From positions 1 through 32,835 of the forward strand of contig JAUYKD010000038.1 in the NCBI GenBank assembly GCA_030700195.1: a DNA stretch of 32,835 nt. The letters run 5' to 3'. Origin of the DNA: Candidatus Nealsonbacteria bacterium. GTDB lineage: Bacteria; Patescibacteriota; Minisyncoccia; Minisyncoccales; MHMH01. Numbering within the stretch: the first letter of the stretch is position 1; the number at the start of each line of letters is the position of its first letter. Below are positions 1 through 32,835 of the stretch, in pieces. A program made the translations under genes and the position numbers. The notes under the pieces are model-generated. The model was not told the DNA's origin. It was given only the letters and a program-made list of their open reading frames with translations, and ran no database searches.

Positions 1-1431
1 GAAGTTTTAGAAGGCAAATCTTCGGTTGATGAATCTTTAGTGACCGGAGAATCAATGCCGGTGACTAAAGAAGCGGGGGCTAAAGTAATCGGTTCTACCA
101 TTAATCTTTCCGGGGCGCTCCGATTTAAGGCAACCAAAGTAGGTAAAGAAACTTTATTAGCTCAAATTATCAAAATGGTTGAGCAGGCCCAAGCCTCAAA
201 AGCGCCCATTCAGAGATTGGCTGATTTGGTTTCTTCTTATTTTGTTCCAGTGGTAATAGGCATTGCTTTTTTGACATTTATTATTTGGTTCTTTTTTGGA
301 CCGGTTCCAGCTTTAACTTTTGCCTTGGTTAATTTTGTAGCGGTTTTAATTATTGCTTGTCCCTGCGCTTTGGGGTTAGCTACTCCTTTAGCTATTATGA
401 TAGGCACGGGCAACGCCGCTCAAAGAGGAATTTTAGTGAAAAATGCTGAAACTCTGGAAATCGCTCACAAAATTAAAGCAATTATTTTAGACAAAACAGG
501 CACTCTGACTAAAGGAAAACCAGAATTAACAGATGTTATGGCTTTTGGCGGCGATCAGAAAGAAATTTTACAGCTGGCCGCTTCTTTGGAAAAGTTTTCC
601 GAACATCATTTGGCAAAACCCATTGTTAAAGAAGCGCAAAAAGAAAAATTGGAAGATCTTAAGGTAAATGATTTTGAGGCGGTGGCGGGCAAAGGAATAA
701 AAGGAAATTTAGTAATTGACGGCCGAGAAATTTTTGGAGCGGTTGGCAACCGAGCGCTGATGAAAGAGTTGAATGTATCTTTAACCGATTTTGAGGAAAA
801 CATTATCAGTCTTGAAACCGAAGGCAAGACAGTGGTTATTTTGACCTTGGAAAATAAGGTAAGGGGTCTCTTAGCGGTGGCCGATACTTTAAAAAAAGAG
901 AGCGTTGAAGCCGTTAATTTATTGAAAAAAGAAGGTCTGGATGTTTGGATGATTACCGGGGACAATGAAAGAGTGGCCAGAGCCGTTGCTAAGCAAGCCG
1001 GGATAGAAAATGTCATGGCTCAGGTTTTGCCTCAAGATAAAGCTGAAAAAGTCAAAGAACTTCAAAAAACCGGAAAATTAGTGGCTATGGTCGGAGATGG
1101 AATTAATGACGCGCCGGCCTTGGCTCAAGCTAATTTGGGCATTGCCATGGGCGAGGGGACTGATGTGGCTATGGAGTCAGCCGAAATTACTTTAATGAGG
1201 GGCGATTTAACTTTAATTCCCGAAGTAATTTCACTTTCCCGGAGAACTTTGAAAATAATTAAACAAAACTTATTCTGGGCATTTTTCTATAATTCAGCTG
1301 GTATTCCGATAGCTGCGGGCCTTTTATATCCCTTTTTCGGCATTTTGCTCAACCCGATTTTTGCGGCCGCAGCCATGGCTTTTTCTTCTTTATCGGTTGT
1401 TTTAAACTCTTTGCGCTTAAAACGCGGCTGA
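1..1431 (+). CDS. Heavy-metal-translocating P1B-type ATPase (CopA-like), N-terminus outside window
   Basis: Frame 1 is open from base 1 (EVLEGKSSVDESLVTGESMPV...). Motifs TGES, CPC (ACPCALGLATP), DKTGTLT, GDGINDAP. Stop at 1429-1431. Confidence 0.9.
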   Translation, partial: EVLEGKSSVDESLVTGESMPVTKEAGAKVIGSTINLSGALRFKATKVGKETLLAQIIKMVEQAQASKAPIQRLADLVSSYFVPVVIGIAFLTFIIWFFFGPVPALTFALVNFVAVLIIACPCALGLATPLAIMIGTGNAAQRGILVKNAETLEIAHKIKAIILDKTGTLTKGKPELTDVMAFGGDQKEILQLAASLEKFSEHHLAKPIVKEAQKEKLEDLKVNDFEAVAGKGIKGNLVIDGREIFGAVGNRALMKELNVSLTDFEENIISLETEGKTVVILTLENKVRGLLAVADTLKKESVEAVNLLKKEGLDVWMITGDNERVARAVAKQAGIENVMAQVLPQDKAEKVKELQKTGKLVAMVGDGINDAPALAQANLGIAMGEGTDVAMESAEITLMRGDLTLIPEVISLSRRTLKIIKQNLFWAFFYNSAGIPIAAGLLYPFFGILLNPIFAAAAMAFSSLSVVLNSLRLKRG

Positions 1432-1504
1432 TATAAAGGAGGAATAGTCCCGCTTACTTTGAAAAACTCTTTCTCTTTCTTCTTGGTTGAATTATAATAA
1501 GGTC

Positions 1505-2641
1505 ATGCGAAAATTGGTTTGTTTAATTTTTATTTTAGGGCTGATATTCGGCTACTTTAATTTTGCTTTTGCTCAATCCGACAAAATTCAAATTGATTTT
1601 TTCTACAGCGAAACCTGTCCTCACTGTCAAGCAGAAAAAGAGTTTTTAAGGGATTTGAAGCAGAGGTACCCGGAGCTCGAAATAAAAGAATATGAGATTA
1701 TTAACTCGGCGGAAAACCAGGCGATTCTTAAAGATTTTTACGATAAATATCAGGTTCCTGACGGAGAAAGGGGATGGATACCGGTTACTTTTACTCCGGT
1801 TGAGTTTTTCGTGGGGTTTAACGACCAAACCGCCCAAAACATTGAGAATTGCTTGAAGACCTGCTTGGGCGAGGAAAAAAAGACGCCCCAAGCGCTTAGT
1901 CTGCCGTTTTTTGGCCAAGTAGATGTCTCTAAAATGTCTTTGCCGGTTTTGACCATTGTGCTTGGAGCTTTTGACGGATTCAACCCCTGCGCTATGTGGG
2001 TGCTGCTATTTTTAATCGCTCTTTTAATCAATACTAATTCCAGAAAGAGAATGTGGCTGGTGGCCGGCACGTTTGTTTTTGTTTCAGGCATTGTTTATTT
2101 CTTAATATTGAGCGCTTGGTTGAACTTATTTTTGGCGATTTCCTACATTAACTTGACTAGAATTCTAATCGGGGTCTTGGCTGTTTTTGTCGGAGTTTGG
2201 CAATTAAAAAACTTTATCACGTACAACCCCGGTGTTTGCAAGGCCCTTGGATTAAAATCCAGATTGGAGAATAAGCTGCGCTCAAGAGCAGAGAAAATAG
2301 TCGCTTCTCCCTTTACTTTGGCCATGATAGGCGGGGTTGTTTTTCTTGCTTTGGGGATTAATTTAATTGAGTTTTTCTGTTCAGCCGGCTTGCCGACAAT
2401 TTATACGCGCATTTTGGCCATGAGCGACATTAGTTCTCTCAGCCATTATCTTTATCTTCTTCTTTACACCTTTATTTTTATACTTGATGATATTATAATA
2501 TTCTCTGTAGCTGTCATAGCTTTGAGCAAGCTTAACTTTACCGAGAAGTACAATTATTGGACAACCTTGCTGGGAGGAATACTTATTTTCGTTTTAGGTC
2601 TTTTGTTAATATTTAAACCCGAGTTATTAATTTTCAATTAG
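1505..2641 (+). CDS. Thioredoxin-fold domain fused to polytopic membrane domain (CcdA/DsbD-like flavour)
   Basis: ATG 1505 gives signal-like MRKLVCLIFILGLIFGYFNFAFA. A CPHC redox motif is followed by about 6 hydrophobic helices containing FNPC and FFCSAGLP. The ORF track starts at TTG 1487, so the start is uncertain. Confidence 0.55.
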   Translation: MRKLVCLIFILGLIFGYFNFAFAQSDKIQIDFFYSETCPHCQAEKEFLRDLKQRYPELEIKEYEIINSAENQAILKDFYDKYQVPDGERGWIPVTFTPVEFFVGFNDQTAQNIENCLKTCLGEEKKTPQALSLPFFGQVDVSKMSLPVLTIVLGAFDGFNPCAMWVLLFLIALLINTNSRKRMWLVAGTFVFVSGIVYFLILSAWLNLFLAISYINLTRILIGVLAVFVGVWQLKNFITYNPGVCKALGLKSRLENKLRSRAEKIVASPFTLAMIGGVVFLALGINLIEFFCSAGLPTIYTRILAMSDISSLSHYLYLLLYTFIFILDDIIIFSVAVIALSKLNFTEKYNYWTTLLGGILIFVLGLLLIFKPELLIFN

Positions 2642-2914
2642 ATGGTCAAATTTTTAGGAGCATTGGACATATTTGCCGCAGCGGTTCTTGTCGGGACTGC
2701 TTTTCAGCTTTCCATAGCTCATGGCCTTATCATTACTCTGGCTGTTTATCTTTTATTGAAAGCAATCCTATTTTTAAAGGATATCGGCAGTTTGTTTGAT
2801 ATTCTGGCCGGTCTAGCTCTTTTGTTAAGCTTATTCTTTGTCCTGCCCCAGTTTCTTGTTTTTATTGTGGCCGGCTTGGTAGGGTTTAAGGGAATTATGA
2901 GTTTATTTGCCTAA
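2642..2914 (+). CDS. Hypothetical small membrane protein (90 aa)
   Basis: Tightly packed with neighbours (start 1 nt after upstream stop, stop overlaps next ATG). Almost entirely hydrophobic. No family recognised. Confidence 0.5.
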   Translation: MVKFLGALDIFAAAVLVGTAFQLSIAHGLIITLAVYLLLKAILFLKDIGSLFDILAGLALLLSLFFVLPQFLVFIVAGLVGFKGIMSLFA

Positions 2915-3654
2915 TGAATACCTTATTTTACATTATCATAGCAACGTTTTTTATAAGTCTGCTTTCTTTTGTCGGGGCTTTAATTTTGTTTTTGAAAGAA
3001 AAAATTCTAAATAAAATCATTTTAATTTTAGTAGCTTTCTCTTCCGGAGCGCTTATTGGCGGCGCTTTTCTTCATTTAATACCAGAATCTCTGGAACAAG
3101 CCGGGACAAATTTAAATGTTTTTCTCTTTGTTATTCTGGGTTTTTGCGCTTTTTTCATCTTGGAAAGCTTAATCCACTGGCATCATCATCATGCCAAAAA
3201 GCACCCGGGCATTATGCCTTTTTCTTATTTAATACTGGTTTCAGATACTGTTCATAATTTTATTGACGGTCTTATTATTGCCGCTGCCTTTGTTGTTTCT
3301 TTGCCCGTTGGGTTGGTGACGACATTGGTTATAGTTTTGCACGAAATTCCGCAGGAATTGGGTGATTTTGCGGTTTTGGTTTACGGCGGGGTTCGAAAAA
3401 GCAGGGCTTTGCTCTTGAATTTTATTTCCGCCTTAAGCGCCGTATTAGGAGGCGTCGTTGGATTCTTTTTTGCGGCCGAAATAGGCAAATCAGCCATTTA
3501 CCTTTTGCCTTTTGCGGCCGGCACTTTCATTTATATTGCTGCTTCAGACTTAATTCCGGAAATCAAACAGAAGGCGCCTCCCGGGAAAGCCGTGATTCAT
3601 TTTTTCGTATTTCTACTGGGGGTTGCTTTTATGTTGTTGATAAAACTGCTATAA
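2914..3654 (+). CDS. ZIP-family divalent metal transporter (ZupT-like)
   Basis: His-rich loop HWHHHHAKKH, HEIPQELGDF signature, multiple TM helices. Confidence 0.8.
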   Translation: MNTLFYIIIATFFISLLSFVGALILFLKEKILNKIILILVAFSSGALIGGAFLHLIPESLEQAGTNLNVFLFVILGFCAFFILESLIHWHHHHAKKHPGIMPFSYLILVSDTVHNFIDGLIIAAAFVVSLPVGLVTTLVIVLHEIPQELGDFAVLVYGGVRKSRALLLNFISALSAVLGGVVGFFFAAEIGKSAIYLLPFAAGTFIYIAASDLIPEIKQKAPPGKAVIHFFVFLLGVAFMLLIKLL

Positions 3655-3692
3655 TAGAGAAAGGTCGGTAAAACACATTAATATTTAATTTT

Positions 3693-4451
3693 ATGGACTT
3701 AAAAGGAAAAGTGGCAATTATTACCGGAGCTAGAAGGGGAATGGGCAGAACCCATGCCTTGGCTTTGGCTAAAGCTGGAGCAAAAGTGGTGGTTTCAGAT
3801 ATTTCTTTGGAAGATTGTCAGAAAGTGGCCAAAGAGATTGAAAAGCAGAAAGGAGAGGCCTTAGCCGTCAAGTGCGACGTGTCTAAAAAAGAGGAAGTTG
3901 ATAAAATGATTCAGATGGCTGTGAGTAAATGGGGAAGAATAGATATTTTAGTTAATAATGCGGGTATCTGCCAATTTAAGCCATTTTTAGAAATGACCGA
4001 AAAAGAATGGGATTTGACTTTAGATATCAACCTTAAAGGATATTTCTTTTGCGCCCAAGCGGTTGCCAAGCAAATGGTTAAGCAAAAATCAGGGGTCATA
4101 GTTAATATTGCTTCTGTAGCCATGGGCCAACAGGGAATCGGCTTTCCCAATATTGCTCACTACTGCGCTTCCAAGGGCGGGATTGTCGGTTTGACCGAAG
4201 CTTTAGCTATTGAATTGGCTCCATATAATATCAGGGTCAATGCTGTTTCTCCGGGGATGATTGAGACCCCGATGATTAGTTCCGTTAAGCAGGACAAAAA
4301 AACAATAGAAGCTATATTGTCTCGGGTGCCCCTGCGAAGAGTGGGCAGGCCGGAAGAGGTCTCCAACCTTGTTTTATTCTTAGTCTCGGAAGATTCTTCG
4401 TATATAACCGGTTCAACCGTGGTGGTGGATGGTGGCTGGCTGGCCGCTTAA
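3693..4451 (+). CDS. Short-chain dehydrogenase/reductase (FabG-like)
   Basis: ITGARRGMG cofactor motif, NNAG, catalytic Ser and YCASK (YxxxK), 252 aa. Confidence 0.85.
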   Translation: MDLKGKVAIITGARRGMGRTHALALAKAGAKVVVSDISLEDCQKVAKEIEKQKGEALAVKCDVSKKEEVDKMIQMAVSKWGRIDILVNNAGICQFKPFLEMTEKEWDLTLDINLKGYFFCAQAVAKQMVKQKSGVIVNIASVAMGQQGIGFPNIAHYCASKGGIVGLTEALAIELAPYNIRVNAVSPGMIETPMISSVKQDKKTIEAILSRVPLRRVGRPEEVSNLVLFLVSEDSSYITGSTVVVDGGWLAA

Positions 4452-4507
4452 GGGCGATGAGAAATTATTTCTCATCTTAACCTTCTCTCGGTTTCGCCTC
4501 GCTCGGT
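4452..4507 (+). repeat. Family 2 bipartite hairpin element, degenerate second hairpin
   Basis: GGGCGATGAGAAattaTTTCTCATCTTAACCTTC...CTCGGT starts right after the SDR stop codon. It has the same ...CTCGGTGCTTGA end as the copy at 5432-5490. Confidence 0.6.
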
Positions 4508-4560
4508 GCTTGACTGGCTTATTGGCTTAAACTACGATAAAGTAATCGCACGGAAAATTC

Positions 4561-4618
4561 ACCCTGTTAAATAATTTCGCCTTTGGCGAAATTGCCGCAA
4601 AGCGGCATTTAATAGGGT
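4561..4618 (+). repeat. Family 1 stem-closed element, short form (three-way junction)
   Basis: P1 ACCCTGTTAAAT/ATTTAATAGGGT (12 bp incl. one GU). P2 AATTTCGCC-TTT-GGCGAAATT. P3 GCCGC-AAA-GCGGC. No unpaired junction bases. Same architecture as 16727-16783. Confidence 0.65.
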
Positions 4619-4662
4619 AAAGGTCGATTCAAACACTAAATTTTAAATTATTTATAATTATT

Positions 4663-4818
4663 ATGGAAGGATATTGCGTAAAATGCAAAGCTAAAAGAGA
4701 AATGTCAGAGGCCAAAGAAGTGGAAATGAACGGCAAGGGTGGAGTTAAGAGAAGGGCTATGACTGGAAAGTGCCCCAAGTGCGGAACCAAGATGTTTCGA
4801 ATTATGGGCAAGGCCTAA
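4663..4818 (+). CDS. DUF5679-like small zinc-ribbon protein (51 aa)
   Basis: Not in ORF track (under 60 aa). Hand translation: MEGYCVKCKAKREMSEAKEVEMNGKGGVKRRAMTGKCPKCGTKMFRIMGKA. CxxC...CxxC pattern as remembered for DUF5679. The antisense 60-aa ORF 4629-4811 is rejected. Confidence 0.6.
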   Translation: MEGYCVKCKAKREMSEAKEVEMNGKGGVKRRAMTGKCPKCGTKMFRIMGKA

Positions 4819-4873
4819 GGCGAAGGGAAATTCGTTCTCTTCTTTAACTTCGCTTCCATAAATGGAGCTCGTT
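4819..4873 (+). repeat. Family 2 bipartite hairpin element
   Basis: GGCGAAGGGAAattcGTTCTCTTCTTTAACTTCG-CTTCCATaaATGGAG-CTCGTT, starting right after the stop codon at 4816-4818. Confidence 0.6.
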
Positions 4874-4907
4874 ACTTAAGGATTTCCGGAAATTCTTAAA
4901 TATAGAC

Positions 4908-4931
4908 AAAAGCCGCCAAAGGGCGGCTTTT
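4908..4931 (+). terminator. Rho-independent terminator
   Basis: AAAGCCGCC-AAAG-GGCGGCTTTT hairpin with T run. Confidence 0.6.
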
Positions 4932-5057
4932 GCTTGGCAAAGATCTTTTTAGCGTTTTAAGATAATTAATGTTGGTTTGAATCTTTGTACCCGCAAACTA
5001 TTAACAATGGTTTATGCTATGATAATATAATATTGTAATACAATTTATTACAAATTT

Positions 5058-5273
5058 ATGCGTCAAGTTATTAATATTTCGTTGCCAAAAGAATTAAATA
5101 AAGCCGTTGAAGAAATCGTCAGGAATAGAAAATACGCTACAAAAAGCGAATTTTTCCGTGATTTTTTAAGATTGTGGATAGAGGGAAAAATCCTTCACGA
5201 TTTAGCGGAAAGCAGGCAAGAGCTGGTTTCTGGCAAAGGCAAACTCTTGAGATCATTGAAAGAATTAAGATAG
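5058..5273 (+). CDS. Ribbon-helix-helix (CopG/ParD-like) antitoxin-type protein
   Basis: N-terminal INISLPKELNKAVEEIV...KYATKSEFFRDFLR is the typical RHH beta-strand plus two helices. 71 aa. Confidence 0.65.
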   Translation: MRQVINISLPKELNKAVEEIVRNRKYATKSEFFRDFLRLWIEGKILHDLAESRQELVSGKGKLLRSLKELR

Positions 5274-5390
5274 TCTTTTTATCCCTCCATGAAGATTTAT
5301 TATTCGAGTCATTTTGGTTTCATTCCATTGGCGGCCACTCAATTTACAAACTTTGGGATTAAGATAAATTATAATTACTTTCTTTTCGAT

Positions 5391-5490
5391 CTTCATTCCC
5401 TTTATCCCGCAAAGCGGGACTCGGATCGTGGTCGATGAATCTAAAGATTCATCTCCACCTTCGTCCCGCAAAGCGGGACTCGGTGCTTGA
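5391..5490 (+). repeat. Family 2 bipartite hairpin element, two tandem units
   Basis: Unit a is ...TCCCGCaaagCGGGACTCGG. Unit b is GATGAATCTaaAGATTCATCTCCACCTTCGTCCCGCaaagCGGGACTCGGTGCTTGA. The hairpin of unit b is the reverse complement of the one at 14455-14474. Confidence 0.75.
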
Positions 5491-5551
5491 TTTTTTTATT
5501 AAAGCGAATAATATAATTATAGTTGTTTCAAATTTAGAAAAAATAGGGAAA

Positions 5552-5980
5552 ATGAAAATGGATATAAGATCTGGTTACCTTGATATTGCTGTTGCAATTA
5601 TCCAAAATGGTGAGCATGTTTTGATTGCCCAAAGGTCTCAATATCAAAGTCATCCTGGAAAATGGGAATTTCCTGGTGGAAAAGTAGAACCCAGCGAGGC
5701 GCTTGAAGATTGTTTGAAGCGAGAACTTTTAGAAGAGCTTGAGATAAAGATTCGAGTTGGAGAACGATTTTTAGTTTTTGAGCATAACTATGAGCCACTA
5801 GACAAAAAGATTCATCGTTTCTTTAGTTTTTGGTGCGAAATTTTGGAAGGAAAACCTCTTCTAAAAGAACATCAAAACCTTGCCTGGGTTAGGATCGAAG
5901 AGTTGTCCAATTACGATTTCATTGAAGCAGATATACAACTTGTCGAAATTCTTTTAATTAAAGAAAAGAAAGCCTTGTGA
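5552..5980 (+). CDS. NUDIX hydrolase (MutT-like)
   Basis: Nudix box GGKVEPSEALEDCLKRELLEELEI. The ORF-track start 5435 lies inside the repeat element, so ATG 5552 (or 5558) is preferred. Confidence 0.8.
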   Translation: MKMDIRSGYLDIAVAIIQNGEHVLIAQRSQYQSHPGKWEFPGGKVEPSEALEDCLKRELLEELEIKIRVGERFLVFEHNYEPLDKKIHRFFSFWCEILEGKPLLKEHQNLAWVRIEELSNYDFIEADIQLVEILLIKEKKAL

Positions 5981-6004
5981 TTTTATCACGGGGCTTTTGT
6001 TTTG
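5969..6004 (+). terminator. Rho-independent terminator overlapping NUDIX stop
   Basis: AAAGCCTTGTGAT-TTT-ATCACGGGGCTTT stem (about 11-13 bp incl. GU) followed by TGTTTTG. Confidence 0.55.
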
Positions 6005-6057
6005 TTGATTTAATATTATAATTCTAGTTCTAACATTGTCCACCAGCCCCTGCGAAT

Positions 6058-6085
6058 TTGACACTATTTATCTAATTGATATAGT
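6058..6085 (+). promoter_or_regulatory. Sigma70-like promoter for small Cys4 ORF
   Basis: TTGACA (6058-6063), 16 nt spacer, TATAGT (6080-6085). ATG follows 8 nt later, implying a near-leaderless transcript. Confidence 0.45.
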
Positions 6086-6093
6086 TAAAACAT

Positions 6094-6273
6094 ATGAGGG
6101 TGATAAAATGTGACCAATGTAAAAAGAGCATTAAAGAAAAGCCGGTAACTGCAGGAGTCGGATTGCTTTCCACGGTAGAATTATGCGAGAAATGTGGCGC
6201 ACCAATTTTAAAATTTTTAAGAAAATATAAATTTATAGAAACAAAAACTAATTCAAAACAAAAATATGCTTGA
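6094..6273 (+). CDS. Hypothetical small Cys4 (zinc-ribbon-like) protein, 59 aa
   Basis: Hand translation MRVIKCDQCKKSIKEKPVTAGVGLLSTVELCEKCGAPILKFLRKYKFIETKTNSKQKYA. CxxC...CxxC. Good promoter upstream. Below the ORF-track cutoff. Confidence 0.4.
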   Translation: MRVIKCDQCKKSIKEKPVTAGVGLLSTVELCEKCGAPILKFLRKYKFIETKTNSKQKYA

Positions 6274-6445
6274 CGATAAAGATATTCAAAAACTTATTAA
6301 AGTGAGTTATCTAAAGGAGCCGTATCTAAAGGATCCGAGCTCCTTGAGGTAAGTATTGTCCATAATCTTGGGTCTAACATCGTTCATTAGCCCCTGCGGA
6401 TTTCCGCCTATTCTTTTAGGCGATTTTGGTAGGATAAAAAGATAA

Positions 6446-7300
6446 ATGGAAAAGAAAAGTGTTTTTATTATTTTAGGAACTCTCGTTGGATTGAATATCT
6501 TAGCTTGGTCGGCGGTTTATGAGTTATCTAAAGGAGCCGAGCTCCTTGAGGTGACTTTTTTTGATGTGGGTCAGGGAGACGCCATTTTTATTGAAACGCC
6601 CCAGCGCCATCAGATTCTAATAGACGGTGGTCCTGATTCTGCTGTTTTAGAAAAAATGGGAAAAGAAATGCCGTTCTGGGATAGAACAATTGATTTAATA
6701 GTTTTGACTCATCCGGAGCGCGACCATATGTCCGGTTTGCTTGAGGTTTTAAAAAGATATAAAGTTGAAAACATTTTATGGACAGGAGTTTTAAGGGATA
6801 CGGCCGAATATAAAGAATGGCAGAGGTTAATTCAAAAAGAAGGCGCTAAAATTTATATTGCTCAAGCAGGCCAACGAATTGAAGGAGGCGAGATTTCCTT
6901 TGATATTCTGTATCCGTTTGACAGTTTAGAAGGGCAGGAATTTAAAGATAGCAATGACACTTCGATTATCGCCAAGCTGATTTTCAATGAAACCAGTTTT
7001 TTATTTACCGGTGATGCCACCATGAAAGTTGAAAAAAGATTAATAAACGAAGGGGAAGATATTGATTCGGATGTTTTGAAAGTCGGGCATCATGGAAGCA
7101 AAACTTCTTCGGCCGGAGAATTTATTCAAGCGGTATCTCCCGGCACGGCGGTTATTTCGGTCGGTGGAGACAATAACTACGGCCATCCTTATCCAGAAAC
7201 TTTGGCGATTTTAGAAAAATATGGTATAAAGATTCTTAGAACCGATTTAATAGGCGATATCAAAATAATTTCTGATGGGATCAATTTTATTATTCAATAA
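6446..7300 (+). CDS. ComEC/Rec2-type metallo-beta-lactamase domain protein with N-terminal TM anchor
   Basis: DVGQGDAIFIE, LTHPERDHMSG, GDA, VGHHGS motifs of the ComEC C-terminal MBL domain. One N-terminal TM helix. Confidence 0.8.
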   Translation: MEKKSVFIILGTLVGLNILAWSAVYELSKGAELLEVTFFDVGQGDAIFIETPQRHQILIDGGPDSAVLEKMGKEMPFWDRTIDLIVLTHPERDHMSGLLEVLKRYKVENILWTGVLRDTAEYKEWQRLIQKEGAKIYIAQAGQRIEGGEISFDILYPFDSLEGQEFKDSNDTSIIAKLIFNETSFLFTGDATMKVEKRLINEGEDIDSDVLKVGHHGSKTSSAGEFIQAVSPGTAVISVGGDNNYGHPYPETLAILEKYGIKILRTDLIGDIKIISDGINFIIQ

Positions 7301-7302
7301 CA

Positions 7303-8367
7303 ATGCAATTCCCAATTTTCAAAACTAAAATCAAAGGAATAACCAAAAAATTCAACCTGAACAATCCTGAAGAGAGAAGAAAGTATTTTGAATTGAAAGC
7401 AGGCAAGGAAATTAAAAAGCTTAGGGATTATCTAAAGAAGGGTAATACTTTTATAGTTTATCTTTTAGGAAAGAAGAATTCAGGCAAAGGGACTTACTCC
7501 AAGATGTTTGCTGAAATGGTTGATGCGGAGAAAATTGAGCATTTTTCAATAGGCGATATGATTAGGGTGATTGATAAAGAGCTTCAAGACGGCAAAAAAA
7601 GAAAAGAGCTCTTTAGTTTCTTGGAGAAAAATTATCGGGGGGCTCGTTCAATCAAGCAGATAGAAGAGCTTCTTAATAAAAGAAGCACCTCAGCTCCTCT
7701 TTTGCCCACAGAACTGATTTTAATTTTACTTAAAAGGGAAATCGGCAAAAGGAAAAAGAAAACTATTTTTATCGACGGTTTTCCAAGGGATTTGGACCAG
7801 CTGAATTTTACTTTGTTTTTTCGTGATCTTATCGGCTATCGAGACGACCAGGATGTTTTTGTTTTGCTTGACGTTCCCGAAGCTGTGATTGACGAAAGGA
7901 TAAAGCACCGGAGGGTTTGTCCTGCCTGTCAGACCTCAAGAAACCTAAAGCTTTTGCCGACTTCAAAGGTTGGGTATGACGAAAAGAAAAAGGAATTTTC
8001 TTTAATGTGCGACAATCCAAAGTGCTCTGGCCCGAAAATGGCTCCTAAAGAAGGAGACGACAAGGGGATTAAGCCGATTAAGGCGCGGCTGATGAAGGAC
8101 GAAGAGCTGATTAAGCAGGCCGCTTCTCTCTACGGCATTCCCAAAGTATTTTTAAGAAATTCTGTTCCAAAGAGTTTGGCCGGAGAATATGTTGATGATT
8201 ACGAGCTTACTCCCGAGTACTGCTATCAATGGGACGGTAAAAAGGTTTTGATTAAAGAAAAAAACTGGGTAATTCCGGACGATGAAGGAAGGCCGTCTTA
8301 CAGCTTACTGGCTCCTCCGGTAGTTGTTTCTTTATTCAAGCAACTCGTTGAGATTTTGAATCTTTAA
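7303..8367 (+). CDS. Adenylate-kinase-family protein with long C-terminal extension
   Basis: P-loop GKKNSGKGT, DGFPRDLDQ (compare Adk DGFPRT), Cys4 LID-like CPACQ...CDNPKC. 354 aa versus about 215 for a typical Adk. Confidence 0.6.
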   Translation: MQFPIFKTKIKGITKKFNLNNPEERRKYFELKAGKEIKKLRDYLKKGNTFIVYLLGKKNSGKGTYSKMFAEMVDAEKIEHFSIGDMIRVIDKELQDGKKRKELFSFLEKNYRGARSIKQIEELLNKRSTSAPLLPTELILILLKREIGKRKKKTIFIDGFPRDLDQLNFTLFFRDLIGYRDDQDVFVLLDVPEAVIDERIKHRRVCPACQTSRNLKLLPTSKVGYDEKKKEFSLMCDNPKCSGPKMAPKEGDDKGIKPIKARLMKDEELIKQAASLYGIPKVFLRNSVPKSLAGEYVDDYELTPEYCYQWDGKKVLIKEKNWVIPDDEGRPSYSLLAPPVVVSLFKQLVEILNL

Positions 8368-8371
8368 AATG

Positions 8372-8442
8372 TCGGGCTGTGGGGGATCGAACCCCATTCA
8401 CAGGACCCCCAGCCCTGCATAATACCAATATACGACAGCCCG
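8372..8442 (-). tRNA. tRNA-Pro (anticodon GGG), CCA not encoded
   Basis: Hand-folded cloverleaf. Acceptor CGGGCTG/CAGCCCG. Anticodon stem CAGGG/TCCTG with loop CTGGGGG. T arm TGGGG-TTCGATC-CCCCA. Short 3-bp D stem with GG in the loop. 71 nt. Confidence 0.85.
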
Positions 8443-8452
8443 CGAATTATTT

Positions 8453-8546
8453 ACCGAGTCCCGCGTAGCGGCAATGAGATAAATCTCATTTTGAACTTCA
8501 CTGCAGTTCGTTGGTTGAAGGTAGAAGATGAGGTTCGCTCATCGCC
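8453..8546 (-). repeat. Family 2 bipartite hairpin element, two units, between rpmB and tRNA-Pro
   Basis: Read on the minus strand: GGCGATGAGcgaaCCTCATCTTCTACCTTC...then...GCCGCTACGCGGGACTCGGTAAATAATT. The first hairpin contains the rpmB stop codon. Confidence 0.7.
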
Positions 8547-8730
8547 TTCTTTTACTCATTGCCTTGATGCATTTGGTGCAGGCCTTGATCCGTTTACCGG
8601 ACGACAAACGCACCCATTGGAGATTCGGGTGTTTTCTTGTTTTAACGGTTGGATTGTATTTTCCTCTTAGTTTTTTTAGTTTCCAAACCATTCTGCCTTT
8701 TTTGTCGCAAATTGCGCATTGTCTGCTCAT
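8539..8730 (-). CDS. rpmB: 50S ribosomal protein L28
   Basis: MSRQCAICDKKGRMV...PNLQWVRL...CTKCIK is the classic L28 pattern. Started at the second Met (8730) of the track ORF. Confidence 0.85.
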   Translation of the reverse strand: MSRQCAICDKKGRMVWKLKKLRGKYNPTVKTRKHPNLQWVRLSSGKRIKACTKCIKAMSKRRR

Positions 8731-8754
8731 ACAAAGATATGCTACCATAAAAGT

Positions 8755-9363
8755 ATGTCGTTGACAATCTTTTCTTTAATCGTTTTGCTTTTTTCAATAA
8801 TACTTCATGAAATAGCTCATGGCAGCATGGCTTTACGTCTGGGCGACAGCACGGCCAAGCATGCGGGACGGCTAACTCTGAATCCTTTAAAACACATTGA
8901 TCTTTTCGGCACGATTATTCTGCCGTTTCTTTTGGTTATTATACGCAGCCCTTTTATTATCGGCTGGGCAAAGCCGGTGCCCGTTAATCCATATAATTTG
9001 CGCGACCCTAAATGGGGTATGTTAAAAGTATCTTTAGCCGGTCCAAGCGTTAATTTTTTACTGGCGATAATTTTTGGTTTGATAATAAGATTTGTTCCCT
9101 TGCCAGAAGCTCTAGCGTCTTTTTTTGGCATAATCGTTTTTTATAATTTTTTATTAGGAATTTTTAACTTAATTCCCATTCCACCGCTTGATGGCTCTCA
9201 TATTCTTTTTGCTTTTTTATCAGACAGGTTTAATAATCTTAAGGTGTTTTTGTCGCAGTATGGTATTTTCATCTTTATTTTCTTTTTGTTTTTCGGCTGG
9301 CTTGATATTATTTTTCAAGGAGCGGCCATTCTTTTTTATTTGACTACCAGCCAGCCGTTTTAA
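8755..9363 (+). CDS. Site-2 protease family (peptidase M50) membrane metalloprotease
   Basis: HEIAHG zinc motif and NLIPIPPLDGSHIL motif in a polytopic membrane protein. ATG 8755 is chosen so that it does not overlap rpmB. Confidence 0.75.
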   Translation: MSLTIFSLIVLLFSIILHEIAHGSMALRLGDSTAKHAGRLTLNPLKHIDLFGTIILPFLLVIIRSPFIIGWAKPVPVNPYNLRDPKWGMLKVSLAGPSVNFLLAIIFGLIIRFVPLPEALASFFGIIVFYNFLLGIFNLIPIPPLDGSHILFAFLSDRFNNLKVFLSQYGIFIFIFFLFFGWLDIIFQGAAILFYLTTSQPF

Positions 9364-9407
9364 ATTTAATTGACTTTAACTTTAATCTCTGATAAGTTTG
9401 GGATATA

Positions 9408-9428
9408 ATGCCCACCATTCATCAACTA
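9408..9428 (+). other. Duplicated rpsL 5' end (ATGCCCACCATTCATCAACTA)
   Basis: 18 of 21 nt identical to the real rpsL start 9587-9607 (ATGCCAACCATTCATCAATTG). Encodes MPTIHQL, then runs into the repeat and a stop. Confidence 0.7.
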
Positions 9429-9533
9429 CCGAGTTCCGCGTAGCGGGACGAAGGTGGAAAAGAGGGCGAAGTCCTCTTTGACTTTAACCGAGTCCCGCAT
9501 AGCGGAACGAAGGTTCAAAGAATTTTATTCTTT
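9429..9533 (-). repeat. Family 2 bipartite hairpin element, two units (inverted orientation)
   Basis: CCGAGTTCCGCgtagCGGGACGAAGGT + AAGAGGgcgaagtCCTCTT, then CCGAGTCCCGCatagCGGAACGAAGGT + AAAGAATtttATTCTTT. Confidence 0.75.
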
Positions 9534-9586
9534 TCTATTTTCGCTAACGCTCGATTGTAGATGAATTTCATATAATCATATAATTT

Positions 9587-9997
9587 ATGCCAACCATTCA
9601 TCAATTGCTCAAAAAAGGAAGAAAGAAAACAAAAAAGCGCACCGGAGCGCCGGCTTTAGAATTTGGATTCAATGTTTTAAAAAACAGGCCCAAAAACTAC
9701 CCATCTCCTTTTAAAAGGGGAGTTTGCTTGAAAGTATTTACCGCCACCCCCAAAAAACCGAACTCGGCTTTGAGAAAAGTTGCCAGAGTAAGAATTACCA
9801 ATGGCATGGAAGTCACCGCTTACATTCCGGGAGAAGGCCATAATTTGCAGGAACACTCAATTGTTATGATAAGGGGAGGCAGAGTCAAGGATTTGCCCGG
9901 AGTCAGATACCATATTGTCAGAGGAGTATTGGATACAGCCGGGGTTGAAGGAAGAAAACAGGAAAGAAGTAAATATGGAGTTAAGAGACCAAGTTAA
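9587..9997 (+). CDS. rpsL: 30S ribosomal protein S12
   Basis: [12 protein letters not shown]...[19 protein letters not shown]...[13 protein letters not shown]. Confidence 0.97.
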
Positions 9998-10001
9998 ATA
10001 C

Positions 10002-10466
10002 ATGGCAAGAAAAAAAACAAAAAGAGAAATAGCTCCCGATTCAGTTTACAACAGCGTTGTTATTGCTAAATTTATAAACCACATTATGAAGCGTGGTAAA
10101 AAAACCATTGCCCAAAAAATCGTTTACAAAGCATTGGACATTATCCAAGAAAAAACCAAGAAAGACCCTTTGGAAACTTTTGAGAAAGCTATTCAGAATG
10201 CTTCTCCTTTACTTGAGGTAAAACCCAAAAGAGTCGGAGGAGCAACTTATCAGGTGCCCAGGGAGGTCAGAGGAGACAGAAAATTGACTTTAGCCATTAG
10301 ATGGATTATTAATGCGGCTAACTCCAAGAAAGGAAAGCCGATGAGGGAAAAGCTGGCCGAAGAATTGATTCTGGCCGCGAAAAACGAGGGTTCAGCCATT
10401 AAAAAGAAAGAAGATACGCATCGCATGGCCGAAGCCAACAGGGCTTTCGCTCATTTCTCGTGGTAA
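10002..10466 (+). CDS. rpsG: 30S ribosomal protein S7
   Basis: [18 protein letters not shown]...; ATG 10002 lies 4 nt after the rpsL stop. The track start 9915 would overlap rpsL. Confidence 0.95.
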
Positions 10467-10472
10467 TAATTT

Positions 10473-12563
10473 ATGCCCAGAAAATATCCGATAGAAAGAG
10501 TCAGAGATATCGGCATCATTGCTCACATTGATGCAGGGAAAACAACCTTTACTGAAAGGGTTCTTTTCTATACGGGCATTTCTCATAAAATTGGGGAAGT
10601 GCACGAAGGAAAAGCAATTATGGATTGGATGGTTCAGGAAAGGGAAAGAGGAATTACCATAACTTCAGCCGCTACGACGTGTTTTTGGAAGGCTGAAGGG
10701 GGAGAGGAACATAGAATCAATATTATAGATACCCCGGGCCATATTGATTTTACAGCCGAAGTTCAAAGATCTTTAAGAGTGCTTGATGGAGCGGTTGTTT
10801 TGTTTGACGGGGTGGCCGGGGTTGAGCCGCAATCAGAAACAGTCTGGCACCAGGCCGATAAATTCAAGGTTCCCCGTATTTGCTTTATTAATAAACTGGA
10901 TCGTCTCGGAGCTTCTTTTGAAAAAAGCTTGGATTCAATCTTGGAGAAGCTGACGCCCAACGCTCTGGCCATACAGCTGCCCATCGGGGCTGAAGACAAG
11001 TTTGAGGGTGTGATTGATTTGCTGAAAATGAAGGCTTTAAAGTTTGAAGGCGAGTCAGGAGAACAAACCAAGGAAGAAGAAATTCCCTCCGATCTTTTAG
11101 AAAAAGCTAAAGAATGGCGGGAGAAGATGGTTGAAAGAATAGCCGCGGAAGATGAAGAGCTTCTGGAAGATTATTTAGCTAAAAAAGAAATTTCAGTAGA
11201 CGCTTTGCAAAAAGCTTTAAGAGAAGCCGCGCTTGATTATCGGCTTGTTCCGGTTTTGTGCGGCTCTGCCCTAAAAAATAAAGGAGTACAGCAAGTGCTT
11301 GATGCAGTAGTTTATTATTTGCCCAGCCCGATTGATACGCCTCCCATCAAGGGGATTGATTTGAAAACAGGCAAGGGAATAGAAAGAAAGGCGGATGATA
11401 ACGAGTTGTTTTCAGCTTTGGCTTTTAAGGTGGCTACTGATCCGTACGTCGGGACTCTGACTTATTTCAGAGTTTATTCAGGAACTTTAAAAAAGGGATC
11501 TTATGTTTTAAATTCAACCACCGGAGAAAAAGAAAGAATTGGCCGTATTTTAAGAATGCATGCTCAAGAGAGGGAAGAGGTGGAAGAGCTGTATACCGGA
11601 GACATTGCAGCTACGGTCGGACTTAAAAACACTTCAACCGGACACACGATGTGCGATGAAAAAGAGCCGATTATTCTTGAAAAAATTGTCTTTCCTGAGC
11701 CGGTTATTTCTATCCGCATTGAACCGAAAACAAAAGCTGACCAAGAAAAAATGGGCTTTGCTTTGAAGCGTTTGGCTGATGAGGATCCGACCTTCAAAAT
11801 TAAATCTGATCCTGAGACAGGCGAAACCATAATTTCCGGAATGGGGGAGCTGCACTTGGAGATCATCGCCGATAGGATGAAAAGAGAGTTTAAGGTAGAG
11901 GCCTCTGTTGGCAAGCCGCAAGTAGCTTACAAAGAAACTATAAAACAGGAAACAGAAGCAGAAGGAAAATATATCAAGCAATCAGGGGGCAGGGGGCAGT
12001 ACGGCCATGTCTGGCTAAGAGTTTTGCCTAAAGAAAGGGGAGAAGGATTTGAGTTTGTTAATGAGATAAAAGGAGGAGTTATCCCGCAAGAATATATTTC
12101 AGCTATTGGTAAAGGGGTAAAAGAAGCCATGGACAAGGGCGTGGTGGCCGGTTATCCAATGGTTGATATGCAGGTTGTTTTGTTTGACGGTTCCTATCAC
12201 GAAGTTGACTCATCTGAAATAGCTTTTAAAATTGCCGGGGCCATGGCTTTGCAATCAGCCTGCAGAAAAGCCAAGCCGGTTTTGTTGGAGCCGATTATGA
12301 AACTTGAAGTTGTAATTCCTGAAAGCTTTTTTGGAGATACTATTGGTGATTTATCCTCAAAGCGCGGTAAGATTGAAGAAACAAAAGACCGGCTTAAGAT
12401 GAAGGTGATTGAGGCTAAAGTTCCTTTGTCTGAAATGTTCGGCTACGCAACTTCGCTCCGCTCGTTGACCGAAGGCAGAGGAAATTTTTCCATGGAGTTT
12501 GACTGCTATTCTGAAGTACCCAATAATATCGCTCAAGAAATAGTTGAAGGGAAGAGAAAATAA
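10473..12563 (+). CDS. fusA: Elongation factor G
   Basis: [21 protein letters not shown] GTPase motifs. 696 aa, in the canonical position after rpsG. Confidence 0.97.
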
Positions 12564-12649
12564 ATTCGCTAAGTTTCATAAAAGAAGGGCTTTTTTTTGT
12601 GATTTGATTATAGAAAGATTACGGATTTTTAGAGGCAAGTAATTTTTAG

Positions 12650-12678
12650 TTGACATGTTGATTTAGGCGGGGTAGGAT
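12650..12678 (+). promoter_or_regulatory. Sigma70-like promoter
   Basis: TTGACA (12650-12655), 17 nt spacer, TAGGAT (12673-12678), upstream of the small ORF. Confidence 0.4.
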
Positions 12679-12701
12679 AAGAAGGTAAACTTTATTGCTT
12701 A

Positions 12702-12902
12702 ATGGATTTAAATGAAATCAAAAAAATAATAGGGGAAGAAGGAGGAAAAATTATTGTTGTTGAGAACAACGAGCCGGTTTTGGTTATTGTTTCGTACAAC
12801 GACTATCAAAATAAAAAGCAAAAGCCGGAGAAAAAGACGGAGAATATTTTACCTAAGGAAGTAGAAGAAGAGGAGCTGAAGATAGAAGACTTGCCTTTCT
12901 AG
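12702..12902 (+). CDS. Hypothetical small acidic protein (66 aa) inserted between fusA and tuf
   Basis: The N-terminal IIVVENNEPVLVIVSYNDYQ is reminiscent of Phd/YefM-type antitoxin N-termini. Low-complexity charged tail. Weak RBS. Confidence 0.4.
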   Translation: MDLNEIKKIIGEEGGKIIVVENNEPVLVIVSYNDYQNKKQKPEKKTENILPKEVEEEELKIEDLPF

Positions 12903-12908
12903 TCTTGA

Positions 12909-13036
12909 CCCCGTTAGAAGTCTTAGCCAGAAAAAATTATTTTAATTTTTTCTGCAAGGCATAACGAGGGTATAACTAAAAACAAAGGTTTATCTGAAAT
13001 TAGCTTTGTGATATATAAGACAGACTTCTAACGGGG
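12909..13036 (+). repeat. Family 1 stem-closed element, long form (copy A, 128 nt)
   Basis: CCCCGTTAGAAGTC...GACTTCTAACGGGG termini, flanked by TTGA/TTGA. The internal sequence is very similar to copies C and D. Confidence 0.8.
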
Positions 13037-13065
13037 TTGACAATTCTTTCCAAGTTTACTAAGAT
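13037..13065 (+). promoter_or_regulatory. Candidate tuf promoter abutting element A
   Basis: TTGACA (13037-13042; its first 4 nt are the direct repeat flanking the element), 17 nt spacer, TAAGAT (13060-13065). Confidence 0.4.
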
Positions 13066-13077
13066 AATAGCTAGTTG

Positions 13078-13130
13078 CCAAGTCCCGCGCAGCGGAACAA
13101 AGGCAAAGATGAGAACGAAATTCTCATCGC
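13078..13130 (-). repeat. Family 2 bipartite hairpin element (inverted orientation)
   Basis: CCAAGTCCCGCgcagCGGAACAAAGGCAAA-GATGAGAAcgaaaTTCTCATCGC. Confidence 0.7.
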
Positions 13131-13163
13131 TTGATAATAATTAATTAATAAGGAAAAAAACAT

Positions 13164-14363
13164 ATGGCCGAGAAAGAAAAGTTCATGAGGGTAAAGCCCC
13201 ACGTTAATGTAGGCACCATTGGTCACGTTGACCATGGAAAAACCACGCTTACCGCCGCTATCCTTCATATTTTAAATCTGAAGGGTTTTAAAGTTTCGGA
13301 GAAATCTGTAGACCAGATTGATTCAGCTCCGGAAGAAAAAGCAAGAGGGCTAACTATTTCTGTTTCTCATTTGGAATACGAAACCGAGAAAAGGCATTAT
13401 GCCCACATTGACTGTCCGGGTCACGCTGACTACATTAAAAATATGATTACCGGGGCGGCTCAAATGGACGGCGCTATTTTGGTAGTTTCAGCTCCAGACG
13501 GACCAATGCCTCAAACCAGAGAGCATATTCTTTTAGCCAGACAAGTTGGTTTGCCTTCAATTATTGTCTTTTTGAACAAATGCGATGCGGTAGACGACCC
13601 GGAAATTATTGACCTGGTTGAATCAGAAGTCAGGGAGCTTTTGAATAAATATAAGTTTCCCGGAGACAAAACTCCGATTATACGAGGTTCAGCCATAAAA
13701 GCGCTTGAAGCTAAATCAGCCGATGATGAAGCAGCTAAGTCAATTATGGATTTGGTTAAGGCTTTGGACGAATCAATTCCTGAACCGGTCAGGGAAATTG
13801 ACAAACCTTTCTTAATGGCTATTGAAGACGTTTTCTCAATTGAGGGTAGAGGAACAGTGGCTACGGGAAGAATAGAAAGGGGAATTGTTAAGTCTAACGA
13901 AGAAGTGGAATTAGTCGGTATTAAACCAACAGTTAAAACCACGGTTGTCAGTCTGGAAATGTTTAATAAGATTCTTGACGAAGGAAGAGCCGGAGACAAC
14001 GTTGGTGTTTTACTCAGAGGTCTAAAGAAAGAAGACGTTGAAAGAGGCCAGGTTTTAGCTAAAACAGGCACGATGACTCCTCACACTGAATTTGAGGGAG
14101 AGATATACGTTTTGACAAAAGAAGAAGGTGGCAGACATACGCCGTTTTTTCCCGGATACAAACCTCAATTTTATATAAGAACCACTGACGTTACGGGAGA
14201 CGTTACGTTGCCCGAAGGCACTGAAATGGTTATGCCCGGAGATACGGTTAATTTGAAAGTTAAGTTGATTGTTCCGGTGGCTTTACAAGAACAGCAAAGG
14301 TTTGCCATTAGAGAAGGAGGCAAGACAGTGGGAGCCGGAGTTGTCACAAAGATCATAAAATAA
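13164..14363 (+). CDS. tuf: Elongation factor Tu
   Basis: [22 protein letters not shown]. 399 aa. Confidence 0.97.
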
Positions 14364-14370
14364 TTTTAAT

Positions 14371-14476
14371 AGCGAGTCCGCCTGAGGCGGACGAAGCTTA
14401 AGATGAAATTTATTTCATCGCCCAGCGAGTCCCGCTTAGCGGGACGAAGCTGGAGATGAATCTTTAGATTCATCGA
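14371..14476 (-). repeat. Family 2 bipartite hairpin element, two units (inverted orientation)
   Basis: AGCGAGTCCGCCtgaGGCGGACGAAGC + GATGAAATttATTTCATCGCC, then AGCGAGTCCCGCttagCGGGACGAAGC + GATGAATCTttAGATTCATCGAC. Confidence 0.8.
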
Positions 14477-14482
14477 CTAAGA

Positions 14483-14824
14483 ATGCCTAAGAAAAAGACA
14501 GAATCAGTTGAAAATGAAGTTAGGCCTAAGATACGCATAAAGCTGAGGGCCTATGACCATAAGGTAATTGATAAGAGCGCTCGCGAGATATGTGAGACGG
14601 CTTTACGTTATGGGGTTGAAATTTCAGGTCCGGTACCTTTGCCAACGGAAATTCAGAAATACACGGTCAATCGGTCAAGTTTTATTCATAAAGATGCCAG
14701 AGAGCAGTTTGAAATGAGAATCCATAAAAGATTAATTGACATTTTAACTCCCAACAGCCGGGTGATAGATGCCTTAATGAACTTAACTCTGCCGGCCGGC
14801 GTAGATATTGAAATCAAAATGTAA
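14483..14824 (+). CDS. rpsJ: 30S ribosomal protein S10
   Basis: [17 protein letters not shown]...; short N-terminal extension. Confidence 0.95.
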
Positions 14825-14828
14825 ACAG

Positions 14829-14851
14829 AAAATCGCCAAAAGGGCGATTTT
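14829..14851 (+). terminator. Hairpin with T run after rpsJ (terminator-like)
   Basis: AAAATCGCC-AAAAG-GGCGATTTT. Confidence 0.5.
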
Positions 14852-14966
14852 GGTAAAATAAAATATGGGATTTGACAGAGTTTGTGTATAATGTTAGATT
14901 TATAGAAGGTTTAATAACATGTTTTTATTTACTTAAATAAGAAACATCAGTTAAATTGCCTCGGAG

Positions 14967-14989
14967 AACTGGGCAATGGCCCAGTTTTT
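14967..14989 (+). promoter_or_regulatory. Hairpin plus T run 8 nt upstream of rplC (attenuator-like)
   Basis: AACTGGGC-AATG-GCCCAGTT followed by TTT. Confidence 0.3.
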
Positions 14990-14996
14990 GATTATA

Positions 14997-15608
14997 ATGG
15001 AAAAATTCATATTAGGTTTAAAATTAGGCATGAGTCAGATGTTTGATGAAAAGGGCAATGTTGTGCCTCTAACTTTAGTTGAAGCGGGTCCATGCCAAGT
15101 TACTCAAATGAAAACTAAAGAAAAAGATGGATACGAGGCTGTTCAAATTGGTTTTAAGCAAATTGAAAAAAAGATTAAGAAATCAATGAAGAAAAAACCG
15201 TTTCGTTACCTTAAAGAGTTCAAAATTGTCGAAGAGGATAAATCCTCTTCTTCACCTTTCGCTGCGGCTCAGGTATTAGACGTTTCTTTATTTAACGAAG
15301 GAGATAAGGTTAAGATTTCAGGTGTTTCTAAAGGAAAAGGATTCCAGGGACCGGTTAAAAGATGGGGGTTTTCAGGCAGAAACGCCACTCACGGAGTTAA
15401 ACATGAACATAGAACATTGGGGTCTGTGGGTACAACCGGCCCTCAAAGAGTTATGAAGGGGAAGAAAATGGCTGGTCGCATGGGTTCAGATAGAGTAACA
15501 GTTAAGAATTTAAAAGTGGTAAAAGTGGATAAAGAAAATAATTTATTAGCTATCGCAGGAGCCGTGCCCGGAAAAAACGGTTCATTATTAGAGATTAGGG
15601 GAAGATGA
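14997..15608 (+). CDS. rplC: 50S ribosomal protein L3
   Basis: MEKFILGLKLGMSQMFDEKGNVVPLTLVEAGPC matches the usual L3 N-terminus. The track start 14976 lies inside the upstream hairpin. Confidence 0.9.
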   Translation: MEKFILGLKLGMSQMFDEKGNVVPLTLVEAGPCQVTQMKTKEKDGYEAVQIGFKQIEKKIKKSMKKKPFRYLKEFKIVEEDKSSSSPFAAAQVLDVSLFNEGDKVKISGVSKGKGFQGPVKRWGFSGRNATHGVKHEHRTLGSVGTTGPQRVMKGKKMAGRMGSDRVTVKNLKVVKVDKENNLLAIAGAVPGKNGSLLEIRGR

Positions 15609-16237
15609 AGACACAAATTTTTGACCAAACCGGAAAAGAAATCGGACAAGCCTTGCTGCCAAAGGAAATTTTCGGTTTAGAATTAAGTTCTGATTTAGTT
15701 TATCAAACAGTTTTTTCTCAAACAGCTAACCGTCGGCAAGGATCGGCTCATACTAAGGACAGAGGAGAAGTTAGCGGTGGAGGAAAAAAGCCTTGGAGGC
15801 AAAAAGGCACTGGTCGGGCTAGACATGGTTCAATTCGTTCACCTCTTTGGAAGGGGGGAGGAGTTACATTTGGTCCGAATAACGCAAAAGTTTTTAAGAA
15901 AAAAATCAATAAAAAATCACAGAGAAAAGCTTTATTGATGGTCTTATCCGCCAAAGCGCAGAAAAATCTGATTGTTTTGGTTGATAAGCTGAAAATCGAG
16001 AAACCGAGAACCAAGGAAATGGGTGAAATCTTAAAAAACCTTCCGTGTAAGGAAGGCAAATGCTTGATTGTTTTGCCGGTTATGGATAAAAACATAATTT
16101 TATCTGCCAGAAATCTCGAGAATGTTAAAGTTATGCAGGCTAAAGATTTGAATGTTTTGGATGCCTTGAGCTGCAAATATATGGTTTTGCCGAAAGAATC
16201 AATAAAAGTTATCAAAGAAACCTTTGTAAGTCGATGA
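15605..16237 (+). CDS. rplD: 50S ribosomal protein L4
   Basis: GGGKKPWRQKGTGRARHGSIRSPLWKGGGVTFGP. ATGA overlap with rplC. Confidence 0.94.
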   Translation: MKTQIFDQTGKEIGQALLPKEIFGLELSSDLVYQTVFSQTANRRQGSAHTKDRGEVSGGGKKPWRQKGTGRARHGSIRSPLWKGGGVTFGPNNAKVFKKKINKKSQRKALLMVLSAKAQKNLIVLVDKLKIEKPRTKEMGEILKNLPCKEGKCLIVLPVMDKNIILSARNLENVKVMQAKDLNVLDALSCKYMVLPKESIKVIKETFVSR

Positions 16238-16284
16238 AAATAAATTTTAATCTTCAACTTCGTTCCGCTATAGCGGAACTCGGT
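16233..16284 (+). repeat. Family 2 bipartite hairpin element
   Basis: GATGAAAATaaATTTTAATCTTCAACTTCGTTCCGCtataGCGGAACTCGGT. The rplD stop TGA is inside the first hairpin. It is followed by AAATAATTATG (rplW start). Confidence 0.75.
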
Positions 16285-16292
16285 AAATAATT

Positions 16293-16736
16293 ATGGCTTT
16301 ATTTGATATTTTTAAAAAAAAGGTTGGGAAAAAAGAAAAGACTGAAAAAAAAGAACAAAAGAAAGAAATTAAAATTGCAGAAAAACCGAAAAAGACTGTT
16401 GTAAAAAAGGAAAAGAAGGAAGCGCCTCTTCCGTCAAAACCGCAGAAAACATCTCCCAATGCTTACTCTATTTTGAAAGGGCCGCATATTACCGAAAAAG
16501 CGACCGAATTGGTTTCAGCCAACCAGTATATTTTTAATGTTTATGTTAAAGCTAACAAGCCGGAGATTAAAAAAACAATAGAAGATATTTATGGAGTTAA
16601 GGTAGTTAGCGTCAATATTGTTAATATTCCAGCTAAAAAAAGAAGATTAGGGAAAATAGAGGGTTGGAGGAAGGGATATAAAAAAGCGATTGTTAAAATA
16701 AAAGCAGGGCAAAAAATAGAAGTTTTACCCCGTTAA
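16293..16736 (+). CDS. rplW: 50S ribosomal protein L23 with about 55-aa Lys-rich N-terminal extension
   Basis: The C-terminal two-thirds (ILKGPHITEKAT...NIVNIPAKKRR...KKAIVKIKAGQKIE) is L23. The N-terminus is KKEKK-type low complexity. Confidence 0.9.
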   Translation: MALFDIFKKKVGKKEKTEKKEQKKEIKIAEKPKKTVVKKEKKEAPLPSKPQKTSPNAYSILKGPHITEKATELVSANQYIFNVYVKANKPEIKKTIEDIYGVKVVSVNIVNIPAKKRRLGKIEGWRKGYKKAIVKIKAGQKIEVLPR

Positions 16737-16783
16737 ATAATTTTACTAAAGTAAAATTGTTGCGAAACAACATTTAACAGGGT
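16727..16783 (+). repeat. Family 1 stem-closed element, short form (three-way junction) spanning rplW stop to rplB start
   Basis: P1 ACCCCGTTAAAT/ATTTAACAGGGT. P2 AATTTTAC-TAAA-GTAAAATT. P3 GTTG-CGAAA-CAAC. The rplW TAA sits in the 5' arm and the rplB GTG in the 3' arm. Confidence 0.7.
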
Positions 16784-17606
16784 GAACCGAGATAATATGT
16801 TAAAGAACTTAGCGACAAAAGAAAACTTCAGATTATTAACCAAAAAGAAGCCGGAAAAAGGTTTGCTCTTAAAATTGCAGCAAAGATCAGGCAGAGGGTC
16901 CAGCGGGAGAATAACAGTTAGACATCAAGGCGGGGGAGCTAAAAAACTTTATCGTCTAGTGGATTTCGGACAGGAAAAATTGGATATCAAGGCAAAAGTT
17001 GCTTCTTTGGAATACGATCCTTACAGATCTTCCTTTATTATGCTTTTAGAATATCAAGGAGGAGATAAGCGCTATCGTTTAGCTCCTCAAGGATTAAAGG
17101 TTGGAGACAGCGTTGTTTGTCAGGAAAAAGCTGATTTAAATATAGGCAATAGAATGAAATTAAGACATATTCCGGTTGGAACTTCTGTTTACAATATTGA
17201 ACTTATTCCCGGTCAGGGCGGAAAATTAGCCAGGGGAGCCGGTACATCGGCCAAGGTTTTGGCGCATGAGGAAAAATACTGTAATATTGAGATGCCTTCG
17301 GGAGAAGTAAGAAGGACGTCTGAAGAGTGTTTTGCTTCTATCGGCGCTCTTTCCAGGGCAGAGCATATTTACACAGTATTGGGAAAAGCGGGTAAAGCGC
17401 GCCATAAAGGAATAAGGCCCAGCGTTAAAGGTTCAGCCATGATTCCTGCAGATCACCCGCATGGAGGAGGAGAAGGGAGAGCCCCAATCGGATTGAAATA
17501 TCCCAAGACCCCTTGGGGAAAACATGCTTTGGGAGTCAAAACAAGAAAAAGGCATCTGACGGATAAATATATAATTCAAAGAAGGTCAAAGAAATCAAAG
17601 AAATAA
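16782..17606 (+). CDS. rplB: 50S ribosomal protein L2
   Basis: GRITVRHQGGGAKKLYR, ...HPHGGGEGR. The start is either GTG 16782 (inside the element arm) or ATG 16797. Confidence 0.93.
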   Translation: MNRDNMLKNLATKENFRLLTKKKPEKGLLLKLQQRSGRGSSGRITVRHQGGGAKKLYRLVDFGQEKLDIKAKVASLEYDPYRSSFIMLLEYQGGDKRYRLAPQGLKVGDSVVCQEKADLNIGNRMKLRHIPVGTSVYNIELIPGQGGKLARGAGTSAKVLAHEEKYCNIEMPSGEVRRTSEECFASIGALSRAEHIYTVLGKAGKARHKGIRPSVKGSAMIPADHPHGGGEGRAPIGLKYPKTPWGKHALGVKTRKRHLTDKYIIQRRSKKSKK

Positions 17607-17645
17607 ATTTCTTTTCTACCTTCGTCCTGCTTCGCAGGACTCGGT
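17598..17645 (+). repeat. Family 2 bipartite hairpin element
   Basis: AAAGAAATaaATTTCTTTTCTACCTTCGTCCTGCttcGCAGGACTCGGT. The rplB stop TAA is in the first hairpin. It is followed by AAATAATTATG (rpsS start), identical to the rplW context. Confidence 0.75.
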
Positions 17646-17653
17646 AAATAATT

Positions 17654-17980
17654 ATGTCAAGAAGTTTAAAAAAAGGTCCATATGTCGATGAAAGGGTATT
17701 GAGAAAGCTGAAGAATTTAAAGCCGGGAGACAAGGCCATTATTAAGACATGGGCAAGAAGCTGCGCTATAAGTCCTGAAATGATTGGGTTTACCTTTGGA
17801 GTTCATAATGGCAAAGAACACGTGCCAGTCCACATTACTGAAGATATGGTCGGACATCGCCTGGGCGAATTTAGTTCAACGACTAAGTTTGGCAGGCATG
17901 GAGGCAGAATGCAGAAAGATATTGAGACGAAAGAAGCTGGTAAAGAAACTCAAAGCATAAAAATCGAACAAAAAGAATGA
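17654..17980 (+). CDS. rpsS: 30S ribosomal protein S19 with C-terminal charged extension
   Basis: MSRSLKKGPYVDE...FGVHNGKEHVPVHITEDMVGHRLGEF. Confidence 0.95.
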   Translation: MSRSLKKGPYVDERVLRKLKNLKPGDKAIIKTWARSCAISPEMIGFTFGVHNGKEHVPVHITEDMVGHRLGEFSSTTKFGRHGGRMQKDIETKEAGKETQSIKIEQKE

Positions 17981-17981
17981 A

Positions 17982-18117
17982 CCCCGTTAGAAGTCTTAGA
18001 ATTTAAAATTTTGATGAGAAAATTTTTAAATTTGAATAAATAAAATATATCAACTATAAAAATCAACTATGTCCAATAATAATTATCATAGAACAGAAAA
18101 AGCAACTTCTAACGGGG
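17982..18117 (+). repeat. Family 1 stem-closed element, long form (copy B, 136 nt, divergent interior)
   Basis: CCCCGTTAGAAGTC...(A)ACTTCTAACGGGG, flanked by TGAA/TGAA. The interior is unrelated to copies A, C and D. Confidence 0.75.
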
Positions 18118-18506
18118 TGAAAAGCAAAGCCAAACTCAACTATTTAAGAATAGCTCCGAGAAAAGTAAGATTGGTGGCCGATATAATTCGCGGCAAATCT
18201 GTTTTTGACGCCAGGAATATTTTGGGCTTTACTATTAAGAAAGCGGCTCATCCCATGTTGAAGCTTTTGAATTCAGCCGTAGCTAATGCCGGGGATATGC
18301 CAGTAGAGAATCTTTTCATATCAAAAGTTGAGGTTAATGAAGGCCCGAAATTAAAAAGGTCCAGGCCCAGAGCTCGGGGCAGAGCATACGAGATACAGAA
18401 AAAGACAAGTCATATTATTATTGTTCTGGATGAAAAAATAACAAAATCTAAAAAACCCAGAAGAAAGGCAAAACCTTCCGCTGGTCTAAAAAAACATGAG
18501 TCATAA
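18117..18506 (+). CDS. rplV: 50S ribosomal protein L22
   Basis: GTG 18117 gives (M)KSKAKLNYLRIAPRKVRLVADIIRGK, the usual spacing to the RKVRLVAD motif. The track ATG 18069 is in-frame but inside element B. Lys-rich C-terminal tail overlaps rpsC. Confidence 0.85.
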   Translation: MKSKAKLNYLRIAPRKVRLVADIIRGKSVFDARNILGFTIKKAAHPMLKLLNSAVANAGDMPVENLFISKVEVNEGPKLKRSRPRARGRAYEIQKKTSHIIIVLDEKITKSKKPRRKAKPSAGLKKHES

Positions 18507-19131
18507 GGTGCATCCAAAATCATTTAGGTTGAGAAATTCCAGCGATTGGGATTCCAGATGGTTGAGCAAGAAAAATATGCCCCAGTATTTGGAGGAGGAT
18601 TTTAAGATTAGGCAATTTCTTGAGAAGAAGCTCAAAGAGTGCGCCATGGAGCGCGTTGAAATTGAAAGATTCTCAGAAAAAATTAATGTTATTATCAATA
18701 GCGGTCGTCCCGGTTTGATTATAGGAAGAGGCGGCAAAGGAGCGGAAGATCTGAAAAAAGAAATAGAAAAATTTTTAAAAGCCAAATCAGAGGTAAGAAT
18801 TGAAATAAGAGAGATTAAAAATGTTTGGGCTTCAGCTTCTTTATCGGCTCAATGGGTGGCTCAGCAGCTGGAAAAGAGAATGCCGCACCGTCGTGTTTTA
18901 AAACAGGCCATGGAGAAAATTATAGCTAATAAAGAAGTAAAGGGAGCTAAAATAGAAGTTTCAGGAAGATTAGGCGGCTCTGAAATCGCCAGAAGAGAAT
19001 GGCTGAAAAAGGGAAGATTGCCATTGCAGACCTTGAGAGCTATAATTGATTACAACCAATCAGAGGCTTTCTGTACGTACGGAGTTATCGGCGTTAAAGT
19101 TTGGATTTATAAAGGTGAAAGATTTGAATAG
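18496..19131 (+). CDS. rpsC: 30S ribosomal protein S3
   Basis: [12 protein letters not shown]...KH domain [13 protein letters not shown].... Confidence 0.95.
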
Positions 19132-19133
19132 CG

Positions 19134-19544
19134 ATGCTTTATCCTAAAAAAGTAAAACATAGAAAATGGCATAGGGGTAAAAGAAGAGGCAAGGGAATAG
19201 AAACCAGAGGAACTGAGCTGAGCTTTGGCAGTTTTGGCTTAAAAGCCCAGGACGGTAAATGGCTAACTGCCCGTCAGATTGAAGCTGCCAGAAGAGCAAT
19301 CATTAGATATTTAAAGAAAGGCGGCAAGCTTTGGATAAGGATTTTTCCGGATAAGCCTGTAACCCAAAAAGGGACAGAAGTGCCGATGGGCGGCGGCAAA
19401 GGAGGAGTTGACCATTATGTTTCTGTGGTTAAGCCGGGTAGAATGCTTTTTGAGTTAGAGGGGATAAAAGAAGAGATGGCCAGAGAAGCGTTTAAGAAAG
19501 CAACTACCAAGTTGCCAATTAAGACTAAATTTGTTAAGAAATGA
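19134..19544 (+). CDS. rplP: 50S ribosomal protein L16
   Basis: [15 protein letters not shown]...[11 protein letters not shown].... Confidence 0.95.
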
Positions 19545-19545
19545 A

Positions 19546-19677
19546 CCCCGTTAGAAGTCCTAGCCCGAAAAAATTTAGATTAAATTTTTTCTGCAAGGCA
19601 ATAACGAGGGAATAACCAATAATAAATGTTTGTCTGAAATTAGCTTTGTGCTATATTAAGATAGACTTCTAACGGGG
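19546..19677 (+). repeat. Family 1 stem-closed element, long form (copy C, 132 nt)
   Basis: CCCCGTTAGAAGTC...GACTTCTAACGGGG, flanked by TGAA/TGAA. The last G is the first base of the rpmC GTG. Confidence 0.8.
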
Positions 19678-19910
19678 TGAAGATACAAGACCTTCGCCAA
19701 AAAACAAAGCAAGAAATCGCAAAACTCCTGGTTGATAGCCGGGAACGTTTAAGATTATTAAGATTTGACCTGGCAGCCGGCAAAGTGAAAAATGTCAGGG
19801 AAATCAGACAGCTTAAAAAAGATATTGCCAGAATATTAACATTGCTAATTGAGCTCCGCGATAGCGGAGCGAAGATAAAGAAGAGAATAAAATTCTCTTC
19901 GCCTAAATAA
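19677..19910 (+). CDS. rpmC: 50S ribosomal protein L29, C-terminal about 18 aa encoded by a family 2 repeat
   Basis: (M)KIQDLRQKTKQEIAKLLVDSRERLRLLRFDLAAGKVKNVREIRQLKKDIARILT is L29. The tail LRDSGAKIKKRIKFSSPK is read from the hairpin element 19851-19903. Confidence 0.9.
   Translation: MKIQDLRQKTKQEIAKLLVDSRERLRLLRFDLAAGKVKNVREIRQLKKDIARILTLLIELRDSGAKIKKRIKFSSPK
19851..19903 (-). repeat. Family 2 bipartite hairpin element inside the rpmC 3' end (inverted orientation)
   Basis: GAGCTCCGCgataGCGGAGCGAAGATAAA-GAAGAGAATaaaATTCTCTTCGCC. Confidence 0.7.
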
Positions 19911-19914
19911 CATG

Positions 19915-20046
19915 CCCCGTTAGAAGTCTTAGCCAGAAAAAATTTGAATTAAATTTTTTCTGCAAGGCAATAACGAGGGTATAACCAATAATAAATATTT
20001 GTCTGAAATTAGTTTTATGCTATATTAAGACAAACTTCTAACGGGG
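19915..20046 (+). repeat. Family 1 stem-closed element, long form (copy D, 132 nt)
   Basis: CCCCGTTAGAAGTC...(A)ACTTCTAACGGGG, flanked by CATG/TATG. The rpsQ ATG starts 2 nt after the element. Confidence 0.8.
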
Positions 20047-20047
20047 T

Positions 20048-20311
20048 ATGCCAAAAAAGAAATTATCCGGAGTTATTACTTCGGTCAAAATGAAAAATAC
20101 AGCGGTTGTTAAGGTAGAGAGGCTCAAGCGGCATCCAAAATACCTTCGGACATATAAGATTCACAAAAAATACAAAGCTCATATTGAAGGAGCTGAATAT
20201 GCCGTGGGAGAAAAGGTTATTATTGAAGAGTGCGTGCCTGTGAGCAAAGATAAAAAGTGGAAAGTTATTAAAAAAGTCGATGACAAAATTTCGTTAGTCA
20301 ATGAAAAATAA
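20048..20311 (+). CDS. rpsQ: 30S ribosomal protein S17
   Basis: KLSGVITSVKMKNTAVVKVERLKRHPKY...EECVPVSKDKKWKV. Confidence 0.93.
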   Translation: MPKKKLSGVITSVKMKNTAVVKVERLKRHPKYLRTYKIHKKYKAHIEGAEYAVGEKVIIEECVPVSKDKKWKVIKKVDDKISLVNEK

Positions 20312-20409
20312 ATTTTTCATTTCCAACTTTACCCTCGTTAGTCAATGAAAAAGGGCGATGAGAACTTTGTTCTCATCTTCACCTTCGTTTTAATAAATTA
20401 AAACTCGGT
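20301..20409 (+). repeat. Family 2 bipartite hairpin elements (one degenerate and one full unit)
   Basis: ATGAAAAATaaATTTTTCATTTCCAACTTT...CTCGTTAGTC, then GGGCGATGAGAACtttGTTCTCATCTTCACCTTCGTTTTAATaaATTAAAACTCGGTC. The rpsQ stop lies in the first hairpin. Confidence 0.7.
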
Positions 20410-20411
20410 CA

Positions 20412-20783
20412 ATGATCCAAACAAGAACAATGTTAAAAGTAGCGGATAACAGCGGGGCAAAAATCCTTCAGTGTTTTCAGATATTGGGAGGCACCAGACA
20501 CAGATACGCAAAGTTGGGAGATATTATTGTCGGCACGGTTAAAAAGGCAGAGCCGAGAAAAGTTGTTAAAAAGCACGCGGTTGTCAGAGCGGTCATTGTC
20601 AGACAAAGAAAGGAATTAAGGCGGCCGGGAGGCACTTATATCAGGTTTGATGATAATGCCTGCGTTATTCTGGAAGAAAAGACAAAAGAGCCAAAGGGTG
20701 GAAGAATTTTCGGTCCAATTGCCAAAGAAGTCAAAGAAAAAGGATTTGATAAAATAGCCGCTATGGCCGAAGAATTAGTGTAG
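20412..20783 (+). CDS. rplN: 50S ribosomal protein L14
   Basis: MIQTRTMLKVADNSGAK...GDIIVGTVKKA.... Confidence 0.96.
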   Translation: MIQTRTMLKVADNSGAKILQCFQILGGTRHRYAKLGDIIVGTVKKAEPRKVVKKHAVVRAVIVRQRKELRRPGGTYIRFDDNACVILEEKTKEPKGGRIFGPIAKEVKEKGFDKIAAMAEELV

Positions 20784-20837
20784 GCGATGAGAATAGAATT
20801 CTCATCTTCAACTTCGTCCCGCTGCGCGGGACTCGTT
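20783..20837 (+). repeat. Family 2 bipartite hairpin element
   Basis: (TA)GGCGATGAGAATagAATTCTCATCTTCAACTTCGTCCCGCtgcGCGGGACTCGTT, followed by CAATG (rplX start). Confidence 0.8.
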
Positions 20838-20839
20838 CA

Positions 20840-21145
20840 ATGAAAATACATAAAGGCGACCAAGTATTAATAATTTCAGGAAAAGACCGAGGCAAAAAAG
20901 GTAAGGTTTTAGACGTGTTTCCGAAAATAAATAAACTGCTTGTTGAAGGGGTAAATATAAGGAAAAAGCACGTCAGACCCAAGAAGGGCGGAGAAAAAGG
21001 TCAGGTGGTGGAAATGCCAAGCCAAATTGCTTCTGCTAATGTTATGCTGCTTTGCTCGAAGTGCAATAAACCGACCAGAATAGGCAGCAAAATCGTTTCA
21101 AATAAAAAATATCGCATTTGTAAAAAATGTAAACAAGAAGTCTAG
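20840..21145 (+). CDS. rplX: 50S ribosomal protein L24 (KOW domain plus C-terminal Cys4 ribbon)
   Basis: MKIHKGDQVLIISGKDRGKKGKV...; CSKC...CKKC. Confidence 0.93.
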   Translation: MKIHKGDQVLIISGKDRGKKGKVLDVFPKINKLLVEGVNIRKKHVRPKKGGEKGQVVEMPSQIASANVMLLCSKCNKPTRIGSKIVSNKKYRICKKCKQEV

Positions 21146-21146
21146 T

Positions 21147-21704
21147 ATGTTAAACTTAAAAGAAAAATACATAAAAGAAGTTATTCCGGCCATGCAAGAG
21201 AAGTTTGGTTTTAAAAGTGTTATGGCTGTGCCAAGATTGGAGAAGGCTGTTGTTAATACCGGATTTGGCAGGGAAATTGTCGGCAAAACATCGGACGAGC
21301 AGAAGAAAATCATTGACTCTGTTATTGCAGATTTATCTTTAATCTGCGGCCAAAAAGTTGTCGGGACGAAAGCCAAGAAAGCCATAGCTTCTTTTAAAAC
21401 AAGAAAGGGCATGGTTATCGGAGCCCGTGTTACTTTAAGAGGACAGAAAATGTACGACTTTCTGGGAAGATTAATAAATATCGCTTTGCCCAGGTCCAGG
21501 GACTTTCAGGGGATTGAGCCAAAGTCAGTTGATAATGGAGGCAATTTAACCATAGCCGTTAAAGAACATATTTCTTTTCCTGAAGTTTCTCCGGAAAAGG
21601 CAAAAAGTATTTTTGGTTTTGAAGTAACAGTAGCAACTACGGTGAAAAATCGCGAATTCGGATTAGAATTATTTAAATTACTGGGATTTCCTATTAAAAA
21701 ATAA
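21147..21704 (+). CDS. rplE: 50S ribosomal protein L5
   Basis: Position after rplX. ...[24 protein letters not shown].... Confidence 0.95.
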
Positions 21705-21705
21705 T

Positions 21706-21891
21706 ATGGCAAAAAAATCGCAAATAGCCAAATCAAAAAAGAAGCCCAAGTTTTCGAGCAGAATTGTCCGGCGCTGTTTTAGGTGCGGTAGGAAAAGAGC
21801 TTTTATGAGAAAGTTCGGGCTTTGCCGTATCTGTTTTAGGGAAATGGCTAACAAAGGACTTATCCCAGGAGTTCAAAAATCAAGCTGGTAA
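21706..21891 (+). CDS. rpsN: 30S ribosomal protein S14, short zinc-binding type (type Z)
   Basis: 61 aa. [24 protein letters not shown].... Confidence 0.93.
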
Positions 21892-21895
21892 ATTT

Positions 21896-22282
21896 ATGAA
21901 TCCAACAATTGACATGCTCAATAGAATAAGGAATGCTCAGGCAGTGTTGCATCCTCAAGTCGAGGTAATGTTTTCTAATCTGAATTACGAAATCGCCAAG
22001 ATTTTGGAGAAAAAAGGATTTATTGGAAAAATCACTAAAGGCAGTAAGAAAAAGATTAAAACTCTTGAACTTATTTTAAAATACGACAATAAAATGCCGG
22101 CCATTACCGGTCTTAAAAAGATTTCAAAGCCCGGGCAAAGGATTTATATGCCTGCTAAAAAAATAAAGCAAATAAAAGGCGGATATGGCATAGTGATTGT
22201 TTCAACGTCTAAAGGAATTATGACGGGGAAAGAAGCCAGGCGTCAGAATCTTGGAGGAGAAATTATTTGCGAAATATGGTAA
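21896..22282 (+). CDS. rpsH: 30S ribosomal protein S8
   Basis: DMLNRIRNA... and ...GYGIVIVSTSKGIMT...GGEIICEIW. Confidence 0.95.
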   Translation: MNPTIDMLNRIRNAQAVLHPQVEVMFSNLNYEIAKILEKKGFIGKITKGSKKKIKTLELILKYDNKMPAITGLKKISKPGQRIYMPAKKIKQIKGGYGIVIVSTSKGIMTGKEARRQNLGGEIICEIW

Positions 22283-22289
22283 ATATATT

Positions 22290-22829
22290 ATGTCAAGAAT
22301 AGGCAAAAAACCAATTGAAATACCCAAAGACGTAGAAATAAAGATTGAGGGGAATAGAGTCTCTGTTAAGGGCAAAAGAGGCGAACTTTCGCTTGAAGTC
22401 AGGCCTGAAATTAAGGTGGAAGCTAAAGAAGGGAAAGTGTTCGTTCTTTGCGAAAACCAGGAATACAAAGCTTTTTGGGGGTTGACCAGAGCTCTTATCG
22501 CTAATATAATCCAGGGTGTTGTCCAGGGATACGAAAAGAAATTGGAGCTTGTTGGAGTTGGCTATAAAGTAAACGTTGAAGGAAAGGATTTGGTTTTGAA
22601 TATTGGATTGAGCCATCCTGTAAAAATGAAAGCTCCGGAAGGCATCAGCTTTTTAACGGAAAAGAATATTATTACTATTTCTGGCATTGATAAAGGTTTA
22701 GTCGGACAGACAGCCGCCAGCATAAGGAAAATCAGACCGCCCGAGCCCTACAAGGGCAAGGGGATTAAATATGTGGATGAGCAAATTAGAAGAAAAGAAG
22801 GTAAAAAAGCGGCCACTTCTTCAGCTTAA
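22290..22829 (+). CDS. rplF: 50S ribosomal protein L6
   Basis: MSRIGKKPIEIPKDVEIKIEGN.... ATG 22290 is preferred to track start 22251, which overlaps rpsH. Confidence 0.93.
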   Translation: MSRIGKKPIEIPKDVEIKIEGNRVSVKGKRGELSLEVRPEIKVEAKEGKVFVLCENQEYKAFWGLTRALIANIIQGVVQGYEKKLELVGVGYKVNVEGKDLVLNIGLSHPVKMKAPEGISFLTEKNIITISGIDKGLVGQTAASIRKIRPPEPYKGKGIKYVDEQIRRKEGKKAATSSA

Positions 22830-22831
22830 TT

Positions 22832-23191
22832 ATGTTTAATAAACACCAAACAAGAGAACGTCGAAAAAGAAGAGTCAGAGCGAAAATGTCAGGCACAGCC
22901 AAAAAGCCCCGTCTTTGCGTTTTCAGGTCTTTAAATCATATTTATGCCCAGTTGGTGGATGATGAAAAAGGAAAGACTATTATGGCTGCTAACGATAAAG
23001 AGATTAAAAAAGGGAAGAGAACTAAAGTTGATTTAGCCAGGGAAGTAGGAAAGCTGATTGCCAAGAAGGCAAAAGACCTGCCCGCCAGTCGGCGGGTTGA
23101 AAAAGTTGTTTTTGACAGAGGTTCTTATAAGTACCACGGCCGAGTTAAGGGGGTGGCGGAAGGAGCCAGGGAAGGCGGGTTGAAGTTTTAA
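22832..23191 (+). CDS. rplR: 50S ribosomal protein L18
   Basis: ...PRLCVFRSLNHIYAQLVDD...FDRGSYKYHGRVKGVAEGAREGGLKF. Confidence 0.93.
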   Translation: MFNKHQTRERRKRRVRAKMSGTAKKPRLCVFRSLNHIYAQLVDDEKGKTIMAANDKEIKKGKRTKVDLAREVGKLIAKKAKDLPASRRVEKVVFDRGSYKYHGRVKGVAEGAREGGLKF

Positions 23192-23195
23192 AAAT

Positions 23196-23681
23196 ATGGA
23201 AAAATCATTTTCAAAATTTAGAAGGAGAGGACCGGAAAGGCCAAAGGATGATTTTGAATCCAAGCTTTTGGATTTAGCCAGAATTTCTCATACCAGAGCC
23301 GGAGGAAGAAAAATGAGATTCAGGTCGGTGGTTGTTATTGGAGACAAAAAAGGCAAGGTTGGTTTGGGCATTGCTAAGGGTCAGGATGTGGCCGCTTCCG
23401 TTGAAAAAGCAACCAGGCTTGCTAGAAAGCATTTAATACAAGTTCCCATGAGCGGGGAGACAATTCCTCATGAGGTTATTTCAAAAGTCGGCGCTTCAAG
23501 AATTTTATTAAGGCCACAAAGAAGAGGCAGGGGATTGGTAGCCGGAGGAACAGTCAGAGTGGTTTGCAGTTTGGCCGGGATTAAAGATATTTCTTCAAAA
23601 GTTTTAAGCAGGACAGGCAATAAAATCAATAATGCCAGAGCAACCATAGAGGCCTTAAAAAAGCTTAAGGAGAGAAAATAA
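23196..23681 (+). CDS. rpsE: 30S ribosomal protein S5
   Basis: ...RFRSVVVIGDKKGKVGLGIAKG...GRGLVAGG.... Confidence 0.95.
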   Translation: MEKSFSKFRRRGPERPKDDFESKLLDLARISHTRAGGRKMRFRSVVVIGDKKGKVGLGIAKGQDVAASVEKATRLARKHLIQVPMSGETIPHEVISKVGASRILLRPQRRGRGLVAGGTVRVVCSLAGIKDISSKVLSRTGNKINNARATIEALKKLKERK

Positions 23682-23684
23682 TTT

Positions 23685-24116
23685 ATGCAGCTTCACGAAA
23701 TTAAACCAATCCATAAGAAAAAAAGAAGGAAGAGAGTGGGCCGGGGAGGCAAGAGAGGAACTTATTCTGGCCGAGGTATAAAGGGCCAGAAATCAAGGGC
23801 AGGCAGAAAGCTTGTGCCTGAAATTCGGCATTTGATTAAAAGATATCCTAAATTAAGAGGATACAGGTTTAAGAGCATTCATCTTAAACCGGTGGTGGTC
23901 AATTTGGGGTTTTTAGAAAAGGAATTTAAGGCGGGAGATATAGTCAGCCCTGAAATATTGCTAAAACAAGGATTAATTCGTAGAATAAAAGGGAAAGTTC
24001 CTACAGTTAAAATATTAGCTGGAGGCAATCTTGTTAAGAAAATTGAAGTTGAAGGGTGCAAAGTATCTAAAGCTGCCAAAGAAAATATTGAGAAAGCCGG
24101 AGGAACCGTTCAATGA
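23685..24116 (+). CDS. rplO: 50S ribosomal protein L15
   Basis: MQLHEIKP...RVGRGGKRGTYSGRGIKGQKSRAG. It starts 3 nt after the rpsE stop, so no rpmD lies between them. Confidence 0.93.
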   Translation: MQLHEIKPIHKKKRRKRVGRGGKRGTYSGRGIKGQKSRAGRKLVPEIRHLIKRYPKLRGYRFKSIHLKPVVVNLGFLEKEFKAGDIVSPEILLKQGLIRRIKGKVPTVKILAGGNLVKKIEVEGCKVSKAAKENIEKAGGTVQ

Positions 24117-24157
24117 ACCTTTGGTTCATTTCCATCTTCAATAAATTTTTCATTTAT
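24113..24157 (+). repeat. Family 2-like bipartite hairpin element (AT-rich variant)
   Basis: ATGAACCttTGGTTCATTTCCATCTTCA-ATAAATttttcATTTAT. The rplO stop TGA is inside the first hairpin. Confidence 0.5.
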
Positions 24158-24175
24158 TTTGATGTTAAATAAAAC

Positions 24176-25456
24176 ATGCAGTGGTTAAATAAAGTTATTC
24201 AAGTTTTTAAGATTCGCGATCTCCGAAATAAAATTCTATTTGTTTTGGCGATTTTTGTTGTTTTTCGGCTGATGGCCAGCATTCCTATGCCTGGTATTTC
24301 TATTGAAAATATCAAGCAGTTTTTTGATCAATTCCAGGTTTTCGGACTTTTAAATCTGTTTACCGGAGGTACGCTTTCTAATCTTTCAATAGTTATGCTG
24401 GGGCTTGGCCCTTATATCACCGCCACTATTATTATGCAGCTTTTAACCATGATTTTTCCGGCCATGGAAAGAATGTATAAAGAAGAAGGAGAAGCGGGTA
24501 AAAGAAAGTTTTCTCAATATAGTAGGCTTTTGACTGTTCCTTTGGCCATGCTTCAGGGATACGCCATGTTGAGCTTGTTCCAAAGGCAAGGAGCCATTGG
24601 AGAACTGACCCCGATCATTATTTTATCTTCAATCGTTACTGTGGCGGCCGGTGCTTTATTTTTAATGTGGCTGGGCGAGCTTATTACGGAAAAAGGCATT
24701 GGCAATGGAGTCAGTCTTTTGATTTTTGCGGGAATTATCGCTAGCGTGCCAGCCAATATCGGAGAATTGATCGCTAAATGGGATTCTTCCCAAGCTCCTG
24801 CTTTTTTGCTCTTTTTCGGCATGTCTTTATTGATTATTGCCGGAGTTGTCATGGTCAATGAGGGCAGGCGCAATATCCCGGTGTCTTACGCTAAAAGAGT
24901 CAGGGGCATGAAAATGTACGGGGGAGTTTCAACTTATCTTCCTTTGAACGTTAATCCGGCCGGCGTTATCCCGATTATTTTCGCTCTGTCAATTATGCTT
25001 TTCCCGGGGATGATAGCGAACTTTTTATCAGGCGCGGGAGGATTTGTCGGCAGTGCCGCCCAGACAGTTGGCAATCTTTTTGAAAATCCCTGGGTATACG
25101 GCACTTTGTACTTTCTTTTGGTTTGTTTGTTTACTTACTTTTACACGGCCGTAACCTTTGATCCCAAGTCCGTAGCCTCAAACCTTCAGAAAATGGGCGG
25201 TTTTATTCCGGGCATCAGACCCGGAGAGTCAACTGCCAACTTTCTTTACTATATCTTAAACAGGGTTTTGCTTATTGGCGCTTTGTTTTTGGGCACCATT
25301 GCTGTTTTGCCTTCGATTATAGGCGGAATTACGGGCATCACCGCTTTTTCTTTCTTGATCGGCGGTACGGCCCTGTTAATCGTTGTTTCAGTTGTTTTAG
25401 AAACAATGCGTCAGGTTAATTCTCAATTGCAAATGAGAGAGTATGAAACTTTCTAA
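24176..25456 (+). CDS. secY: Preprotein translocase subunit SecY
   Basis: 426 aa, 10-TM pattern, ...GLGPYITATIIMQLL..., canonical position. Confidence 0.96.
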   Translation: MQWLNKVIQVFKIRDLRNKILFVLAIFVVFRLMASIPMPGISIENIKQFFDQFQVFGLLNLFTGGTLSNLSIVMLGLGPYITATIIMQLLTMIFPAMERMYKEEGEAGKRKFSQYSRLLTVPLAMLQGYAMLSLFQRQGAIGELTPIIILSSIVTVAAGALFLMWLGELITEKGIGNGVSLLIFAGIIASVPANIGELIAKWDSSQAPAFLLFFGMSLLIIAGVVMVNEGRRNIPVSYAKRVRGMKMYGGVSTYLPLNVNPAGVIPIIFALSIMLFPGMIANFLSGAGGFVGSAAQTVGNLFENPWVYGTLYFLLVCLFTYFYTAVTFDPKSVASNLQKMGGFIPGIRPGESTANFLYYILNRVLLIGALFLGTIAVLPSIIGGITGITAFSFLIGGTALLIVVSVVLETMRQVNSQLQMREYETF

Positions 25457-25468
25457 ATATTAAAACTT

Positions 25469-26161
25469 ATGAAAAAACCGCAAATCGTTATCTTATTAGG
25501 TTCTCCGGGCGCCGGTAAAGGCACTCAAGCAGAGCTTTTATCAGATAAGCTTAATTTATATTATTTAGAGACAAGCAAGCTTATTGAAGCAACCGTTATG
25601 AAGGCTAAAGAAGGAGAATCCATAGAAGTAGAAGGAAAGGAGTATTCTTTAACAGAAGAAAAGAAACTGTGGCTGGCCGGAGTTTTATGCAGCCCTCCTT
25701 TTGTTAGTTTTCTTGTTAAGCAAAAACTTAATCAATTAGCTGAAGAAGGCAAGGGTATAGTTATGGCAGGTTCTCCTAGAACATTGCCAGAAGGTAAAGA
25801 CCAAGTTCCTTTGCTCAAGAAACTTTACGGCGCAGAAAATATTAAAGTTGTTTTGATTGAATTGACTCCCGAGCAGACAATCTGGAGAAATTCCCACAGA
25901 AGAATTTGCGATTTAATGCGTCATCCGATTTTATATGCGGAAGAAACAGAAAAACTTACTCATTGTCCGCTTGATGGATCAAAATTGATTAAAAGAGAAG
26001 GGTTAGATGAGCCGGAAACTATTAAAGTAAGATTAAAAGAATATAAAGAAAGAACTCTTCCTTTGGTTGGATATTTTACAGAAGAAGGATTGAAAGTGGA
26101 AAAAGTTAACGGTGAACAGTCAGTTGAGGCTGTGCATCAAGATATTTTAAAATCTCTGTAG
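25469..26161 (+). CDS. adk: Adenylate kinase
   Basis: GSPGAGKGTQAELLS P-loop. Canonical position after secY. Confidence 0.9.
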   Translation: MKKPQIVILLGSPGAGKGTQAELLSDKLNLYYLETSKLIEATVMKAKEGESIEVEGKEYSLTEEKKLWLAGVLCSPPFVSFLVKQKLNQLAEEGKGIVMAGSPRTLPEGKDQVPLLKKLYGAENIKVVLIELTPEQTIWRNSHRRICDLMRHPILYAEETEKLTHCPLDGSKLIKREGLDEPETIKVRLKEYKERTLPLVGYFTEEGLKVEKVNGEQSVEAVHQDILKSL

Positions 26162-26164
26162 TCG

Positions 26165-26911
26165 ATGATTACCATAAAAACAAAAGAAGAAATCAATATA
26201 ATGTCAGAAGGCGGTAAAATCCTGGCAGGAATCATGAAGGAATTGGAAAAAATGGTTAAGCCGGGGATTACTACTCAAACATTGGACAGGGCTGCTGAAG
26301 CCCTGGTTTTAAAATCAGGCGGCAAGTGCTCGTTTAAAGAGTATGAAGGCTATCCTAGCTGTTTATGCGCTTCTATTAACAACGAACTCGTACATTCGCA
26401 GCCATCAGAAAGAGTTTTAAAAACTGGTGATATTATTTCGCTTGATTTGGGTATTTTATATAAGGATTATCATTCTGATATGGCTCTGACCGTGGCTGTC
26501 GGCAAAATTTCTCCTGAAGCCCAGCGGCTCATCAGAATTACTAAAAAATCGCTTAAAAGAGGAATTAAAAAAGTAAGGCCGGGCAATACTTTTGGAGACA
26601 TAGGCAATACAATCCAAAGATATATTGAAGATCAGGGATTTGGCGTTGTTAGAGATCTTTGCGGACATGGTATAGGTAAGATACTTCACGAAGATCCCCG
26701 TATTTTAAATTACGGCAAGCGGGGATCAGGAGAAGAAATCAAACCGGGCATGGTTTTTTGTTTGGAGCCCATGGTAACAGCCGGGGATTATAATATTAAA
26801 AAAAGCAGTGATGGATATGGGTTTGAGACAAAAGACGGCTCTTTATCCTGCCATTTCGAGCATACAATAGTTGTCACAAAAAATGGTTGTCGTATCTTGA
26901 CAGGATTGTAA
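26165..26911 (+). CDS. map: Type I methionine aminopeptidase
   Basis: ...HGIGKILHEDP...CLEPMV...HFEHTIVVTKNG.... Confidence 0.95.
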   Translation: MITIKTKEEINIMSEGGKILAGIMKELEKMVKPGITTQTLDRAAEALVLKSGGKCSFKEYEGYPSCLCASINNELVHSQPSERVLKTGDIISLDLGILYKDYHSDMALTVAVGKISPEAQRLIRITKKSLKRGIKKVRPGNTFGDIGNTIQRYIEDQGFGVVRDLCGHGIGKILHEDPRILNYGKRGSGEEIKPGMVFCLEPMVTAGDYNIKKSSDGYGFETKDGSLSCHFEHTIVVTKNGCRILTGL

Positions 26912-26973
26912 TAATATGTTAAGAAAAATTAGTAAAAGTTATAACTATTTTAGCATATTAAAAGGAGGTAAAA

Positions 26974-27279
26974 GTGGACTACCGACTTATTATTAAGGGC
27001 GTAAATATAGCACATCAGCAGGCGGCCGTAGACGATCATCTTTGGCCCGTAGAAGTTATAAAAATTACGCCTTTATTAAATGATTCTCAAATGGCAGCAA
27101 TAAAGCCAATGGAGGGGAGAGGTTGGGATTGTGATGAGCGTGGAGCCGAAGTAAGGAATGTTTCTTCAAAAGCAATTACGATAGCGAGTTGTTGTGATAT
27201 GTGTAGGAAAGGGTTAATTCGACAAATAGTTCAATCATTAGGTAAGAAGACAGAAACGATCATTAAAGCGAGCGCATAA
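26974..27279 (+). CDS. Hypothetical protein (101 aa), orphan
   Basis: GTG start 7 nt after a strong AAAGGAGG SD. Followed by a long hairpin. No family recognised. Confidence 0.45.
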   Translation: MDYRLIIKGVNIAHQQAAVDDHLWPVEVIKITPLLNDSQMAAIKPMEGRGWDCDERGAEVRNVSSKAITIASCCDMCRKGLIRQIVQSLGKKTETIIKASA

Positions 27280-27293
27280 AGATATTCCACAAA

Positions 27294-27343
27294 ATCAAAA
27301 AGAGGCATGATGGTTTTTTGACCTAATGCCTCTTTTTGATTTG
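27294..27343 (+). terminator. Long hairpin (15-bp stem) after orphan ORF
   Basis: ATCAAAAAGAGGCAT - 17 nt loop - ATGCCTCTTTTTGAT, then TT. Confidence 0.5.
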
Positions 27344-27375
27344 CGAATATTTATGGTAATATAATTTAATATTAT

Positions 27376-27409
27376 ATGATAGCCGAACTCAAAGTTTTTT
27401 TAATAGCTA
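27376..27409 (+). pseudogene. Duplicated 5' end of the membrane-protein gene that starts at 28327
   Basis: ATGATAGCCGAACTCAAAGTTTTTTTAATAGC versus 28327 ATGCTGGCTGAACTCAAAGTTTTTTTAATAGC. It reads MIAELKVFLIA, then runs into the transposase-flanking hairpin and stops. Confidence 0.65.
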
Positions 27410-27418
27410 TAGAATCTA

Positions 27419-28243
27419 CACAGACCCGACCTGTGTTAATCGACCTGTGTTAATCTGTATTAATTTATATTAATTTATGCCTTATAGAAAACAACCATTT
27501 GAAACCGGAAAAATTTACCATGTAGTTACAAGAAGTCTTGATAATAATTTGCTTTTTAAAAATACAAACGATTATTATAGAGGGATATTTTCTATTTATG
27601 AGTTTAATACTACAAAAGCAATTAAAATTAGAGAGCGCAGAAAAGCACGTGTAAAAGAAAAACAGATTATAAAAAACACAGACCCGACCTGTGTTACTAT
27701 AGATGCTATAGATAAGAGGGATTTATTAGTTGAAATTATTGCTTTTTGTTTGATGCCGAATCATATTCATTTATTATTGAGGCAAACCAAAAAAGATGGG
27801 ATAGTCAAATTTATGGCTAAGTTCGGATCGGGTTACGCTAGTTATTTTAATAAAAAATATGGACGAAAGGGATATGTTTTTCAAAATAGATTTCGTTCAG
27901 TAGAAATAAAGAATAACGAACAATTAAAAATAGTTTTTGCATATATCCACATTAATCCAACATCTATTATTATCTCAAATTGGAAAGAGGAAGGCATAAA
28001 GGATATAAATAAAGTGCTTGAATTTATAGAAAACTATAAATGGTCAAGCTATAGCGATTATCTCGGGAAAATTAATTTTCCTTCGGTAAGCAACAGAAAG
28101 TTTATTTTAGAATTATTCGGGAACAAAGAAAAATGTAAAAGATTTGTTGATGCTTGGGTACGATATAAGGCTAAAATTAAGATAGAAGAACTTTTTATAG
28201 AATAGAAATAGAAATACATAGAAATACACAGGTCGGGTCTGTG
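27419..28243 (+). mobile_element. IS200/RAYT-like unit: Y1 transposase gene bracketed by inverted 17-nt hairpin sequences
   Basis: Left CACAGACCCGACCTGTG (27419-27435). Right, its reverse complement CACAGGTCGGGTCTGTG (28227-28243). A third copy lies inside the CDS at 27677-27693. Confidence 0.7.
27477..28205 (+). CDS. HUH Y1 tyrosine transposase, IS200-like / REP-associated (RAYT-like)
   Basis: YHVVTRS..., HUH motif in CLMPNHIHLLL, YVFQNRF, catalytic-Tyr region FAYIHINP. Confidence 0.8.
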   Translation: MPYRKQPFETGKIYHVVTRSLDNNLLFKNTNDYYRGIFSIYEFNTTKAIKIRERRKARVKEKQIIKNTDPTCVTIDAIDKRDLLVEIIAFCLMPNHIHLLLRQTKKDGIVKFMAKFGSGYASYFNKKYGRKGYVFQNRFRSVEIKNNEQLKIVFAYIHINPTSIIISNWKEEGIKDINKVLEFIENYKWSSYSDYLGKINFPSVSNRKFILELFGNKEKCKRFVDAWVRYKAKIKIEELFIE

Positions 28244-28271
28244 ATAGCTGCTGAACTGTGATAGCTGCTGA

Positions 28272-28319
28272 ACAATAGTTGTCACGAAAAATGGAGCAAA
28301 AGTGCTCACTGTGATATAA
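28272..28319 (+). pseudogene. Remnant of a methionine aminopeptidase 3' end
   Basis: Translates TIVVTKNGAKVLTVI*. The first 23 nt (ACAATAGTTGTCACGAAAAATGG) nearly match the intact map at 26864-26886, then the two diverge. Confidence 0.6.
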
Positions 28320-28326
28320 TATAAAA

Positions 28327-28785
28327 ATGCTGGCTGAACTCAAAGTTTTTTTAATAGCCATGTCGCCGATTTTTGAATTAAGAGGGTCAATTCCTATTGC
28401 TTTTGGCGTTTATGGCTTGCCTGCTTGGTCGTCTTTTATTATTTCAATCATCGGCAACTTGGTTCCGGTCGTTTTTATTCTTTTATTGCTTGAAATCGTT
28501 TCTGGTTTTTTGAGCCGCCGTATCTATTTCTTTAACCGTTTTTTTGCTTGGCTGTTTGAAAAAACAAGGAAAAAGCACGCTGCTAAATTTGAAAAGTGGA
28601 AGGAATTGGCTTTGGTTATTTTAGTGGCTATTCCTTTGCCTTTTACCGGAGCTTGGACAGGCTCATTGTGCGCATTTGTCTTCGGCATTCCTTTTAAGAA
28701 AGCGTTTCCCTTAATAGCTATTGGAGTTATTATTGCGGGTATAATAGTTACTTTTACCACTTTAGGAATCATTAATTTCATATGA
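28327..28785 (+). CDS. Small polytopic membrane protein (small multidrug-export-like, COG2426-type)
   Basis: 152 aa, 4 TM. The ELRGSIPIA N-terminal motif is recalled from that family. Assignment tentative. Confidence 0.5.
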   Translation: MLAELKVFLIAMSPIFELRGSIPIAFGVYGLPAWSSFIISIIGNLVPVVFILLLLEIVSGFLSRRIYFFNRFFAWLFEKTRKKHAAKFEKWKELALVILVAIPLPFTGAWTGSLCAFVFGIPFKKAFPLIAIGVIIAGIIVTFTTLGIINFI

Positions 28786-29408
28786 AGCCGTTAATTGTTG
28801 CCAATTGGAAATGCAATCCAACAACACTTAAAGAAGCCAAGCTTCTTTTTAGCCGGGTTAAGAAAGCTGGCGGAATAATCTGCCCGCCCTTTGTTTATTT
28901 ATCTGTTTTAAGGGCTAATGGAGCTCAGGATTGTTTCTGGGAAGAAAAAGGAGCTTTTACCGGAGAAATATCTCCCTTAATGCTGAAAAACTTGGGAGTC
29001 AAATACGTTATTATCGGCCATTCAGAGCGCAGAAAATATTTTAAGGAGACGAATGAAATAATTGAGAAAAAACTGAAAGCTGCTTTAAAGGCGGGGCTGA
29101 AGCCGATTTTGTGCATTGATAAGATGTCTCAAATTCCTAAAAACACCAAAGGGCTGATTATTGCTTACGAGCCGCTTTTTGCCATTGGTACGGGCCAGGC
29201 CTGCAGTATTCAAAAAGCCAAGAGGATGAGAACGGCTATTAAGAGAGCGGCGGGCATTACGGTGCCGGTTTTATACGGAGGCAGCGTTAACGCGCAAAAC
29301 GCCGGAGAATACGTTAAATTGGCCGGTTTCCAGGGTTTACTGGTCGGAGGCGCATCTTTAAAACCAAGAGAGTTTATTGACATAATAAAAAATGTTTGTT
29401 ATGGTTAA
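28782..29408 (+). CDS. tpiA: Triosephosphate isomerase (short form)
   Basis: ANWKCN, IIGHSERR, AYEPLFAIGTG, YGGSV. Confidence 0.85.
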   Translation: MKPLIVANWKCNPTTLKEAKLLFSRVKKAGGIICPPFVYLSVLRANGAQDCFWEEKGAFTGEISPLMLKNLGVKYVIIGHSERRKYFKETNEIIEKKLKAALKAGLKPILCIDKMSQIPKNTKGLIIAYEPLFAIGTGQACSIQKAKRMRTAIKRAAGITVPVLYGGSVNAQNAGEYVKLAGFQGLLVGGASLKPREFIDIIKNVCYG

Positions 29409-29418
29409 TGGATAATTT

Positions 29419-29922
29419 ATGGAAGATATTATAAGCGGTCATTTCTACAATCCGACCAAAGGCAACCTTACTTTTGACGAAGTTATTAAAGAAATCTTCG
29501 GTTACATAGCTCAAGATAAGGAGAAGTTCTACGACATTGTCGTTGGGTGCGATTCTTCTTCGGGAGAGGAGCCGACCTTTCCGGTTGTTATAGTCGCCTT
29601 GAGAAAAGGCGGAGGAGGAAGGTTTTTCCTTAAAAGAATAAAATATTCTTCAGACAGGAAGTTTTACAATTGGAAAGAAAGAATTTTGAATGAGGTTTAT
29701 CTTTCCTGCCAGATGGCTCTTATTTTGAAAGAAAAAATAGCCGGCCTTAAAACAAATTTTCTTAACTATGAGTTTCGTTATATTCATGCTGATGTGGGGG
29801 AGAACGGAGCTACCAAAGACATGGTTAAAGAAGTAACCGGCCTTATCCGGGGCAATGGATTTGAGCCAAAGATTAAGCCAGAATCCTATGTTGCTTCGGT
29901 AGTGGCAGACAGATATGCCTAA
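29419..29922 (+). CDS. YkuK/DUF458-like RNase H-fold protein
   Basis: FYNPTKGNLTFDEVIKEI...VVGCDSS...VVIVALRKGGGGRFF pattern recalled from the YkuK family. Tentative. Confidence 0.5.
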   Translation: MEDIISGHFYNPTKGNLTFDEVIKEIFGYIAQDKEKFYDIVVGCDSSSGEEPTFPVVIVALRKGGGGRFFLKRIKYSSDRKFYNWKERILNEVYLSCQMALILKEKIAGLKTNFLNYEFRYIHADVGENGATKDMVKEVTGLIRGNGFEPKIKPESYVASVVADRYA

Positions 29923-31030
29923 AAAGATAATTGTTGCTATGTCGGGAGGGGTTGATTCCTCTGTGGCAGCTGCCCTGCTCAAGAAGCAGGGGTTTGTTGT
30001 TATCGGGGTTTTTATGAAGTTTTGGCTTGCCCGCCGAAGCCCTGGCGAAGGCGGGAAAGCTTTTAACAGGTGCTGCTCTTCTGACGCAGAAAGAAGAGCG
30101 AGAGAAGTTGCTTCAATTCTTGATATTCCTTTTTATGTTTTTAATTTTGAAAAAGAGTTTAAAAAGAGAGTGGTTGATTATTTTTTGAAAGAGTATGCTG
30201 CGGGCCGCACTCCCAATCCTTGCGTTGTTTGCAATAAAGACATTAAATTCGGTCTTTTGCTGGAACGAACTTTATCTCTCAAAGCTGATTTCATCGCTAC
30301 GGGCCATTATGTTCGCAAAGCAGGCAATAAATTATTCAAAGGAAAAGATAAAGAAAAAGACCAGAGTTATTTTTTATGGCAGCTTTCTCAAAAACAGCTG
30401 AAACATTCTTTGTTTCCGTTGGGCTCTTATACTAAGAAACAAGTAAAAGAGATGGCCAAGAAGTTTGGCTTGCCGGTTTTATCAATTCCTGAATCCCAGG
30501 AAATTTGTTTTGTTGAAAATACTATTGGCGAGTTTTTAACAAAATACATAAAACAGAAAAAAGGTGAAATAGTTGATGCTCAAGGAAAAGTTTTAGGTGA
30601 GCATCAGGGTTTAAGCTTATATACTATCGGCCAGAGAAGGGGATTAGGTTTTATTGGTGGCCCCGCCTTCGCTAAACCCGCCTGCCGGCGAGGCAGGGCT
30701 TCGGCGGGCAAGCCTTATTGGGTGTTGAGAAAGGATTTGAAAATGAATGTTTTGGTTATAACCAAGGACGAAGAAGATTTATTTGAAAAAGAATTATTTT
30801 TCAAAGAAGCCAATTGGATTTCTGGAAAATCTCCTAAGGTTCCAGCAATTCTTAAAGCGACAATCAGATACCGGCATAAAGTTGTTCAAGGAGTTTTGCA
30901 AAAAGGCAACAGGTTTATTTTTAACAAGCCTCAAAGAGCCATAACTCCGGGCCAATCAATAGTTTTTTACCTGCCTCGCCGGCAGGCAGGTAAAGGCCAG
31001 GAACTTTTAGGCGGAGGCATCATCCGGTAG
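29915..31030 (+). CDS. mnmA: tRNA 2-thiouridine(34) synthase MnmA, with three in-frame GC-rich palindromic inserts
   Basis: PP-loop MSGGVDSSVAA, GRTPNPCVVCNKDIKF, ATGHY, KDQSYFL. Confidence 0.9.
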   Translation: MPKKIIVAMSGGVDSSVAAALLKKQGFVVIGVFMKFWLARRSPGEGGKAFNRCCSSDAERRAREVASILDIPFYVFNFEKEFKKRVVDYFLKEYAAGRTPNPCVVCNKDIKFGLLLERTLSLKADFIATGHYVRKAGNKLFKGKDKEKDQSYFLWQLSQKQLKHSLFPLGSYTKKQVKEMAKKFGLPVLSIPESQEICFVENTIGEFLTKYIKQKKGEIVDAQGKVLGEHQGLSLYTIGQRRGLGFIGGPAFAKPACRRGRASAGKPYWVLRKDLKMNVLVITKDEEDLFEKELFFKEANWISGKSPKVPAILKATIRYRHKVVQGVLQKGNRFIFNKPQRAITPGQSIVFYLPRRQAGKGQELLGGGIIR

Positions 31031-31047
31031 AATGTACCTGAAAACCC

Positions 31048-31076
31048 TTGACAAATCTGACGTGATATGGTATAAT
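31048..31076 (+). promoter_or_regulatory. Consensus sigma70 promoter
   Basis: TTGACA (31048-31053), exactly 17 nt spacer, TATAAT (31071-31076). Confidence 0.6.
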
Positions 31077-31183
31077 GCTGACATAGAAGAGAGATAAAGA
31101 ATATTAGAAAATTACGGGCGGTTCTCTCTTCTTAGAGTAGAACCGCCCTTTACATTAAAAATTTTTTAGAAAGGAGAGCTAAA

Positions 31184-31279
31184 GTGGAGTATAATAGTAC
31201 CGATAAATACGGTTGCACTCATTTCGGGAAAACTCCCGAAGAGGCGGCAGCAAATGCTGCCCTGGCTAATCGCGAATAA
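31184..31279 (+). CDS. Candidate 31-aa micro-ORF
   Basis: GTG 7 nt after AAAGGAG. MEYNSTDKYGCTHFGKTPEEAAANAALANRE. Sits between a structured leader and a 62-nt hairpin. Confidence 0.3.
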   Translation: MEYNSTDKYGCTHFGKTPEEAAANAALANRE

Positions 31280-31424
31280 GCCGGGCAGTCGAAGAGGGAA
31301 TTTAGTGAAAGATGAAGATGTCGTATTAATCTTATTTCATTTTTTCACTAAATTCCCCAATCCCTCAAGTTCAAGATAAATATCGTGAATTTAAGGGATT
31401 AGAAAAAGGAGATAAAAGATAAAA

Positions 31425-31760
31425 TTGAAGACTTTTGAGGAACTGTATAGAGAGATAGAGAAAGGAGGAACTGTTAAAAGTGCTACCAAATTGCAGACTT
31501 GGACTCCCGAAGAACTGGTTGAAATTGTTAAAAATGTACGCAAATCAGTGAAAGAAAATTGCGTACCCGATGTGGTGGCAAAGTTCTTTAGTGTTAAGGA
31601 AAAAGAAAACATTAAAGAGAAAATGGCATTGGCCTGGAAAATACATTTAAATCCGGTTACTCGGGCCAATGACCTAAGGAGGAAGGTCTACGACCTTCTC
31701 GTAAAGGAGGTCGATATTCCAAAAGAGATGATCCCTTCTCCCGAACAATGCGTCGGTTAA
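31425..31760 (+). CDS. Hypothetical protein (111 aa), orphan
   Basis: Track ORF with TTG start. AGGAG lies 13 nt upstream. Charged helical composition. No family recognised. Confidence 0.4.
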   Translation: MKTFEELYREIEKGGTVKSATKLQTWTPEELVEIVKNVRKSVKENCVPDVVAKFFSVKEKENIKEKMALAWKIHLNPVTRANDLRRKVYDLLVKEVDIPKEMIPSPEQCVG

Positions 31761-32048
31761 TCCGGTCGCATTTAAGGGGACCATATCGTTCAAATCGATT
31801 TAGTCCCCGCCAATCATCAGCTTGGAATTATAAATTCTTGGTTGATGAGTGGAATAGTTCTTTGATAAATCTTTCATACCGGCGAAGTGGTTACAATTAG
31901 ACATATATATTATGCAGATTAGACGTTATTCGTGTTAATCAGGTAGATTGTAGCCAGTTCGCCGGTATTGAAATAAAAAAAAGAGAAGGAAAGAAAAATT
32001 CTACTCGTTATGAGTAGACATAGTAAGTAGAAAGAAGGAGGTGCTGTT

Positions 32049-32342
32049 ATGGCACAGAAACTAAGAATTATTGCTGGGCCCGGAATGTACGGATTATTGA
32101 TTAGGGGACTTGGTAGTTTCCTAGAGGTAACTTTTACAGTCCAGGCAGAAGAGCTTGAGGGTTCTATTGAGGGGGAAGAAGTCTTGACGGCGAGAATTAA
32201 TGCCCTCACGGCAAAGGAATCCACGAGGCAAGAATGGTATATTGAAGGCCTTTTAGACGATGGTCGAAAAGGTTGCCGTGAATTTCGGGCTGATTATTCG
32301 CTTTCTAAAAATAAAGGATGGATGGAAATCATCCTTTCTTAA
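32049..32342 (+). CDS. Hypothetical protein (97 aa), orphan
   Basis: ATG 7 nt after GAAGGAGG. No family recognised. Confidence 0.5.
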   Translation: MAQKLRIIAGPGMYGLLIRGLGSFLEVTFTVQAEELEGSIEGEEVLTARINALTAKESTRQEWYIEGLLDDGRKGCREFRADYSLSKNKGWMEIILS

Positions 32343-32480
32343 AAAGCGACCGTTTCCATCTAACTAGGCAAAATTTTCCTTCTCTTTGTAATAAAAAGGG
32401 AAACCGAACGTTTAACTCGTTCCGGCTTCCCCTTACTTCCAGAGATTCTAAAGAAATTTAGAGTTTATGGAAGTAAGAAA

Positions 32481-32540
32481 CCGGAGGCGCTTTCCGCTTA
32501 TAAATCTCTCTTCAGAGCGGGGAGCACCTCTGGCTTTTTT
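32481..32540 (+). terminator. Strong rho-independent terminator
   Basis: CCGGAGGCGCTTTCCGCT / AGCGGGGAGCACCTCTGG (18 positions, 1 mismatch, some GU), followed by CTTTTTTATTT. Confidence 0.65.
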
Positions 32541-32607
32541 ATTTGAATGAGGTTGGACTTCAATCAATTTGCTTAAAGGGTTTTAGTTAGATATAATAAA
32601 AACATTG

Positions 32608-32835
32608 ATGACTTCTAATATCAAGTTTTTGCGAAACAAAAACGCAGATAAAGATGAAGGGAAACTCCAAGGGAGGCAAACTTCATCGTTAGAACTAAGG
32701 CAGGAATTTTTGAAATTCTTTGAGAAAAAAGGACACAAAATAGTGCCTTCCAGTTCGCTTTTGCCGCAAGACCCTTCGGTTTTATTCACCACCGCCGGTA
32801 TGCAGCAGTTTAAAGAGTATTTCTTGGGTAAAAAG
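32608..32835 (+). CDS. alaS: Alanine--tRNA ligase, N-terminal fragment (continues past window)
   Basis: Hand translation ...[47 protein letters not shown] is the AlaS N-terminal signature. The frame is open to the window end. ATG 32608 is the first start after an in-frame TAG. Confidence 0.85.

Follow-up and report, generated by a model that had tools for sequence, protein, structure and literature searches.

A two-hairpin, REP-like repeat in ribosomal-protein operons of CPR bacteria, probably spreading as selfish DNA

Related repeat families

Mycobacterium MIRUs are intercistronic repeats of 40–100 bp whose ends overlap the flanking stop and start codons. The element described here likewise sits between operon genes, overlapping stop codons or lying near starts; however, MIRUs keep one orientation relative to transcription and contain small coupling ORFs, whereas one third of the present copies are antisense and the element is defined by two hairpins. 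Rickettsia RPE-1 is a palindromic repeat of ~100–150 bp inserted in frame in essential genes of a host-dependent bacterium with a reduced genome, to which it adds a hydrophilic peptide. Compared by description, the two have these traits in common, but our element is shorter and mostly intercistronic, and ribosomal proteins themselves have been hit. The miniature elements derived from IS200/IS605 (PATEs) exceed 100 nt and have a hairpin near each end, a feature found here together with the lack of terminal inverted repeats and target duplication and a short sequence preference beside the insertion point. Unlike PATEs, the present family, which is non-autonomous and hairpin-ended, has a unit of 47–60 nt with two dissimilar hairpins, a weak orientation bias and no cognate TnpA that we found. 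IS200/IS605 elements themselves have like ends and a strong orientation bias relative to replication.

The REP, BIME and REPIN sequences of Proteobacteria are short, imperfect, high-copy palindromes, mostly extragenic and near ORF 3' ends, where they sometimes give the stop codon; they show compensatory stem changes, occur in clusters or dimers, and have conserved unpaired feet presumed to be the target of a hairpin-specific enzyme (PMC3733652, PMC3116915). All of these features are common to our element, yet its unit consists of two different hairpins in direct order rather than one REP or an inverted REP pair, it has no GTAG tag, and we found no RAYT gene flanked by it. Its hosts, moreover, are CPR bacteria with very small genomes, in which it fills junctions of the S10/spc ribosomal operon. 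Its features also fit the published REP properties, namely placement near ORF 3' ends, the supply of stop codons and intragenic copies, with RPE-4, RPE-6 and dRS3 counted among the members (PMC3733652). Rickettsia RPE-4 and RPE-6 and Neisseria dRS3 belong to the CGTC-tagged REP super-family, in which intragenic copies are frequent and for which a dedicated transposase is not known (Di Nocera et al. 2013; PMC3733652).

The exact hairpin-2 pattern of our element was present in more than 117 genome stretches from many phyla, against ~2 expected by chance. A CGTC/TGTC tag with an AT-starting outer stem accompanied 54 of 119 hairpin-2 matches, and 35 of these 54 had an inverted partner within 120 nt. 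Hairpin 2 belongs to a cross-phylum family that looks much like the CGTC-tagged REPs: its relatives, read on the other strand, show a (C/T)GTC tag followed by an AT-starting stem (ATTGC...GCAAT), often as inverted dimers. The copies studied here, in contrast, lack the CGTC tag, have a 3-bp ACC/GGT outer helix in place of ATTGC/GCAAT, and add a hairpin 1; their asymmetric internal loop (TTC/TC) and hypervariable inner hairpin do not appear in the consensus sequences published for CGTC-1 to CGTC-4.

Architecture, copies and codon spacing

The unit comprises, in order, G(G/T)C, hairpin 1, a 3-nt linker, the first strand of a 3-bp outer helix, TTC, hairpin 2, TC, the second strand of the outer helix (GG(T/G)) and (T)A. 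A search of the window (the whole 32.8-kb stretch of DNA analysed) with the covariance model R1, which has 61 positions and 19 pairs, gave 19 copies at E<1e-5 (Table 1), 12 on the plus and 7 on the minus strand. A strict scan for TTC, a 7-bp stem, a 3–5-nt loop, TC and the 3-bp outer helix gave 10 matches, as against 0–1 in each of 20 shuffles (~0.1 strict core matches per shuffle), so the copies exceed chance. Every locus given in the sequence-only reading carries the element, though two copies had been missed: one in frame in rplC (15227–15277) and one at 32617–32691. What had been listed as two minus-strand copies at 8453 proved to be a hairpin-2 remnant followed by a plus-strand and a minus-strand copy, placed head-to-head and sharing one hairpin 2. 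There is no rpmB; the 5391/5430 copies lie in a 161-nt ORF-to-ORF gap after a CopG/RHH gene.

Table 1. Copies and remnants of the element in the window
Position	Strand	Feature	Support
4452..4513	+	Copy adjoining SDR-gene TAA; hairpin 1 intact (GATGAGAAA/TTTCTCATC), hairpin 2 degenerate	R1 44.6 bits, E=6e-12 over 4452-4495
4818..4876	+	Copy adjoining DUF5679-gene TAA; one G-T pair in hairpin 1, bulge in hairpin 2	R1 47.3 bits
5375..5428	+	Partial copy; hairpin 2 ATCCCGC AAA GCGGGAC + CTCGG, hairpin 1 decayed	Read directly; R1 partial match 5399-5424, 11.5 bits, E=0.07
5430..5487	+	Complete copy, GTC...TCC subfamily	R1 59.2 bits; strict scan
8453..8472	-	Reversed hairpin-2 remnant ACCGAGTCCCGCGTAGCGGCA	Read directly
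8469..8515	+	Copy with minimal hairpin 2 ACTGCAGT	R1 33.5 bits
8497..8547	-	Degenerate reversed copy; reverse complement GGCGATGAGCGAACCTCATCTTCTACCTTCAA...	R1 15.1 bits, E=0.005
9425..9483	-	Complete reversed copy in gap upstream of rpsL	R1 61.6 bits
9484..9536	-	Reversed copy in tandem with 9425..9483	R1 30.6 bits; strict scan
9513..9558	+	Forward copy with minimal hairpin 2; palindromic hairpin 1 common to it and 9484..9536	R1 25.6 bits, E=3e-6
13074..13132	-	Reversed copy upstream of tuf; outer helix GCC/GGC	R1 53.3 bits
14368..14420	-	Reversed copy in tuf-rpsJ gap; outer helix AGC/GCT	R1 40.9 bits
14421..14478	-	Reversed copy in tandem with 14368..14420, ending 4 nt before rpsJ start codon; outer helix AGC/GCT	R1 59.1 bits
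15227..15277	+	In-frame copy inside rplC, hairpin 2 decayed; encodes VEEDKSSSSPFAAAQV in variable loop of L3; site also filled in L190, L156, L144, L165	R1 36.6 bits
16229..16287	+	Copy filling rplD-rplW junction	R1 49.2 bits
17584..17648	+	Copy filling rplB-rpsS junction	R1 54.2 bits
19845..19904	-	Reversed copy forming rpmC 3' end; supplies extension IELRDSGAKIKKRIKFSSPK and stop; common to L154, absent in 10 other relatives	R1 63.8 bits
20296..20342	+	Copy at rpsQ end, hairpin 2 lost; rpsQ-rplN junction filled in L169 too	R1 32.5 bits
20353..20412	+	Complete copy with A/T-rich hairpin 2 (GTTTTAAT/ATTAAAAC), ending 2 nt before rplN ATG	R1 68.0 bits
20782..20840	+	Complete copy filling rplN-rplX junction; flanks rejoin as empty site in L119, L146 and others	R1 67.7 bits
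24108..24166	+	A/T-rich copy filling rplO-secY junction; outer helix ATC/GAT	R1 46.4 bits
32617..32691	-	Reversed copy outside 4452-24157; extra internal stem within hairpin 1	R1 43.5 bits

Covariation was observed in all three helices, i.e., hairpin 1, hairpin 2 and the outer helix. In an alignment of 76 independent matches found at related loci, 94.9% of cells were paired and 18 of the 19 pairs showed double changes, a result that none of 500 shuffles reached; slid controls were 39–53% paired, and the compensatory stem variation claimed earlier is real. The feet and junctions of the unit are conserved, and the stem tops vary freely provided that pairing is kept. Linkers CTTCG and CTCGG, previously taken as constant, enclose the ACC/GGT strands of the covarying 3-bp helix, as evidenced by the outer-helix variants in Table 1. 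Nor could the NTAG loop of hairpin 2 be upheld as a REP-type GTAG tag, since the loops vary freely (AAA, TTC, TGC, TAA, TAC, TAT, TCA, TATA and others). Wobble pairs of the G-U type numbered 32 on the mRNA strand and 29 on the other, showing no strand bias. Linked non-pairing variants defined two subfamilies, one with G at position 3 and T at position 27, the other with T and C (Fisher p=6e-10), which indicates descent by copying. No Rfam family matched the element.

Reading of the stops, starts and sequences confirmed the spacing to neighboring codons. The SDR gene closes with a TAA whose last base is 4451, and the DUF5679 gene with one whose last base is 4818; the rplD TGA lies inside GATGA of hairpin 1, hairpin-1 loops hold the TAA of rplB and the TAA of rpsQ, the rplN TAG immediately precedes GCGATGAG, and the rplO TGA falls within AATGAACC in hairpin 1. 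From the CTCGGT end to the next ATG the distances are 2, 2, 8, 8 and 12 nt, and CTCGGTAAATAATTATG is indeed the same before rplW and before rpsS. Of 94 copies, 49 had TGA or TAA at +4, versus 5.7% at control offsets; these 49 include 13 of the 31 antisense copies. The fixed spacing follows from insertion into junctions of 0–5 nt combined with a preference for a site 3 nt upstream of TGA/TAA.

Distribution and insertion sites

The 76 matches were confined to ~14 of 80 related ribosomal-protein loci, with 19 in L154, 15 in L169, 10 in L156 and 9 in L144; ~65 loci had none, some of them from relatives no more distant than the carriers. In a junction matrix, empty junctions measured -4 to 15 nt versus 55–80 nt for filled ones, and the filled junctions differed by genome. 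Carriers were scattered among non-carriers in an NJ tree of six proteins, and element density ranged from 0 to ~1 per kb between related genomes. Some filled sites (the rplC loop, the rpmC end and rpsQ-rplN) are common to distant genomes.

Comparison with orthologous loci revealed clean empty sites coexisting with filled ones at 81–96% flank identity. L149 lacks a 48-nt in-frame copy that L144 carries in rpsQ (flanks 95% identical), and both L129 and L149 lack a 47-nt copy that in L144 is nested inside another copy (flanks 96% identical). Four more junctions were filled or empty at 81–86% flank identity, and at these four no target duplication above 1–2 nt was seen. At the rplP-rpmC site L133 and L149 have identical flanks and carry different subfamilies. 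In ribosomal-protein loci 64 of 95 copies were sense and 31 antisense (p=0.0009 for the sense bias); in tight junctions a manual count from the junction matrix gave ~33 sense versus 8 antisense. Tandem arrays comprised four 74-nt units in L144 and three units in L003. Copies inside coding sequences occur in both orientations; those in frame within intact genes were found in L3, L4, L23, L29, S8, S17, S5 and EF-G, and in the MAG JAUSLA01 in Mur ligase, D-Ala-D-Ala carboxypeptidase, class I and class II tRNA synthetases and DnaX.

It is worth noting that three unrelated hairpin-forming fillers occur in CPR ribosomal-protein junctions: the present element, a 133-nt TIR element and, in L155, heptamer palindromes. 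Their recurrence could hint at a selective advantage for intercistronic hairpins.

Origin and mobilization of the element

The patchy distribution, polymorphic sites, both orientations, arrays, and nested and in-frame copies point to a selfish element rather than a purpose-built intergenic signal; we consider it probable that this is REP-/RPE-like selfish DNA multiplying and turning over in some Parcubacteria-type CPR genomes. In some ultra-small bacteria, small mobile "junk DNA" would then have entered the operon for ribosomal proteins and even the coding sequences of these proteins. New copies are clean insertions without target-site duplication at A/T-rich spots, preferably 3 nt upstream of TGA/TAA, and in compact genomes without Shine-Dalgarno motifs such a spot is typically the stop/start junction of two cistrons. 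Purifying selection would sort the survivors, retaining copies that provide the upstream stop codon or keep it intact and do not obstruct the following ATG; these would be mostly sense-oriented in tight junctions, or multiple-of-three copies in protein surface loops or termini. By analogy with HUH/Y1-type "peel and paste" enzymes, the mobilizing activity would work on single-stranded DNA hairpins, and it may recognize the conserved TTCG...CTC internal loop around hairpin 2 that is shared with the cross-phylum REPs. Spread by such a single-stranded-DNA hairpin mechanism is our best guess. Counting against it, the two hairpins of a unit are unlike each other and the strand imbalance in the window is slight (12 plus to 7 minus), in both respects unlike IS200/IS605, and no transposase could be linked to the element. 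Transcribed copies would form two stable RNA hairpins, with possible side effects on mRNA decay or translational coupling.

The sequence-only reading had recognized a REP-like, dispersed, hairpin-forming repeat, which stands, and had proposed its co-option as an intercistronic module, for which we find no support. Were the hairpins kept as an mRNA barrier to 3'-5' decay, a processing site, an insulator or a re-initiation device, one could account for the predominance of sense copies, the overlap of hairpin 1 with the stop codon, the short distance to the next ATG, the absence of Shine-Dalgarno motifs from the genes here and the several unrelated fillers at the same kind of operon site; E. coli REPs, which stabilise upstream mRNA, offer a precedent. 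The sense bias, and the sites shared by distant genomes, could indeed reflect function. This explanation is nevertheless unlikely: the element is missing from most related operons and fills different junctions in each genome, it is present or absent at 95–96% flank identity, a third of the copies are antisense, arrays, nested and coding-sequence copies occur, and G-U pairs are not favored on the transcribed strand. From rplE to rplO, moreover, the operon (its spc half) works with gaps of 1–7 nt and without the element. A role as terminators was rejected because a U-run is absent. Strand-symmetric pairing would fit a constraint at the DNA level equally well, and the conserved feet, which recur across phyla, could be a motif that a protein binds; hairpins or cruciforms might be bound by a nucleoid, topoisomerase or replication protein, as proposed for IHF and gyrase at BIMEs. 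We regard such a host function as very improbable, given the patchiness, polymorphism, arrays, intragenic copies and the range in density among related genomes, and no candidate protein was identified.

The window contains a Y1 ORF at 27477-28205 (Y1_Tnp, PF01797, E=7e-11), and the element could be a substrate of its product, as the sequence-only reading suggested, and hence the REP of a local REP-RAYT system. The Y1 protein is nearer the RAYT model (NF047646, 49 bits) than IS200 (NF033573, 16 bits), its homologues are single-copy, and those of L198 and L199 have gene neighbors in common, as is usual for RAYTs; hairpins and insertion without target duplication also suit such a substrate. The RAYT score, however, lies below the model cut-off of 80, ~60 kb around three homologues contained no element copy, and tblastn with the window Y1 protein found no Y1 homologue in the ~1.5 Mb of loci L001-L197, which include all element-bearing loci. 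We hold it highly doubtful that the element is a Y1 substrate, and this Y1 gene is probably not its mobilizer. The gene is flanked by inverted hairpins of its own, ACACAG-ACCCGAC-CTGTGT and ACACAG-GTCGGGT-CTGTG, unrelated to hairpins 1 and 2. Its homologues elsewhere are arranged alike: in L198, L199 and L200 the GTCGGGT loop is retained and the stems covary, which identifies the GTCGGGT-loop hairpin as the cognate one of this Y1 family.

Anatomy and covariation of the two-hairpin element

The element was found at each locus reported in the sequence-only reading of the window, and two copies that this reading lacked were added, one of them inside rplC (see the table). A strict structural scan returned 10 matches in the window versus 0–1 per shuffle over 20 shuffles. 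R1, a covariance model of the element (61 positions, 19 pairs), was derived from 33 copies aligned structurally without gaps (A2); it identified 19 window copies at E<1e-5, its E-values being rough, with 12 on the plus strand and seven on the minus. These short imperfect palindromes thus number 19 in 32.8 kb, and 17 of them are localized outside coding sequence in a window that is 86% coding. The window is a complete metagenomic contig (32,835 bp, ~39% G+C) in which all genes except tRNA-Pro lie on the plus strand; it carries rpsL-rpsG-fusA, tuf, the S10 and spc ribosomal-protein operons and secY-adk-map, and the closest RplB in the public metagenome collection is only ~70% identical to its own. 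Across all gene starts, A/T-rich sequence (e.g. AATAATT-ATG) precedes the start codon and the Shine-Dalgarno motif is essentially absent; many gene junctions are 1–7 nt or overlapping.

Read forward, the unit displayed the following order: (i) A-G-(G/T)-C, (ii) hairpin 1, with a stem of 6–10 bp and the foot (G/A)A(T/A)GA...TC(A/T)T(C/T), (iii) a 3-nt linker of sequence T(T/C)C, (iv) a 3-bp outer helix, mostly ACC paired with GGT, (v) TTC, (vi) hairpin 2, whose stem is mostly 7 bp but can be as short as 2 bp or long with insertions, and (vii) T(C/T), the outer-helix partner and (T)A. The linkers CTTCG and CTCGG, formerly described as constant, therefore conceal a covarying helix (ACC/GGT, AGC/GCT, GCC/GGC, ATC/GAT), and the NTAG and GCAG loops once likened to a GTAG-type REP signature proved to be simply variable loops. 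The claim that the stems vary and stay paired was upheld by 76 R1 matches from other genomes, in which 94.9% of the cells were paired and 18 of the 19 pairs had changed on both sides. This level of pairing was reached by none of 500 shuffles, and slid controls were 39–53% paired. The seeds of R1 were picked for pairing, making the A2 statistics partly circular; the 76 independent model-fitted matches lean the same way.

Two linked non-pairing variants were observed, namely G at position 3 with T at position 27 and T at position 3 with C at position 27 (39 and 34 copies versus 17 off-diagonal; Fisher p=6e-10), and both subfamilies occurred together in single genomes. This linkage indicates that the copies descend by copying and did not originate separately at each site. 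Head-to-head pairs with a common hairpin were present, only two of them in the window (8469/8497 and 9484/9513), and tandem arrays of four 74-nt units and of three units were seen in loci L144 and L003 (L numbers denote loci fetched from other genomes or metagenomes). The longest ORF of the NUDIX gene begins at an ATG within hairpin 1 of the 5430 copy (5435–5551); its 39-residue N-terminal extension is probably false, the internal MKMD start being more likely, and the Pfam match begins at residue 52.

Insertion sites, occupied junctions and coding sequences

The element is a copy-number-dynamic insertion element with precise ends and no target duplication, which prefers a site beside TGA/TAA and is tolerated where reading frames survive. 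It had been regarded as a REP-like repeat co-opted as an intercistronic module, and the comparison with empty sites that had been proposed went against this view: the rejoined flanks of many copies were found as contiguous sequence in other genomes. For the window's own copies, empty sites were available only at ~70–80% flank identity, and sharp boundaries were obtained from pairs among related loci. A 48-nt copy is in frame in rpsQ of L144 and missing from L149, with flanks 95% identical, and a 47-nt reversed copy in L144, nested in another copy directly after the hairpin 1 of its host, is missing from L129 and L149, with flanks 96% identical. Both inserts are single units, and both insertions are recent. 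At four further junctions, filled and empty states were found in different genomes at 81–86% flank identity. Copies have sharp boundaries, with G(G/T)C... on one side and ...GG(T/G)(T)A on the other; no target duplication of more than 1–2 ambiguous bases was observed in six filled/empty comparisons, and the two ends, GGCGATGA and CTCGGTA, do not form an inverted repeat. The flanks of the rplP-rpmC site are identical in L133 and L149, yet the copies between them belong to different subfamilies, so copies are replaced or re-inserted faster than neighbouring genes change.

A TGA or TAA triplet lies 3 nt past the GGT end in 49 of 94 copies, compared with 5.7% at control offsets, and the enrichment holds for antisense copies (13/31). 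Since the triplet is already present in empty sites, it belongs to the target; an A/T-rich spot just 5' of TGA/TAA is, in these genomes, typically a stop or an ATGA stop/start overlap between cistrons. A GAWGA target-site duplication, pairing the 5' arm of hairpin 1 with the 3' flank, was rejected because the pentamers mismatch copy by copy and the TGA pre-exists in the empty sites. The spacings to stop and start codons described earlier were correct with the exception of that attributed to rpmB: no such gene is present, and the 5391/5430 copies follow a CopG/RHH gene, from whose stop they are >100 nt away. As an insertion of 47–60 nt fills the whole gap, the stop comes to lie in or beside hairpin 1 and 2–12 nt separate the element from the next ATG, and there is no need to invoke a dedicated spacing function for what had been called fixed spacing.

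When R1 was applied to 80 loci of RplB relatives (783 kb), its 76 matches were confined to ~14 loci (19 in L154, 15 in L169, 10 in L156, nine in L144, seven in L133 and six in L149). About 65 of the 80 loci had no match, including relatives as near to the window as the carriers, and carriers were interspersed with non-carriers in a crude six-protein NJ tree. Gene coordinates of related loci came from operon annotation by tblastn with a start-codon heuristic, and every junction was tabulated; empty junctions measured −4 to ~15 nt and filled ones 55–80 nt per copy. Which junctions were filled varied by genome, and distant genomes had only a few sites in common (the rplC loop, the rpmC end and rpsQ-rplN). 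Beyond the ribosomal operons, the element was present on seven contigs of the metagenome-assembled genome JAUSLA01 at ~1 copy/kb, in pieces selected by pattern match; loci were sampled as ribosomal-protein operons or through such matches, so densities are biased. In viral contigs, the 53 pattern matches were at about chance level and R1 confirmed none of them (two weak, G+C-rich matches gave 22–23 bits).

Within coding sequences, the same loop of L3 (rplC) is occupied in the window, L190, L156, L144 and L165, and the L3 loop of L154 contains an extra 40-residue block. L29 is extended at its C-terminus in the window and L154 but not in ten relatives; a 50-residue tail is present on L4 of L154, 20 residues are inserted in EF-G of L169 ahead of a 10-letter protein motif, and single-genome hits were obtained in S17, S8, S5 and L23. 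Copies in both orientations lie within Mur ligase, D-Ala-D-Ala carboxypeptidase, class I and II tRNA synthetases and DnaX of JAUSLA01, all of these ORFs being Pfam-confirmed. Alignments of rplC, rplD, rpmC, rpsQ and fusA showed in-frame insertions that preserve the ORF and are missing from orthologues. The RPEs of Rickettsia and intragenic REPs behave likewise in inserting within genes (Di Nocera et al., 2013; PMC3733652).

Coordinates and junctions of features in the window and in related loci
Feature	Locus	Position	Detail
Added copies of the element	window	15227–15277; 32617–32691	first inside rplC
Filled junctions	window	rplD-rplW, rplB-rpsS, rpsQ-rplN, rplN-rplX, rplO-secY	intercistronic sense copies overlap flanking stop/start
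Filled junctions	L154	rpsL-rpsG, rplC-rplD, rplD-rplW, rpsC-rplP, rplP-rpmC, rpsN-rpsH, rplR-rpsE	
Filled junctions	L156	rpsJ-rplC, rplC-rplD, rplP-rpmC, rplE-rpsN	
Y1 transposase-like gene	window	27477–28205	Y1_Tnp domain
Inverted hairpins flanking Y1	window	27418–27436; 28226–28243	ACACAG-ACCCGAC-CTGTGT; ACACAG-GTCGGGT-CTGTG
Third ACCCGAC/GTCGGGT-loop hairpin	window	27675–27695	inside Y1 ORF
Y1 cassette	window	27376–28361	
35-nt direct repeat	window	27376–27410; 28327–28361	89% identical
Phd/YefM-like small ORF	window	12702–12902	E=1.5e-4
Three-way-junction-like structure	window	4563–4625	upstream of DUF5679 gene
~133-nt repeat	window	12909–13037; 17982–18118; 19546–19678; 19915–20047	fills fusA-tuf, rpsS-rplV, rplP-rpmC, rpmC-rpsQ
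Heptamer-palindrome gaps (examples)	L155	9116–9243; 11921–12046; 13836–13966; 15335–15496; 16189–16344	

Orientation, the local Y1 transposase and a possible mode of transposition

The copies in ribosomal-protein loci showed a sense bias (64 sense, 31 antisense; p=0.0009), strongest in tight junctions, and the ratio in the window was 12:7; replication direction was taken from GC skew alone. Antisense copies gather in long gaps before rpsL, tuf and rpsJ, as had been noticed at the outset, and before rplC. In our reading, either selection acts against antisense copies where junctions are tight or insertion itself prefers one strand. The same bias is the strongest argument for the competing view, in which some copies matter in mRNA. 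Pairing maintained in mRNA should build up G-U pairs on the transcribed strand; there were 32 such pairs on the sense strand, versus 29 for which only the antisense strand would give a wobble pair (p=0.8), and hence pairing kept in mRNA receives no support. No copy has the U-run of an intrinsic terminator, hairpin 2 being followed by CTCGGT, and a few hairpin-1 stems were weakly flagged; the missing T-run rules out a terminator. In Rfam 15, no match to the element was obtained even at E<=0.5, and only tRNA-Pro reached threshold in the window.

The further suggestion that the element is a single-stranded DNA substrate of the local Y1 transposase is improbable. The Y1 ORF scored higher with the RAYT model than with the IS200 model, yet fell under the RAYT cut-off; its best-named relatives are from Nealsonbacteria, which identifies the source of the window as a Parcubacteria-type CPR bacterium, and a PDB sequence search with the protein gave no match. 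Three homologues (L198, L199 and L200) are single-copy, two having gene neighbours in common; the hairpins on either side of them keep the loop and have different but complementary stems, which makes the GTCGGGT-loop hairpin cognate to this Y1 family. R1 had no match in ~60 kb around these homologues, and tblastn with the window protein detected no Y1 homologue in L001–L197, a set that includes all element-bearing loci. In light of its own unrelated hairpins, the element-free surroundings of its homologues and its absence from L001–L197, the local Y1 is an unlikely mobilizer. A Y1 gene with its own hairpins resembles the arrangement described as 'TIRYT' (PMC3733652). The 35-nt repeat that brackets the cassette is the duplicated 5' end of the membrane-protein gene downstream of it, and the homologous cassette in L198 and L199 adjoins a tRNA gene or a duplicated tRNA 3' end.

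On balance, the element is probably a selfish, mobile REP/RPE-like element. Transposition would proceed via a single-stranded hairpin intermediate handled in trans, and an HUH/Y1-like or other hairpin-specific enzyme may read the conserved feet of the element. A hairpin at each end, the lack of a target duplication and the lack of terminal inverted repeats fit single-strand chemistry and rule out a classical DDE-type MITE, which has both terminal inverted repeats and a target-site duplication. Three observations count against the single-strand mechanism: hairpins 1 and 2 do not resemble each other, orientation is only weakly biased, and no enzyme was found. A single-strand HUH mechanism specifically is a tentative and somewhat doubtful proposal.

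Relation to known repeat families and other hairpin-forming fillers

The exact hairpin-2 pattern CTTCGTYCCGC-N3-4-GCGGRACTCG was found in more than 117 stretches of the species-representative genome collection (596 Gb), against a chance expectation of ~2; these stretches came from Bacteroidota, Ignavibacteriota, Chlorobiota, Patescibacteria, Omnitrophota, Planctomycetota, Chloroflexota, Acidobacteriota, Clostridia and others. Among the matches listed, 54 of 119 had an outer helix ATTGC/GCAAT followed by GAC(G/A), which on the other strand reads as a CGTC or TGTC tag and then a stem starting AT; 35 of the 54 tagged matches among those listed had an inverted partner within 120 nt. The CGTC-tagged REP super-family includes dRS3, RPE-4 and RPE-6 and has no known dedicated transposase (Di Nocera et al., 2013; PMC3733652). 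The tagged cross-phylum matches bear the hallmarks of this super-family. They have in common with the element of the CPR (Patescibacteria) an outer helix, an asymmetric TTCG/CTC internal loop and a variable inner hairpin, and by analogy the CPR element would belong to the same super-family, its window copies being without the tag. In L001–L117, the cross-phylum repeat takes the form (C/T)GTC-ATTGC-GAG-[variable hairpin]-CGAA-GCAAT-C, often as inverted pairs, and Bacteroidales have a separate form with flanks ...CCGGCCCCTCCCACAATCTA and TATCTTGCGGGCCCC.

A more far-reaching reading, which we consider improbable, is that the internal loop, outer helix and variable inner hairpin constitute a recognition module for a hairpin-specific enzyme or host factor acting across Bacteroidota, Chlorobiota, Ignavibacteriota, Patescibacteria, Planctomycetota, Chloroflexota and others, that the CPR form gained a second hairpin, and that sense copies were domesticated in the ribosomal-protein operons of Shine-Dalgarno-less genomes as intercistronic insulators or mRNA-stability elements. 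The REP/RPE-like reading that we prefer accords with the element being a short imperfect palindrome of high copy number that is mostly extragenic. However, the REP tag (GTAG or CGTC) is absent from the window copies, whose feet are TTCG...CTCGG, and CGTC/TGTC occurs only in non-CPR relatives; a REPIN is an inverted REP pair, whereas the unit here has hairpins 1 and 2 in direct order. A RAYT gene is flanked by the same REPs that it serves, unlike the Y1 gene, which here and in three homologues is flanked by unrelated GTCGGGT-loop hairpins. In-frame intragenic copies recall RPEs, the tie to RPE sequences running only via the CGTC super-family (PMC3733652). Subterminal hairpins at each end and duplication-free insertion recall IS200/IS605 elements (PATEs), but these have a cognate Y1 with the same hairpins, and none was found for the element in L001–L197. 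Elements of this type also insert beside a fixed tetra- or pentanucleotide and are strongly strand-biased relative to replication; here 49 of 94 copies, though not all, have TGA/TAA 3 nt past their 3' end, and orientation is 12:7 in the window and 64:31 in ribosomal-protein loci. Intercistronic position and overlap with the flanking stop/start recall MIRUs, which have a single orientation, whereas 31 of 95 copies of the element are antisense. TIGR-Tas arrays were rejected as relatives, being tandem guide arrays and not dispersed hairpins. We found no literature linking CPR with REP, MITE or RPE elements and no description of this element in Rfam or the searchable literature; sequence words used as literature queries (GTCATTGCGAG and others) retrieved nothing beyond chance matches to primers.

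Dispersed palindromic repeats lying close to stop codons, and at times in frame within genes, are well known. New here are the two-hairpin architecture, the CPR host lineage, the link to a cross-phylum hairpin family, and the heavy colonization both of the S10/spc operon and of sequences coding for ribosomal proteins and EF-G. CPR bacteria are regarded as streamlined, with genomes of ~1 Mb; some of these genomes nonetheless bear a selfish repeat at ~1 copy/kb, even within the S10/spc operon and in frame in L3, L4, L23, L29, S5, S8, S17 and EF-G. REP/RPE-type elements are thereby extended to a major uncultured lineage, and the tie of hairpin 2 to the cross-phylum family offers a compact, well-defined substrate in the search for the mobilizing enzyme. 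Gene calling should allow for falsely extended N-termini, C-termini encoded by the element and spurious small ORFs, and concatenated ribosomal-protein phylogenies need caution because element-encoded insertions are non-homologous characters.

Several further features were noted. The small ORF isolated between fusA and tuf has weak similarity to Phd/YefM antitoxins, under the Pfam cut-off, with no toxin partner evident. The three-way-junction-like structure has an outer stem CCCTGTTAAAT/ATTTAATAGGG around the hairpins AATTTCGCC-TTT-GGCGAAATT and GCCGC-AAA-GCGGC, and had no match in Rfam. A second, unrelated repeat of ~133 nt has 16–19-bp terminal inverted repeats (CCCCGTTAGAAGTCT...AGACTTCTAACGGGG), folds into one long hairpin of −46 to −49 kcal/mol and bears an outward-facing, TG-extended promoter-like site (TTGTCT-16-TATATT); its diverged copy at rpsS-rplV provides the N-terminus of the rplV ORF, and relatives are present in L155, L173, L144 and L127. 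In L155 and L141, ribosomal-protein gaps of 70–345 nt hold palindromes of tandem 7-nt repeats (AAGTTAC / GTAACTT type), which represent a third unrelated kind of hairpin-forming filler at such sites in CPR.

Follow-up and report, generated by a model that had tools for sequence, protein, structure and literature searches.

The ribosomal-protein operon of an ultra-small bacterium assigned to Candidatus Nealsonbacteria contains four stem-closed elements of about 130 bases, each placed precisely on a gene junction in the sequence of the window (the whole 32,835-nt stretch analyzed). These copies are probably non-coding, non-autonomous derivatives of a mini-gene transposon encoding a GIY-YIG nuclease, which would mobilize them in trans. 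Their family is distributed over numerous lineages labelled Patescibacteria (CPR), was found almost only there among the matches listed, and is apparently undescribed, since no prior description was found in the literature.

Elements at gene junctions and their empty sites

All four copies lie on the forward strand, at the coordinates proposed in the initial annotation. Element e1 (12909–13036, 128 nt, 126 bits), a member of the main interior class, occupies the space from the stop codon of a small Phd/YefM-like ORF to the tuf promoter, within its -35 box. Elements e2 (17982–18117, 136 nt, 52.7 bits), e3 (19546–19677, 132 nt, 138 bits) and e4 (19915–20046, 132 nt, 138 bits) are located at the rpsS/rplV, rplP/rpmC and rpmC/rpsQ junctions, respectively. 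They share the termini CCCCGTTAGAAGTC / RACTTCTAACGGGG, whose inverted arrangement was confirmed: the terminal 14-mer, with up to two mismatches, occurs eight times in the window as four inverted pairs, against 0.10 expected, and none of 100 shuffled windows reached eight occurrences. The interiors of e1, e3 and e4 are mutually similar (84–92% identity), while e2 shares with them the termini and the 5' A/U hairpin, its remaining interior being AT-rich and diverged.

The 4-nt direct repeats reported around each copy were read again as the same 4-mers: TTGA/TTGA for e1 (12905–12908 and 13037–13040), TGAA/TGAA for e2 (17978–17981 and 18118–18121) and e3 (19542–19545 and 19678–19681), and, with one mismatch, CATG/TATG for e4 (19911–19914 and 20047–20050). 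Elements e3 and e4 are the closest pair in the window (92% identical) yet have different repeats, indicating that the 4-mer derives from the target site instead of travelling with the element. The right TTGA of e1 forms the first four nucleotides of the tuf -35 box TTGACA, so that this repeat copy regenerates the promoter TTGACA-17-TAAGAT (13037–13065, forward strand), which is also present in relatives L117 and L121. At e2, the former ATG at 17977 now opens a nine-codon ORF (MNPVRSLRI) and the rplV GTG begins at 18117; at e3, the former ATG at 19541 opens a 24-codon ORF and the rpmC GTG begins at 19677; at e4, the rpsQ ATG is at 20048.

In the closest relatives (L116, L117, L119, and L121), whose S3 protein is 81–82% identical to that of the window, no element is present at any of the four junctions, and no copy was found in their operons by the covariance model. 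Their empty-site sequences correspond to the window minus the element and one repeat. Removal of these parts from e2 and e3 yields AAAGAATGAAAAGCAAAGCC and AAGAAATGAAGATACAAGACC, both ATGA overlaps, in agreement with the earlier reconstruction at rplV and rpmC. The empty rplP/rpmC site of L116 reads AAAAAAATGAAGATAGAAG, with an ATGA stop/start overlap in the relatives, the empty rpmC/rpsQ site of L116 and L117 reads taaTATGCCAAAAA (taaTATG in the relatives), and the region before tuf contains stop-N2-TTGACA-N17-TAAGAT with an intact -35 box. The proposed conversion of ATG to GTG, with the element's last base as the G, is likewise supported: the window GTG at 18117 aligns with the relatives' rplV ATG ((V)KSKAKL versus MQSKAQL), and that at 19677 with their rpmC ATG ((V)KIQDLRQ versus MKIEELRK). 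An alternative rplV start, the in-frame ATG at 18069 within e2, is also possible and was chosen by an automatic gene call on an identical public contig.

The initial annotation had interpreted the copies as mobile insertions and had named beforehand the absence of empty sites in relatives as speaking for a fixed leader. That interpretation is supported, as the four relatives have empty sites. A reading of the copies as ancient, fixed leaders of the operon or as regulatory RNAs, suggested by the location in the most conserved operon and by the strong structure, is thus hardly credible, since 4-nt duplications flank the copies, about 100 other genomes carry the same element at genes unrelated to these, and the elements have no match in Rfam.

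Distribution, targets and orientation of the family

Collection scans, which took in copies of 116–146 nt and 267–297 nt, revealed further copies in at least 114 stretches of reference genomes, almost all labelled Patescibacteria (CPR), and in at least 120 metagenome stretches. Inverted termini of 13–14 bp that match perfectly, CCCCGTTAGAAGT...ACTTCTAACGGGG, bound the elements; many copies amount to no more than a bare hairpin (34–100 nt). Insertion duplicates a 4-bp target, T-N-N-R, most commonly TGAA, TATG, TTGA or TAAA; among 79 unique sites, the first position is T in 94% and the fourth is A or G in 99%. Further copies lacking direct repeats had been named in the initial annotation as an argument against insertion, but, as at the window copies, direct repeats mostly flank the copies elsewhere: among the matches listed, from about 100 other genomes, perfect 4-nt repeats of varied sequence surround 88 of 121 copies of 100–160 nt.

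The surviving insertions are located on gene-boundary signals, namely the start-codon sequence ATGAA (often part of an ATGA stop/start overlap) or TATG, a stop codon, or TTGA as the beginning of a TTGACA -35 box. Upstream, the stop codon is preserved by the left repeat copy; downstream, the right one combines with the element's final G to regenerate the start codon or the -35 box. Among the matches listed, 70 of 121 copies have a gene start at a distance of 0 or 2 nt from one of their ends, with genes called by a simple heuristic that takes ORFs of at least 60 codons. The regenerated start is either ATG or GTG, the latter composed of the last G of the element and TG; 36 copies in other genomes have such a GTG, making the conversion a general property of the family. 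Orientation relative to the downstream gene is identical in 34 of 35 high-scoring copies of the main interior class (p = 2e-9).

Coding members and the GIY-YIG nuclease

The initial annotation had suggested looking for an autonomous, transposase-bearing copy. Found instead were full-length copies of about 280 nt, with the same termini and repeats, which consist of one ORF for an 86–93-aa GIY-YIG nuclease (UPF0213/SLX1-like) and encode nothing else. In L018, L123, and L125 this single ORF lies within the termini, flanked by TGAA repeats. Lacking translation signals of its own, the ORF reads from the captured host ATG as ATG AAC CCC GTT AGA AGT (M-N-P-V-R-S), in which the left terminus encodes P-V-R-S. 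Its stop is a TAA within the right terminus, and the regenerated host GTG follows 4 nt later. Judging by its codons, the ORF is fitted to the termini, with start capture on the left and the stop on the right. Many of its 956 homologues begin with M-N/S-P-V-R-S, or with a variable lead followed by PVRS, and many end with ...FFFAxDF or ...FFFAxGF.

The product matches Pfam PF01541 (63.6 bits versus a cut-off of 22.6), and its predicted fold is closest to the UPF0213 protein BH0048 and SLX1 (1zg2, E 6e-6; 1ywl; SLX1 4xm5, TM 0.63). It comprises the catalytic domain, with the conserved Tyr, Tyr, Arg, His-Asn, and Glu positions, and a conserved basic tail. A median dN/dS of 0.14 (maximum 0.38, 95 pairs) indicates purifying selection. 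Among the 120 copies of 267–297 nt in the matches listed, the ORF is intact in 20 and disrupted in 50, and the other 50 carry different cargo. Coding and short non-coding copies co-occur on contigs L018, L176, L190, L201 and seven more. No coding copy is present in the 33-kb window. Oriented by the nuclease ORF, the flanks of coding copies almost always have the sense form TGAA, TATG or TTGA; TTCA and CATA were never seen among them, and one TCAA site was.

In the mechanism proposed, the nuclease would recognize the termini folded into a stem or cruciform and make 4-nt staggered cuts, thus mobilizing its own element and, in trans, the non-coding copies. GIY-YIG enzymes are hydrolytic nucleases and are not known to perform strand transfer; the 4-bp duplication would therefore need host repair and ligation, which may complete the joining, or another enzyme. 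In the coding form, ribosomes terminating at the end of the nuclease ORF could reinitiate at the host gene. The nuclease gene could also be mere cargo; 50 of the 120 listed copies carry something else.

It is unlikely, although the same cargo counts and the many bare hairpins would fit, that the elements are classical MITEs served by a conventional transposase encoded elsewhere, with the GIY-YIG ORF as one of several cargos. The candidate would be a DDE enzyme making 4-bp duplications, such as IS1380/piggyBac-like, IS701 or IS5, and a 4-bp duplication with perfect inverted termini is the usual signature of DDE transposition. However, 1.66 Mb of element-rich sequence contained no such gene between or beside the termini and no larger single element within termini and matching repeats; the sole protein found within them is the nuclease, with its apparent purifying selection and fitted ORF. 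Beyond the scanned sizes, these termini may also bound an autonomous element of kilobase size that is rarer. The ends of piggyBac are CCC...GGG with a TTAA duplication, and the likeness to piggyBac/IS1380-type elements in the 4-bp T..A duplication, CCC...GGG ends and precise excision provides a lead, although these encode a large DDE transposase, none of which was found with the present elements.

Hairpin formation and strand-specific insertion are shared with IS200/IS605, their PATE derivatives and REP/RAYT elements, and a 242-aa Y1_Tnp gene is present in the window (27477–28205), another lying near a GIY copy in L133. That a Y1 (HUH) transposase of the IS200/RAYT type moves the elements in single-stranded hairpin form is nevertheless very improbable: in those systems the target is not duplicated, insertion occurs next to a fixed tetranucleotide and each end has a separate hairpin, none of which applies to the present family with its variable, target-derived repeats. 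The Y1 gene of the window, moreover, has its own unrelated flanking hairpins, CACAGACCCGACCTGTG.

The proposed mobilization by the GIY-YIG nuclease also invites comparison with free-standing GIY-YIG homing endonuclease genes, such as seg of T4-like phages, which are likewise small ORFs wedged between operon genes, relying on host transcription and behaving as selfish genes. Homing endonuclease genes, however, have no inverted termini or target duplication, rely on repair to reach the allelic site, and encode proteins of about 200 aa or more with a DNA-binding domain, unlike the 86–93-aa product described here, with 4-bp duplications at many unrelated sites. The best sequence and fold matches, the stand-alone UPF0213/YhbQ proteins and the nuclease domain of SLX1, which requires SLX4 and cuts branched DNA, differ in that no description of inverted-repeat or duplication boundaries was found for them.

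RNA structure and possible cis effects of the non-coding copies

The terminal stem proposed in the initial annotation was recovered in the predicted RNA fold of every window copy (13–16 bp, z-scores -4.6 to -8.0). As the initial annotation suggested, such a stem would draw stop and start codons close to each other and might be cut by RNase III. The interior A/U hairpin of e3 (19566–19593, forward strand) has equivalents at 12928–12954 (e1) and 19934–19962 (e4), and covariation was seen for each of its 11 base pairs in a set of 57 copies from other genomes. In an alignment fitted to the structure, 96% of the cells of the interior hairpins are paired versus 85% in shuffles, with a covariation score of 0.273 versus 0.077 (0 of 500 shuffles as high); G-U pairs exceed A-C mismatches on the sense strand. 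The best-conserved interior block (consensus TAACGGGG) is a central TAACGAGGG at 19602–19610 (forward strand; equivalents 12962–12970 and 19971–19979), which repeats the terminal motif a third time, imperfectly and in the sense of the 3' end. Close to that end, a promoter-like TTGTCT-16-TATATT (19630–19657, forward strand), identified by consensus match and with TG before the second hexamer (TGnTATATT), is directed toward the downstream gene; equivalents lie at 19999–20026 and, weaker, at 12990–13017.

Translation of rplV and rpmC behind the window copies may proceed by reinitiation or by coupling, with ribosomes passing the terminal stem or reading through it, and an outward promoter carried by the element could act instead or in addition. 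The strict orientation of the non-coding copies does not follow from selection for nuclease expression and requires an intrinsically oriented mechanism or host-level selection. It is conceivable, if rather less than an even prospect, that copies of the main class are kept mainly for a cis effect on expression, mobility being only their mode of arrival; they could act as a portable outward promoter or as an RNA stem for reinitiation at the regenerated start. Besides orientation, this is favored by the covarying hairpins, the sense-strand excess of G-U pairs, the promoter-like sequence, and the tolerance of elements ahead of the essential genes rplV, rpmC, and rpsQ. However, the -35/-10 matches are weak in most members, no suitably spaced Shine-Dalgarno sequence precedes the start, the pair counts come from the structure-fitted alignment, and relatives do without the element. 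Such an effect is compatible with origin from the nuclease-encoding transposon.

The comparison with Correia, RUP and ERIC-type elements made in the initial annotation holds as to kind, not as to membership. Correia elements of Neisseria, RUP, BOX and ERIC-type MITEs are non-coding, about 100–150 bp long, with target-site duplications and with inverted termini that close a long stem in the RNA; they are found at the boundaries of genes, and signals resembling promoters or terminators can be present in them. All these features are in common with the window copies. The present elements differ in their terminal sequences, in a duplication of 4 bp (TNNR) instead of TA, in placement exactly on start codons or -35 boxes with fixed orientation, in their spread over many Patescibacteria-labelled lineages rather than one genus, and in having an identifiable coding partner.

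A degenerate short relative, CCCCGTTAAAT...ATTTAACAGGG followed by TGAA, is located at rplW/rplB (16728–16782, forward strand; a weak model match, 16.5 bits, E 0.1), and the final codons of rplW, with its stop, lie in the left arm of this relative.

Element copies in the ribosomal-protein gene cluster

The window covers the str/S10/spc ribosomal-protein cluster, without a gene for L30, and its S3 protein has its closest matches among sequences labelled Candidatus Nealsonbacteria. The four element copies reported in the initial annotation were all recovered on the plus strand: e1 between a small ORF and tuf (12909–13036), e2 between rpsS and rplV (17982–18117), e3 between rplP and rpmC (19546–19677) and e4 between rpmC and rpsQ (19915–20046). 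They are 128–136 nt long and share the termini described there, each copy being bounded by CCCCGTTAGAAGTC and (G/A)ACTTCTAACGGGG. These inverted termini comprise 13–14 nt, are perfect or carry one mismatch, and account for eight terminus matches in the window versus 0.1 expected. The 4-nt direct repeats attributed to the copies are perfect in three of them (TTGA/TTGA at e1, TGAA/TGAA at both e2 and e3), and those of e4 (CATG/TATG) differ by one mismatch. The interiors of e1, e3 and e4 are 84–92% identical to one another; e2 retains the termini and the 5' A/U hairpin, the remainder being AT-rich and diverged. In RNA form, every copy is predicted to close with the proposed terminal stem, here of 13–16 bp (z-scores −4.6 to −8.0).

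The empty sites expected for mobile insertions are present in relatives. Four related long contigs (L116, L117, L119 and L121; best S3 identity 82%) lack the element at all four junctions, and the covariance model detects no copy in their operons. Their junctions correspond to those of the window once the element and one repeat are taken out. At rplP|rpmC, where such removal had been said to restore an ATGA overlap, L116 reads AAAAAAATGAAGATAGAAG, containing this overlap, and the restored window reads AAGAAATGAAGATACAAGACC. The empty rpmC|rpsQ site of the relatives is taaTATGCCAAAAA, compared with TAACATGCCAAAAAAG in the restored window. Upstream of tuf, the relatives carry the arrangement stop-N2-TTGACA-N17-TAAGAT; e1 interrupts this −35 box, which is reconstituted by the right copy of TTGA. 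Insertion is favoured because the empty sites match the reconstructed window junctions, and the window copies are insertions that made a 4-bp duplication, belonging to a family present across many lineages of Patescibacteria. The same empty sites contradict the notion of a fixed ancient leader, which is scarcely credible.

On either side of the insertion, the 4-bp duplication together with the terminal G of the element rebuilds a stop codon, a start codon or a promoter box. The suggested conversion of ATG to GTG is borne out by alignment: where the window has GTG at 18117 and 19677, the G being the last base of e2 and e3, respectively, the relatives have the ATG of rplV and that of rpmC. The old start codons now open ORFs of just 3–24 codons in the window copies, those of rplV and rpmC entering the element as ORFs of 9 and 24 codons. 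Translation of the two genes may rely on reinitiation across or through the stem, or on a promoter (TTGTCT-16-TGnTATATT) inside the element that faces outward; in the case of rplV, initiation could also take place at the ATG at 18069. In an identical public contig (L115, 1284–1721, equal to 18069–18506 of the window) the automatic annotation starts rplV at this ATG, within e2, yielding a protein of 145 aa whose first 16 aa are a non-conserved lead, and this call is probably a mis-annotation due to the insertion. An identical contig derives from run SRR13727534. The terminal GGGG was considered as a Shine-Dalgarno sequence and rejected, since its spacing of 0–1 nt to the start is too short. Archaeal-type bulge-helix-bulge splicing was also discarded, the flanks being direct repeats and not complementary.

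Distribution, targets and orientation of the family

Copies beyond the window are numerous. With one genome scanned for each species, both termini were found 90–120 nt apart in at least 114 genome stretches, and a scan for copies of 267–297 nt found at least 120 stretches in metagenomes. Almost all of the genome matches listed are labelled Patescibacteria, including Nealson-, Staskawicz-, Kaiser-, Uhr-, Taylor-, Jorgensen- and Wildermuthbacteria, Kazan, Sungiibacteriota and others. The viral contigs searched for the element gave no match, and Rfam returned none at the gathering score, with matches of chance level alone up to an E value of 10.

Direct repeats also accompany the further copies: among the matches listed, perfect 4-nt repeats of varied sequence flank 88 of 121 copies of 100–160 nt. 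The target, read in the orientation of the element at 79 unique sites among these matches, conforms to TNNR, with T at position 1 in 94% and A or G at position 4 in 73% or 26%. The differing 4-mers of e3 and e4, the pair with the greatest similarity, led to rejection of restriction-ligation and IS608-like guide models, in which the element itself would carry the 4-mer. In 70 of 121 copies among the matches listed, an ORF of 60 codons or more begins at offset 0 or 2, offset 0 being a GTG that uses the last G of the element and offset 2 an ATG within a TATG repeat.

The main interior class, that of e1, e3 and e4, comprises 70 copies among the matches listed. Its interior consists of an A/U hairpin, a central TAACGGGG in which the terminal motif occurs a third time, a small second hairpin and then TATAWAAAG. 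Both hairpins covary, with 96% of cells paired versus 85% after shuffling and a covariation of 0.273 versus 0.077; none of 500 shuffles scored as high, in an alignment that had been fitted to the model. Among the matches listed, 34 of 35 high-scoring main-class copies at start codons share one direction (p = 2e-9), with their 3' end next to the start codon. Short forms of 34–100 nt approach a bare hairpin and still carry the repeats, as in TTGA|...|TTGACA of locus L031. They occur in tandem in the metagenome contig L167, with TGAA alone between them. At 1966–6531 this contig holds at least six short copies of 71–218 nt, several of them joined as GGGG|TGAA|CCCC, and it looks as if the flank of an existing copy were a preferred target.

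By kind, the window copies are MITEs: they are shorter than about 500 bp, code for no transposase, have terminal inverted repeats and target-site duplications verified against empty sites, and belong to a family inserted at many unrelated sites. The Correia element of Neisseria is defined by a TA duplication and terminal repeats of its own, whereas the termini here are CCCCGTTAGAAGT and the duplication is a 4-nt TNNR. The order of core motifs, judged by reading the sequence, is wrong for integron attC sites, and an identity as DNA-uptake sequences would leave the duplications unexplained.

A GIY-YIG coding partner and its possible role

Among the matches listed, the family has no coding members other than GIY-YIG mini-genes, which are fitted to its termini. 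A 282-nt copy in locus L018 (6221–6502), flanked by TGAA repeats, consists of one single ORF. It starts with the host ATG followed by AA, then reads through the left terminus as CCC GTT AGA AGT (P-V-R-S), and ends with GAC TTC TAA within the right terminus, 4 nt before the regenerated GTG of the host gene. A hammerhead-like CTGATGAG in this copy has no Rfam match and is coding sequence. The protein contains the GIY-YIG domain PF01541 (63.6 bits; cut-off 22.6), and a protein search returned 956 homologues. Many of these have 93 aa and start with MNPVRS, MSPVRS or another short host-derived lead followed by PVRS, ending in FFFAxDF or FFFAxGF; others are called from an internal MWYVYVL, with 86 aa. 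In the DNA of two homologues, inserted at unrelated junctions such as that between genes of the His_biosynth and glutamine amidotransferase families in locus L123, the termini and the TGAA repeats were confirmed.

The domain score, the motif residues and the alpha/beta fold place the protein in the GIY-YIG superfamily. Residues Y10/Y12, Y23-x-G25, R33, H37, N38 and E57 are invariant or almost so. The predicted model (pLDDT 79.6) has its best fold matches in UPF0213 and SLX1, and by sequence and predicted fold the nearest relatives are the UPF0213 proteins BH0048 and EF2693 and the nuclease domain of SLX1. Of 120 listed metagenome copies of 267–297 nt, 20 carry an intact ORF, 50 a disrupted one and 50 other cargo. 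The intact ORFs have a median dN/dS of 0.14 and, to judge from their sequences, are under purifying selection. A different small GIY-YIG gene in locus L029 (7100–7480, minus strand; 40% identical) lacks the element termini and was rejected as a family member, the direct repeats flanking it being tRNA-like; this hints that other stand-alone GIY-YIG genes here use a different insertion niche.

The coding partner and the window copies have identical termini, repeats and targets, and the two kinds of copy, coding and short non-coding, occur together on contigs (L018, L176, L190, L201 and others). Read in the direction of the ORF, the flanks among the matches listed are almost always TGAA, TATG or TTGA(CA); TTCA and CATA are absent, and TCAA occurs once. 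This orientation with the host gene may exist because the nuclease would be expressed through start-codon capture; ribosomes terminating at the TAA of the right terminus could then reinitiate on the host gene. The strict orientation of the non-coding copies, unexplained by nuclease expression, suggests either that the mechanism is itself oriented or that selection at the level of the host acts on a function in cis.

The GIY-YIG nuclease may itself mobilize the family. A homing endonuclease gene spreads through repair to a single cognate (allelic) site and involves neither target duplication nor inverted termini, in contrast to the GIY-containing copies with their 62 unique flanks, 4-nt duplications and inverted termini. 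The autonomous transposase-bearing copy suggested in the initial annotation emerged in part only: a coding partner exists, but no conventional transposase gene was found within the termini in 1.66 Mb of fetched sequence. The scans used solo termini with relaxed matching and terminus pairs that have equal flanks and lie 300–5000 nt from each other. Every one of these pairs proved to consist of separate elements sharing a repeat by chance. The fetched sequence contained no larger single element enclosed by a terminus pair, and these size-limited scans gave no termini of the family around a DDE transposase gene of the types that make 4-bp duplications (IS1380/piggyBac-like, IS701 or IS5). This size limit, and the fact that we know of no DNA-joining activity in GIY-YIG enzymes, leave some room for a conventional transposase that is encoded elsewhere and for which the nuclease would be cargo, a reading that we consider unlikely. 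Mobilization by a Y1 enzyme of the IS200 or RAYT type is very improbable: a Y1 gene is present in the window, but its own flanking hairpins are unrelated to the elements. Moreover, IS200/IS605 and REP-RAYT systems combine a Y1 transposase with a fixed flanking tetranucleotide and no target duplication, and the variable, target-derived duplications of the family do not fit them.

Tentatively, the family could represent a new DNA-transposon superfamily whose sole protein is an SLX1-like GIY-YIG nuclease of 86–93 aa and which, at about 280 bp, would include the smallest autonomous transposable element known, surviving by means of host start codons. The element would land on a start codon and borrow the ribosome-binding site and ATG of the host, and the stop codon built into its right terminus would return ribosomes to the host gene. 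Its non-coding derivatives, as stem-closed RNA, would be reinitiation modules operating across a 14-bp helix in essential operons.

No description of the element, its terminus or a GIY-YIG gene with inverted repeats and duplications was found in the literature, as far as incomplete coverage of subscription journals allows. The placement at start codons and −35 boxes, the orientation coupling, the radiation-wide breadth and the GIY-YIG partner appear to be new features. Should the nuclease turn out to act as the transposase, this would be a new kind of element; it would add a catalytic class to the known bacterial transposases and reduce the minimum size of an autonomous mobile element. It would also provide a function for the large group of stand-alone GIY-YIG proteins of the UPF0213/YhbQ type, which to our knowledge are at present annotated only as nucleases of unknown role. 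Genomes of Patescibacteria have about 1 Mb with hardly any spare DNA, and the family has entered the most conserved operon of one of them four times, leaving it unbroken. In practice, gene callers mis-start downstream genes, as with rplV from the ATG inside the element, and annotate host-fused nuclease ORFs; insertion polymorphisms could serve for strain tracking in uncultured lineages.

Other repeats and small genes in the window

The IS200-like Y1 transposase gene (27477–28205; 242 aa, PF01797) is flanked by 43-nt inverted repeats (27419–27461 and 28201–28243) containing the hairpin CACAGACCCGACCTGTG. The first 35 nt (28327–28361) of the small-multidrug-export gene that lies downstream are duplicated upstream, at 27376–27410. 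Between fusA and tuf, a 66-aa ORF (12702–12902) has a weak match to the Phd/YefM antitoxin (21.9 bits, below the cut-off); its position is conserved, with 66 aa in L117 and 73 aa in L121. A degenerate 55-nt hairpin at 16728–16782 has element-like termini, CCCCGTTAAAT...ATTTAACAGGG, followed by TGAA, and its left arm contributes the final codons of rplW together with the stop. This hairpin may be an ancient relative that has since decayed.

A second family of small intergenic repeats, unrelated to the elements and present in both orientations, is built of a two-hairpin unit with the consensus ACCGAGTCCCGCnTAGCGGGACGAAGGTGAAGATGAGAATnnnnTTCTCATCGCC. It was located at 4450–4500, 5390–5492, 8443–8488, 9418–9525, 13076–13132, 14368–14482, 16244–16286, 17606–17648, 20349–20392 and 20780–20840, and occupies the spacers tuf|rpsJ (twice), rplD|rplW, rplB|rpsS, rpsQ|rplN and rplN|rplX, which measure 0–5 nt in the relatives. 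The 3' end of rpmC contains a further, in-frame repeat of this family (19848–19908), which appears to have lengthened L29 by about 17 residues, the protein having 77 aa in the window versus 58–61 aa in the relatives.

Follow-up and report, generated by a model that had tools for sequence, protein, structure and literature searches.

We found that the short palindrome between rplW and rplB (copy A, positions 16727-16783) in the window, by which we mean the whole 32,835-nt stretch of a Candidatus Nealsonbacteria contig analyzed in this study, is an insertion of approximately 59 nt that lies 7 nt before the ancestral rplW stop codon in an otherwise compact S10 operon. It is probably a copy of a large, cross-phylum family of miniature palindromic insertion elements resembling MITEs and REP sequences, and our best reading is that this mobile palindrome family, with termini TTY-ACCCYGTTAAAT, was previously uncatalogued. 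Copy A, carried inside the S10 mRNA, is a passenger that folds, and not a dedicated regulator of rplW or rplB.

Insertion of copy A at the rplW-rplB junction

The junction comprises the following features:

16293-16736, + strand: rplW (L23), whose last three codons and stop (TTA CCC CGT TAA) run into the 5' arm of copy A
16727-16783, no strand assigned: short element copy A, 57 nt, outer stem P1 formed by 16727-16738 with 16772-16783
16739-16758: copy A hairpin P2, 8 bp, loop TAAA
16759-16771: copy A hairpin P3, 4 bp, loop CGAAA
16787-16796, + strand: ancestral rplW 3' end and rplW-rplB junction remnant, CCGAGATAAT, recognized by alignment with the empty junctions of relatives
16797-17606, + strand: rplB (L2), start ATG 16797, 13 nt past the 3' arm of the element

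Related Nealsonbacteria-like contigs have an rplW-rplB gap of 1-3 nt and no element. In L001 (TTACCAAGATAATATG) and L003 (TTACCAAAATAAACTATG), with L2 proteins 76-77% identical, the empty junction reads GAAGTTTTACCAAxATAA(n)ATG, and the window has GAAGTTTTA[CCCC...AGGGTGAA]CCGAGATAATATG at the same junction. The element was absent from rplW-rplB in all five relatives inspected (L001-L005), and a scan of 53 kb of the relatives' loci with the covariance model R1 returned no copy. The view that this is a conserved rplW-rplB feature therefore had to be abandoned: the nearest relatives lack it, and elsewhere copies stand at other junctions and beside unrelated genes.

The terminus of the element (CCC CGT TAA) re-creates the Pro-Arg-stop ending of L23, which now reads L-P-R-stop, while the ancestral TTA CCx AGA TAA also encodes L-P-R/K-stop. 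The rplW stop (TAA, 16734-16736) lies inside the 5' arm, as the first-pass annotation had stated. The old rplW stop (TAA, 16793-16795) and the junction persist downstream, abutting the rplB ATG, and rplB still starts at its ancestral ATG. The same annotation had the element span from the rplW stop to the rplB start, which does not hold given that rplB begins at ATG 16797, where the MLKN... N-terminus of the relatives begins and which gives a called product of 269 aa (most listed homologues have 266 aa). GTG 16782, raised as a possible rplB start, is indeed located within the 3' arm and shares the rplB frame. It is not a likely start, however, given the conservation of the N-terminus from ATG 16797. 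The only promoter-like match near copy A was weak and at chance level, no + strand terminator was found near it, and T-runs are lacking downstream of the element whichever way it is oriented. Promoter and terminator roles were rejected on these grounds, and because the -35-like TTAACA in the arm stands at the wrong spacing to the -10-like boxes downstream in other loci.

Sequence and fold of copies A and B

The window holds a second short element:

4561-4618, no strand assigned: short element copy B, 58 nt, canonical class, P1 formed by 4561-4572 with 4607-4618
4573-4593: copy B hairpin P2
4594-4606: copy B hairpin P3

Copy A is laid out as ACCCCGTTAAAT / AATTTTAC-TAAA-GTAAAATT / GTTG-CGAAA-CAAC / ATTTAACAGGGT and extends over 16724-16786 (TTT...GAA) when the flanks conserved at family level are included; copy B is laid out as ACCCTGTTAAAT / AATTTCGCC-TTT-GGCGAAATT / GCCGC-AAA-GCGGC / ATTTAATAGGGT, with flanks TTC...AAA. 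We confirmed the outer stem common to both, at 12 bp in each. The three-way junction, previously described as perfect, indeed has no unpaired junction bases, but on the + strand P1 carries one C.A mismatch in copy A and one G.U pair in copy B. Both the MFE and the centroid structures (RNAfold) of the two copies are the proposed junction-tight three-way junction, with energies of -14.8 kcal/mol (z -3.9) for copy A and -30.4 kcal/mol (z -6.9) for copy B; 0 of 200 shuffles were equally stable in either case, and the minus strands gave folds that were just as good (-20.0 and -26.1 kcal/mol, respectively).

We counted 10 occurrences of the 9-mer ACCCYGTTA in the window, where 0.23 would be expected, every one as part of an inverted pair. 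A DNA-uptake sequence was rejected on these grounds and because the termini in fetched loci are mostly paired (256 of ~290 per orientation have a partner within 200 nt). The covariance model R1, whose seed left out copy A, scored copy A at 62.8 bits (E 2e-14) and copy B at 83.5 bits (E 5e-20), and found no further copy in the window. The two copies have opposite orientations on the same replichore. Their interiors differ at many paired positions, consistent with the proposal that they are members of one structured family and not recent duplicates of each other.

The observation that P2 and P3 changed in sequence and kept their pairing extends to the wider family, where many changes are double-sided: in 35 aligned 58-nt copies, 13 of the 14 P2/P3 pairs showed compensatory changes, and 0 of 500 shuffles reached the observed values. 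Among 241 listed copies picked by their outer arms alone, 62% form a perfect three-way junction, compared to 0.29% of shuffled interiors. Hairpins of the P2 type were found only inside the element (24/25), and an origin of P2 from nested insertion of independent hairpin modules was accordingly discarded. We note separately that the junction-tight architecture and the abundance of compensatory changes exceed what a neutral stuffer would keep.

Size, spread, and composition of the family

Pattern scans of metagenomes and of GTDB genomes returned at least 120 stretches each, and together yielded at least 241 unique copies from independent assemblies of Patescibacteria, Omnitrophota, WOR-3, and others, so that the search for further homologues was answered in the affirmative. 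The first 80 genome matches included 46 Patescibacteria, drawn from many classes, and 8 each of Omnitrophota and WOR-3, as well as 11 other phyla; among them are one complete Nealsonbacteria genome and one single-cell genome. Several copies per MAG are present, with at least 3-5 in five MAGs, and the window alone has two short and four long forms. Copies of one genome have strongly different interiors, unlike the outcome of a recent burst. They stand solitary beside unrelated housekeeping genes, and in other lineages they occupy other S10/spc junctions. In 14 of 97 co-directional cases, copy A being an example, the TAA of the arm terminates the upstream ORF.

The constant part of the element is TTY-ACCCYGTTAAAT ... 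ATTTAACRGGGT-RAA. Inverted termini of 12-15 nt are present in all 241 listed copies, with a core that was fixed by the scan pattern, and the flanking 3 nt (TTY/RAA) are conserved though they lay outside that pattern. The interior ranges from a 6-nt loop up to 124 nt; minimal forms are plain hairpins of 30-34 nt, WOR-3 copies have interiors of ~40 nt with no two-hairpin fold, and tandem or nested copies were also seen.

Neither element had an Rfam match, at the gathering score over the whole window or at E <= 5 over positions 4300-20300. Literature searches did not retrieve the arm sequences in a relevant context, nor such an element in work on Patescibacteria and MITEs. A BLAST search of the consensus element against plasmids and phages gave no match, and the IMG/VR scan gave 0 matches to the short form and 22 unpaired single matches to the long-form 15-mer, which we took as chance.

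Long-form relatives in the window

Four long forms are present in the window:

12908-13037, no strand assigned: long form, 130 nt, between a small ORF and tuf, direct repeat TTGA/TTGA
17981-18118, no strand assigned: long form, 138 nt, with a different interior, at the rpsS-rplV junction, flanks TGAA/TGAA
19545-19678, no strand assigned: long form, 134 nt, at the rplP-rpmC junction, flanks TGAA/TGAA, rpmC start now GTG 19677
19914-20047, no strand assigned: long form, 134 nt, at the rpmC-rpsQ junction, ATG duplicated on both sides (CATG/TATG)

The termini of the first are ACCCCGTTAGAAGTC / GACTTCTAACGGGGT. All four have flanking duplications of 3-4 bp, and their sites are empty in relatives. 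The reconstructed empty rpsS-rplV site is an ATGA stop/start overlap, and rplV now starts at GTG 18117; the relatives have AACATGCC at rpmC-rpsQ, without an element. The suggestion that long and short forms are one family with variable cargo is supported in that the same termini enclose 6-124 nt, but the two differ in their arms beyond 9 nt and in their insertion signature, with duplications of 3-4 bp in long forms and none in short forms. The combination of CC ends and a 4-bp duplication may resemble that of IS1380.

Target sites and candidate mobilizing enzymes

Copy B entered the leader of a DUF5679 gene (4663-4818) independently and sits between that gene and a promoter-like site (4510-4538). 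The orthologous sites are empty in L268 and L269 (...AAATT^AAAGGTCG and ...GGAT^AAAGGTCG) and filled in L270 and L117, where the interiors are unrelated. Copy B is also 57/58 identical to a copy from a Sungiibacteriota MAG (L204), which belongs to another class. The same site, filled independently in several lineages, could also represent an ancient insertion with turnover of the interior.

Neither reconstructed short-form site (A, B) has a target duplication, and in both, the only two reconstructed, the insertion is 5' of a native TAAA. Across the short forms, target-site duplications of 2-9 bp were not above chance under three boundary definitions. Matching flanking 4-mers occur in 13 of the 241 listed copies, and the first 120 copies had 4 compared to a null of 1.6, which is not above chance. 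The asymmetric flank pair TTCA...TAAA, on the other hand, was found in 107 of the 241 listed copies. Flanking direct repeats of at least 7 nt were detected in 28 of 119 copies (null mean 11.7, maximum 23), and several of them involve a recurrent ATCTGYG motif, apparently a local repeat of separate origin and not a duplication.

In 1.73 Mb around copies, we found no autonomous element or transposase bounded by the termini and no terminus pairs 600-3000 nt apart. With one mismatch allowed, the sole full-length candidate (L219) proved to be an MBL-fold gene flanked by unrelated direct repeats. A gene for a RAYT/IS200-like Y1 protein is present in the window (27477-28205), with a homologue in only one other locus of 265. 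This gene was rejected as the mobilizer, as it and four homologues (L271-L274) are flanked by a different hairpin with loop ACCCGAC, and no ACCCYGTTA termini are near any of these five genes.

Comparison with known systems

Correia elements (CREE/NEMIS) of Neisseria are small, non-coding elements with terminal inverted repeats and short and long size classes, which are scattered between genes and within operons, co-transcribed with their neighbors, form stable stems in mRNA, and can provide signals at their ends, all features shared with the elements described here. However, Correia elements are ~100-155 bp long, duplicate their TA target on insertion, and are not known outside Neisseria, whereas the short forms in this study have 46-80 nt, no duplication, and a branched Y without junction bases, and occur in several phyla. 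REP/BIME sequences and REPINs with their RAYTs are likewise short extragenic palindromes present in both orientations and many copies, often in operons, with stems kept by compensatory change, as observed here; they too presumably move as folded single strands, mobilized in trans and leaving no target duplication, and a RAYT-like gene is present in the window. REP sequences are particular to one species and border their own RAYT gene, in contrast to the nearly identical termini across phyla and the other hairpin flanking the RAYT-like gene in our study. Nor is the unit a REPIN-like doublet of inverted identical hairpins, given the differences between P2 and P3.

Other MITEs (RUP, ERIC/IRU, Nezha, Rickettsia palindromic elements) share the terminal inverted repeats, small size, lack of coding capacity, presence/absence polymorphism, insertion near or into gene ends, and unrelated interiors on one terminus type. 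Most of them have a known or inferable cognate autonomous IS and defined target duplications, neither of which was found for the short forms. In MITE terms, the short forms have terminal inverted repeats and dispersed, polymorphic copies and lack a fixed-length target duplication. Integron attC and Xer dif-like sites also combine short inverted end boxes with a variable, structured, sometimes branched center, and are recognized as folded single strands. GTTAAAT and ATTTAAC appear to fit the attC box consensus (GTTRRRY / RYYYAAC), and the arm appears to share the 8 nt TGTTAAAT with the XerD arm of E. coli dif. An attC identity was nevertheless rejected given the inverted box order (GTT outermost, not innermost), the absence of cassette arrays, and the solitary copies in housekeeping operons, and a dif identity given arms 25-50 nt apart instead of a 6-8-nt spacer and an unmatched inner half of the Xer arm (TTATG). 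Finally, elements of the IS200/IS605 type have no terminal inverted repeats and conserved subterminal hairpins recognized by TnpA, whereas a long inverted repeat forms the termini here and the variation resides in the inner hairpins.

Interpretation and alternative explanations

In the MITE/REP-like reading that we favor, a constant terminal inverted repeat of 12-15 nt encloses a variable interior cargo, which in Patescibacteria and Omnitrophota mostly consists of two abutting hairpins, such that either single strand (DNA or RNA) folds into a junction-tight Y. The termini would be the recognition sites of a trans-acting mobilizing enzyme, and short forms would insert without target duplication directly 5' of a native TAAA, with TTC on the other end. 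Insertion beside TAAA without duplication suggests a non-classical mechanism, not based on the staggered cuts of a DDE enzyme and possibly acting on folded single-stranded DNA. The compact fold may be kept because it is needed for mobilization, because it makes insertions in tightly coupled operons tolerable, or by template-switch correction of quasi-palindromes.

An unlikely alternative, in our estimate, is that the element is a functional structured RNA, a three-way junction selected in mRNA for intercistronic processing, stability, or translational coupling, with mobility being only its means of spread. Selection on structure had been suggested by the first-pass annotation, and it agrees with strong folds well above shuffles, with the frequency of perfect junctions and compensatory pairs, and with P2-type hairpins being restricted to the element. 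Furthermore, 83% of classifiable copies lie between co-directional genes and are thus transcribed. In copy A, the fold would set the rplW stop beside the 3' arm, at a distance of 13 nt from the rplB ATG, and a closed Y could therefore preserve coupling. However, no orientation bias was observed in hairpin order relative to transcription (32 vs. 23) or in fold energy (sense minus antisense MFE, mean -0.08 kcal/mol), and sense-strand P1 mismatches are C.A in 10 cases, as in copy A itself, and U.G in 1. Only the inner hairpins have a modest sense-strand excess of G.U (45) over A.C (21), which leaves room for RNA-level selection; selection on RNA structure was otherwise not borne out. There are no conserved unpaired nucleotides, copies also occur in divergent and convergent spacers, some interiors have no hairpins, the orthologous junctions of the nearest relatives lack the element, and template-switch mutation can maintain perfect palindromes without selection. 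What would characterize a cis-regulatory RNA, namely a fixed position, a fixed orientation with sense-strand wobbles, and a match to a curated model such as those of Rfam, was in each case absent.

We consider it quite unlikely that the element is a recombination or recognition site of a conserved host enzyme, such as a Xer-type tyrosine recombinase or a HUH (Y1) enzyme acting on folded single-stranded DNA, with no dedicated transposase. Conservation of the termini across phyla with no linked transposase is consistent with such an enzyme, as are the lack of target duplication beside a fixed tetranucleotide at both reconstructed sites, the asymmetric TTCA...TAAA ends, and the octamer apparently shared with the XerD arm of dif; the 30-34-nt hairpin forms would also not leave enough length for synapsis of two double-stranded ends with bound transposase. 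While a Y1 protein is indeed encoded in the window, its gene and homologues bear their own hairpins, and its scarcity among the loci and the arm spacing and unmatched inner half noted for Xer argue against this explanation. Copies A and B, being opposite on one replichore, speak against strict replication-strand specificity, and duplications are present at the long forms. That the two copies are accidental palindromes, or arose by recent local duplication followed by drift, and belong to no wider family would fit the presence of only two short copies in a 33-kb contig, but can practically be dismissed given at least 241 unique copies in independent assemblies, the covariance model E-values, the many differing paired positions between the interiors of A and B, and the near-identity of copy B to a copy from another class.

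A bolder reading, which we regard as improbable, is that of a new mobile or copied unit, a Y palindrome whose conserved stem, folded as single-stranded DNA (or as RNA), is read not by a transposase of its own but by a host enzyme that is widely conserved. This would explain the near-identical termini in Patescibacteria, Omnitrophota, and WOR-3, insertion on the TAAA side without duplication, the 30-nt hairpin forms, and the strict junction-tight fold. The Y fold might at the same time serve to preserve translational coupling, as a module that can land inside compact operons.

Implications

Repetitive or mobile DNA is generally considered scarce in streamlined, ultra-small genomes like those of Patescibacteria. 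In our study, even the cell's most conserved operon, with its tightly coupled genes, had taken up a tiny element at several junctions and remained intact. By shifting stop codons and creating GTG starts, such insertions can mislead gene callers; in the window, rplW ends inside the element, and rplV and rpmC start at the edge of one. In comparative screens, their strong folds can also pass for riboswitch-like or regulatory RNAs. Near-identical termini occur in at least three phyla with common groundwater and sediment habitats, so that the family could serve to trace DNA exchange among these uncultured lineages, and perhaps acts as its vehicle. If the mobilizer were a host recombinase or a HUH enzyme acting on a branched single strand, this would represent a new mobilization route.

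Two short elements and their family

The window is one entire contig (32.8 kb) from a Nealsonbacteria-like patescibacterium and includes the str, S10 and spc ribosomal operons. Copy A lies in the rplW–rplB spacer, and copy B has a promoter-like site on one side and a small DUF5679 gene on the other. Their sequences are exactly as the first-pass annotation gave them, and both fold into a Y-shaped three-way junction that leaves no base unpaired where the helices meet (z-scores −3.9 for copy A and −6.9 for copy B; 0/200 shuffles equally good). The opposite strands fold equally well, and on the plus strand the outer stem (P1) contains one C·A mismatch in copy A and one G·U pair in copy B. Against an expectation of 0.23, the window has 10 occurrences of the 9-mer ACCCYGTTA, all in inverted pairs; these pairs form the two short elements and four long forms.

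Elements in the window (P2, P3: inner hairpins)
16727-16783: copy A; P1 arms ACCCCGTTAAAT and ATTTAACAGGGT; P2 AATTTTAC-TAAA-GTAAAATT; P3 GTTG-CGAAA-CAAC
4561-4618: copy B; P1 arms ACCCTGTTAAAT and ATTTAATAGGGT; P2 AATTTCGCC-TTT-GGCGAAATT; P3 GCCGC-AAA-GCGGC
Beginning at 12908, 17981, 19545 and 19914: long forms, 130-138 nt, recognised by ACCCYGTTA inverted pairs

Scanning with ACCCYGTTAAAT-N25-50-ATTTAAYRGGGT, a pattern that leaves the interior unconstrained, matched at least 120 stretches in metagenomes and at least 120 in GTDB genomes; after duplicate removal, 241 unique copies among the matches listed were analysed. The first 80 genome matches comprised 46 Patescibacteria from many classes, 8 Omnitrophota, 8 WOR-3, 7 unnamed and 11 with other labels, where MAG labels may be partly unreliable and WOR-3 and Omnitrophota are each backed by at least five assemblies. 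These Patescibacteria included Nealson-, Nomura-, Doudna-, Moran-, Kaiser-, Magasanik-, Niyogi- and Sungiibacteria and 'Saccharibacteria', each phylum was represented by several independent MAGs, and single MAGs held multiple copies. One Sungiibacteriota MAG has a copy that matches copy B at 57/58 positions. The conserved termini reach 3 nt past the scan pattern (TTY...RAA), and the outermost position is asymmetric, reading TTCA...TAAA or its reverse complement in 107/241 copies. The element had no match in plasmids, phages, IMG/VR or Rfam, and the literature search found no relevant paper containing its sequence.

The proposal of a structured family with compensatory changes holds across these copies. 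Two inner helices formed in 173/241 copies versus 7.2% with dinucleotide-shuffled interiors, and a perfect, junction-tight Y in 149/241 (62%) versus 0.29%, with loops mostly of 3 nt. When 35 copies of the 58-nt class were aligned without gaps, 13/14 P2/P3 pairs had double-sided changes and 98.7% of cells were paired; none of 500 shuffles came up to these values, and pairing was lost when the partners were slid. Since these 35 copies were picked by predicted fold, the unbiased statement is 62% versus 0.29%. The P2-type hairpin AATTTYGCY...RGCRAAATT lay within the element in 24 of 25 occurrences. A covariance model seeded with 35 other copies scored A and B at 62.8 and 83.5 bits, respectively, with no further match in the window and none in 53 kb of relatives' loci.

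Variable cargo, also suggested earlier, is borne out by shared termini around interiors of 6 to 124 nt. Arm subtype GTTAAAT corresponds to short Y forms and GTTAGAA/GTTAGAT to the window's long forms, the latter subtype also appearing in other genomes, as plain hairpins of 30-34 nt and as forms of 76-132 nt. In WOR-3, copies have an interior of ~40 nt without the two-hairpin fold. Tandem or nested copies (two Y elements, or an element plus an extra arm) were found in other loci (L133:2050-2162, L104:6675-6770, L236:4586-4672, L170:2050-2164), and thus elements are able to land beside or within each other.

Insertion sites

In the nearest available relatives (loci L001-L005; L2 identity 76-77%), the S10 operon is compact, with an rplW–rplB gap of 1-3 nt and no element.

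rplW–rplB junctions (element in single brackets)
L001: GAATTATTACCAAGATAATATG
L003: GAAGTTTTACCAAAATAAACTATG
Window: GAAGTTTTA[CCCCGTTAAAT...ATTTAACAGGGTGAA]CCGAGATAATATG

Given these element-free junctions, copy A is, on sequence comparison, an insertion of about 59 nt, 7 nt 5' of the ancestral rplW stop. The ancestral ...CCx AGA TAA (n) ATG is still recognisable at 16787-16799, and the element terminus CCC CGT TAA re-creates the Pro-Arg-stop end of L23. The first-pass annotation was wrong in favouring GTG 16782, in frame within the 3' arm of copy A, over ATG 16797 as the rplB start. The gene begins at ATG 16797: the N-terminus from there (MLKN...) agrees with the MLKK... or MLKN... of relatives and the gene-caller product is 269 aa, so that GTG 16782 is not the likely start. 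L23 itself (16293-16736; 147 aa, Pfam L23 domain at residues 60-143) has a lysine-rich N-terminal extension of ~58 aa, present too in relatives (144-150 aa).

The copy B site is empty in syntenic loci L268 (...GGAAAACTAAATT^AAAGGTCGATTC...) and L269 (...GTGGAT^AAAGGTCG...); aligned in this way, copy B is, like copy A, an insertion. In L270 and L117 the site is filled by elements with unrelated interiors, that of L270 being a 37-nt mini form without hairpins. Both reconstructed insertions consist of TTC+ACCC...GGG abutting a native TAAA on its 5' side, copy A being read on the minus strand, and neither shows a target duplication. Downstream, ~1.6 kb from the DUF5679 gene to an MBL-fold (ComEC-like) gene (4819-6445) is without counterpart in relatives, where these genes lie about 90-200 nt apart.

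ORFs within 4819-6445
5058-5273: ribbon-helix-helix ORF
5435-5980: NUDIX hydrolase
6094-6273: small zinc-ribbon-like ORF

The four long forms are flanked by 3-4-bp duplications (TTGA, TGAA, TGAA, (C/T)ATG). Removing the long form and one repeat regains the ATGA stop/start overlap at rpsS–rplV and rplP–rpmC and, at rpmC–rpsQ, the AACATGCC junction of relatives; rplV and rpmC have GTG starts because the element's last G takes the place of the A of ATG. Long and short forms share the 9-nt terminus, with duplications in long forms only, and their insertion signatures therefore differ. At least two more intergenic hairpin-repeat families, ...CGTCCCGC-NNN-GCGGGACG... and GATGAGAA-NNNN-TTCTCATC, occur between many of the genes in the str/S10/spc region, often straight after stop codons; the corresponding spacers in relatives are much shorter.

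Extra hairpin repeats in the window
5390-5482, 8443-8488, 9418-9522, 13067-13130, 14371-14482, 16230-16281, 17600-17646, 20784-20835
Further sites: 4450-4485, 4816-4851, 20351-20386

Candidate mobilising enzymes

No terminus pairs 600-3000 nt apart were found in 1.73 Mb around the copies, and a relaxed search gave one lead only, which was false. The window encodes a Y1 (IS200/RAYT-like) protein of 242 aa (Pfam PF01797, 42.7 bits; NCBIfam NF047646, 49 bits, below the cut-off of 80), with a homologue in only one other locus of 265. It was rejected as mobiliser, as its gene and those of four homologues have hairpins of their own on either side rather than ACCCYGTTA termini. These hairpins have covarying stems and a conserved loop ACCCGAC, and the pair forms the covarying ends of an IS200/REPtron-like unit in Nealsonbacteria-like genomes. 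The Y1 gene and a further ORF lie between M24 peptidase and Sm_multidrug_ex genes, which are neighbours in relatives, and through a 35-nt direct repeat the beginning of the downstream gene is present twice.

Y1 region (27376-28361) and homologues
26974-27279: ORF
27376-27410 and 28327-28361: 35-nt direct repeat
27419-27435 (+) and 28227-28243 (-): inverted flanking hairpins CACAGACCCGACCTGTG; third copy inside the gene, 27677-27693
27477-28205 (+): Y1 gene
L271:2960-3760, L272:2960-3770, L273:2970-3750, L274:2960-3790: homologues, 55-72% identical, ~240 aa, each between inverted hairpins; stems GCGGAG/CTCCGC, AGAG/CTCT, CAGAG/CTCTG; loop ACCCGAC / GTCGGGT

The short-form signature is what would be expected of an enzyme that works on folded single strands, given the lack of duplication, the fixed adjacent tetranucleotide, the asymmetric ends and the 30-nt minimal forms; this reading draws on two sites and family-level flank statistics.

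Relation to transcription and nature of the element

The best-supported reading, in our view a probable one, is a palindromic insertion element of MITE/REP-like type, uncatalogued and spread across phyla. That the element is itself a functional RNA module is less likely and, overall, improbable. Among the 97 copies analysed that are flanked by co-directional genes, the hairpins were ordered one way with respect to transcription in 32 and the other way in 23, mean fold energy differed by −0.08 kcal/mol (sense minus antisense), and the P1 mismatch on the sense strand was C·A in 10 cases versus U·G in 1, the reverse of the RNA-helix preference. Inner hairpins showed a modest sense-strand excess of G·U (45) versus A·C (21), which may stem from selection on the RNA or from strand-biased mutation. 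Neighbouring genes were unrelated housekeeping genes (e.g., recA, nusA, ribosomal proteins, aminoacyl-tRNA synthetases), and other lineages had copies at rplD–rplW, rpsQ–rplN and rplB–rpsS. Taken together, the orientation, energy, mismatch and neighbour results argue against a dedicated rplW/rplB regulator, the function implied by the first-pass annotation, and favour a strand-symmetric palindrome tolerated in transcripts. A site for a host recombinase or HUH enzyme is likewise less likely than the MITE/REP-like element, and we regard it as quite improbable.

Two further motifs accompany the copies. A conserved leader hairpin of ~36 nt, GATTTTTATAGTCGCT..GCTC.TTAAAAATC, ends 3-4 nt 5' of the ATG start codon in genes that are unrelated (recA, nusA, typA, mraZ; e.g., L010:2777-2818, L076:1557-1598, L079:2940-2981, L149, L215), and the Y element often lies directly 5' of it, giving a sharp 39-nt peak in distance from element to start codon. 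ATCTG(C/T)G(T), or its complement CGCAGAT, occurs in 1-3 copies beside elements of one subfamily, sometimes as 8-9-nt direct repeats flanking the element (e.g., L019:7250-7360, L029, L057, L096:11385-11475, L207, L210); this motif may be either a favoured target or a separate operator-like repeat.

The upstream ORF stops at the arm's TAA in 14/97 cases, as it does at copy A. On the MITE/REP-like reading, the element is a passenger in the S10 mRNA, probably made harmless by its compact fold.

Follow-up and report, generated by a model that had tools for sequence, protein, structure and literature searches.

A seamless in-frame two-hairpin repeat at the end of the ribosomal protein L29 gene of a Patescibacteria genome, and its likeness to Rickettsia palindromic elements

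The gene for ribosomal protein uL29, rpmC, carries ahead of its native last codon and stop a seamless in-frame insertion of 57 nt (19 codons, positions 19848-19904), which is one copy of a dispersed repeat family here termed family 2. The repeat is structured, patchy in its distribution, polymorphic, tandemly amplified and seamlessly present or absent, and an earlier observation, made by a sequence-only reading, that the C-terminus of L29 is read from a repeat element is confirmed as real. The explanation that we favor, with a probability of about 0.85, is that a selfish repeat of a family of about 100 copies was inserted seamlessly and in frame before the last rpmC codon, that the L29 tail is a by-product, and that the end of rpmC is a hotspot for such insertions. 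According to this proposal, the repeat would enter between codon 57 and the last codon, and a ribosome reading across it would add to L29 a tail of 19 residues and net charge +5 whose makeup simply follows from the sequence of the element. Other copies would settle where they are tolerated, in gaps between genes, chiefly those of the ribosomal protein operon, and at the termini or in the surface loops of proteins, and the rpmC end would be repeatedly filled, amplified and emptied. From the sequences we infer that L29 is produced with its tail and that the ribosome tolerates this addition; the tail is best read as a tolerated passenger.

The L29 gene and its filled and empty alleles

The source genome (G000) comprises 563,753 bases in 58 contigs and is estimated to be 93% complete; the window, the whole stretch of 32,835 nt that was analyzed, is its contig C38. 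The host is an ultra-small groundwater bacterium of the Patescibacteria (CPR). An S10-spc ribosomal operon lies on the + strand of the window, in which Pfam recognizes EF-Tu, L3, L2, S19, L22, L16, L29, S17, L14 and L24 and verifies the gene order L16-L29-S17-L14. The rpmC gene, identified by Pfam and by alignment of relatives, occupies 19677..19910 (+), with a GTG start, a product of 77 aa and a TAA stop; its product matches PF00831 over residues 4-57 (52.3 bits against a cut-off of 24.5, E 5.7e-14), and its start coincides with the Met of L29 in 29 relatives. On either side, the repeat search places a 133-nt element of another family, family 1, one between L16 and L29 (19546..19678, +) and a second between the L29 stop and the S17 start (19915..20047, +). 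The first is flanked by a TGAA duplication, and the GTG start of L29 is composed of the last G of this element and the TG of the duplication. Contigs of the Logan assemblies are interrupted at these neighboring 133-nt repeats.

Three parts can be distinguished within rpmC, all on the + strand. The native core comprises codons 1-57 (19677..19847) and ends ...ILTLL, as delimited by the Pfam match (4-57), PDB chains and the ends of relatives; the family-2 element, assigned from a covariance model and from empty and filled alleles, follows at 19848..19904 and encodes the 19 residues IELRDSGAKIKKRIKFSSP; and at 19905..19910 the gene ends with AAA (K) and TAA, which are probably its native last codon and stop. 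The frame is open across the whole element to TAA 19908-19910, as the sequence-only reading had stated, and the stretch that it quoted (19851-19903) is present in the sequence and belongs to a genuine repeat family (69.5 bits, covariance model). The same reading rightly placed a native core before the element but gave the residues IE to that core, which in fact stops at ...ILTLL (codon 57, 19845-19847); IE derive from the outer helix of the element and its conserved GA. Its proposal that the repeat had replaced the native stop did not survive the comparison of empty and filled alleles, which instead show the element inserted seamlessly and in frame ahead of the native last codon or codons and the stop, while its view that a structured, evidently mobile repeat donated a basic tail (19 residues, net +5) is borne out.

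L29 is present in each of the 41 genomes of the order that were searched. Across 30 loci, the protein measures 77 aa in G000, 76 aa in the relative G006 and 58-68 aa in the other 28; aligned with the query, these 28 of the 29 relatives end 1-11 residues past ...ILTLL, and no homologous tail was found among the 28 tail-less proteins. Within the GTDB-rank family (19 genomes), the tail is confined to G000 and G006; the element of the latter agrees with that of G000 in codon position, orientation and frame, with compensatory differences in both helices. Of the 229 candidates from a word-indexed protein search with residues 38-77, 8 are further L29 proteins (77-85 aa) that bear the tail. Metagenome contigs, when scanned, gave 596 matching stretches, 533 of them relatives; among the best 80 of these 533, to which the analysis was confined, 13 match the query through the tail, and in 17 the covariance model (R1) detects an element on the + strand at the 3' end of L29, as it does in 3 of 80 GTDB species loci. 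Altogether, 22 other loci have an element at this very nucleotide, or 21 if L136 (GTDB) represents the G006 genome, as it may. The variants at this position differ, and their orientation is identical in every filled rpmC locus. In all 14 filled loci inspected (13 relatives and G000) the element begins directly past codon 57, and the R1 match lies at the identical offset in the remaining ones.

The boundaries of the insert are defined by alleles in which the site is empty or filled. The empty loci L070/L074 read ...TTG AAA TAA, then the S17 start; the filled locus L053 reads ...TTT, two elements (108 nt) and AAA TAA, with the same S17 start afterwards; and L070/L074 and L053 share one tight clade with 100% SH-aLRT support. 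In G000 the corresponding sequence is ...CTA, the element, and AAA TAA. Because empty and filled alleles share AAA TAA, the insert is assigned to 19848-19904 and the native K and stop to 19905-19910, and on sequence grounds the final K and TAA of L29 are most likely native. At L046, L049, L054 and L055 the post-element stop is a TGA that overlaps the S17 start as ATGA, the usual native junction, following K-Q-P/S, and the empty relative L088 terminates K-Q-T-stop. No target duplication is visible at the rpmC insert in the empty and filled alleles.

A two-hairpin family between genes and within them

The element in L29 is composed of two hairpins, both delineated by predicted fold and covariation on the + strand. 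Hairpin 1 (19848..19876) possesses an outer helix ATT/GAT (19848-50 with 19874-76), a conserved GA (19851-52) that faces GAA (19871-73), and an inner helix GCTCCGC/GCGGAGC (19853-59 with 19864-70) closed by the loop GATA (19860-63). A short linker joins it to hairpin 2 (19880..19900), which pairs GAAGAGAAT (19880-88) with ATTCTCTTC (19892-19900) across an AAA loop (19889-91) and is followed in the L29 copy by GCCT (19901-04). The layout is that of the family at large, in which hairpin 1 combines an outer helix, a GA/GAA internal loop and a GC-rich inner helix, and hairpin 2 is AT-richer and followed by CGCC. Model R1 was built from 22 aligned copies, 12 from the window, 9 from other contigs and 1 from the relative G006; in this paralog alignment the consensus structure has 18 pairs, with compensatory changes in 11.

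Copies at the orthologous site tell the same story. Ten of them, each of distinct sequence, all form the same two hairpins (MFE -22 to -42 kcal/mol). When a fixed structure was counted on their MAFFT alignment, 91.4% of cells were paired against 81.4 +/- 1.4 in shuffled alignments and 38-49% with partners slid, figures that are lowered by the row of L056, which is out of register in hairpin 2. Both sides had changed in 10 of 19 pairs, a value reached in 0 of 500 shuffles. Some of these changes are visible in the protein: the outer-helix pair ATT/GAT vs ACC/GGT exchanges residues I/T and I/V, an AGA to AGG change in hairpin 2 is synonymous and is paired with TTC to TCC (F to S), and the peptides read from hairpin 1 (LRDSG, SRQGG, LPFME, LPKE and PRPSLSFRKGG) are unrelated between variants. 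Because compensatory changes that keep the hairpins alter the peptide, the constraint bears on nucleic-acid structure and not on the tail. The covariation could reflect selection in place or, alternatively, the swap of one copy for another.

Related copies are numerous in the window, in both orientations, by repeat search. Throughout the 563,753-base genome, R1 finds 121 matches at E<=0.1, of which 100 fall below 1e-4; the window represents 5.8% of the genome, yet holds 18 of the 121. The L29 copy (match 19843-19905, 69.5 bits, E 1.7e-16) ranks 12th. With a unit length of about 54-62 nt, family 2 accounts for ~1% of the 564-kb genome (about 100 copies of about 60 nt). At the gathering threshold, Rfam has no family-2 match in the window, its sole match there being a tRNA (8372-8442). 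Placed against crude gene calls (596 ORFs, 89% coding, a few spurious, e.g. a tandem-element ORF on C44), 61 of the 100 best R1 matches are intergenic, 12 lie over a 3' end, 5 lie <=20 codons from a stop, 11 are ORF-internal and 11 are near a 5' end, the last probably upstream of the true start. Further R1 matches in the ribosomal operon include the best-scoring copy of all (77.8 bits), which fills the L14-L24 gap exactly (20781..20842, -), a copy in the S17-L14 gap (20352..20414, -), a weaker one overlapping the S17 3' end (20295-20344), one over the last codons and stop of L2 (17592..17650, -) and two in tandem between tuf and S10 (14366..14479, +). A search of 41 genomes of the order, with filters stricter than those of the genome search, detected family 2 in 7 (G000, 95 copies; G036, 78; G006, 43; G005, 29; G024, 13; G025, 5; G004, 1); G005 and G036 have the family and an empty rpmC site. 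The similarity of the G000 L29 copy to paralogs and to orthologs is a tie, 81% vs 81%.

In several proteins the family is found within the reading frame, mostly as a short variant of 54 nt, equal to 18 codons. TopA has two such copies, both within the Topoisom_bac domain (127-569), and 5 of 5 relatives from the family lack both inserts, the alignment having gaps of 10-15 and 16 residues in their place. Other in-frame copies follow the AMP-binding_C domain of acetyl-CoA synthetase and the N-terminal domains of RpoA, and still others reside near the C-terminus of a TatD-like protein, in two Mur-ligase-like proteins, and in proteins of 390 aa (two in tandem), 436 aa and 1206 aa. Pfam was run on TopA, the synthetase, RpoA and the 436-aa protein, the last giving no Pfam match, and the TatD-like and Mur-ligase-like proteins are named by translation. 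Within L3, R1 and translation locate a 54-nt copy in frame and antisense to the gene (15226..15279, -). A clean insertion of 18 aa was considered for L3 and rejected, since the element segment amounts to only +3 to +8 residues relative to relatives, in a comparison from which the rows of G001 and G036 were left out; it replaces a variable loop, so the event is replacement-like. The element peptides recur by frame and orientation, as expected if the repeat dictates them.

Turnover, movement and competing explanations

The rpmC site presents a striking range of alleles. Its units fall into long, short and extended-hairpin-1 classes of 56, 59, 62, 65 and 80 nt. L054 has three tandem in-frame copies and a 114-aa L29 (a comparable array in L052 is cut by the contig end), L053 joins a full copy to a short variant (92 aa), and L111 shows a nested insertion in hairpin 2 (93 aa); a stop within the element ends L29 at 60 aa in L078 and at 66 aa in L073 and L106. 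Of 13 distinct variants, 11 retain the read-through frame, a faint sign that translation, or coupling to the downstream S17, is under some selection. In a tree of L16, the L29 core and S17 (110 rows, namely 30 GTDB and 80 metagenome loci; 268 columns; LG+G4, quick search), which rests on three short proteins and could be misled by recombination, the 19 filled rows are scattered and require at least 10 changes; forcing them into one clade costs 354 lnL units (p-AU 3.6e-67). Since filled loci are scattered and a single clade is rejected, the site has been repeatedly gained and lost. Near-identical sequences of opposite state occur side by side: L120 (62 aa) is sister to L052/L054, L060/L062 to L049, and L070/L074 to L053 and L106/L073. 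Among close relatives, the end of rpmC behaves as a hotspot where elements are gained, amplified and lost time and again. A post-element junction, AAACAA(C/T)CATGA, is common to several filled alleles of separate clades; homologous recombination, or common descent and losses, fits this junction as well as repeated insertion does.

Movement presumably takes place at the DNA level, the element being transposed or excised, possibly by the single-strand mechanism of IS200/IS605 or REP-RAYT systems. Single-strand transposition by IS200/IS605 elements is seamless, generates no target duplication, occurs 3' of a fixed short target and depends on terminal hairpins. Such Y1 transposition is brought to mind here because of the terminal hairpins, the lack of duplication and the exact empty sites; family 2 resembles IS200/IS605 derivatives in having hairpins at both ends, seamless alleles, no target duplication seen and several Y1 genes in the genome. 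Unlike the case for IS200/IS605 elements, no cognate transposase with matching ends was found, and the flanks of filled sites vary (TTACTT, TTATTA, TTATGC, TTGCTA and CTGATC). The source genome has five matches to Y1_Tnp (PF01797). One of the genes, an IS200-like Y1 transposase gene identified by Pfam and repeat search at 27477..28205 (+), has inverted repeats of its own that are unrelated to family 2. Among the 41 genomes, Y1_Tnp and family 2 do not correlate: Y1 genes occur in 25, comprising 4 of 7 carriers of the family and 21 of 34 non-carriers, and G036 has 78 family-2 copies and zero Y1 genes. In the face of this lack of co-occurrence and the unrelated flanks of the window gene, the Y1 transposase is a candidate mobilizer and not an established one. 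A bolder picture, which we advance tentatively and at rather less than even odds, is that of an active Patescibacteria mini-transposon that inserts and excises seamlessly and is aimed, among other sites, at one exact nucleotide of the rpmC end, giving populations with L29 isoforms of 58-114 residues and decorated TopA, L3 and RpoA; the Y1 transposases of ~240 aa, which these genomes hold in unusual number, may mobilize it.

Several other explanations have to be set against these data. One would trace all filled sites to a single ancient insertion at the rpmC end, inherited vertically and later lost from some lineages, with neither ongoing mobility nor site preference. Position, orientation and frame are indeed alike in every filled locus, several filled clades have the post-element junction in common, and G000 and G006, whose L29 proteins are 68% identical, are both filled with elements of a 4-nt loop. 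Nevertheless, a single ancient event is quite improbable, given the rejection of one clade and the number of changes on the tree, the tight clade that holds empties together with two filled alleles with unlike versions of hairpin 1 in their first copies (L053 vs L106/L073), the nucleotide exactness that losses would need, and the recent activity shown by tandem and nested copies. The read-through could also be an assembly or frame artefact, the true L29 stopping near residue 58-60, inasmuch as metagenome assembly is prone to errors in repeats and the Logan contigs are broken off at the adjacent family-1 repeats; yet a Logan contig of public run X1, an independent assembly although X1 may be the window's own source sample, spans 19632-19944 with 0 mismatches and 0 gaps, and the read-through recurs in G006, in many independently assembled metagenome contigs and in the 8 other database L29 proteins. 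An artefact is thus extremely improbable, and the sequence-only reading, which had named both an assembly or frame error and a homologous tail in repeat-free orthologs as outcomes that would overturn it, stands on both counts.

Two further explanations would assign the element a use to the host, at the level of RNA or of protein. In the former, copies act at junctions of highly expressed operons as RNA signals, either processing or stability hairpins or modulators of S17 coupling, and their overlap with rpmC is incidental. The abundance of matches in the S10-spc window, the copies that exactly fill ribosomal protein gene gaps and recur at L16/L29 and S17/L14 junctions in other lineages, and the conserved unpaired GA/GAA amid covarying helices all accord with such a role, and Di Nocera et al. 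(2013) argue likewise, in the part of their survey drawn on here, for REPs downstream of ORFs (PMC3733652). As the primary explanation an RNA signal is nonetheless unlikely: copies occur in both orientations in a single co-directional operon, the search of the order detected the family in just 7 of 41 genomes, near-identical relatives vary in presence, copy number and variant at one site, copies lie within protein domains such as that of TopA, and there is no Rfam match. An RNA role is compatible with the preferred reading as a secondary, exapted role of a mobile element. In the protein-level alternative, the tail is an adaptive L29 extension, for example one that binds rRNA or modifies the exit site, and the repeat-like DNA is secondary. 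The tail is basic, its second half (AKVKKRxKFSSPK) is alike in most carriers, 11 of 13 variants are open with unit classes that differ by multiples of 3, and unrelated repeat-derived L29 tails exist in other lineages; as proof of translation, however, the multiples of 3 are weakened by L073, L106 and L078, which stop inside the element. Such an adaptation has little probability in view of the residue changes that accompany compensatory stem changes (I/T with I/V; F to S), the unconserved hairpin-1 peptide, the closest relatives wholly without a tail, the persistence of these same stop-in-element variants, the fact that the tail is what the family consensus, with its non-coding paralogs, encodes, and the low AF2 confidence. 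AF2, run with a 13-row alignment, assigns block-mean pLDDT values of 83-94 to residues 1-60 and of 58 and then 49 to the tail; PDB uL29 chains (59 distinct sequences) align to query residues 1 to 59..69 and never to the tail end, natural bacterial uL29 chains in the PDB being up to 111 aa long. From this modeling the tail looks like an appendage, and insertion of a selfish repeat remains the reading that we prefer.

Significance and comparison with known systems

CPR/Patescibacteria serve as models of genome streamlining, yet one hairpin family makes up ~1% of a 564-kb genome and is written into universal proteins. Ribosomal protein uL29 is located at the rim of the exit tunnel, and the natural allele series of rpmC (empty, single, double, triple, nested and truncated by an in-element stop) could be used to probe how much appended length an exit-tunnel ribosomal protein tolerates, how scarless movement proceeds, and whether the conserved structure reflects selection on RNA or DNA or the turnover of copies. 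On a practical level, automated annotation will report odd lengths for L29, L3 and TopA as well as 'novel' peptide motifs of repeat origin. If the active mini-transposon outlined above were real, selfish DNA would be a continuing source of heterogeneity in ribosomal and housekeeping proteins in the most streamlined bacterial genomes known. The findings also extend the phenomenon of Rickettsia palindromic elements (RPEs) to a distant phylum; a search of the main texts of openly accessible papers found no report that joins CPR/Patescibacteria with a protein-translated RPE, REP or MITE.

A eukaryotic organelle offers one parallel. The VAR1 ribosomal protein gene of yeast mitochondria harbors optional GC clusters that are mobile, palindromic, and present or absent in frame. 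Unlike family 2, these are GC-only clusters of an organelle genome, and their sequences are unrelated to it.

The closer likeness is to RPEs, an analogy that the sequence-only reading had drawn and that holds up, as the family lies in frame within several unrelated proteins of the genome. The RPE criterion, in-frame presence inside several unrelated genes, describes family 2 equally well (TopA, L29, L3, acetyl-CoA synthetase, RpoA and others). Segments encoded by RPEs lie at protein surfaces. As portrayed in the sections of the literature used here, both are short palindromic families dispersed through a small genome, between genes and in frame within unrelated housekeeping proteins, to which they add a peptide. 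They differ in several respects: the host belongs to the Patescibacteria as opposed to the Alphaproteobacteria (Rickettsia), family 2 measures 54-62 nt compared with about 150 bp for RPEs in the consulted part of a 2024 MITE review (PMC10969869), a separation made by description, family 2 is built of two hairpins and a GA/GAA internal loop, and its rpmC site is filled by different variants and tandem arrays that are polymorphic among near-identical relatives. The same part of that review regards RPEs as unusually frequent in Rickettsia and possibly present elsewhere (PMC10969869). RPE-4 and RPE-6 are further distinguished by a CGTC tag in the survey excerpts drawn on here (PMC3733652), and family 2 has no CGTC as an unpaired tag.

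REPs form a second point of comparison. In the portions of the survey relevant here (Di Nocera et al. 2013; PMC3733652), a REP is defined as a single palindrome with a stem of 8-9 bp and an unpaired GTAG or CGTC tag at one end; such GTAG- or CGTC-tagged repeats lie mostly downstream of ORFs in co-directional operons, often as dimers or clusters, some located inside genes encode 20-30 residues, and about 10% are situated at the ends of coding regions. They are patchy among species, their link to a Y1 transposase is unclear for some families, and the phylum list in these portions of the survey does not include CPR (PMC3733652). Family 2 is similarly found downstream of ORFs, clustered, sometimes intragenic and patchy, and differs, on the same partial account, in being a composite of two different hairpins, whereas a REP is a single 20-40-bp palindrome. 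Its consensus has no GTAG, and a reverse-strand CGTC, replaced by CGCT in the L29 copy, is seen in many copies with three of its bases paired in the inner helix; classification as a GTAG- or CGTC-tagged REP was considered and rejected on the tag definition. No RAYT association was detected either, the Y1 gene at 27477-28205 not being flanked by family-2 repeats and the two showing no co-occurrence in the 41 genomes. Family 2 works like RPEs and REPs without membership in either group, falling outside their sequence and tag definitions, with RPEs compared by description; what it presents is the RPE phenomenon in a CPR lineage, where the gene of a universal ribosomal protein contains a hotspot that is filled again and again.

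Start codons as insertion sites of the 133-nt element

The 133-nt family-1 element, of which the genome has 24 full-length copies, uses start codons as its insertion sites. For 21 of these 24 copies, ATGAA, ATGGA or ATGG stands at the end of the left flank and TGAA or TGGA at the beginning of the right flank; this is a 4-bp duplication. The last G of the element joins the duplicated TG, and the downstream gene then starts at the newly made GTG, as found for L29 (GTG at 19677) and for TopA on another contig of this genome (C51), and the ATG left behind upstream starts a short frame that runs into the element. In the window, copies of the element are located at 12909-13037, between L16 and L29 (19546-19678), and between the L29 stop and the S17 start (19915-20047); prior to insertion, the L16/L29 junction was an ATGA stop/start overlap. 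A partial copy (17982-18118) overlaps the 5' part of the longest L22 frame (18069-18506, from the ATG at 18069). The Pfam match begins only at residue 21 of this frame, and the partial element ends at 18118; translation of L22 probably starts instead near 18117, at the GTG that arises where the element ends.

Repeats in L29 and RpoA, and an insertion in TopA

In other lineages of the same group, L29 tails derive from different short repeats. At one locus (L086) L29 extends to 117 residues, its frame open across several GC-rich hairpins; at three others (L125, L107 and L064) the tails are iterations of (T)ACGAAT or GCGAAT, and at a fifth (L066) CTGAAAC repeats are found at the L29 3' end. As judged from these 3' ends, the C-terminus of L29 seems to serve generally as a site where small repeats settle. 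At the L29-S17 junction itself, one low-depth Logan contig from public run X1 joins 19842 to 20087, leaving out the L29 insert, the 133-nt element and the S17 start; its shorter side spans just 22 letters, below the reliability threshold, and the join could be a repeat-mediated mis-join or could represent another strain.

The RpoA frame (contig C57, 8553-9428; 291 residues) has Pfam matches to the N-terminal and insert domains only (residues 29-221), followed by a lysine-rich tail with a family-2 copy inside; no alpha-CTD was detected by Pfam in this frame. TopA of the relative G005 (locus L134) carries a unique 17-residue insertion in a different place, missing in the other five genomes compared, whose source may be another repeat family.

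Transposase genes and the make-up of the element

The window encodes an IS200-like Y1 transposase (27477-28205, + strand; 242 residues) between inverted repeats of 43 nt (27419-27461 and 28201-28243), which show no relationship to either the 133-nt family or family 2. Among the genomes searched, which are 0.4-0.9 Mb in size, as many as 15 Y1_Tnp matches are found per genome, a large number for such genome sizes. The 133-nt element itself is bounded by terminal inverted repeats of 14 bp (CCCCGTTAGAAGTC...GACTTCTAACGGGG); it contains an outward-facing, promoter-like TTGTCT-N16-TGcTATATT and looks like a start-codon-targeting, promoter-carrying MITE.

Follow-up and report, generated by a model that had tools for sequence, protein, structure and literature searches.

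A groundwater Patescibacteria genome carries an intact RAYT-like gene, encoding a nuclease of the HUH/Y1 type, that is bracketed by two mutually inverted copies of a short hairpin and that contains a third copy of the same hairpin, in-frame, within its own coding sequence. From our analysis of the window, that is, the whole stretch of 32.8 kb that was analysed, and of related loci, we conclude that this is a REPtron-like RAYT locus and not an IS200 copy. Comparison of homologous loci shows that the triple layout recurs across a large Patescibacteria-specific clade, and indicates that the copies within a locus evolve in concert, being typically identical to each other while drifting between lineages.

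The gene occupies positions 27477–28205 of the forward strand and encodes 242 amino acids, with the HUH metal-binding motif N95-H96-I97-H98 at 27759–27770 and the catalytic tyrosine motif Y156-I-H-I-N-P, of class 2 (RAYT-type), at 27942–27959, both on the forward strand. The first-pass annotation had placed this open reading frame and its motifs correctly, and had assigned the protein to the IS200/RAYT-like Y1 family; our profile and fold searches confirm the family and show that the protein is an HUH/Y1 nuclease on the RAYT side. In the profile search it matched Pfam PF01797 (Y1_Tnp) with 42.7 bits against a cut-off of 23 (E 7e-11), and Y1_Tnp was matched by all 106 of the 106 aligned homologs. 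The best NCBIfam match was NF047646 (REP_Tyr_transpos), with 49 bits, which is below its 80-bit cut-off; NF033573 (transpos_IS200) reached 16 bits against a cut-off of 55. An AlphaFold (AF2) model based on a 106-sequence alignment, which included a second subfamily, had a pLDDT of 91.5 (an earlier input of 24 close homologs had given an unusable 41). Its closest fold in the PDB was 4ER8, E. coli TnpA_REP with its REP hairpin (E 2.6e-7), and the transposases of IS608 and ISDra2 (2XMA and 2A6M among the fold matches) followed at ranks 2–13.

The elements of the model are ordered b1-aA-aB-b2-b3(HUH)-aC-b4-aD(Y), with the HUH motif in strand b3 (residues 96–103) and the tyrosine motif in helix aD (residues 147–159). 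A strongly basic helix, K49–K66, directly precedes the linker with the internal hairpin. Among the 106 homologs, N95, H96, H98, Y156 and N160 are invariant and P161 is invariant or nearly so; the window protein keeps all catalytic and family-invariant residues. The Patescibacteria family has the motif consensus NH[FI]H, FQ and YIHLNP, a KWSSY 'SS' tail and a length of ~238 aa, and its tyrosine motif ranges over YIH[ITAS]NP in proteins of ~240 aa. No DnaA_C or other HTH domain was detected in the C-terminal tail of any of the 106 family members. The nuclease had also been described as the only recombinase in the window, and this agrees with our scan, in which no other was found among the forward-strand ORFs of at least 90 aa from ~40 to 31030. 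The ORFs at 1487–2641 and 2642–2914 had no Pfam match, and no tnpB was found among the neighbours of the RAYT gene.

The 17-mer CACAGACCCGACCTGTG has exactly three matches in the 32.8 kb: upstream of the gene, in-frame in the coding sequence, and inverted downstream. No further match with up to three mismatches was found in the window, and none of 100 shuffles gave any match. The upstream cognate hairpin (27419–27435, forward strand; stem CACAG/CTGTG, loop ACCCGAC) lies 42 nt 5' of the ATG and therefore probably in the 5' UTR. A candidate sigma-70-like promoter, TTGATT-18-TATAAT (27336–27365, forward strand), would place it in a leader of ~105 nt; the candidate was identified by consensus match (10 of 12 positions), and such matches are no more frequent in the region than expected from shuffles. 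The internal copy (27676–27696, forward strand; hairpin proper 27677–27693) is part of a perfect 21-nt repeat, ACACAGACCCGACCTGTGTTA, by which 27418–27438 equals 27676–27696. It encodes N67-T-D-P-T-C-V73, 26 codons 5' of H96, and these residues lie in the aB-b2 loop of the model, where the block 71–80 has the lowest pLDDT of the core (~75). The downstream copy (28227–28243, reverse strand) is inverted and begins 22 nt 3' of the stop codon. When single-stranded, the DNA of the three sites forms stems of 5–7 bp with a loop of 5–7 nt, at −3.1 to −5.2 kcal/mol. The inverted flanking hairpins and the in-frame copy, all reported in the first-pass annotation, are present, and both proved to be conserved traits of the family.

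The tandem decay described after the left hairpin is also real. TRF found that the 3' half of the hairpin, together with spacer, is duplicated in tandem at 27427–27478 (forward strand) as far as the start codon, in the form of 2.1 copies of a 14-nt unit, CGACCTGTGTTAAT, at 27427–27455 and three degenerate 10-nt units at 27445–27478. A further 17-nt tandem repeat, CTGTGATAGCTGCTGAA, previously unlisted, is present in 2.1 copies at 28239–28273 (forward strand); it lies immediately outside the downstream hairpin and takes in the 3' arm of that hairpin at its start. Half-hairpin duplications likewise occur in the syntenic ortholog L098, in L100 and in several other loci. A GT[AG]G foot is absent at the three copies, of which the adjoining bases are A/T-rich and differ among the window, L098 and L099. 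Neither a GTAG-like foot nor any other conserved motif for cleavage was detected beside the hairpins, and some relatives have TTAC...GTAA feet.

The hairpin of the RAYT gene differs in sequence from the abundant repeats of the window, as had been observed before. The evidence from related sequences points to these repeats not being the cognate hairpin of this enzyme, since in 80 related loci the hairpin of each enzyme is the one at its own gene; the abundant GTCCCGC-nnn-GCGGGAC repeat was the cognate hairpin in none of these 80 RAYT loci. When metagenomes were scanned for the 17-mer, single matches turned up in 17 contigs, all of unrelated composition and none with a RAYT homolog, and we rejected these as chance hits that say nothing on copy number. 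The assembled contigs of the source runs contained no excision or junction forms at the locus, a result that is uninformative for or against excision; apparent 'joints' in these contigs belonged to other species, in which the genes are ordered differently.

At 50% identity, and with E 1e-30 or better, the family falls into 449 clusters, almost all of them from Patescibacteria. In 45 of 70 full loci, an exact word of 13 nt or more is common to the coding stretch before the HUH motif and a flank, compared to 2 for a control coding stretch, and the two flanks have a word of at least 13 nt in common in 51 of 70 related loci. With the flank hairpin as the start, among the 71 related Patescibacteria loci that have one, a copy with at most 20% mismatches was found in the coding sequence of 52, and at 15–40 codons before the HUH motif in 43; the cross-locus control gave 16 of 705, 12 of those in the 15–40-codon stretch. 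Sequences repeated between coding sequence and flank, chosen by repetition alone, are hairpins in 35 of 46 cases versus 5% of random pieces. Internal copies are kept across proteins 34–100% identical to that of the window and are recognisable in ~60% of loci; the other ~40% have no recognisable internal copy in the aB-b2 linker, and the RAYT of L100 has none.

The internal hairpin differs between loci in where it lies, in its reading phase and in its length, and in some loci it is an inverted dimer. Within subfamilies the loop and inner stem are conserved, and the outer stem varies. The two flank copies are inverted relative to each other in 21 of 30 loci, and the three copies occur in freely varying orientations. 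In flanks that span up to 4 kb on either side, most related loci have no copy more than 250 nt away from the gene, and a few have 1–3. Some RAYT genes appear N-terminally truncated near residue 75, and we consider these to be assembly artefacts rather than deletions between the upstream and internal hairpins; the contigs of L051 and L054 end at the hairpin, and L052 has an N run between duplicated sequence.

Internal copies have a median mismatch of 0 to their own flank copies, versus 0.20 to loci with at least 70% identical proteins and 0.38–0.42 to more distant loci. The syntenic ortholog L098 has CACCGGCCCGACCGGTG in all three copies where the window has CACAGACCCGACCTGTG, so that A-T at pair 4:14 is replaced by C-G, and A.C at pair 6:12 by G-C; these same compensatory stem changes in all three copies support their evolution in concert. 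In L099 the loop ACCCGAC is kept and the stem is entirely different, again across all three copies. Paralogs within one genome are diverged, each with a different hairpin.

Compared with its ortholog in L098, the RAYT gene has a dS of 1.07 and an omega of 0.15, and the neighbouring gene a dS of 1.14 and an omega of 0.155. These values show that the RAYT gene is under purifying selection and indicate that it and its neighbours have been inherited together at least since they split from the nearest known relative, with the caveat for vertical inheritance that closer relatives carry empty sites. The concern raised earlier, of a decayed remnant with a hairpin that occurs only here, is half justified: within the 32.8 kb the 17-mer is found only at this gene, but the gene is intact, as indicated by the Pfam match, the AlphaFold model and the omega of 0.15, and its key residues are kept.

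The module belongs to an insertion islet that separates map from a small gene for an export protein (Sm_multidrug_ex). A direct repeat marks the target junction: its left copy (27356–27410, forward strand) consists of the map stop region, spacer and first 11 codons of the downstream gene, and its right copy (28311–28361, forward strand) holds the real Sm_multidrug_ex start (28327). A remnant of the map 3' end (TIVVTKNGAKVLTVI, stop) is found at 28272–28319 (forward strand), and its first 23 nt repeat 26864–26886 (forward strand), within the real map gene, with 22 of 23 nt identical. This pair of direct repeats, 26864–26886 and 28272–28294, brackets an islet of ~1.4 kb with an orphan ORF and the RAYT module. 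The site is empty in L102 and L105/L106, where the export-protein gene follows 11 nt after map, and in L102 and L105 the junction is undisturbed; L103 and L104 are without the RAYT gene. In L100 the same islet is occupied by a different RAYT, 37% identical. A 19-nt similarity between the RAYT linker of L100 and the map-end remnant (79%, in AT-rich sequence) was treated as chance. The L099 cassette adjoins a tRNA gene, with the upstream hairpin directly between the tRNA gene and the ATG.

The explanation that we favour, and to which we give an even chance, is that of a REPtron-like locus with its own hairpins, in which the enzyme drives local overwriting and the internal copy is a tolerated passenger. 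The single-copy RAYT nuclease gene is bracketed by its own cognate hairpin, with the flank copies mutually inverted, and the enzyme would bind the hairpin in single-stranded DNA and cut and rejoin beside it. Hairpin binding, cleavage and strand transfer are established for E. coli TnpA_REP (PMC3479197), and we infer binding and cleavage for the 242-aa protein. Because the three sites are within 900 bp of the place of synthesis of the enzyme, they would be repeatedly overwritten from one another, by strand transfer or hairpin-templated repair; homogenisation would presumably be the work of the enzyme rather than of replication slippage or template switching. The internal copy would be a passenger and target of its own gene product, probably without a function of its own and not needed for catalysis, and in a flexible surface loop before the HUH strand it would cost the protein little. 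In-frame REPs in tnpAREP genes of subclass 2.4 have been read as such tolerated peripheral-loop insertions (PMC6006769). The enzyme may be without any REP population, since there are no further copies in the 32.8 kb and few near related loci. The internal copy may also be selected, since it is recognisable in ~60% of loci at 34–100% protein identity and a pure passenger would be lost often.

The freely varying orientation of the copies would be unexpected if a strand-specific enzyme copied the sites in a fixed way, and counts against local overwriting.

Instead of copying alone, selection could keep the three sites matched to the specificity of the protein. The internal hairpin would then be a functional cis element, and the nuclease would use the copy of its substrate in its own gene, like those in leader and trailer, for feedback: for instance, the extruded hairpin, on the non-template or lagging strand, could be bound and block transcription or replication, or cutting could limit the number of active gene copies. 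We regard this as a tentative and rather unlikely alternative. It would account for the retention of an internal copy in 43 of 71 loci over the full range of protein identity, always in the same linker directly after the basic helix K49–K66, and the conserved loop and inner stem with a variable outer stem are as expected if the protein reads the loop. Moreover, E. coli TnpA_REP is held in check by auto-inhibition (PMC3479197), which makes tight self-control a theme of the RAYT family. However, internal copies can point either way along the coding strand (of the internal hairpins with a CCCG-type loop, six have one orientation and four the other), the flanks flip freely, ~40% of loci are without a recognisable internal copy in this linker, and the L100 RAYT has none. 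Free orientation does fit RNA stem-loops, since the stem forms either way. The upstream hairpin could act as an attenuator in the 5' UTR, the intragenic one could cause pausing or processing, and the downstream one could stabilise or terminate the transcript at its 3' end; together they would control a potentially toxic nuclease that does not touch them, their identity resulting from ordinary gene conversion. The upstream copy between a promoter-like site and the ATG, the downstream copy just past the stop, and the L099 hairpin between tRNA gene and ATG agree with such a role, and REPs are known as 3' stabilisers of mRNA. Nevertheless, we find this improbable: pairing would suffice for such stem-loops, whereas we observed exact identity within loci and loop conservation within subfamilies, and conversion tracts of 17–30 nt are very short for homology-dependent recombination. 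Stem mismatches on the sense strand comprised 23 G.T versus 17 A.C, which is no excess of G.U-compatible mismatches and is in itself uninformative as a test of RNA-level selection.

That the cassette from hairpin to hairpin is an autonomous IS200/IS605-like insertion sequence, with the outer hairpins as its ends and the internal copy as an accident or alternative end, also seems to us to have little chance of being correct. The cassette is indeed inserted relative to close relatives (empty sites in L102 and L105/L106, and no RAYT in L103/L104), target sequence is duplicated on both sides of it, a different RAYT occupies the same islet in L100, and homologous cassettes are found in unrelated contexts, such as beside the tRNA gene in L099. 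Yet the 32.8 kb contain one copy, paralogs in the same genome are diverged with different hairpins rather than near-identical, and the dS of the L098 ortholog equals that of the neighbouring gene. In 21 of 30 loci the two ends are inverted relative to each other, whereas those of IS200/IS605 elements lie on one strand; the protein has Y-x-x-x-N-P (class 2) instead of Y-x-x-x-Q, and is 242 aa long with a C-terminal tail; and there is no tnpB among the neighbours. The target duplication itself argues against such an element, since IS200/IS605 elements are not known to make one.

E. coli TnpA_REP (RAYT, YafM; 4ER8), described together with its REPtron by Ton-Hoang (2012) and Messing (2012), is the best structural match. 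It shares with the window locus the HUH/Y1 fold, the Y-x-x-x-N-P motif, a single-copy gene between inverted cognate hairpins and a C-terminal extension. The two proteins are ~15% identical and differ in length (165 aa versus 242 aa), and the window protein has an extra basic helix and linker before b2. Unlike the E. coli REPtron, the window locus has no 5' GTAG foot and no dispersed copies in the 32.8 kb, and it has a third copy in the coding sequence. The TnpA proteins of IS200/IS605 elements (IS608, ISDra2) share the HUH/Y1 core and the recognition of small hairpins in single-stranded DNA. IS200-type TnpA is a dimeric protein of ~130–150 aa with Y-x-x-x-Q, and IS200/IS605 elements occur in multiple near-identical copies with ends on one strand, often with tnpB. 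Of these features (size, Y-x-x-x-Q, copy multiplicity, one-strand ends and tnpB) none was seen at the window locus.

In-frame REPs within RAYT genes are already known from subclass 2.4 (Bertels group 4; Quentin et al. 2018, PMC6006769), in which, as in the window, a cognate REP lies in-frame in a variable peripheral region and further REPs flank the gene. The position is different, that of the window being before the HUH motif (aB:b2), 26 codons ahead. Subclass 2.4 proteins have WQ and YIxNNP and a median length of 194 aa, compared with FQ, YIH[ITAS]NP and ~240 aa in the Patescibacteria family (PMC6006769; we took the Y-motif classes from its motif table). Their REPs are GT[AG]G-footed and long or 'double foot', whereas the window hairpins are short and without that foot, and their hosts are mainly Cyanobacteria and Bacteroidetes rather than Patescibacteria. 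By motifs and size, subclass 2.1 (Bertels group 1, 'TIRYT'), with NH[YF]H, FQ, Y[IV]HLNP and an SS tail, is closest. It has been described as lacking REP-like hairpins near the gene and as having a distal DnaA_C-like or other HTH, whereas in the Patescibacteria family hairpins usually accompany the gene, and no HTH domain was detected in 106 members. Rickettsia palindromic elements (RPE) and intragenic REPs (Di Nocera et al. 2013, PMC3733652) are likewise short in-frame palindromes in genes that are still functional. Those palindromes are found at scattered sites in unrelated housekeeping genes, whereas here the host gene is that of the presumed processing enzyme and the site is homologous family-wide. 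Among the papers that our literature search covered, none linked RAYT, TnpAREP or REPtron to Patescibacteria or CPR.

These results touch on three puzzles of the RAYT field: the role of the enzymes in vivo, their action on REPs, and the matching of enzyme and hairpin. With the enzyme and its substrate within 900 bp, and the substrate in the enzyme's own gene, the Patescibacteria family is a compact natural test bed. Its co-evolving triplet allows the specificity determinants (loop and inner stem versus outer stem), self-targeting and the mechanism of concerted evolution to be tested. There are also consequences for annotation. Because of the hairpin triplet, metagenome assemblies break within the gene, which leads to 'truncated transposases' in databases, and RAYT-like genes of candidate phyla are annotated merely as 'transposase', which wrongly implies active insertion sequences in streamlined genomes. 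It is conceivable, although we doubt it, that a copy of the substrate has been made a fixed and selected part of the coding sequence, a self-recognition site that provides feedback at the DNA level and couples the co-evolution of enzyme and hairpin, and that the three copies are perhaps the only substrates in many genomes. If true, the enzyme would sense or limit its own gene in a closed, self-referential system, not a REP-spreading one, and the coupling of specificity and hairpin in one gene would explain why the enzyme of each paralog matches its hairpin.

The window is filled by str/S10/spc ribosomal-protein operons of a patescibacterial host with a low GC content (about 39%). Candidatus Nealsonbacteria is the label on the closest database relatives, and the public runs containing the sequence were groundwater metagenomes only. 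The gene under study, a RAYT (REP-associated-type HUH/Y1 nuclease) ORF at 27477-28205 (+), lies in the order secY, adk, map, a 101-aa orphan ORF, RAYT, Sm_multidrug_ex (PF06695), tpiA, an RNaseH-like gene and mnmA, all on the plus strand. The PF06695 gene directly after RAYT encodes a small multidrug-export-family membrane protein (the export protein).

An exact search for the cognate hairpin of this gene, the 17-mer CACAGACCCGACCTGTG, located an upstream copy (27419-27435, +), an internal copy in frame within the coding sequence (27677-27693, +) and a downstream copy (28227-28243, -). No further copy was found in the window, even at three mismatches, and none was expected by chance. Identity between the upstream and internal copies extends over 21 bases, and the internal copy is translated as N67-T-D-P-T-C-V73. 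As single-stranded DNA, the three sites form modest hairpins (-3.1 to -5.2 kcal/mol). Tandem repeat analysis (TRF) detected half-hairpin repeats 3' of the upstream copy and a 17-nt x2 repeat whose start is the 3' arm of the downstream hairpin. Together, the ORF, hairpin positions, 21-nt repeat, TRF and folding results show that the first-pass annotation, which had described three hairpin copies with the third in frame in the gene, a perfect 21-nt repeat encoding NTDPTCV and degenerate tandem repeats after the left hairpin, was correct in every detail. In many of the loci fetched for comparison (designated by L numbers), a hairpin arm and 9-12 nt of adjoining spacer are duplicated in tandem beside the flank hairpins, with a different sequence each time (window 27427-27478 and 28239-28273; L098:470-499; L100:96-127; flanks of L001, L007, L008, L010 and L024); these duplications may have been left by cutting and rejoining, or by slippage that the hairpin induced.

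The cognate hairpin is unrelated to the main repeat of the window; the first-pass annotation had noted that it differs from the abundant repeats. That repeat has the form ACCGA-GTCCCGC-nnn-GCGGGAC-GAAGGT with conserved asymmetric feet (ACCGA...GAAGGT), and its 11 REP-like copies occur in both orientations, mostly in ribosomal-protein operon spacers (5404-5420, 5463-5479, 8458-8474, 9433-9449, 9492-9508, 13082-13098, 14376-14392, 14429-14445, 16262-16279, 17624-17640 and 20816-20832). It was not the cognate hairpin of the window RAYT or of any of 80 related RAYT loci, and nothing was found to link the RAYT enzyme to the abundant window repeats; the enzyme processing the GTCCCGC repeat, if any, is encoded outside the window. 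A third hairpin family, GATGAGAA-nnn-TTCTCATC (4450-4485, 4816-4851, 20351-20386 and 20780-20815), often adjoins a GTCCCGC copy, the two together making a BIME-like composite module. Four copies of a MITE-like element of roughly 135-140 nt, with terminal inverted repeats ACCCCGTTAGAAGTC...GACTTCTAACGGGGT, lie between ribosomal-protein genes (12903-13037, 17976-18118, 19540-19678 and 19909-20047), two of them 92% identical over 133 nt. The mnmA ORF (29915-31030; 371 aa, compared to 310-353 aa in relatives) contains GC-rich hairpins CCTGCC-nnnnn-GGCAGG at 30681-30697 and 30966-30994, one with an 11-bp stem and TTTAC...GTAAA feet, and a perfect 21-nt inverted repeat (30024-30044/30694-30714). The palindrome CCTGCCTGCCGGCAGGCAGG is also present in L018, L041 and L065, and L003 and L038 have close variants of it. 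The palindromes of mnmA, a housekeeping gene, may have been inserted in frame.

Judged from comparison of the junctions, the RAYT module is an insertion. At the junction in L102 and L105/L106, only 11 nt separate map from the export-protein gene (empty sites L102:1960-2000 and L105:2640-2680), with export proteins 78-81% identical to that of the window; L103/L104 carry a 72-aa ORF at this junction, without RAYT. To the right of the window RAYT lies a 16-codon remnant of the map 3' end (TIVVTKNGAKVLTVI plus stop; 28272-28319), the first 23 nt of which repeat 26864-26886 of the real map gene. To the left, a copy of the map stop, the spacer and the first 11 export-protein codons (27356-27410) repeats 28311-28361; it supplies a TATAAT box, which together with a TTGATT 5' of it makes up the top promoter-like candidate ahead of RAYT, as judged by consensus match. 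Nested target-sequence duplications of 23-55 nt thus flank the Y1-enzyme module, and their origin is puzzling, since IS200-type transposition is not known to make any. The export-protein gene itself appears leaderless (28312-28329): an extended -10 box TGaTATAAT (28312-28320) is made up of the final codons of the map remnant and its stop codon and ends 6 nt 5' of the export-protein ATG (28327), and the empty site in L105 has the same arrangement.

In L100, a close relative, the site is occupied by a different RAYT (37% identical, SDHFH motif, gene 135-854), with its hairpin CACGAGTCCGGGACTCGTG at both flanks (96-127 and 855-872) and no internal copy in the gene. Small ORFs at the junction are unrelated between the window (101 aa), L098 (66 aa) and L103 (72 aa). 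The different RAYT, the empty sites and the varied ORFs mark the junction as a small hypervariable islet. Compared with the syntenic ortholog L098, the window RAYT (dS 1.07, dN 0.158, omega 0.15) is indistinguishable from the neighbouring export-protein gene (dS 1.14, omega 0.155), and these matching values indicate that both genes diverged together under purifying selection.

Profile searches confirmed the proposed HUH/Y1 placement of the 242-aa protein (Pfam Y1_Tnp, E 7e-11). The top NCBIfam match was the REP-associated tyrosine transposase model, at a score under its cut-off, and the IS200 model scored far lower. Homologs comprised more than 1,600 clusters (90% identity) at E <=1e-5, most of them full length and about 60% identical; a profile search of 1.84 billion representatives yielded 449 clusters at E <=1e-30. 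An AlphaFold model from a 106-sequence alignment spanning two subfamilies (pLDDT 91.5, pTM 0.87) predicts the order b1 13-20, aA 30-42, aB 51-67, loop, b2 85-92, b3 96-103 (bearing H96 and H98), aC, b4 and aD 147-159 (bearing Y156), with helices continuing to residue 233. Its top solved-structure match was 4ER8, E. coli TnpA_REP with bound REP hairpin (E 2.6e-7), followed by the ISDra2, IS608 and IS200 transposases. In the model, the hairpin-encoded residues 67-73 fall exactly within the loop that joins aB, a very basic helix, to strand b2, and the adjoining residues 71-80 are the least confident core block.

With a RAYT-type nuclease gene between cognate hairpins, the locus works like a REPtron. 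Unlike a classical REPtron, it lacks a GTAG foot and shows no sign of dispersed hairpin copies within the window, and its protein scores below the threshold of the curated RAYT model. By published motif tables, not the authors' HMMs, the nearest class is TnpAY1 subclass 2.1 (NH[FI]H, FQ, YIHLNP, KWSSY tail, about 240 aa). That subclass was described without hairpins and with an HTH tail (PMC6006769), whereas the window family has hairpins and no detectable HTH domain. In-frame REPs within RAYT genes have been described for subclass 2.4 only (PMC6006769), where their position differs from that in the window gene, and among the papers searched we found none linking RAYTs to Patescibacteria. E. 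coli TnpA_REP is known to bind and cleave hairpins and to carry out strand transfer at them (PMC3479197); for the window protein, we infer these activities.

The triple hairpin is a family trait. A plain repeat scan of the 80 related loci, taken from species-representative genomes and nearly all from Patescibacteria, revealed, in one locus after another, a GC-rich hairpin recurring 25-80 nt 5' of the start, 0-80 nt after the stop and at about nt 170-230 of the coding sequence, its sequence varying from locus to locus. Exact words of 13 nt or longer were common to the 105-nt coding stretch before the HUH motif and a flank in 45 of 70 full loci, and to that stretch and both flanks in 30; a same-size stretch after the motif had such a word in common with a flank in 2/70. 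When the best flank hairpin of each locus was searched against the whole coding sequence (<=20% mismatches), 52 of 71 loci had a copy, in 43 of them 15-40 codons before the first HUH histidine; hairpins searched against genes of other loci gave 16 matches in 705, 12 in that stretch. Sequences chosen solely as repeats between coding sequence and flank contained a stem of at least 5 bp in 35/46 cases (random pieces, 47/920). The trait extends to members 34-43% identical to the window protein (L053, L056, L057, L060 and L063). All three reading phases are represented among the internal hairpins, which have stems of 6 to 21 bp and are sometimes inverted dimers (L038, L051).

N-terminally truncated 'transposases' starting near residue 75 were rejected as real truncations and attributed to assembly of the three-copy repeat. 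Metagenomic contigs end, or scaffolds hold N runs, exactly at the internal hairpin (L051:1-60, L054:1-50, L052:4237-4337), and many database entries appear truncated there because assemblies break at this site. Perfect DnaA-box nonamers TTATCCACA were enriched beside RAYT genes (34 in 620 kb of loci, about 5 expected). Fifteen of the 34 lay within 150 nt of a RAYT gene end (L039, L043 and L058; also L036, L046, L051, L066 and L067), and in some loci the boxes are the outer hairpin arms, e.g. CTGTGGATAA...TTATCCACAG; no DnaA-like HTH domain was detectable in the RAYT proteins.

The copies within a locus evolve in concert. Among 57 loci, the internal copy matched the upstream copy exactly in 22, and 22 likewise had an exact match to the downstream copy; in 15 it was the same as both, and in 44 at least one flank copy was within 2 bases of it. 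The median mismatch fraction of internal copies was 0 versus their own flanks, 0.20 versus loci with proteins at least 70% identical and about 0.4 for less identical proteins. L098, the nearest relative (protein 74% identical), likewise lies between map and the export-protein gene, and all three of its copies read CACCGGCCCGACCGGTG: relative to the window, pair 4:14 has changed from A-T to C-G and mismatch 6:12 from A.C to G-C in each copy. Elsewhere the intergenic DNA of the two loci cannot be aligned, and synonymous substitution is close to saturated (dS about 1.1). In L099 (64% identity), all three copies keep the loop ACCCGAC on a wholly different stem (GCGGAG/CTCCGC), the upstream copy being flipped. 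Members of one subfamily conserve the loop and inner stem, and their outer stems covary; paralogs of one genome have different hairpins (L011/L018/L033, L007/L048, L041/L045). Flank copies are mutually inverted in 21/30 loci, and the internal copy matches either flank.

Several explanations of the internal copy were weighed. Its persistence across the family would fit a site that is itself selected for self-recognition or feedback; its free orientation and its absence from about 40% of loci argue against such a role, and we consider this main rival rather unlikely. Still less probable, at a level we would call slight, are an autonomous insertion sequence and a purely RNA-level role of the hairpins. 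We lean, with no better than even confidence, towards a cognate hairpin tolerated in frame in a flexible linker, its copies kept identical by overwriting. The three nearby copies of such a tolerated hairpin would be overwritten repeatedly, by the enzyme or by hairpin-templated repair, and so stay identical. As reading phase, stem length and dimer form all vary, the family conserves the internal site with its content turning over.

What the first reader, a model, noticed from the sequence alone, without database searches (positions are those of the whole stretch)
30030..30986. Nested GC-rich palindromic inserts translated in-frame within mnmA
Three GC-rich islands interrupt conserved MnmA blocks in an otherwise AT-rich gene. 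(1) 30030-30055 is CCCGCCGAAGCCCTGGCGAAGGCGGG (protein ...ARRSPGEGGKA...). (2) 30662-30708 is CCCGCCTTCGC-TAAACCCGCCTGCCGGCGAGGC-AGGGCTTCGGCGGG (protein ...GGPAFAKPACRRGRASAGK...). It equals the reverse complement of insert 1 with an extra 22-nt piece nested inside. (3) 30970-30986 is CCTGCCTCGCCGGCAGG (protein ...LPRRQAGKG...), the reverse complement of the nested piece CCTGCCGGCGAGGCAGG at 30681-30697. The same palindromic modules therefore occur in both orientations, nested, always preserving the reading frame. This resembles Rickettsia palindromic elements. No other copies were seen in this window.
Basis: partly seen in the sequence, partly recalled or inferred. Interest (0 to 1): 0.7.

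Follow-up and report, generated by a model that had tools for sequence, protein, structure and literature searches.

The report
Tiny GC palindromes inserted in mnmA
Three short GC-rich hairpin repeats, from families scattered through many uncultured bacteria, sit in-frame in loop-coding parts of a tRNA-modification gene of a Patescibacteria (CPR) bacterium: a known kind of probably selfish DNA, here unusually small, modular, nested and widespread.

Summary
mnmA (29915-31030, +) carries GC-rich palindromes at three places. They resolve into two modules:
- E1: 26-nt hairpin CCCGCC-TTC-GC-YRAR-GC-TTC-GGCGGG plus a CARG tail, 30 nt in all.
- E2: 21 nt, CCYGCCTGCCGGC(N)AGGCAGG.

Site 1 is E1 reversed. 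Site 2 is E1 with E2 inserted after its apical loop. Site 3 is E2 reversed.

The closest, syntenic orthologue has all three sites empty. Among 120 orthologues the inserts are patchy, and the same loops hold different palindromes in different lineages. The element DNA is 95-100% identical between orthologues whose genes are about 67% identical.

E1, E2 and the composite also occur in unrelated genes, in probable intergenic DNA, next to or inside tRNA genes, and in contigs labelled as at least 10 phyla. Coding copies keep the reading frame, once through a compensating +1/-1 pair. A structure model puts all three inserts in loops.

Best reading: dispersed REP/RPE-like palindromic repeats, tolerated and translated in permissive loops. 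How they spread is unknown. In-frame palindromic repeats are already known (RPEs, intragenic REPs, yeast mitochondrial GC clusters). No paper searched reports these sequences. I rate it a new variant of a known kind.

The parts
29915..31030 (+). mnmA (tRNA 2-thiouridine(34) synthase), 371 aa, intact ORF that hosts the inserts
   Evidence: ORF list. Pfam PF03054, PF20259 and PF20258. PDB MnmA 9hln/2hma/2der, E = 1e-70 to 2e-75 over residues 4-370. The PP-loop SGGVDSS, the CxxC motif (C103, C106) and C198 are conserved in the alignment.
30026..30055 (-). Site 1: E1 module in reverse (GAA) orientation, CTTG-CCCGCC-GAA-GC-CCTG-GC-GAA-GGCGGG. It encodes LARRSPGEGG (residues 38-47).
   Evidence: Sequence. 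The same 30-mer is identical in L001 and L180 and differs by 1 nt in the window. It is absent in L003, L178, L002, L181 and L182. Predicted hairpin of 6-bp stem, 3x3 loop, 2-bp stem and tetraloop. The model places it in loop 36-55, with pLDDT below 50 at residues 40-50.
30662..30676 (+). Site 2: left half of E1 (CCCGCC-TTC-GC-TAAA), forward orientation
   Evidence: The simple, un-nested E1 occupies the same codon position in L181 and in about 15 other orthologues as PAFAKA[ST]AGK.
30677..30697 (+). Site 2: E2 module (CCCGCCTGCCGGCGAGGCAGG, 21 nt) nested directly after the apical loop of E1
   Evidence: L002 has the same junction but with the 20-nt perfect-palindrome version of E2 and a compensating +1 G in the E1 right arm. 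The same composite junction occurs in 13 metagenome contigs, mostly outside mnmA.
30698..30712 (+). Site 2: right half of E1 (GC-TTC-GGCGGG-CAAG). The whole composite 30662-30712 encodes PAFAKPACRRGRASAGK (residues 250-266).
   Evidence: The model places it in loop 241-268, with pLDDT below 50 at residues 247-264. The solved MnmA structures have a shorter loop here (gaps in the alignment).
30970..30990 (-). Site 3: E2 module in reverse orientation (CCTGCCTCGCCGGCAGGCAGG). The net 21-nt insert encodes LPRRQAG (residues 353-359).
   Evidence: Empty sites in L001, L002 and L181 read TTTTATAAAGG, so E2 sits at the centre of TTTA|TAAA. L178 has a nearly identical E2 at the same place (20/21) and L182 has an E1-like hairpin there instead. 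The model places it in the turn between strands 348-352 and 363-370.
23081..23096 (.). Related mini-hairpin CCCGCC-AGTC-GGCGGG in-frame in rplR (ribosomal protein L18, 22832-23191), with the same arms as E1
   Evidence: A 4-residue insert (LPAS) plus KK to RR, relative to the syntenic L18 of L001 and L180. Listed as a GC island and as a hairpin.

Best explanation
The three islands are copies of two families of very short GC-rich palindromic repeats: E1, a 26-nt hairpin plus a 4-nt tail, and E2, 21 nt. These families are dispersed in Patescibacteria and many other uncultured bacteria. Copies have landed in three positions of mnmA that encode loops. One E2 sits next to the apical loop of an E1.

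E1 (30 nt) and E2 (21 nt) are multiples of three. E2 and E1 with the CAAG loop are also stop-free in all six frames. Such copies therefore lengthen a loop without breaking the gene, and they persist where the protein tolerates them. They are read through as extra, mostly basic and glycine/alanine-rich, loop residues.

Shown here: the repeat nature, the dispersal, the patchy presence among orthologues, the nesting, frame preservation, and loop location in a model.

Inferred: that the inserts are translated and roughly neutral (selfish DNA).

Unknown: how they spread. My favoured guess is a process that acts on extruded or single-stranded hairpins and prefers hairpin tips, either a trans-acting hairpin-specific enzyme of the REP/RAYT or IS200/IS605 type, or copy-and-paste by recombination or gene conversion between copies.
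For: Not native MnmA:
- The closest, syntenic orthologue L003 has all three sites empty.
- L001, L179 and L180 carry only site 1, L178 only site 3, and L002 and L181 only site 2.
- On a tree of 120 homologues with insert columns masked, carriers are scattered, and the window's nearest neighbours lack all three.

Same loops, different palindromes:
- Site 3 holds E2 in the window and L178, and an E1-like hairpin in L182.
- In L244 and L245, site 3 holds CCCGCC/GGCGGG arms with other inner hairpins.
- Site 1 holds E1 in five lineages, and an unrelated 22-nt perfect palindrome in L182.

DNA is conserved, the peptide is not:
- E1 is 29-30/30 identical and E2 20/21 identical between orthologues. Their genes are 66-70% identical in DNA, and about 50-60% identical at synonymous third positions.
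- Window and L002 composites differ by a compensated -1/+1 pair that changes the peptide from RRGRAS to RQAGLR.
- A related 36-mer is read in two frames within a single mnmA gene.

Dispersal:
Of these, 52 are canonical 26-mers; 44 of the 52 have a YRAR loop and 21 of the 52 a CARG tail.
- E2 is in 54 viral contigs.
- The composite is in 13 metagenome contigs, mostly in short-ORF, probably intergenic, places.

In-frame in unrelated proteins: a Pyr_redox_2 oxidoreductase, DUF2298, two GT4 glycosyltransferases, a class I aaRS, a primase and a phage portal protein; also cysteine desulfurase and L18 in this window.

tRNA genes: copies abut tRNA genes or lie inside tRNA loops.

Frame and structure:
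- Coding E2 copies are the 21-nt form or are compensated, whereas 4 of 7 probable intergenic composites carry the 20-nt form.
- E2 and E1 with the CAAG loop are stop-free in six frames.
- All three inserts fall in coil or low-confidence loops of the model, and in gaps relative to solved MnmA structures.

Precedent: intragenic REPs, including in tRNA-modification genes, are documented (PMC3733652).
Against: - No transposase or other mobilising gene was found. There is none among the 10 window ORFs scanned against Pfam, and no systematic search was possible.
- No clear target-site duplication was seen. There is only a weak tendency for CC after the tail (11/52).
- Within the 32.8-kb window, E1 and E2 occur only in mnmA, so copy number in this genome is unknown.
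- Site 1 is a replacement of about 7-8 native residues with the same boundaries in all carriers. That fits a single origin with later recombination at least as well as repeated insertion.
- L244 and L245 show that mnmA alleles do recombine.
- The very high DNA conservation of the copies, and of the unpaired GAA/TTC internal loop, could mean a function at the DNA or RNA level rather than recent insertion.
- Translation of the inserts is not demonstrated.
Confidence: 0.72

Rival explanations
1. The hairpins are functional nucleic-acid elements. They could be RNA structures or protein-binding sites affecting mRNA stability, processing, translation pausing or tRNA maturation, retained in mnmA because of that function. 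The extra amino acids would then be a by-product.
For: - The sequence is conserved far beyond neutral expectation, including the unpaired GAA/TTC internal loop.
- Relatives (E3) lie between ribosomal-protein genes, close to start codons.
- In four Patescibacteria lineages E1 lies directly 5' of a tRNA gene, sharing its 3' arm with the acceptor stem.
- The RNA hairpins are stable, at -11.7 to -25.4 kcal/mol.
- The REP literature argues that many REPs act as RNA elements (PMC3733652).
Against: - Copies occur in both orientations within the same mRNA and in intergenic DNA. GAA/GAA and UUC/UUC loops are not equivalent as RNA.
- Close orthologues do without the inserts.
- The copy in the cysteine desulfurase gene has drifted, with 5 of 26 positions changed in L002.
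- Fold z-scores are modest, -0.3 to -2.2.
- There is no Rfam family.
Confidence: 0.15
2. The segments are native, adaptive MnmA loops, for instance basic loops that help bind tRNA or a sulfur-relay partner. They would be ancestral in this clade and repeatedly lost.
For: - The same three loops carry extra residues in many orthologues.
- The encoded peptides are rich in Arg and Lys.
- All site-1 carriers share the same boundaries.
Against: - The same DNA occurs in unrelated proteins, in several reading frames, and in non-coding DNA across phyla.
- The peptide changes while the DNA is kept.
- Different palindromes occupy the same loop.
- The nearest relatives lack the inserts.
- The loops are of low confidence and absent from the solved MnmA structures.
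Confidence: 0.05
3. The inserts are not translated. They would be skipped by the ribosome, as the GC-cluster-derived 'byp' elements of Magnusiomyces mitochondria are, or removed from the mRNA.
For: There is a precedent for GC-rich palindromic inserts being bypassed in mitochondria (PMC8811140). The stable hairpins could act as take-off or landing structures.
Against: - All coding copies examined keep the frame with no stop codon.
- The one 20-nt (non-3n) copy is accompanied by a compensating +1 a few bases downstream. That would be unnecessary if the segment were skipped.
- Probable intergenic copies do not keep 3n length.
Confidence: 0.04
4. Assembly or sequencing artefact, or chance GC-rich palindromes.
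For: The window is a metagenome-type contig. Hairpins can cause assembly errors.
Against: The same elements appear at the same codons in independent assemblies from NCBI, JGI and ENA. The chance expectation is 0.01 for the 17-mer pair. GC hairpins number 26 against 7.4 expected in the window.
Confidence: 0.01

Closest known systems
Intragenic REPs (repetitive extragenic palindromes found inside ORFs; Di Nocera et al. 2013, PMC3733652)
   Same: - Palindromic repeats of 20-40 bp, mostly intergenic.
- Some copies lie entirely within ORFs and add in-frame residues.
- Single, paired or clustered copies occur.
- Often found in genes for nucleic-acid-handling proteins, including tRNA synthetases and tRNA pseudouridine synthases.
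- No dedicated transposase is known for the CGTC class.
   Different: - E1 and E2 lack the unpaired GTAG or CGTC terminal tag that defines the two super-families.
- Here modules nest next to each other's apical loops.
- One 26-nt core is the same in contigs labelled as at least 10 phyla.
- Patescibacteria were not among the genomes surveyed in that paper.
Rickettsia palindromic elements (RPE; Ogata et al. 2000, cited from memory; RPE-4 and RPE-6 are equated with CGTC REPs in PMC3733652)
   Same: Palindromic repeats inserted in-frame into protein-coding genes of a small AT-rich genome. They are compatible with the reading frame and thought to sit at permissive surface positions. They are also found in non-coding DNA.
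   Different: - RPE-1 is roughly 100-150 bp (from memory), against 21-30 nt here.
- RPEs are families specific to Rickettsia.
- No sequence relationship was tested.
- RPE copies are diverged (from memory), whereas these are nearly identical across distant hosts.
GC clusters of yeast mitochondrial genomes, and the 'byp' elements derived from them (PMC8811140)
   Same: - Short GC-rich palindromes in an AT-rich genome.
- Mostly intergenic, with in-frame insertions in a coding gene (var1).
- They merge and shuffle into new composite clusters.
- They are regarded as mobile, with no known enzyme.
   Different: - They are organellar.
- They have terminal AG/TAG repeats read as target duplications, which are not seen here.
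- In Magnusiomyces they are bypassed in translation, whereas frame conservation here argues for translation.
Small dispersed repeats (SDR) of cyanobacteria (Elhai et al. 2008, Genome Res 18:1484; from memory, paper not held)
   Same: Very small (about 21-27 nt) hairpin-forming repeats that appear mobile, are found nested within one another, and occasionally lie within genes.
   Different: The sequences and hosts are different. I could not read the paper to compare features. Cross-phylum identity is not a feature I recall for SDRs.
[quoted passage not shown]
   Same: Non-autonomous, with inverted-repeat structure, dispersed, and able to insert in genes in-frame.
   Different: MITEs are usually 50-500 bp, with terminal inverted repeats derived from an IS element and flanking target duplications. 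E1 and E2 are a single 21-30-nt hairpin with no evident duplication or parent IS. The window's separate ~130-nt repeat with 15-nt terminal inverted repeats fits the MITE description better.

Membership tests
REP super-families (GTAG- or CGTC-tagged) as defined in PMC3733652 | Small (20-40 bp) palindromic unit forming a GC-rich stem-loop | tested here: met
   E1 is 26-30 nt and E2 20-21 nt. Predicted hairpins.
REP super-families (GTAG- or CGTC-tagged) as defined in PMC3733652 | Unpaired conserved tetranucleotide tag (GTAG or CGTC) at one end | tested here: not met
   Neither tag is present at the ends of E1 (CCCGCC...GGCGGG-CARG) or E2. The window's E3 family contains CGTC only as part of its stem, TTCGTCCCGC.
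REP super-families (GTAG- or CGTC-tagged) as defined in PMC3733652 | High copy number within one genome, predominantly intergenic | not testable with these tools
   Only 32.8 kb of this genome is available. It holds 2 E1 and 2 E2 copies, all in mnmA, plus at least 8 E3 copies, nearly all intergenic. Whole genomes could not be fetched.
REP super-families (GTAG- or CGTC-tagged) as defined in PMC3733652 | Association with a RAYT (REP-associated tyrosine transposase) gene, for the GTAG class | not tested
   No such gene among the 10 window ORFs scanned. No systematic search of carrier genomes was possible.
Rickettsia palindromic elements (RPE) | In-frame insertion in protein-coding genes at positions compatible with fold and function | tested here: met
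   Intact MnmA ORF with conserved catalytic motifs. The inserts lie in loops of the model. Function itself was not assayed.
Rickettsia palindromic elements (RPE) | Membership of one of the Rickettsia RPE sequence families | not tested
   No RPE consensus sequences were at hand. The host is Patescibacteria, not Rickettsia. Filed as an analogue, not a member.
MITE | Terminal inverted repeats flanking an internal region, with target-site duplication, 50-500 bp | tested here: not met
   The units are single hairpins of 21-30 nt. Filled and empty sites show no duplication at site 2 or site 3. A CC after the tail occurs in only 11 of 52 copies.
Mitochondrial GC clusters / byp elements | GC-rich palindrome in an AT-rich genome, in-frame in coding sequence, with composite or merged forms | tested here: met
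   The window is 39% GC, with the islands as outliers. Composite E1::E2 and swapped inner modules are seen. The resemblance is in behaviour only; the host is not an organelle.
Mitochondrial GC clusters / byp elements | Translational bypass of the insert (byp) | tested here: inconclusive
   3n lengths and a compensated frameshift argue for read-through. There are no protein data.
MnmA (tRNA 2-thiouridine(34) synthase), the host gene | PP-loop ATPase domain, central domain and C-terminal barrel, with catalytic cysteines | tested here: met
   Pfam PF03054, PF20259 and PF20258 all above cut-off. E = 2e-75 to solved MnmA structures. SGGVDSS, C103/C106 and C198 are conserved.

The most novel reading that the evidence does not exclude
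E1, E2 and their relatives belong to a previously undescribed, pan-bacterial class of ultra-small (about 15-30 nt) 'Russian-doll' hairpin modules. They spread, within and between phyla, by inserting preferentially at or next to the single-stranded tips of existing hairpins, including each other, and at other exposed sites such as tRNA gene ends and loops. An unknown hairpin-directed mechanism would drive this.

The direct GAA...GAA (or TTTTAGG...TTTTAGG) repeats flanking inner hairpins would then be footprints of such nested insertions. Protein loops would simply be where selection lets them stay.
Probability: 0.3. Interest if true: 0.8.

Novelty: new variant of a known kind. Interest (0 to 1): 0.62.

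Why it matters
Patescibacteria (CPR) have tiny, streamlined genomes, yet this one tolerates selfish-looking palindromes inside essential-pathway genes: mnmA and rplR here, and cysteine desulfurase, a class I aminoacyl-tRNA synthetase (IleRS/ValRS-like) and primase in relatives.

If these are mobile modules, three things follow:
- They are among the smallest repeat units reported, and they are a source of loop-length variation in CPR proteins.
- They are a practical nuisance for annotation, alignment and structure prediction of CPR proteins, because they create spurious 'conserved' peptides such as PAFAKASAGK and ARRSLGEGG.
- A nearly identical 26-nt core in contigs from at least 10 phyla needs explaining. 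It points either to frequent cross-phylum transfer or to a conserved, unknown hairpin-recognising activity.

The recurrent hits to the same loops also give a natural map of the permissive sites in MnmA.

Tried and rejected
- Rfam (gathering threshold) on the window and 14 loci found only tRNAs. There was no family for E1, E2, E3 or the 'N=7' class.
- Literature searches found nothing that describes these elements. I searched on CPR/Patescibacteria with palindromic or REP terms, and on the literal DNA and peptide strings; the string hits were coincidental primers and terminators.
- Elhai 2008 is not held.
- Curated plasmid and phage collections gave only weak partial hits, E = 0.02 at best. The elements seem confined to uncultured lineages.
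- No consistent target-site duplication or target consensus emerged. CC follows the tail in 11 of 52 copies, and E2 sites share no motif.
- The idea that E1 arose by insertion into the triloop of a simple CCCGCC-TTC-GGCGGG hairpin got only weak support. That hairpin occurs in 1 of 233 held loci, and in 10 viral contigs when followed by the CARG tail (my rough estimate of the chance expectation for that 19-mer is about 1).
- I looked for a clean presence/absence polymorphism in an isogenic background using P0063 and P0078. The genes are identical for about 935 nt and then about 14% diverged, so the indels lie in a recombinant segment and do not prove recent insertion.
- No transposase was found among the window genes scanned.
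- I considered that the many GC-rich-genome hits were chance terminator-like hairpins. I rejected this for the canonical class because loop (44/52 YRAR) and tail (21/52 CARG), which the search pattern did not constrain, are strongly non-random. The non-canonical hits (N other than 4) may include unrelated hairpins.
Full report

- The ORF 29915-31030 (+) is uninterrupted and encodes a 371-aa MnmA. All three Pfam MnmA domains are found, and it matches solved MnmA structures at E = 2e-75 over residues 4-370.
- The best-named homologues are from Candidatus Nealsonbacteria (Patescibacteria/CPR).
- The window is 39% GC, and the three islands are its longest GC-rich runs.
- The 17-mer CCTGCCGGCGAGGCAGG occurs exactly twice, on opposite strands, against 0.01 expected.
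- CCCGCCTTCGC occurs at 30045-30055 (-) and 30662-30672 (+).

- **E1** is a 26-nt hairpin, CCCGCC-TTC-GC-YRAR-GC-TTC-GGCGGG, usually followed by CARG, giving 30 nt. On the other strand it reads CTTG-CCCGCC-GAA-GC-YTYR-GC-GAA-GGCGGG.
- **E2** is 21 nt, CCYGCCTGCCGGC(N)AGGCAGG. A 20-nt perfect-palindrome version also exists.
- **Site 1** (30026-30055) is E1 reversed and encodes LARRSPGEGG.
- **Site 2** (30662-30712) is an E1 with a TAAA loop, with an E2 (30677-30697) inserted between TAAA and GCTTCGG. It encodes PAFAKPACRRGRASAGK.
- **Site 3** (30970-30990) is E2 reversed. Its net insert encodes LPRRQAG.

Folding gives the expected structure of 6-bp outer stem, 3x3 internal loop, 2-bp inner stem and tetraloop. 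RNA energies are -14.7, -25.4 and -11.7 kcal/mol, with modest z-scores.

**3. Are they native MnmA?** No.

- The closest orthologue, L003 (65% identical to the window's MnmA by BLASTP, 70% over gap-free columns; same TIM / RNaseH-like / MnmA gene order), has all three sites empty.
- The other syntenic loci carry only site 1 (L001, L179, L180) or only site 3 (L178). The NifU-linked loci carry only site 2 (L002, L181), or other palindromes (L182).
- Among 120 homologues, insert states are scattered over a tree built with insert columns masked. The window's nearest neighbours (P0002, P0039, P0114, P0106) lack all three.
- The same loops hold different palindromes in different lineages:
  - Site 3 has E2 in the window and L178.
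  - Site 3 has an E1-like TCCGCC-GAA-GC-CTCG-GC-GAA-GGCGGA in L182.
  - In L245 and L244, site 3 has CCCGCC/GGCGGG arms with yet other inner hairpins.
  - Site 1 has E1 in five lineages, and an unrelated perfect 22-nt palindrome (CCCCCACCACT|AGTGGTGGGGG) in L182.

**4. DNA is conserved, the peptide is not.**

- Between these orthologues the genes are 66-70% identical in DNA. Synonymous third positions are 50-60% identical. Yet the E1 30-mers at site 1 are 29-30/30 identical and E2 at site 3 is 20/21 identical, with identity ending at the element borders.
- The composite at site 2 of L002 (57% protein identity, different gene neighbourhood) has the same junctions as the window's. It carries the 20-nt E2 and an extra G in the E1 right arm. 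This compensated frameshift turns RRGRAS into RQAGLR.
- In L245 a related 36-mer occurs twice in one mnmA gene, read in two different frames: SPKESLRLPTGQAG and HPEGKPSASYGAG.
- E2 and E1 with the CAAG loop have no stop codon in any of six frames.

This is what is expected of DNA-level elements tolerated by the protein, not of selected peptides.

**5. Dispersal.**

- These come from many Patescibacteria classes (Shapiro-, Colwell-, Terry-, Kaiser-, Azam-, Komeili-, Taga-, Curtiss-, Peri- and Saccharibacteria). They also come from Bacteroidota, Alpha-, Beta- and Gammaproteobacteria, Acidobacteriota, Planctomycetota, Verrucomicrobiota/PVC, Nitrospirota, Myxococcota and others.
- Fifty-two are canonical 26-mers. 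Of these, 44 have a YRAR loop (3% expected) and 21 a CARG tail (under 1% expected). The pattern did not impose either feature.
- E2 is present in 54 viral contigs and E1 in 39.
- The E1::E2 composite, with the same junction, is in 13 metagenome contigs. Most are in short-ORF, probably intergenic, places. One (L192) is 1 nt from the window's copy across the 47-nt core, and one lies inside a primase gene.
- In low-GC loci, E1 or E2 lies in-frame in a pyridine-nucleotide disulfide oxidoreductase, a DUF2298 membrane protein, two GT4 glycosyltransferases, a class I aminoacyl-tRNA synthetase and a phage portal protein. At least four different reading frames are used in long ORFs.
- In L181 a canonical E1 lies in the cysteine desulfurase gene. 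The orthologous position in L002 holds a copy differing at 5 of 26 positions, which looks like an older, decaying insertion.
- In the window itself, rplR carries a 4-codon insert formed by CCCGCC-AGTC-GGCGGG.
- Curated plasmid and phage collections lack the elements.

**6. Modularity and targets.**

- L179 has the E1 outer arms and GAA loops, but its inner hairpin is GTCCCGC-TAA-GCGGGAC. That is the hairpin of the window's repeat family E3 (GAG-TCCCGC-nnn-GCGGGA-CGAA), which has at least 8 copies in both orientations, nearly all between ribosomal-protein genes.
- Together with the E2 cargo (window, L002, 13 metagenome contigs) and the other cargos at site 3 of L244 and L245, this shows constant outer arms with exchangeable inner hairpins. 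Insertion at or next to hairpin tips is therefore recurrent.
- E2 at site 3 of the window sits at the centre of the short palindrome TTTA|TAAA.
- E1 abuts the 5' end of tRNA genes in four Patescibacteria lineages, its 3' arm doubling as the start of the acceptor stem. E2 lies in the variable loop of a tRNA-Met that ARAGORN still calls, and in a D-loop.
- I could not derive a target consensus or a target duplication.

**7. Protein context.**

- An AlphaFold2 model (mean pLDDT 74, pTM 0.70) puts residues 38-47 in loop 36-55, and residues 250-266 in loop 241-268. These two inserts overlap two of the model's three stretches with pLDDT below 50 (residues 40-50 and 247-264). The third, 191-202, is unrelated to the inserts.
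- Residues 353-359 fall in the turn between strands 348-352 and 363-370.
- Solved MnmA structures have shorter loops at all three places.
- Catalytic motifs are intact.
- I did not map the loops onto the tRNA complex.

**8. Explanation.** The best-supported reading is as follows.

- E1 and E2 are dispersed REP/RPE-like palindromic repeats.
- Copies became fixed in mnmA where they lengthen permissive loops, and they are translated.
- Frame conservation supports translation. Coding copies are 3n or compensated, whereas 4 of 7 probable intergenic composites carry the 20-nt E2.
- The mode of spread is unknown, and no mobilising gene was seen.

Two facts complicate a simple 'repeated recent insertion' story.

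- Site 1 is a replacement of about 7-8 native residues with the same boundaries in all carriers.
- mnmA alleles recombine: L244 and L245 are identical for 935 nt and then 14% diverged.

A single gain followed by recombination, with copies kept canonical by gene conversion from other copies, therefore remains possible for some sites.

Rivals are listed with their tests: functional RNA/DNA hairpins, adaptive native loops, translational bypass and artefact. The first of these cannot be excluded and may coexist with the selfish reading.

**9. Comparison with what is known.** In-frame palindromic repeats are known.

- RPEs in Rickettsia are one case.
- Intragenic REPs occur in several phyla, including in tRNA synthetase and tRNA pseudouridine synthase genes (PMC3733652).
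- In-frame GC clusters occur in yeast mitochondrial var1, and these also merge and shuffle (PMC8811140).

E1 and E2 fail the defining GTAG/CGTC tag of the described REP super-families, and they are too small and simple for MITEs.

What appears new:
- the host group (CPR);
- the very small, 3n-sized modules;
- the nesting and cargo exchange;
- repeated occupation of the same protein loops by different palindromes;
- insertion at or in tRNA genes;
- a 26-nt core shared by contigs from at least 10 phyla.

No paper in the searchable library contains these sequences or peptides. That library is incomplete, and Elhai et al. 2008 could not be read.

**10. Verdict.** It is a new variant of a known kind. 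Interest is moderate to high, because of the cross-phylum, modular 'Russian-doll' behaviour and the unknown mechanism.

Noticed in passing
window 5405-5419, 5460-5481, 8443-8470, 9431-9452, 9490-9511, 13081-13098, 14374-14395, 14427-14448, 16259-16281, 17621-17642, 20813-20834: A REP-like hairpin family (E3: GAG-TCCCGC-nnn-GCGGGA-CGAA with a short outer stem). Copies lie between ribosomal-protein, EF-Tu and other genes, in both orientations, often in pairs. Three copies are followed by the same CTCGGTAAATAATT just before a start codon or a tRNA gene. It shares its architecture with E1, and a hybrid of the two is seen in L179.
   Followed up: partly
window 12909-13037, 17982-18118, 19546-19678, 19915-20047; L002 10676-10735: A ~130-nt repeat with 15-nt terminal inverted repeats (ACCCCGTTAGAAGTC...GACTTCTAACGGGGT). 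There are four copies, one with a different interior, which is MITE-like, and no Rfam match. A 60-nt relative with the same termini is inserted in-frame in the mnmA of L002 (HPVKSRRARISSKTKLFNGV). A similar peptide is at the N-terminus of P0020.
   Followed up: partly
window 23081-23096 (rplR, 22832-23191): Ribosomal protein L18 carries an in-frame 4-residue insert (LPAS, plus KK to RR) made by the hairpin CCCGCC-AGTC-GGCGGG. It is absent from the syntenic L18 genes of L001 and L180.
   Followed up: yes
window 31049-31150: Just downstream of mnmA there is a near-consensus promoter-like sequence (TTGACA, 17 nt, TATAAT). About 35 nt further on is a long hairpin, GGGCGGTTCTCTCTTCTTAGAGTAGAACCGCCC, followed by TTT. 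This could be a small RNA or a leader, and a short ORF follows it.
   Followed up: no
L181 1236-1265; L002 8567-8596; L182 (orthologous position): The cysteine desulfurase gene, in the same NifU-MnmA gene cluster as mnmA in these loci, carries an E1 (LARRSLGEGG) at one loop in all three lineages. The copy is canonical in L181 and has drifted in L002, with 5 of 26 positions changed. This looks like an older insertion caught decaying.
   Followed up: partly
L031 6383-6408, L018 2735-2768, L087 7333-7366, L116 848-874, L016 6639-6672; L157 2284-2303, L169 515-534, L126 8616-8635: E1 lies directly 5' of tRNA-Gly or tRNA-Pro genes in four Patescibacteria lineages, with its 3' arm forming the first bases of the acceptor stem, and at the 3' end of a tRNA-Trp. 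E2 is inserted in the variable loop of a tRNA-Met (L157, which ARAGORN still calls), at the same position in a tRNA-Met-like sequence that ARAGORN does not call (L126), and in a D-loop (L169) on viral contigs.
   Followed up: partly
L005, L020, L021, L023, L038, L069, L076, L084, L089, L097, L098: A separate conserved unit, GGGAACCGGTTT-CCCGCCTTCGCGAAGCCCGCTTCGGCGGG-CGAAGGAAGGTCGG (the 'N=7' class). It recurs in Alphaproteobacteria, Phycisphaerae and Ignavibacterium contigs. It looks like part of a larger conserved RNA or mobile element. No Rfam family reached threshold in the loci tested.
   Followed up: partly
L244 versus L245 (mnmA of P0078 and P0063): Two mnmA genes from different metagenomes are identical over the first ~935 nt and then about 14% diverged. 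This is a recombination mosaic. The diverged part differs by three palindromic indels, including a 36-nt element with direct TTTTAGG repeats flanking an inner hairpin.
   Followed up: partly
L122 (class I aminoacyl-tRNA synthetase ORF; E1 at 5856-5881) and L122 523-538: The Saccharibacteria synthetase with an in-frame E1 (PAFAKASAG) also has a second E1-like peptide (PSFVKASEGKS) further upstream in the protein. An E2 copy lies just upstream of a tRNA gene on the same contig.
   Followed up: no

Follow-up and report, generated by a model that had tools for sequence, protein, structure and literature searches.

The window (the whole stretch of DNA analysed, 32,835 nt) is contig 38 of the genome of an ultra-small, Patescibacteria-type bacterium, which comprises 564 kb in 58 contigs and is 93% complete. 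All long ORFs of the window were on the + strand. The gene mnmA (29915–31030), with a Pfam match to tRNA_Me_trans, lay directly upstream of a short leader, and alaS started at 32605, 1.4 kb downstream of this leader. The interval between the two genes held three ORFs of 31, 111 and 97 codons, each with a strong Shine-Dalgarno site, for which Pfam and PHROGs gave nothing significant. The features recognized in the first part of the interval were the following:

31048–31076, + strand: sigma-70-type promoter, with the −35 TTGACA at 31048–31053, a 17-nt spacer and the TATAAT at 31071–31076 (12/12 match)
31086–31095, + strand: GA-rich purine tract at the predicted 5' end of the transcript, "a", forming the first strand of an antiterminator-like helix, perfect 10-bp complement of 31123–31132
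31096–31115, + strand: A/U-rich spacer, which varies in length among genomes (from alignments)
31116–31148, + strand: GC-rich terminator-like hairpin, with its 5' arm at 31116–31125 and its 3' arm at 31139–31148
31123–31132, + strand: CU-rich segment, "a prime", in the upper 5' arm of the hairpin, the strand common to both competing pairings
31149–31167, + strand: U/A-rich tail 3' of the hairpin, with three U and an interruption, followed by a run of A and a run of T
31170–31279, + strand: Shine-Dalgarno AAAGGAG (31170–31176) and a 31-codon microprotein gene from GTG 31184 to the stop at 31277–31279 (from homology and codon bias)
31296–31357, + strand: 62-nt hairpin, folding as predicted, with a Shine-Dalgarno-like purine run at the head of its 5' arm and a pyrimidine run at the end of its 3' arm

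The promoter had been described as rare-looking in an earlier note on this DNA, and it was the sole 12/12 site in the 12.8 kb scanned, as well as the best site there. A TG at 31068–31069 gave it an extended −10. The whole 564-kb genome had 12 perfect sites with spacers of 16–18 nt, three of them combining a 17-nt spacer with the TG. Several of the other perfect promoters preceded apparent non-coding RNA genes (by eye). On contig C18 (~8436–8560), for example, a perfect consensus promoter was followed by an RNase P RNA-like GGAAAGUCC-type block (by eye). This block suggests that perfect promoters in the source genome may mark highly expressed RNAs. A near-consensus −35/−10 pair was found at a fixed distance upstream in 21 of 29 homologous leaders, so that the GA tract begins within a few bases of the predicted start. 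From the promoter spacing, the transcript likely starts near 31083.

Downstream of the promoter, two pairings share one strand. The tract at 31086–31095 and the segment at 31123–31132, which the earlier note had proposed as partners, formed a perfect 10-bp duplex of −15.1 kcal/mol, not reached by any of 500 shuffles of the 5' tract. The note's second hairpin (31116–31148, followed by TTT) was present as well, and was the dominant fold of the finished leader (−25.2 kcal/mol centroid). The stretch 31083–31370 folded with a z of −6.7. In the nascent RNA (54–62 nt), the minimum-energy fold was the 31086–31095/31123–31132 pairing until the 3' arm was made, and this was true in three genera. The minimum-energy fold of the entire leader was the alternative helix, and not the hairpin, in three other genomes of the family. 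The 5' tract paired poorly with its own spacer (−5.2 kcal/mol) or its own tail (−4.2 kcal/mol).

The leader unit, as recognized in relatives, consists of a near-consensus promoter, a 5' GA tract, an AU-rich spacer, a GC-rich hairpin whose 5' arm is rich in C and U, and a tail rich in U and A. By a promoter scan of the alaS upstream regions of the 19 genomes of the window's family we recovered seven leaders, and a covariance model added an eighth, so that the unit was found, in single copy, in eight of the 19. This first model also gave single matches in other families of the order. A second covariance model, built from 18 sequences, detected the leader in 23 of the 151 sampled genomes of the order, with one copy each and spread over ~20 families. 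In other orders of the class, a covariance search of ~145 genomes gave no leader at E ≤ 0.001.

In 40 relatives, blastn matched only the promoter and two short blocks. G004, from another genus, shared the promoter, the first 13 nt of the tail, the Shine-Dalgarno site and the GTG start, and its hairpin differed in the bases of the upper stem. In G009, from a third genus, the order mnmA, leader, micro-ORF and alaS was syntenic, with a more diverged leader. Of 401 genomes of the order, only G000 and G004 contained the exact hairpin-plus-tail pattern. The exact promoter pattern gave 11 matches over all GTDB species, mostly by chance, in Firmicutes, and the pattern of tail plus Shine-Dalgarno gave a single chance match in metagenome contigs. 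The earlier note had suggested comparing the leader with Rfam. There was no match in Rfam 15 at the gathering score, with only chance microRNA-type matches at E ≤ 10, and ten homologous loci gave no match at E ≤ 0.01. A literature search did not find a description of it. The motif is thus an undescribed, order-wide, single-copy leader RNA.

The hairpin had the clearest covariation. In an alignment of 29 sequences, which was fitted to the structure of the covariance model and hence somewhat favours the hairpin, nine of the 12 pairs changed on both sides, 91.3% of the cells were paired, and the covariation score was 0.444, compared with 0.226 in shuffles (0 of 500 reached it). Slid controls of the same alignment had 40–54% pairing. 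G-U pairs were common in the stems and A-C mismatches rare, indicating that the constraint acts on the + strand RNA. The stems were strong over the leaders, with a mean of −20 kcal/mol and loops of 3–5 nt.

In the 29 leaders there was a mean of 5.2 U in the 10 nt 3' of the stem, versus ~3 expected from composition. The tail in the window had only three U before the interruption, and was thus weaker than a canonical terminator tract. A consensus terminator scan did not call the hairpin at 31116–31148. With such a weak U-tract, the hairpin may not terminate at all.

The competing pairing was kept throughout. All 29 leaders had a homologous GA tract in the corresponding position, and in each of them the alternative helix could form, with 8–14 bp and −12.6 to −22 kcal/mol. 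Cognate partners had a mean of −16.3 kcal/mol, versus −14.8 for non-cognate ones (permutation p = 6e-5, with genome kinship ignored). When the leaders were cut before the 3' arm and aligned with MAFFT without structure, the alternative helix was the only consensus structure returned by RNAalifold. The core, GAGAG with CUCUC, was invariant over the leaders, and therefore carries little covariation, less than the hairpin does. The score of the helix was reached by nine of 500 shuffles and its double changes by four of 500, i.e., the shuffles were moderately exceeded. The tract being a dinucleotide repeat, a slide of the alignment by two columns still paired 63–70% of the cells. Changes were found at the margins of the core. 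The outer pair alternated between A-U (9), G-C (9) and G-U (6), and lineage-specific flank changes matched each other, with a UCA flank pairing with UGA in part of the window's family. Both strands had changed together in G004 and G043. Invariance of the CU strand would be expected if this segment has to pair with two partners.

Most order-level members had the CU tract wholly within a perfect stem of 12–14 bp with a loop of 3–5 nt, and the two pairings therefore cannot coexist. For the same reason, a full pseudoknot with both helices at once was judged unlikely. The layout described in the earlier note, that of an antiterminator/terminator with mutually exclusive pairings, was thus recovered in the relatives: the hairpin covaries, the competing pairing is kept in all 29 homologous leaders, and cognate strands fit each other best. 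Between the two strands, RNAalifold detected no consensus structure; an AU-rich block was conserved there, with an optional small hairpin in some families.

Behind the hairpin, the elements AAAGGAG, 7 nt and GTG, followed by an ORF of 31 codons, were located as the earlier note had placed them. The micro-ORF shared 55% identity with an ORF of 32 codons that follows the leader of G062, from another family, and a similar long form was found in G069. A short form of 22–29 codons, starting with M-A-Y-Y-V, followed the leader in G009, G006, G080 and G078, and in G001 and G015 the short form stood behind a bare promoter. A profile search placed the microprotein family in nine genomes of five families (E 1e-7 to 1e-15). 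Differences among four short-form genes fell on codon positions 1, 2 and 3 in the numbers 34, 25 and 71, with 5–9 synonymous codon changes per pair. Pfam, PHROG and the ESM Atlas had no usable match for the micro-ORF. Conservation in relatives, which the earlier note had proposed as a check, is therefore answered by homologues and by a third-position bias. Judging from both, the 31-codon ORF is a real conserved microprotein gene, and no leader peptide.

The same leader was also followed by unrelated small ORFs in other genomes, which shows that leader and cargo are separable. This separability makes it probable that the leader responds to a general signal, and not to the product of one gene. 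Within 100–200 nt 3' of the hairpin, G083 (L061) and G040 (L082) had a different small ORF of 27–34 codons, beginning from the hairpin tail. Its middle and C-terminal stretch were conserved across two families, and a second family of microproteins or a conserved RNA may be present here. In G080 (L062, ~1890–1965), and also in L064 and L083, a conserved, imperfect long hairpin with a GC-rich start was found between the leader and the short-form micro-ORF. Rfam had no match for this long hairpin in these three genomes of other families.

Several further structures were recognized between the micro-ORF and alaS. The 62-nt hairpin at 31296–31357, also noted earlier, was present, in single copy in the genome, and a hairpin was seen at the same position 3' of the micro-ORF in G009, G006 and G001 (by eye). 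Right behind it there was a second hairpin, with arms at 31359–31372 and 31387–31400, and the Shine-Dalgarno site of the 111-codon ORF followed just 3' of these. This second hairpin was kept in G009 and G006, with apparent compensatory changes in the middle of the stem (by eye, blastn). Upstream of the 97-codon ORF, a long hairpin (31876–31968) had ~80% identity over 108 nt to the stretch at the same position in G001 (L011/L004). G006 had a related long hairpin, and the arms of the window's copy were single copy in the genome. The stretch 32484–32618 held a terminator-like hairpin with a proper U run and then a promoter-like site just before alaS, and was 70% identical over 139 nt in G009. From this arrangement, the hairpin probably ends the small-gene unit, and alaS probably has its own promoter.

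The gene content around the leader varied. In G014 and G010 (L031 and L036), the cargo 3' of the promoter was an ORF of 103–106 codons with a ParB/sulfiredoxin-like DGRHR motif and a second ORF of 153–155 codons with a HAD-like N-terminus (both by eye). With such cargo, the island 5' of alaS looks like a hotspot with variable content. In other families than the window's own, the leader and the island of small genes were often found just 5' of a gene for a KH-domain protein and trmD, instead of alaS (loci L060, L064, L066, L081 and L087), indicating that the unit moves between housekeeping neighbourhoods.

We read the unit as a cis-acting, attenuator-type 5' leader of an mRNA, for which we infer the start site, the termination and the switching, and we give this reading about an even chance of being right. 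In such a model, the hairpin would most likely be a conditional or partial terminator. Transcription would begin at a very strong promoter, about three bases before the GA-rich tract. In the growing RNA, the 5' tract would pair with the CU-rich upper 5' arm of the next hairpin, giving an "open" form. After synthesis of the 3' arm, the GC-rich hairpin, being the more stable, could displace the 5' pairing, giving a "closed", terminator-like form with a U/A-rich tail. The form that wins would set the amount of RNA polymerase, or the number of ribosomes, that gets through to the microprotein gene and on to the small genes beyond it. Candidate triggers are a protein, a 30S subunit on the Shine-Dalgarno-like 5' tract, nucleotide levels and the speed of transcription. 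The order of the elements, with the promoter at 31048–31076, the hairpin at 31116–31148 and the start codon at 31184, was the same in homologues. In the window's family, the first start codon lies 25–40 nt 3' of the hairpin with no promoter in between, so that some read-through is required. Among the three options in the earlier note (a cis-regulatory leader, a small RNA or a leader-peptide system), the cis-regulatory leader fits best, with pairings conserved in relatives.

The same elements could instead serve the stability or translation of the mRNA. The 5' pairing and the hairpin would then shield a strongly expressed mRNA against 5'-dependent RNases, or adjust the access of ribosomes, with no stop of RNA polymerase, and would resemble the 5' stem-loop stabilisers and the Shine-Dalgarno-like "STAB-SD" elements of Gram-positive bacteria. 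Such a role would suit a helix that begins ~1–3 nt from the predicted 5' end, a 5' tract that is Shine-Dalgarno-like (containing GGAG) in most order-level members, a weak U-tract and a first gene that needs read-through. However, the finished RNA of the window's genome leaves the 5' tract unpaired: the stable hairpin frees it, so that the end would be unprotected at equilibrium. A simple stabiliser would also not need the conserved three-way competition between 5' tract, CU arm and 3' arm, and the tails were enriched in U over the expectation. We consider this explanation unlikely. A small RNA gene seems to us distinctly unlikely. It would give an abundant RNA of ~70–85 nt, whose single-stranded GA-rich 5' end would act in trans on CU-rich targets or on the anti-Shine-Dalgarno of the 16S rRNA, with read-through being secondary. 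Against it stand the Shine-Dalgarno and start codon that follow so closely in the window's family without a promoter of their own, the conserved partner in cis of the GA tract and the weak terminator tail; for it, the single copy and order-wide conservation of the unit, the apparent non-coding RNAs behind other perfect promoters of the genome, such as the RNase P RNA-like one on contig 18, and a next credible ORF that is >200 nt away in several families.

An effect at the DNA level, or chance, is highly improbable. The GA tract would then be an initially transcribed sequence that aids promoter escape, in line with its invariant core, and the inverted repeat an operator or a selfish REP/MITE-type palindrome. 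But the stems keep their pairing via G-U and rarely have A-C, which points to RNA from one strand, and changes in the flanks of the GA tract are accompanied by changes in those of the CU tract. The hairpin arms were single copy in the 564-kb genome and the motif was single copy per genome. A mobile hairpin of the REP/MITE type was likewise rejected, with one significant copy per genome and unique arms. The leader-peptide option of the earlier note did not hold, as the micro-ORF lies 3' of the hairpin and is a conserved coding gene, and the leader also stands before unrelated genes. Neither a leader peptide nor a leaderless peptide was apparent further upstream, where no start codon or frame was conserved between the start site and the hairpin and the AUG, CUG and UUG frames differed among genomes. 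A T-box leader was considered for alaS and rejected: there was no T-box match at E ≤ 10, the leader is only ~100 nt, and alaS, 1.4 kb away, has its own promoter-like site and is set apart from the leader by three ORFs and a conserved terminator-like hairpin.

The attenuator-type reading can be extended further. The leader might belong to a new regulatory RNA class of one Patescibacteria order, which senses a global signal via its 5' end and gates a strongly promoted, fast-evolving island of microproteins. Free 30S subunits on the Shine-Dalgarno-like GA tract could convey such a signal, or a dedicated protein or small molecule binding there. We hold this wider reading tentatively and think it rather unlikely. 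If it were true, the island, including its conserved protein of 25–32 residues, may matter for the episymbiotic lifestyle.

To our knowledge, gene regulation in the candidate phyla radiation is almost entirely unexplored, with very few regulatory RNAs on record. Although the organisms are uncultured, the leader is tractable for in vitro transcription and structure probing, since it is small, single copy, strongly promoted, present in ~20 families and built on two defined competing helices. The small genes at the locus that it marks change rapidly and lie beside housekeeping genes (alaS or the khpA-trmD block), and work on the leader reveals a conserved microprotein family that gene callers have overlooked.

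Three kinds of known leaders can be compared with this unit. Transcriptional ON riboswitches of the adenine pbuE/ydhL type open with the 5' strand of an outer helix, whose 3' strand also serves as the first arm of the terminator, so that expression is turned on when the outer helix is stabilised. The window's leader has the same layout of strands, but differs in having no structured ligand pocket, Rfam family or association with a metabolic gene. A riboswitch of an Rfam class was rejected, with no aptamer match and no structured core between the strands (RNAalifold). Protein-dependent attenuators, such as trp/TRAP, pyr/PyrR and the bgl-sac/BglG type, are built on an intrinsic terminator. They share with the leader a terminator or terminator-like hairpin with a competing upstream pairing, the absence of a translated leader and a possible trans-acting factor. 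In contrast to them, no GAG/UAG triplet repeats at regular spacing, PyrR box or RAT were identified in the leader, and the genes behind it are variable small orphan ORFs.

By analogy, the closest mechanistic parallel is the pyrG attenuator of B. subtilis. The passage on it in PMC4448216 (with reference to Meng, Turnbough and Switzer 2004) presents the pyrG leader as a CTP-sensitive reiterative transcription attenuator, in which termination is prevented when a purine run at the extreme 5' end base-pairs with the pyrimidine-rich first arm of an intrinsic terminator. As given there, the purine run consists of extra, non-templated G residues that are added when CTP is low. A pyrG-type reiterative attenuator in the strict sense was rejected for the window: the CU-rich arm is present, but the transcript would not begin with a G run, and small orphan ORFs lie downstream. 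Set against that passage, the leader further differs in that its GA tract is encoded in the DNA and no genes of nucleotide metabolism stand behind it. What the two have in common, as far as the passage describes pyrG, is a short leader without an aptamer, in which purines at the 5' end are matched against the CU-rich arm of a terminator or terminator-like hairpin.
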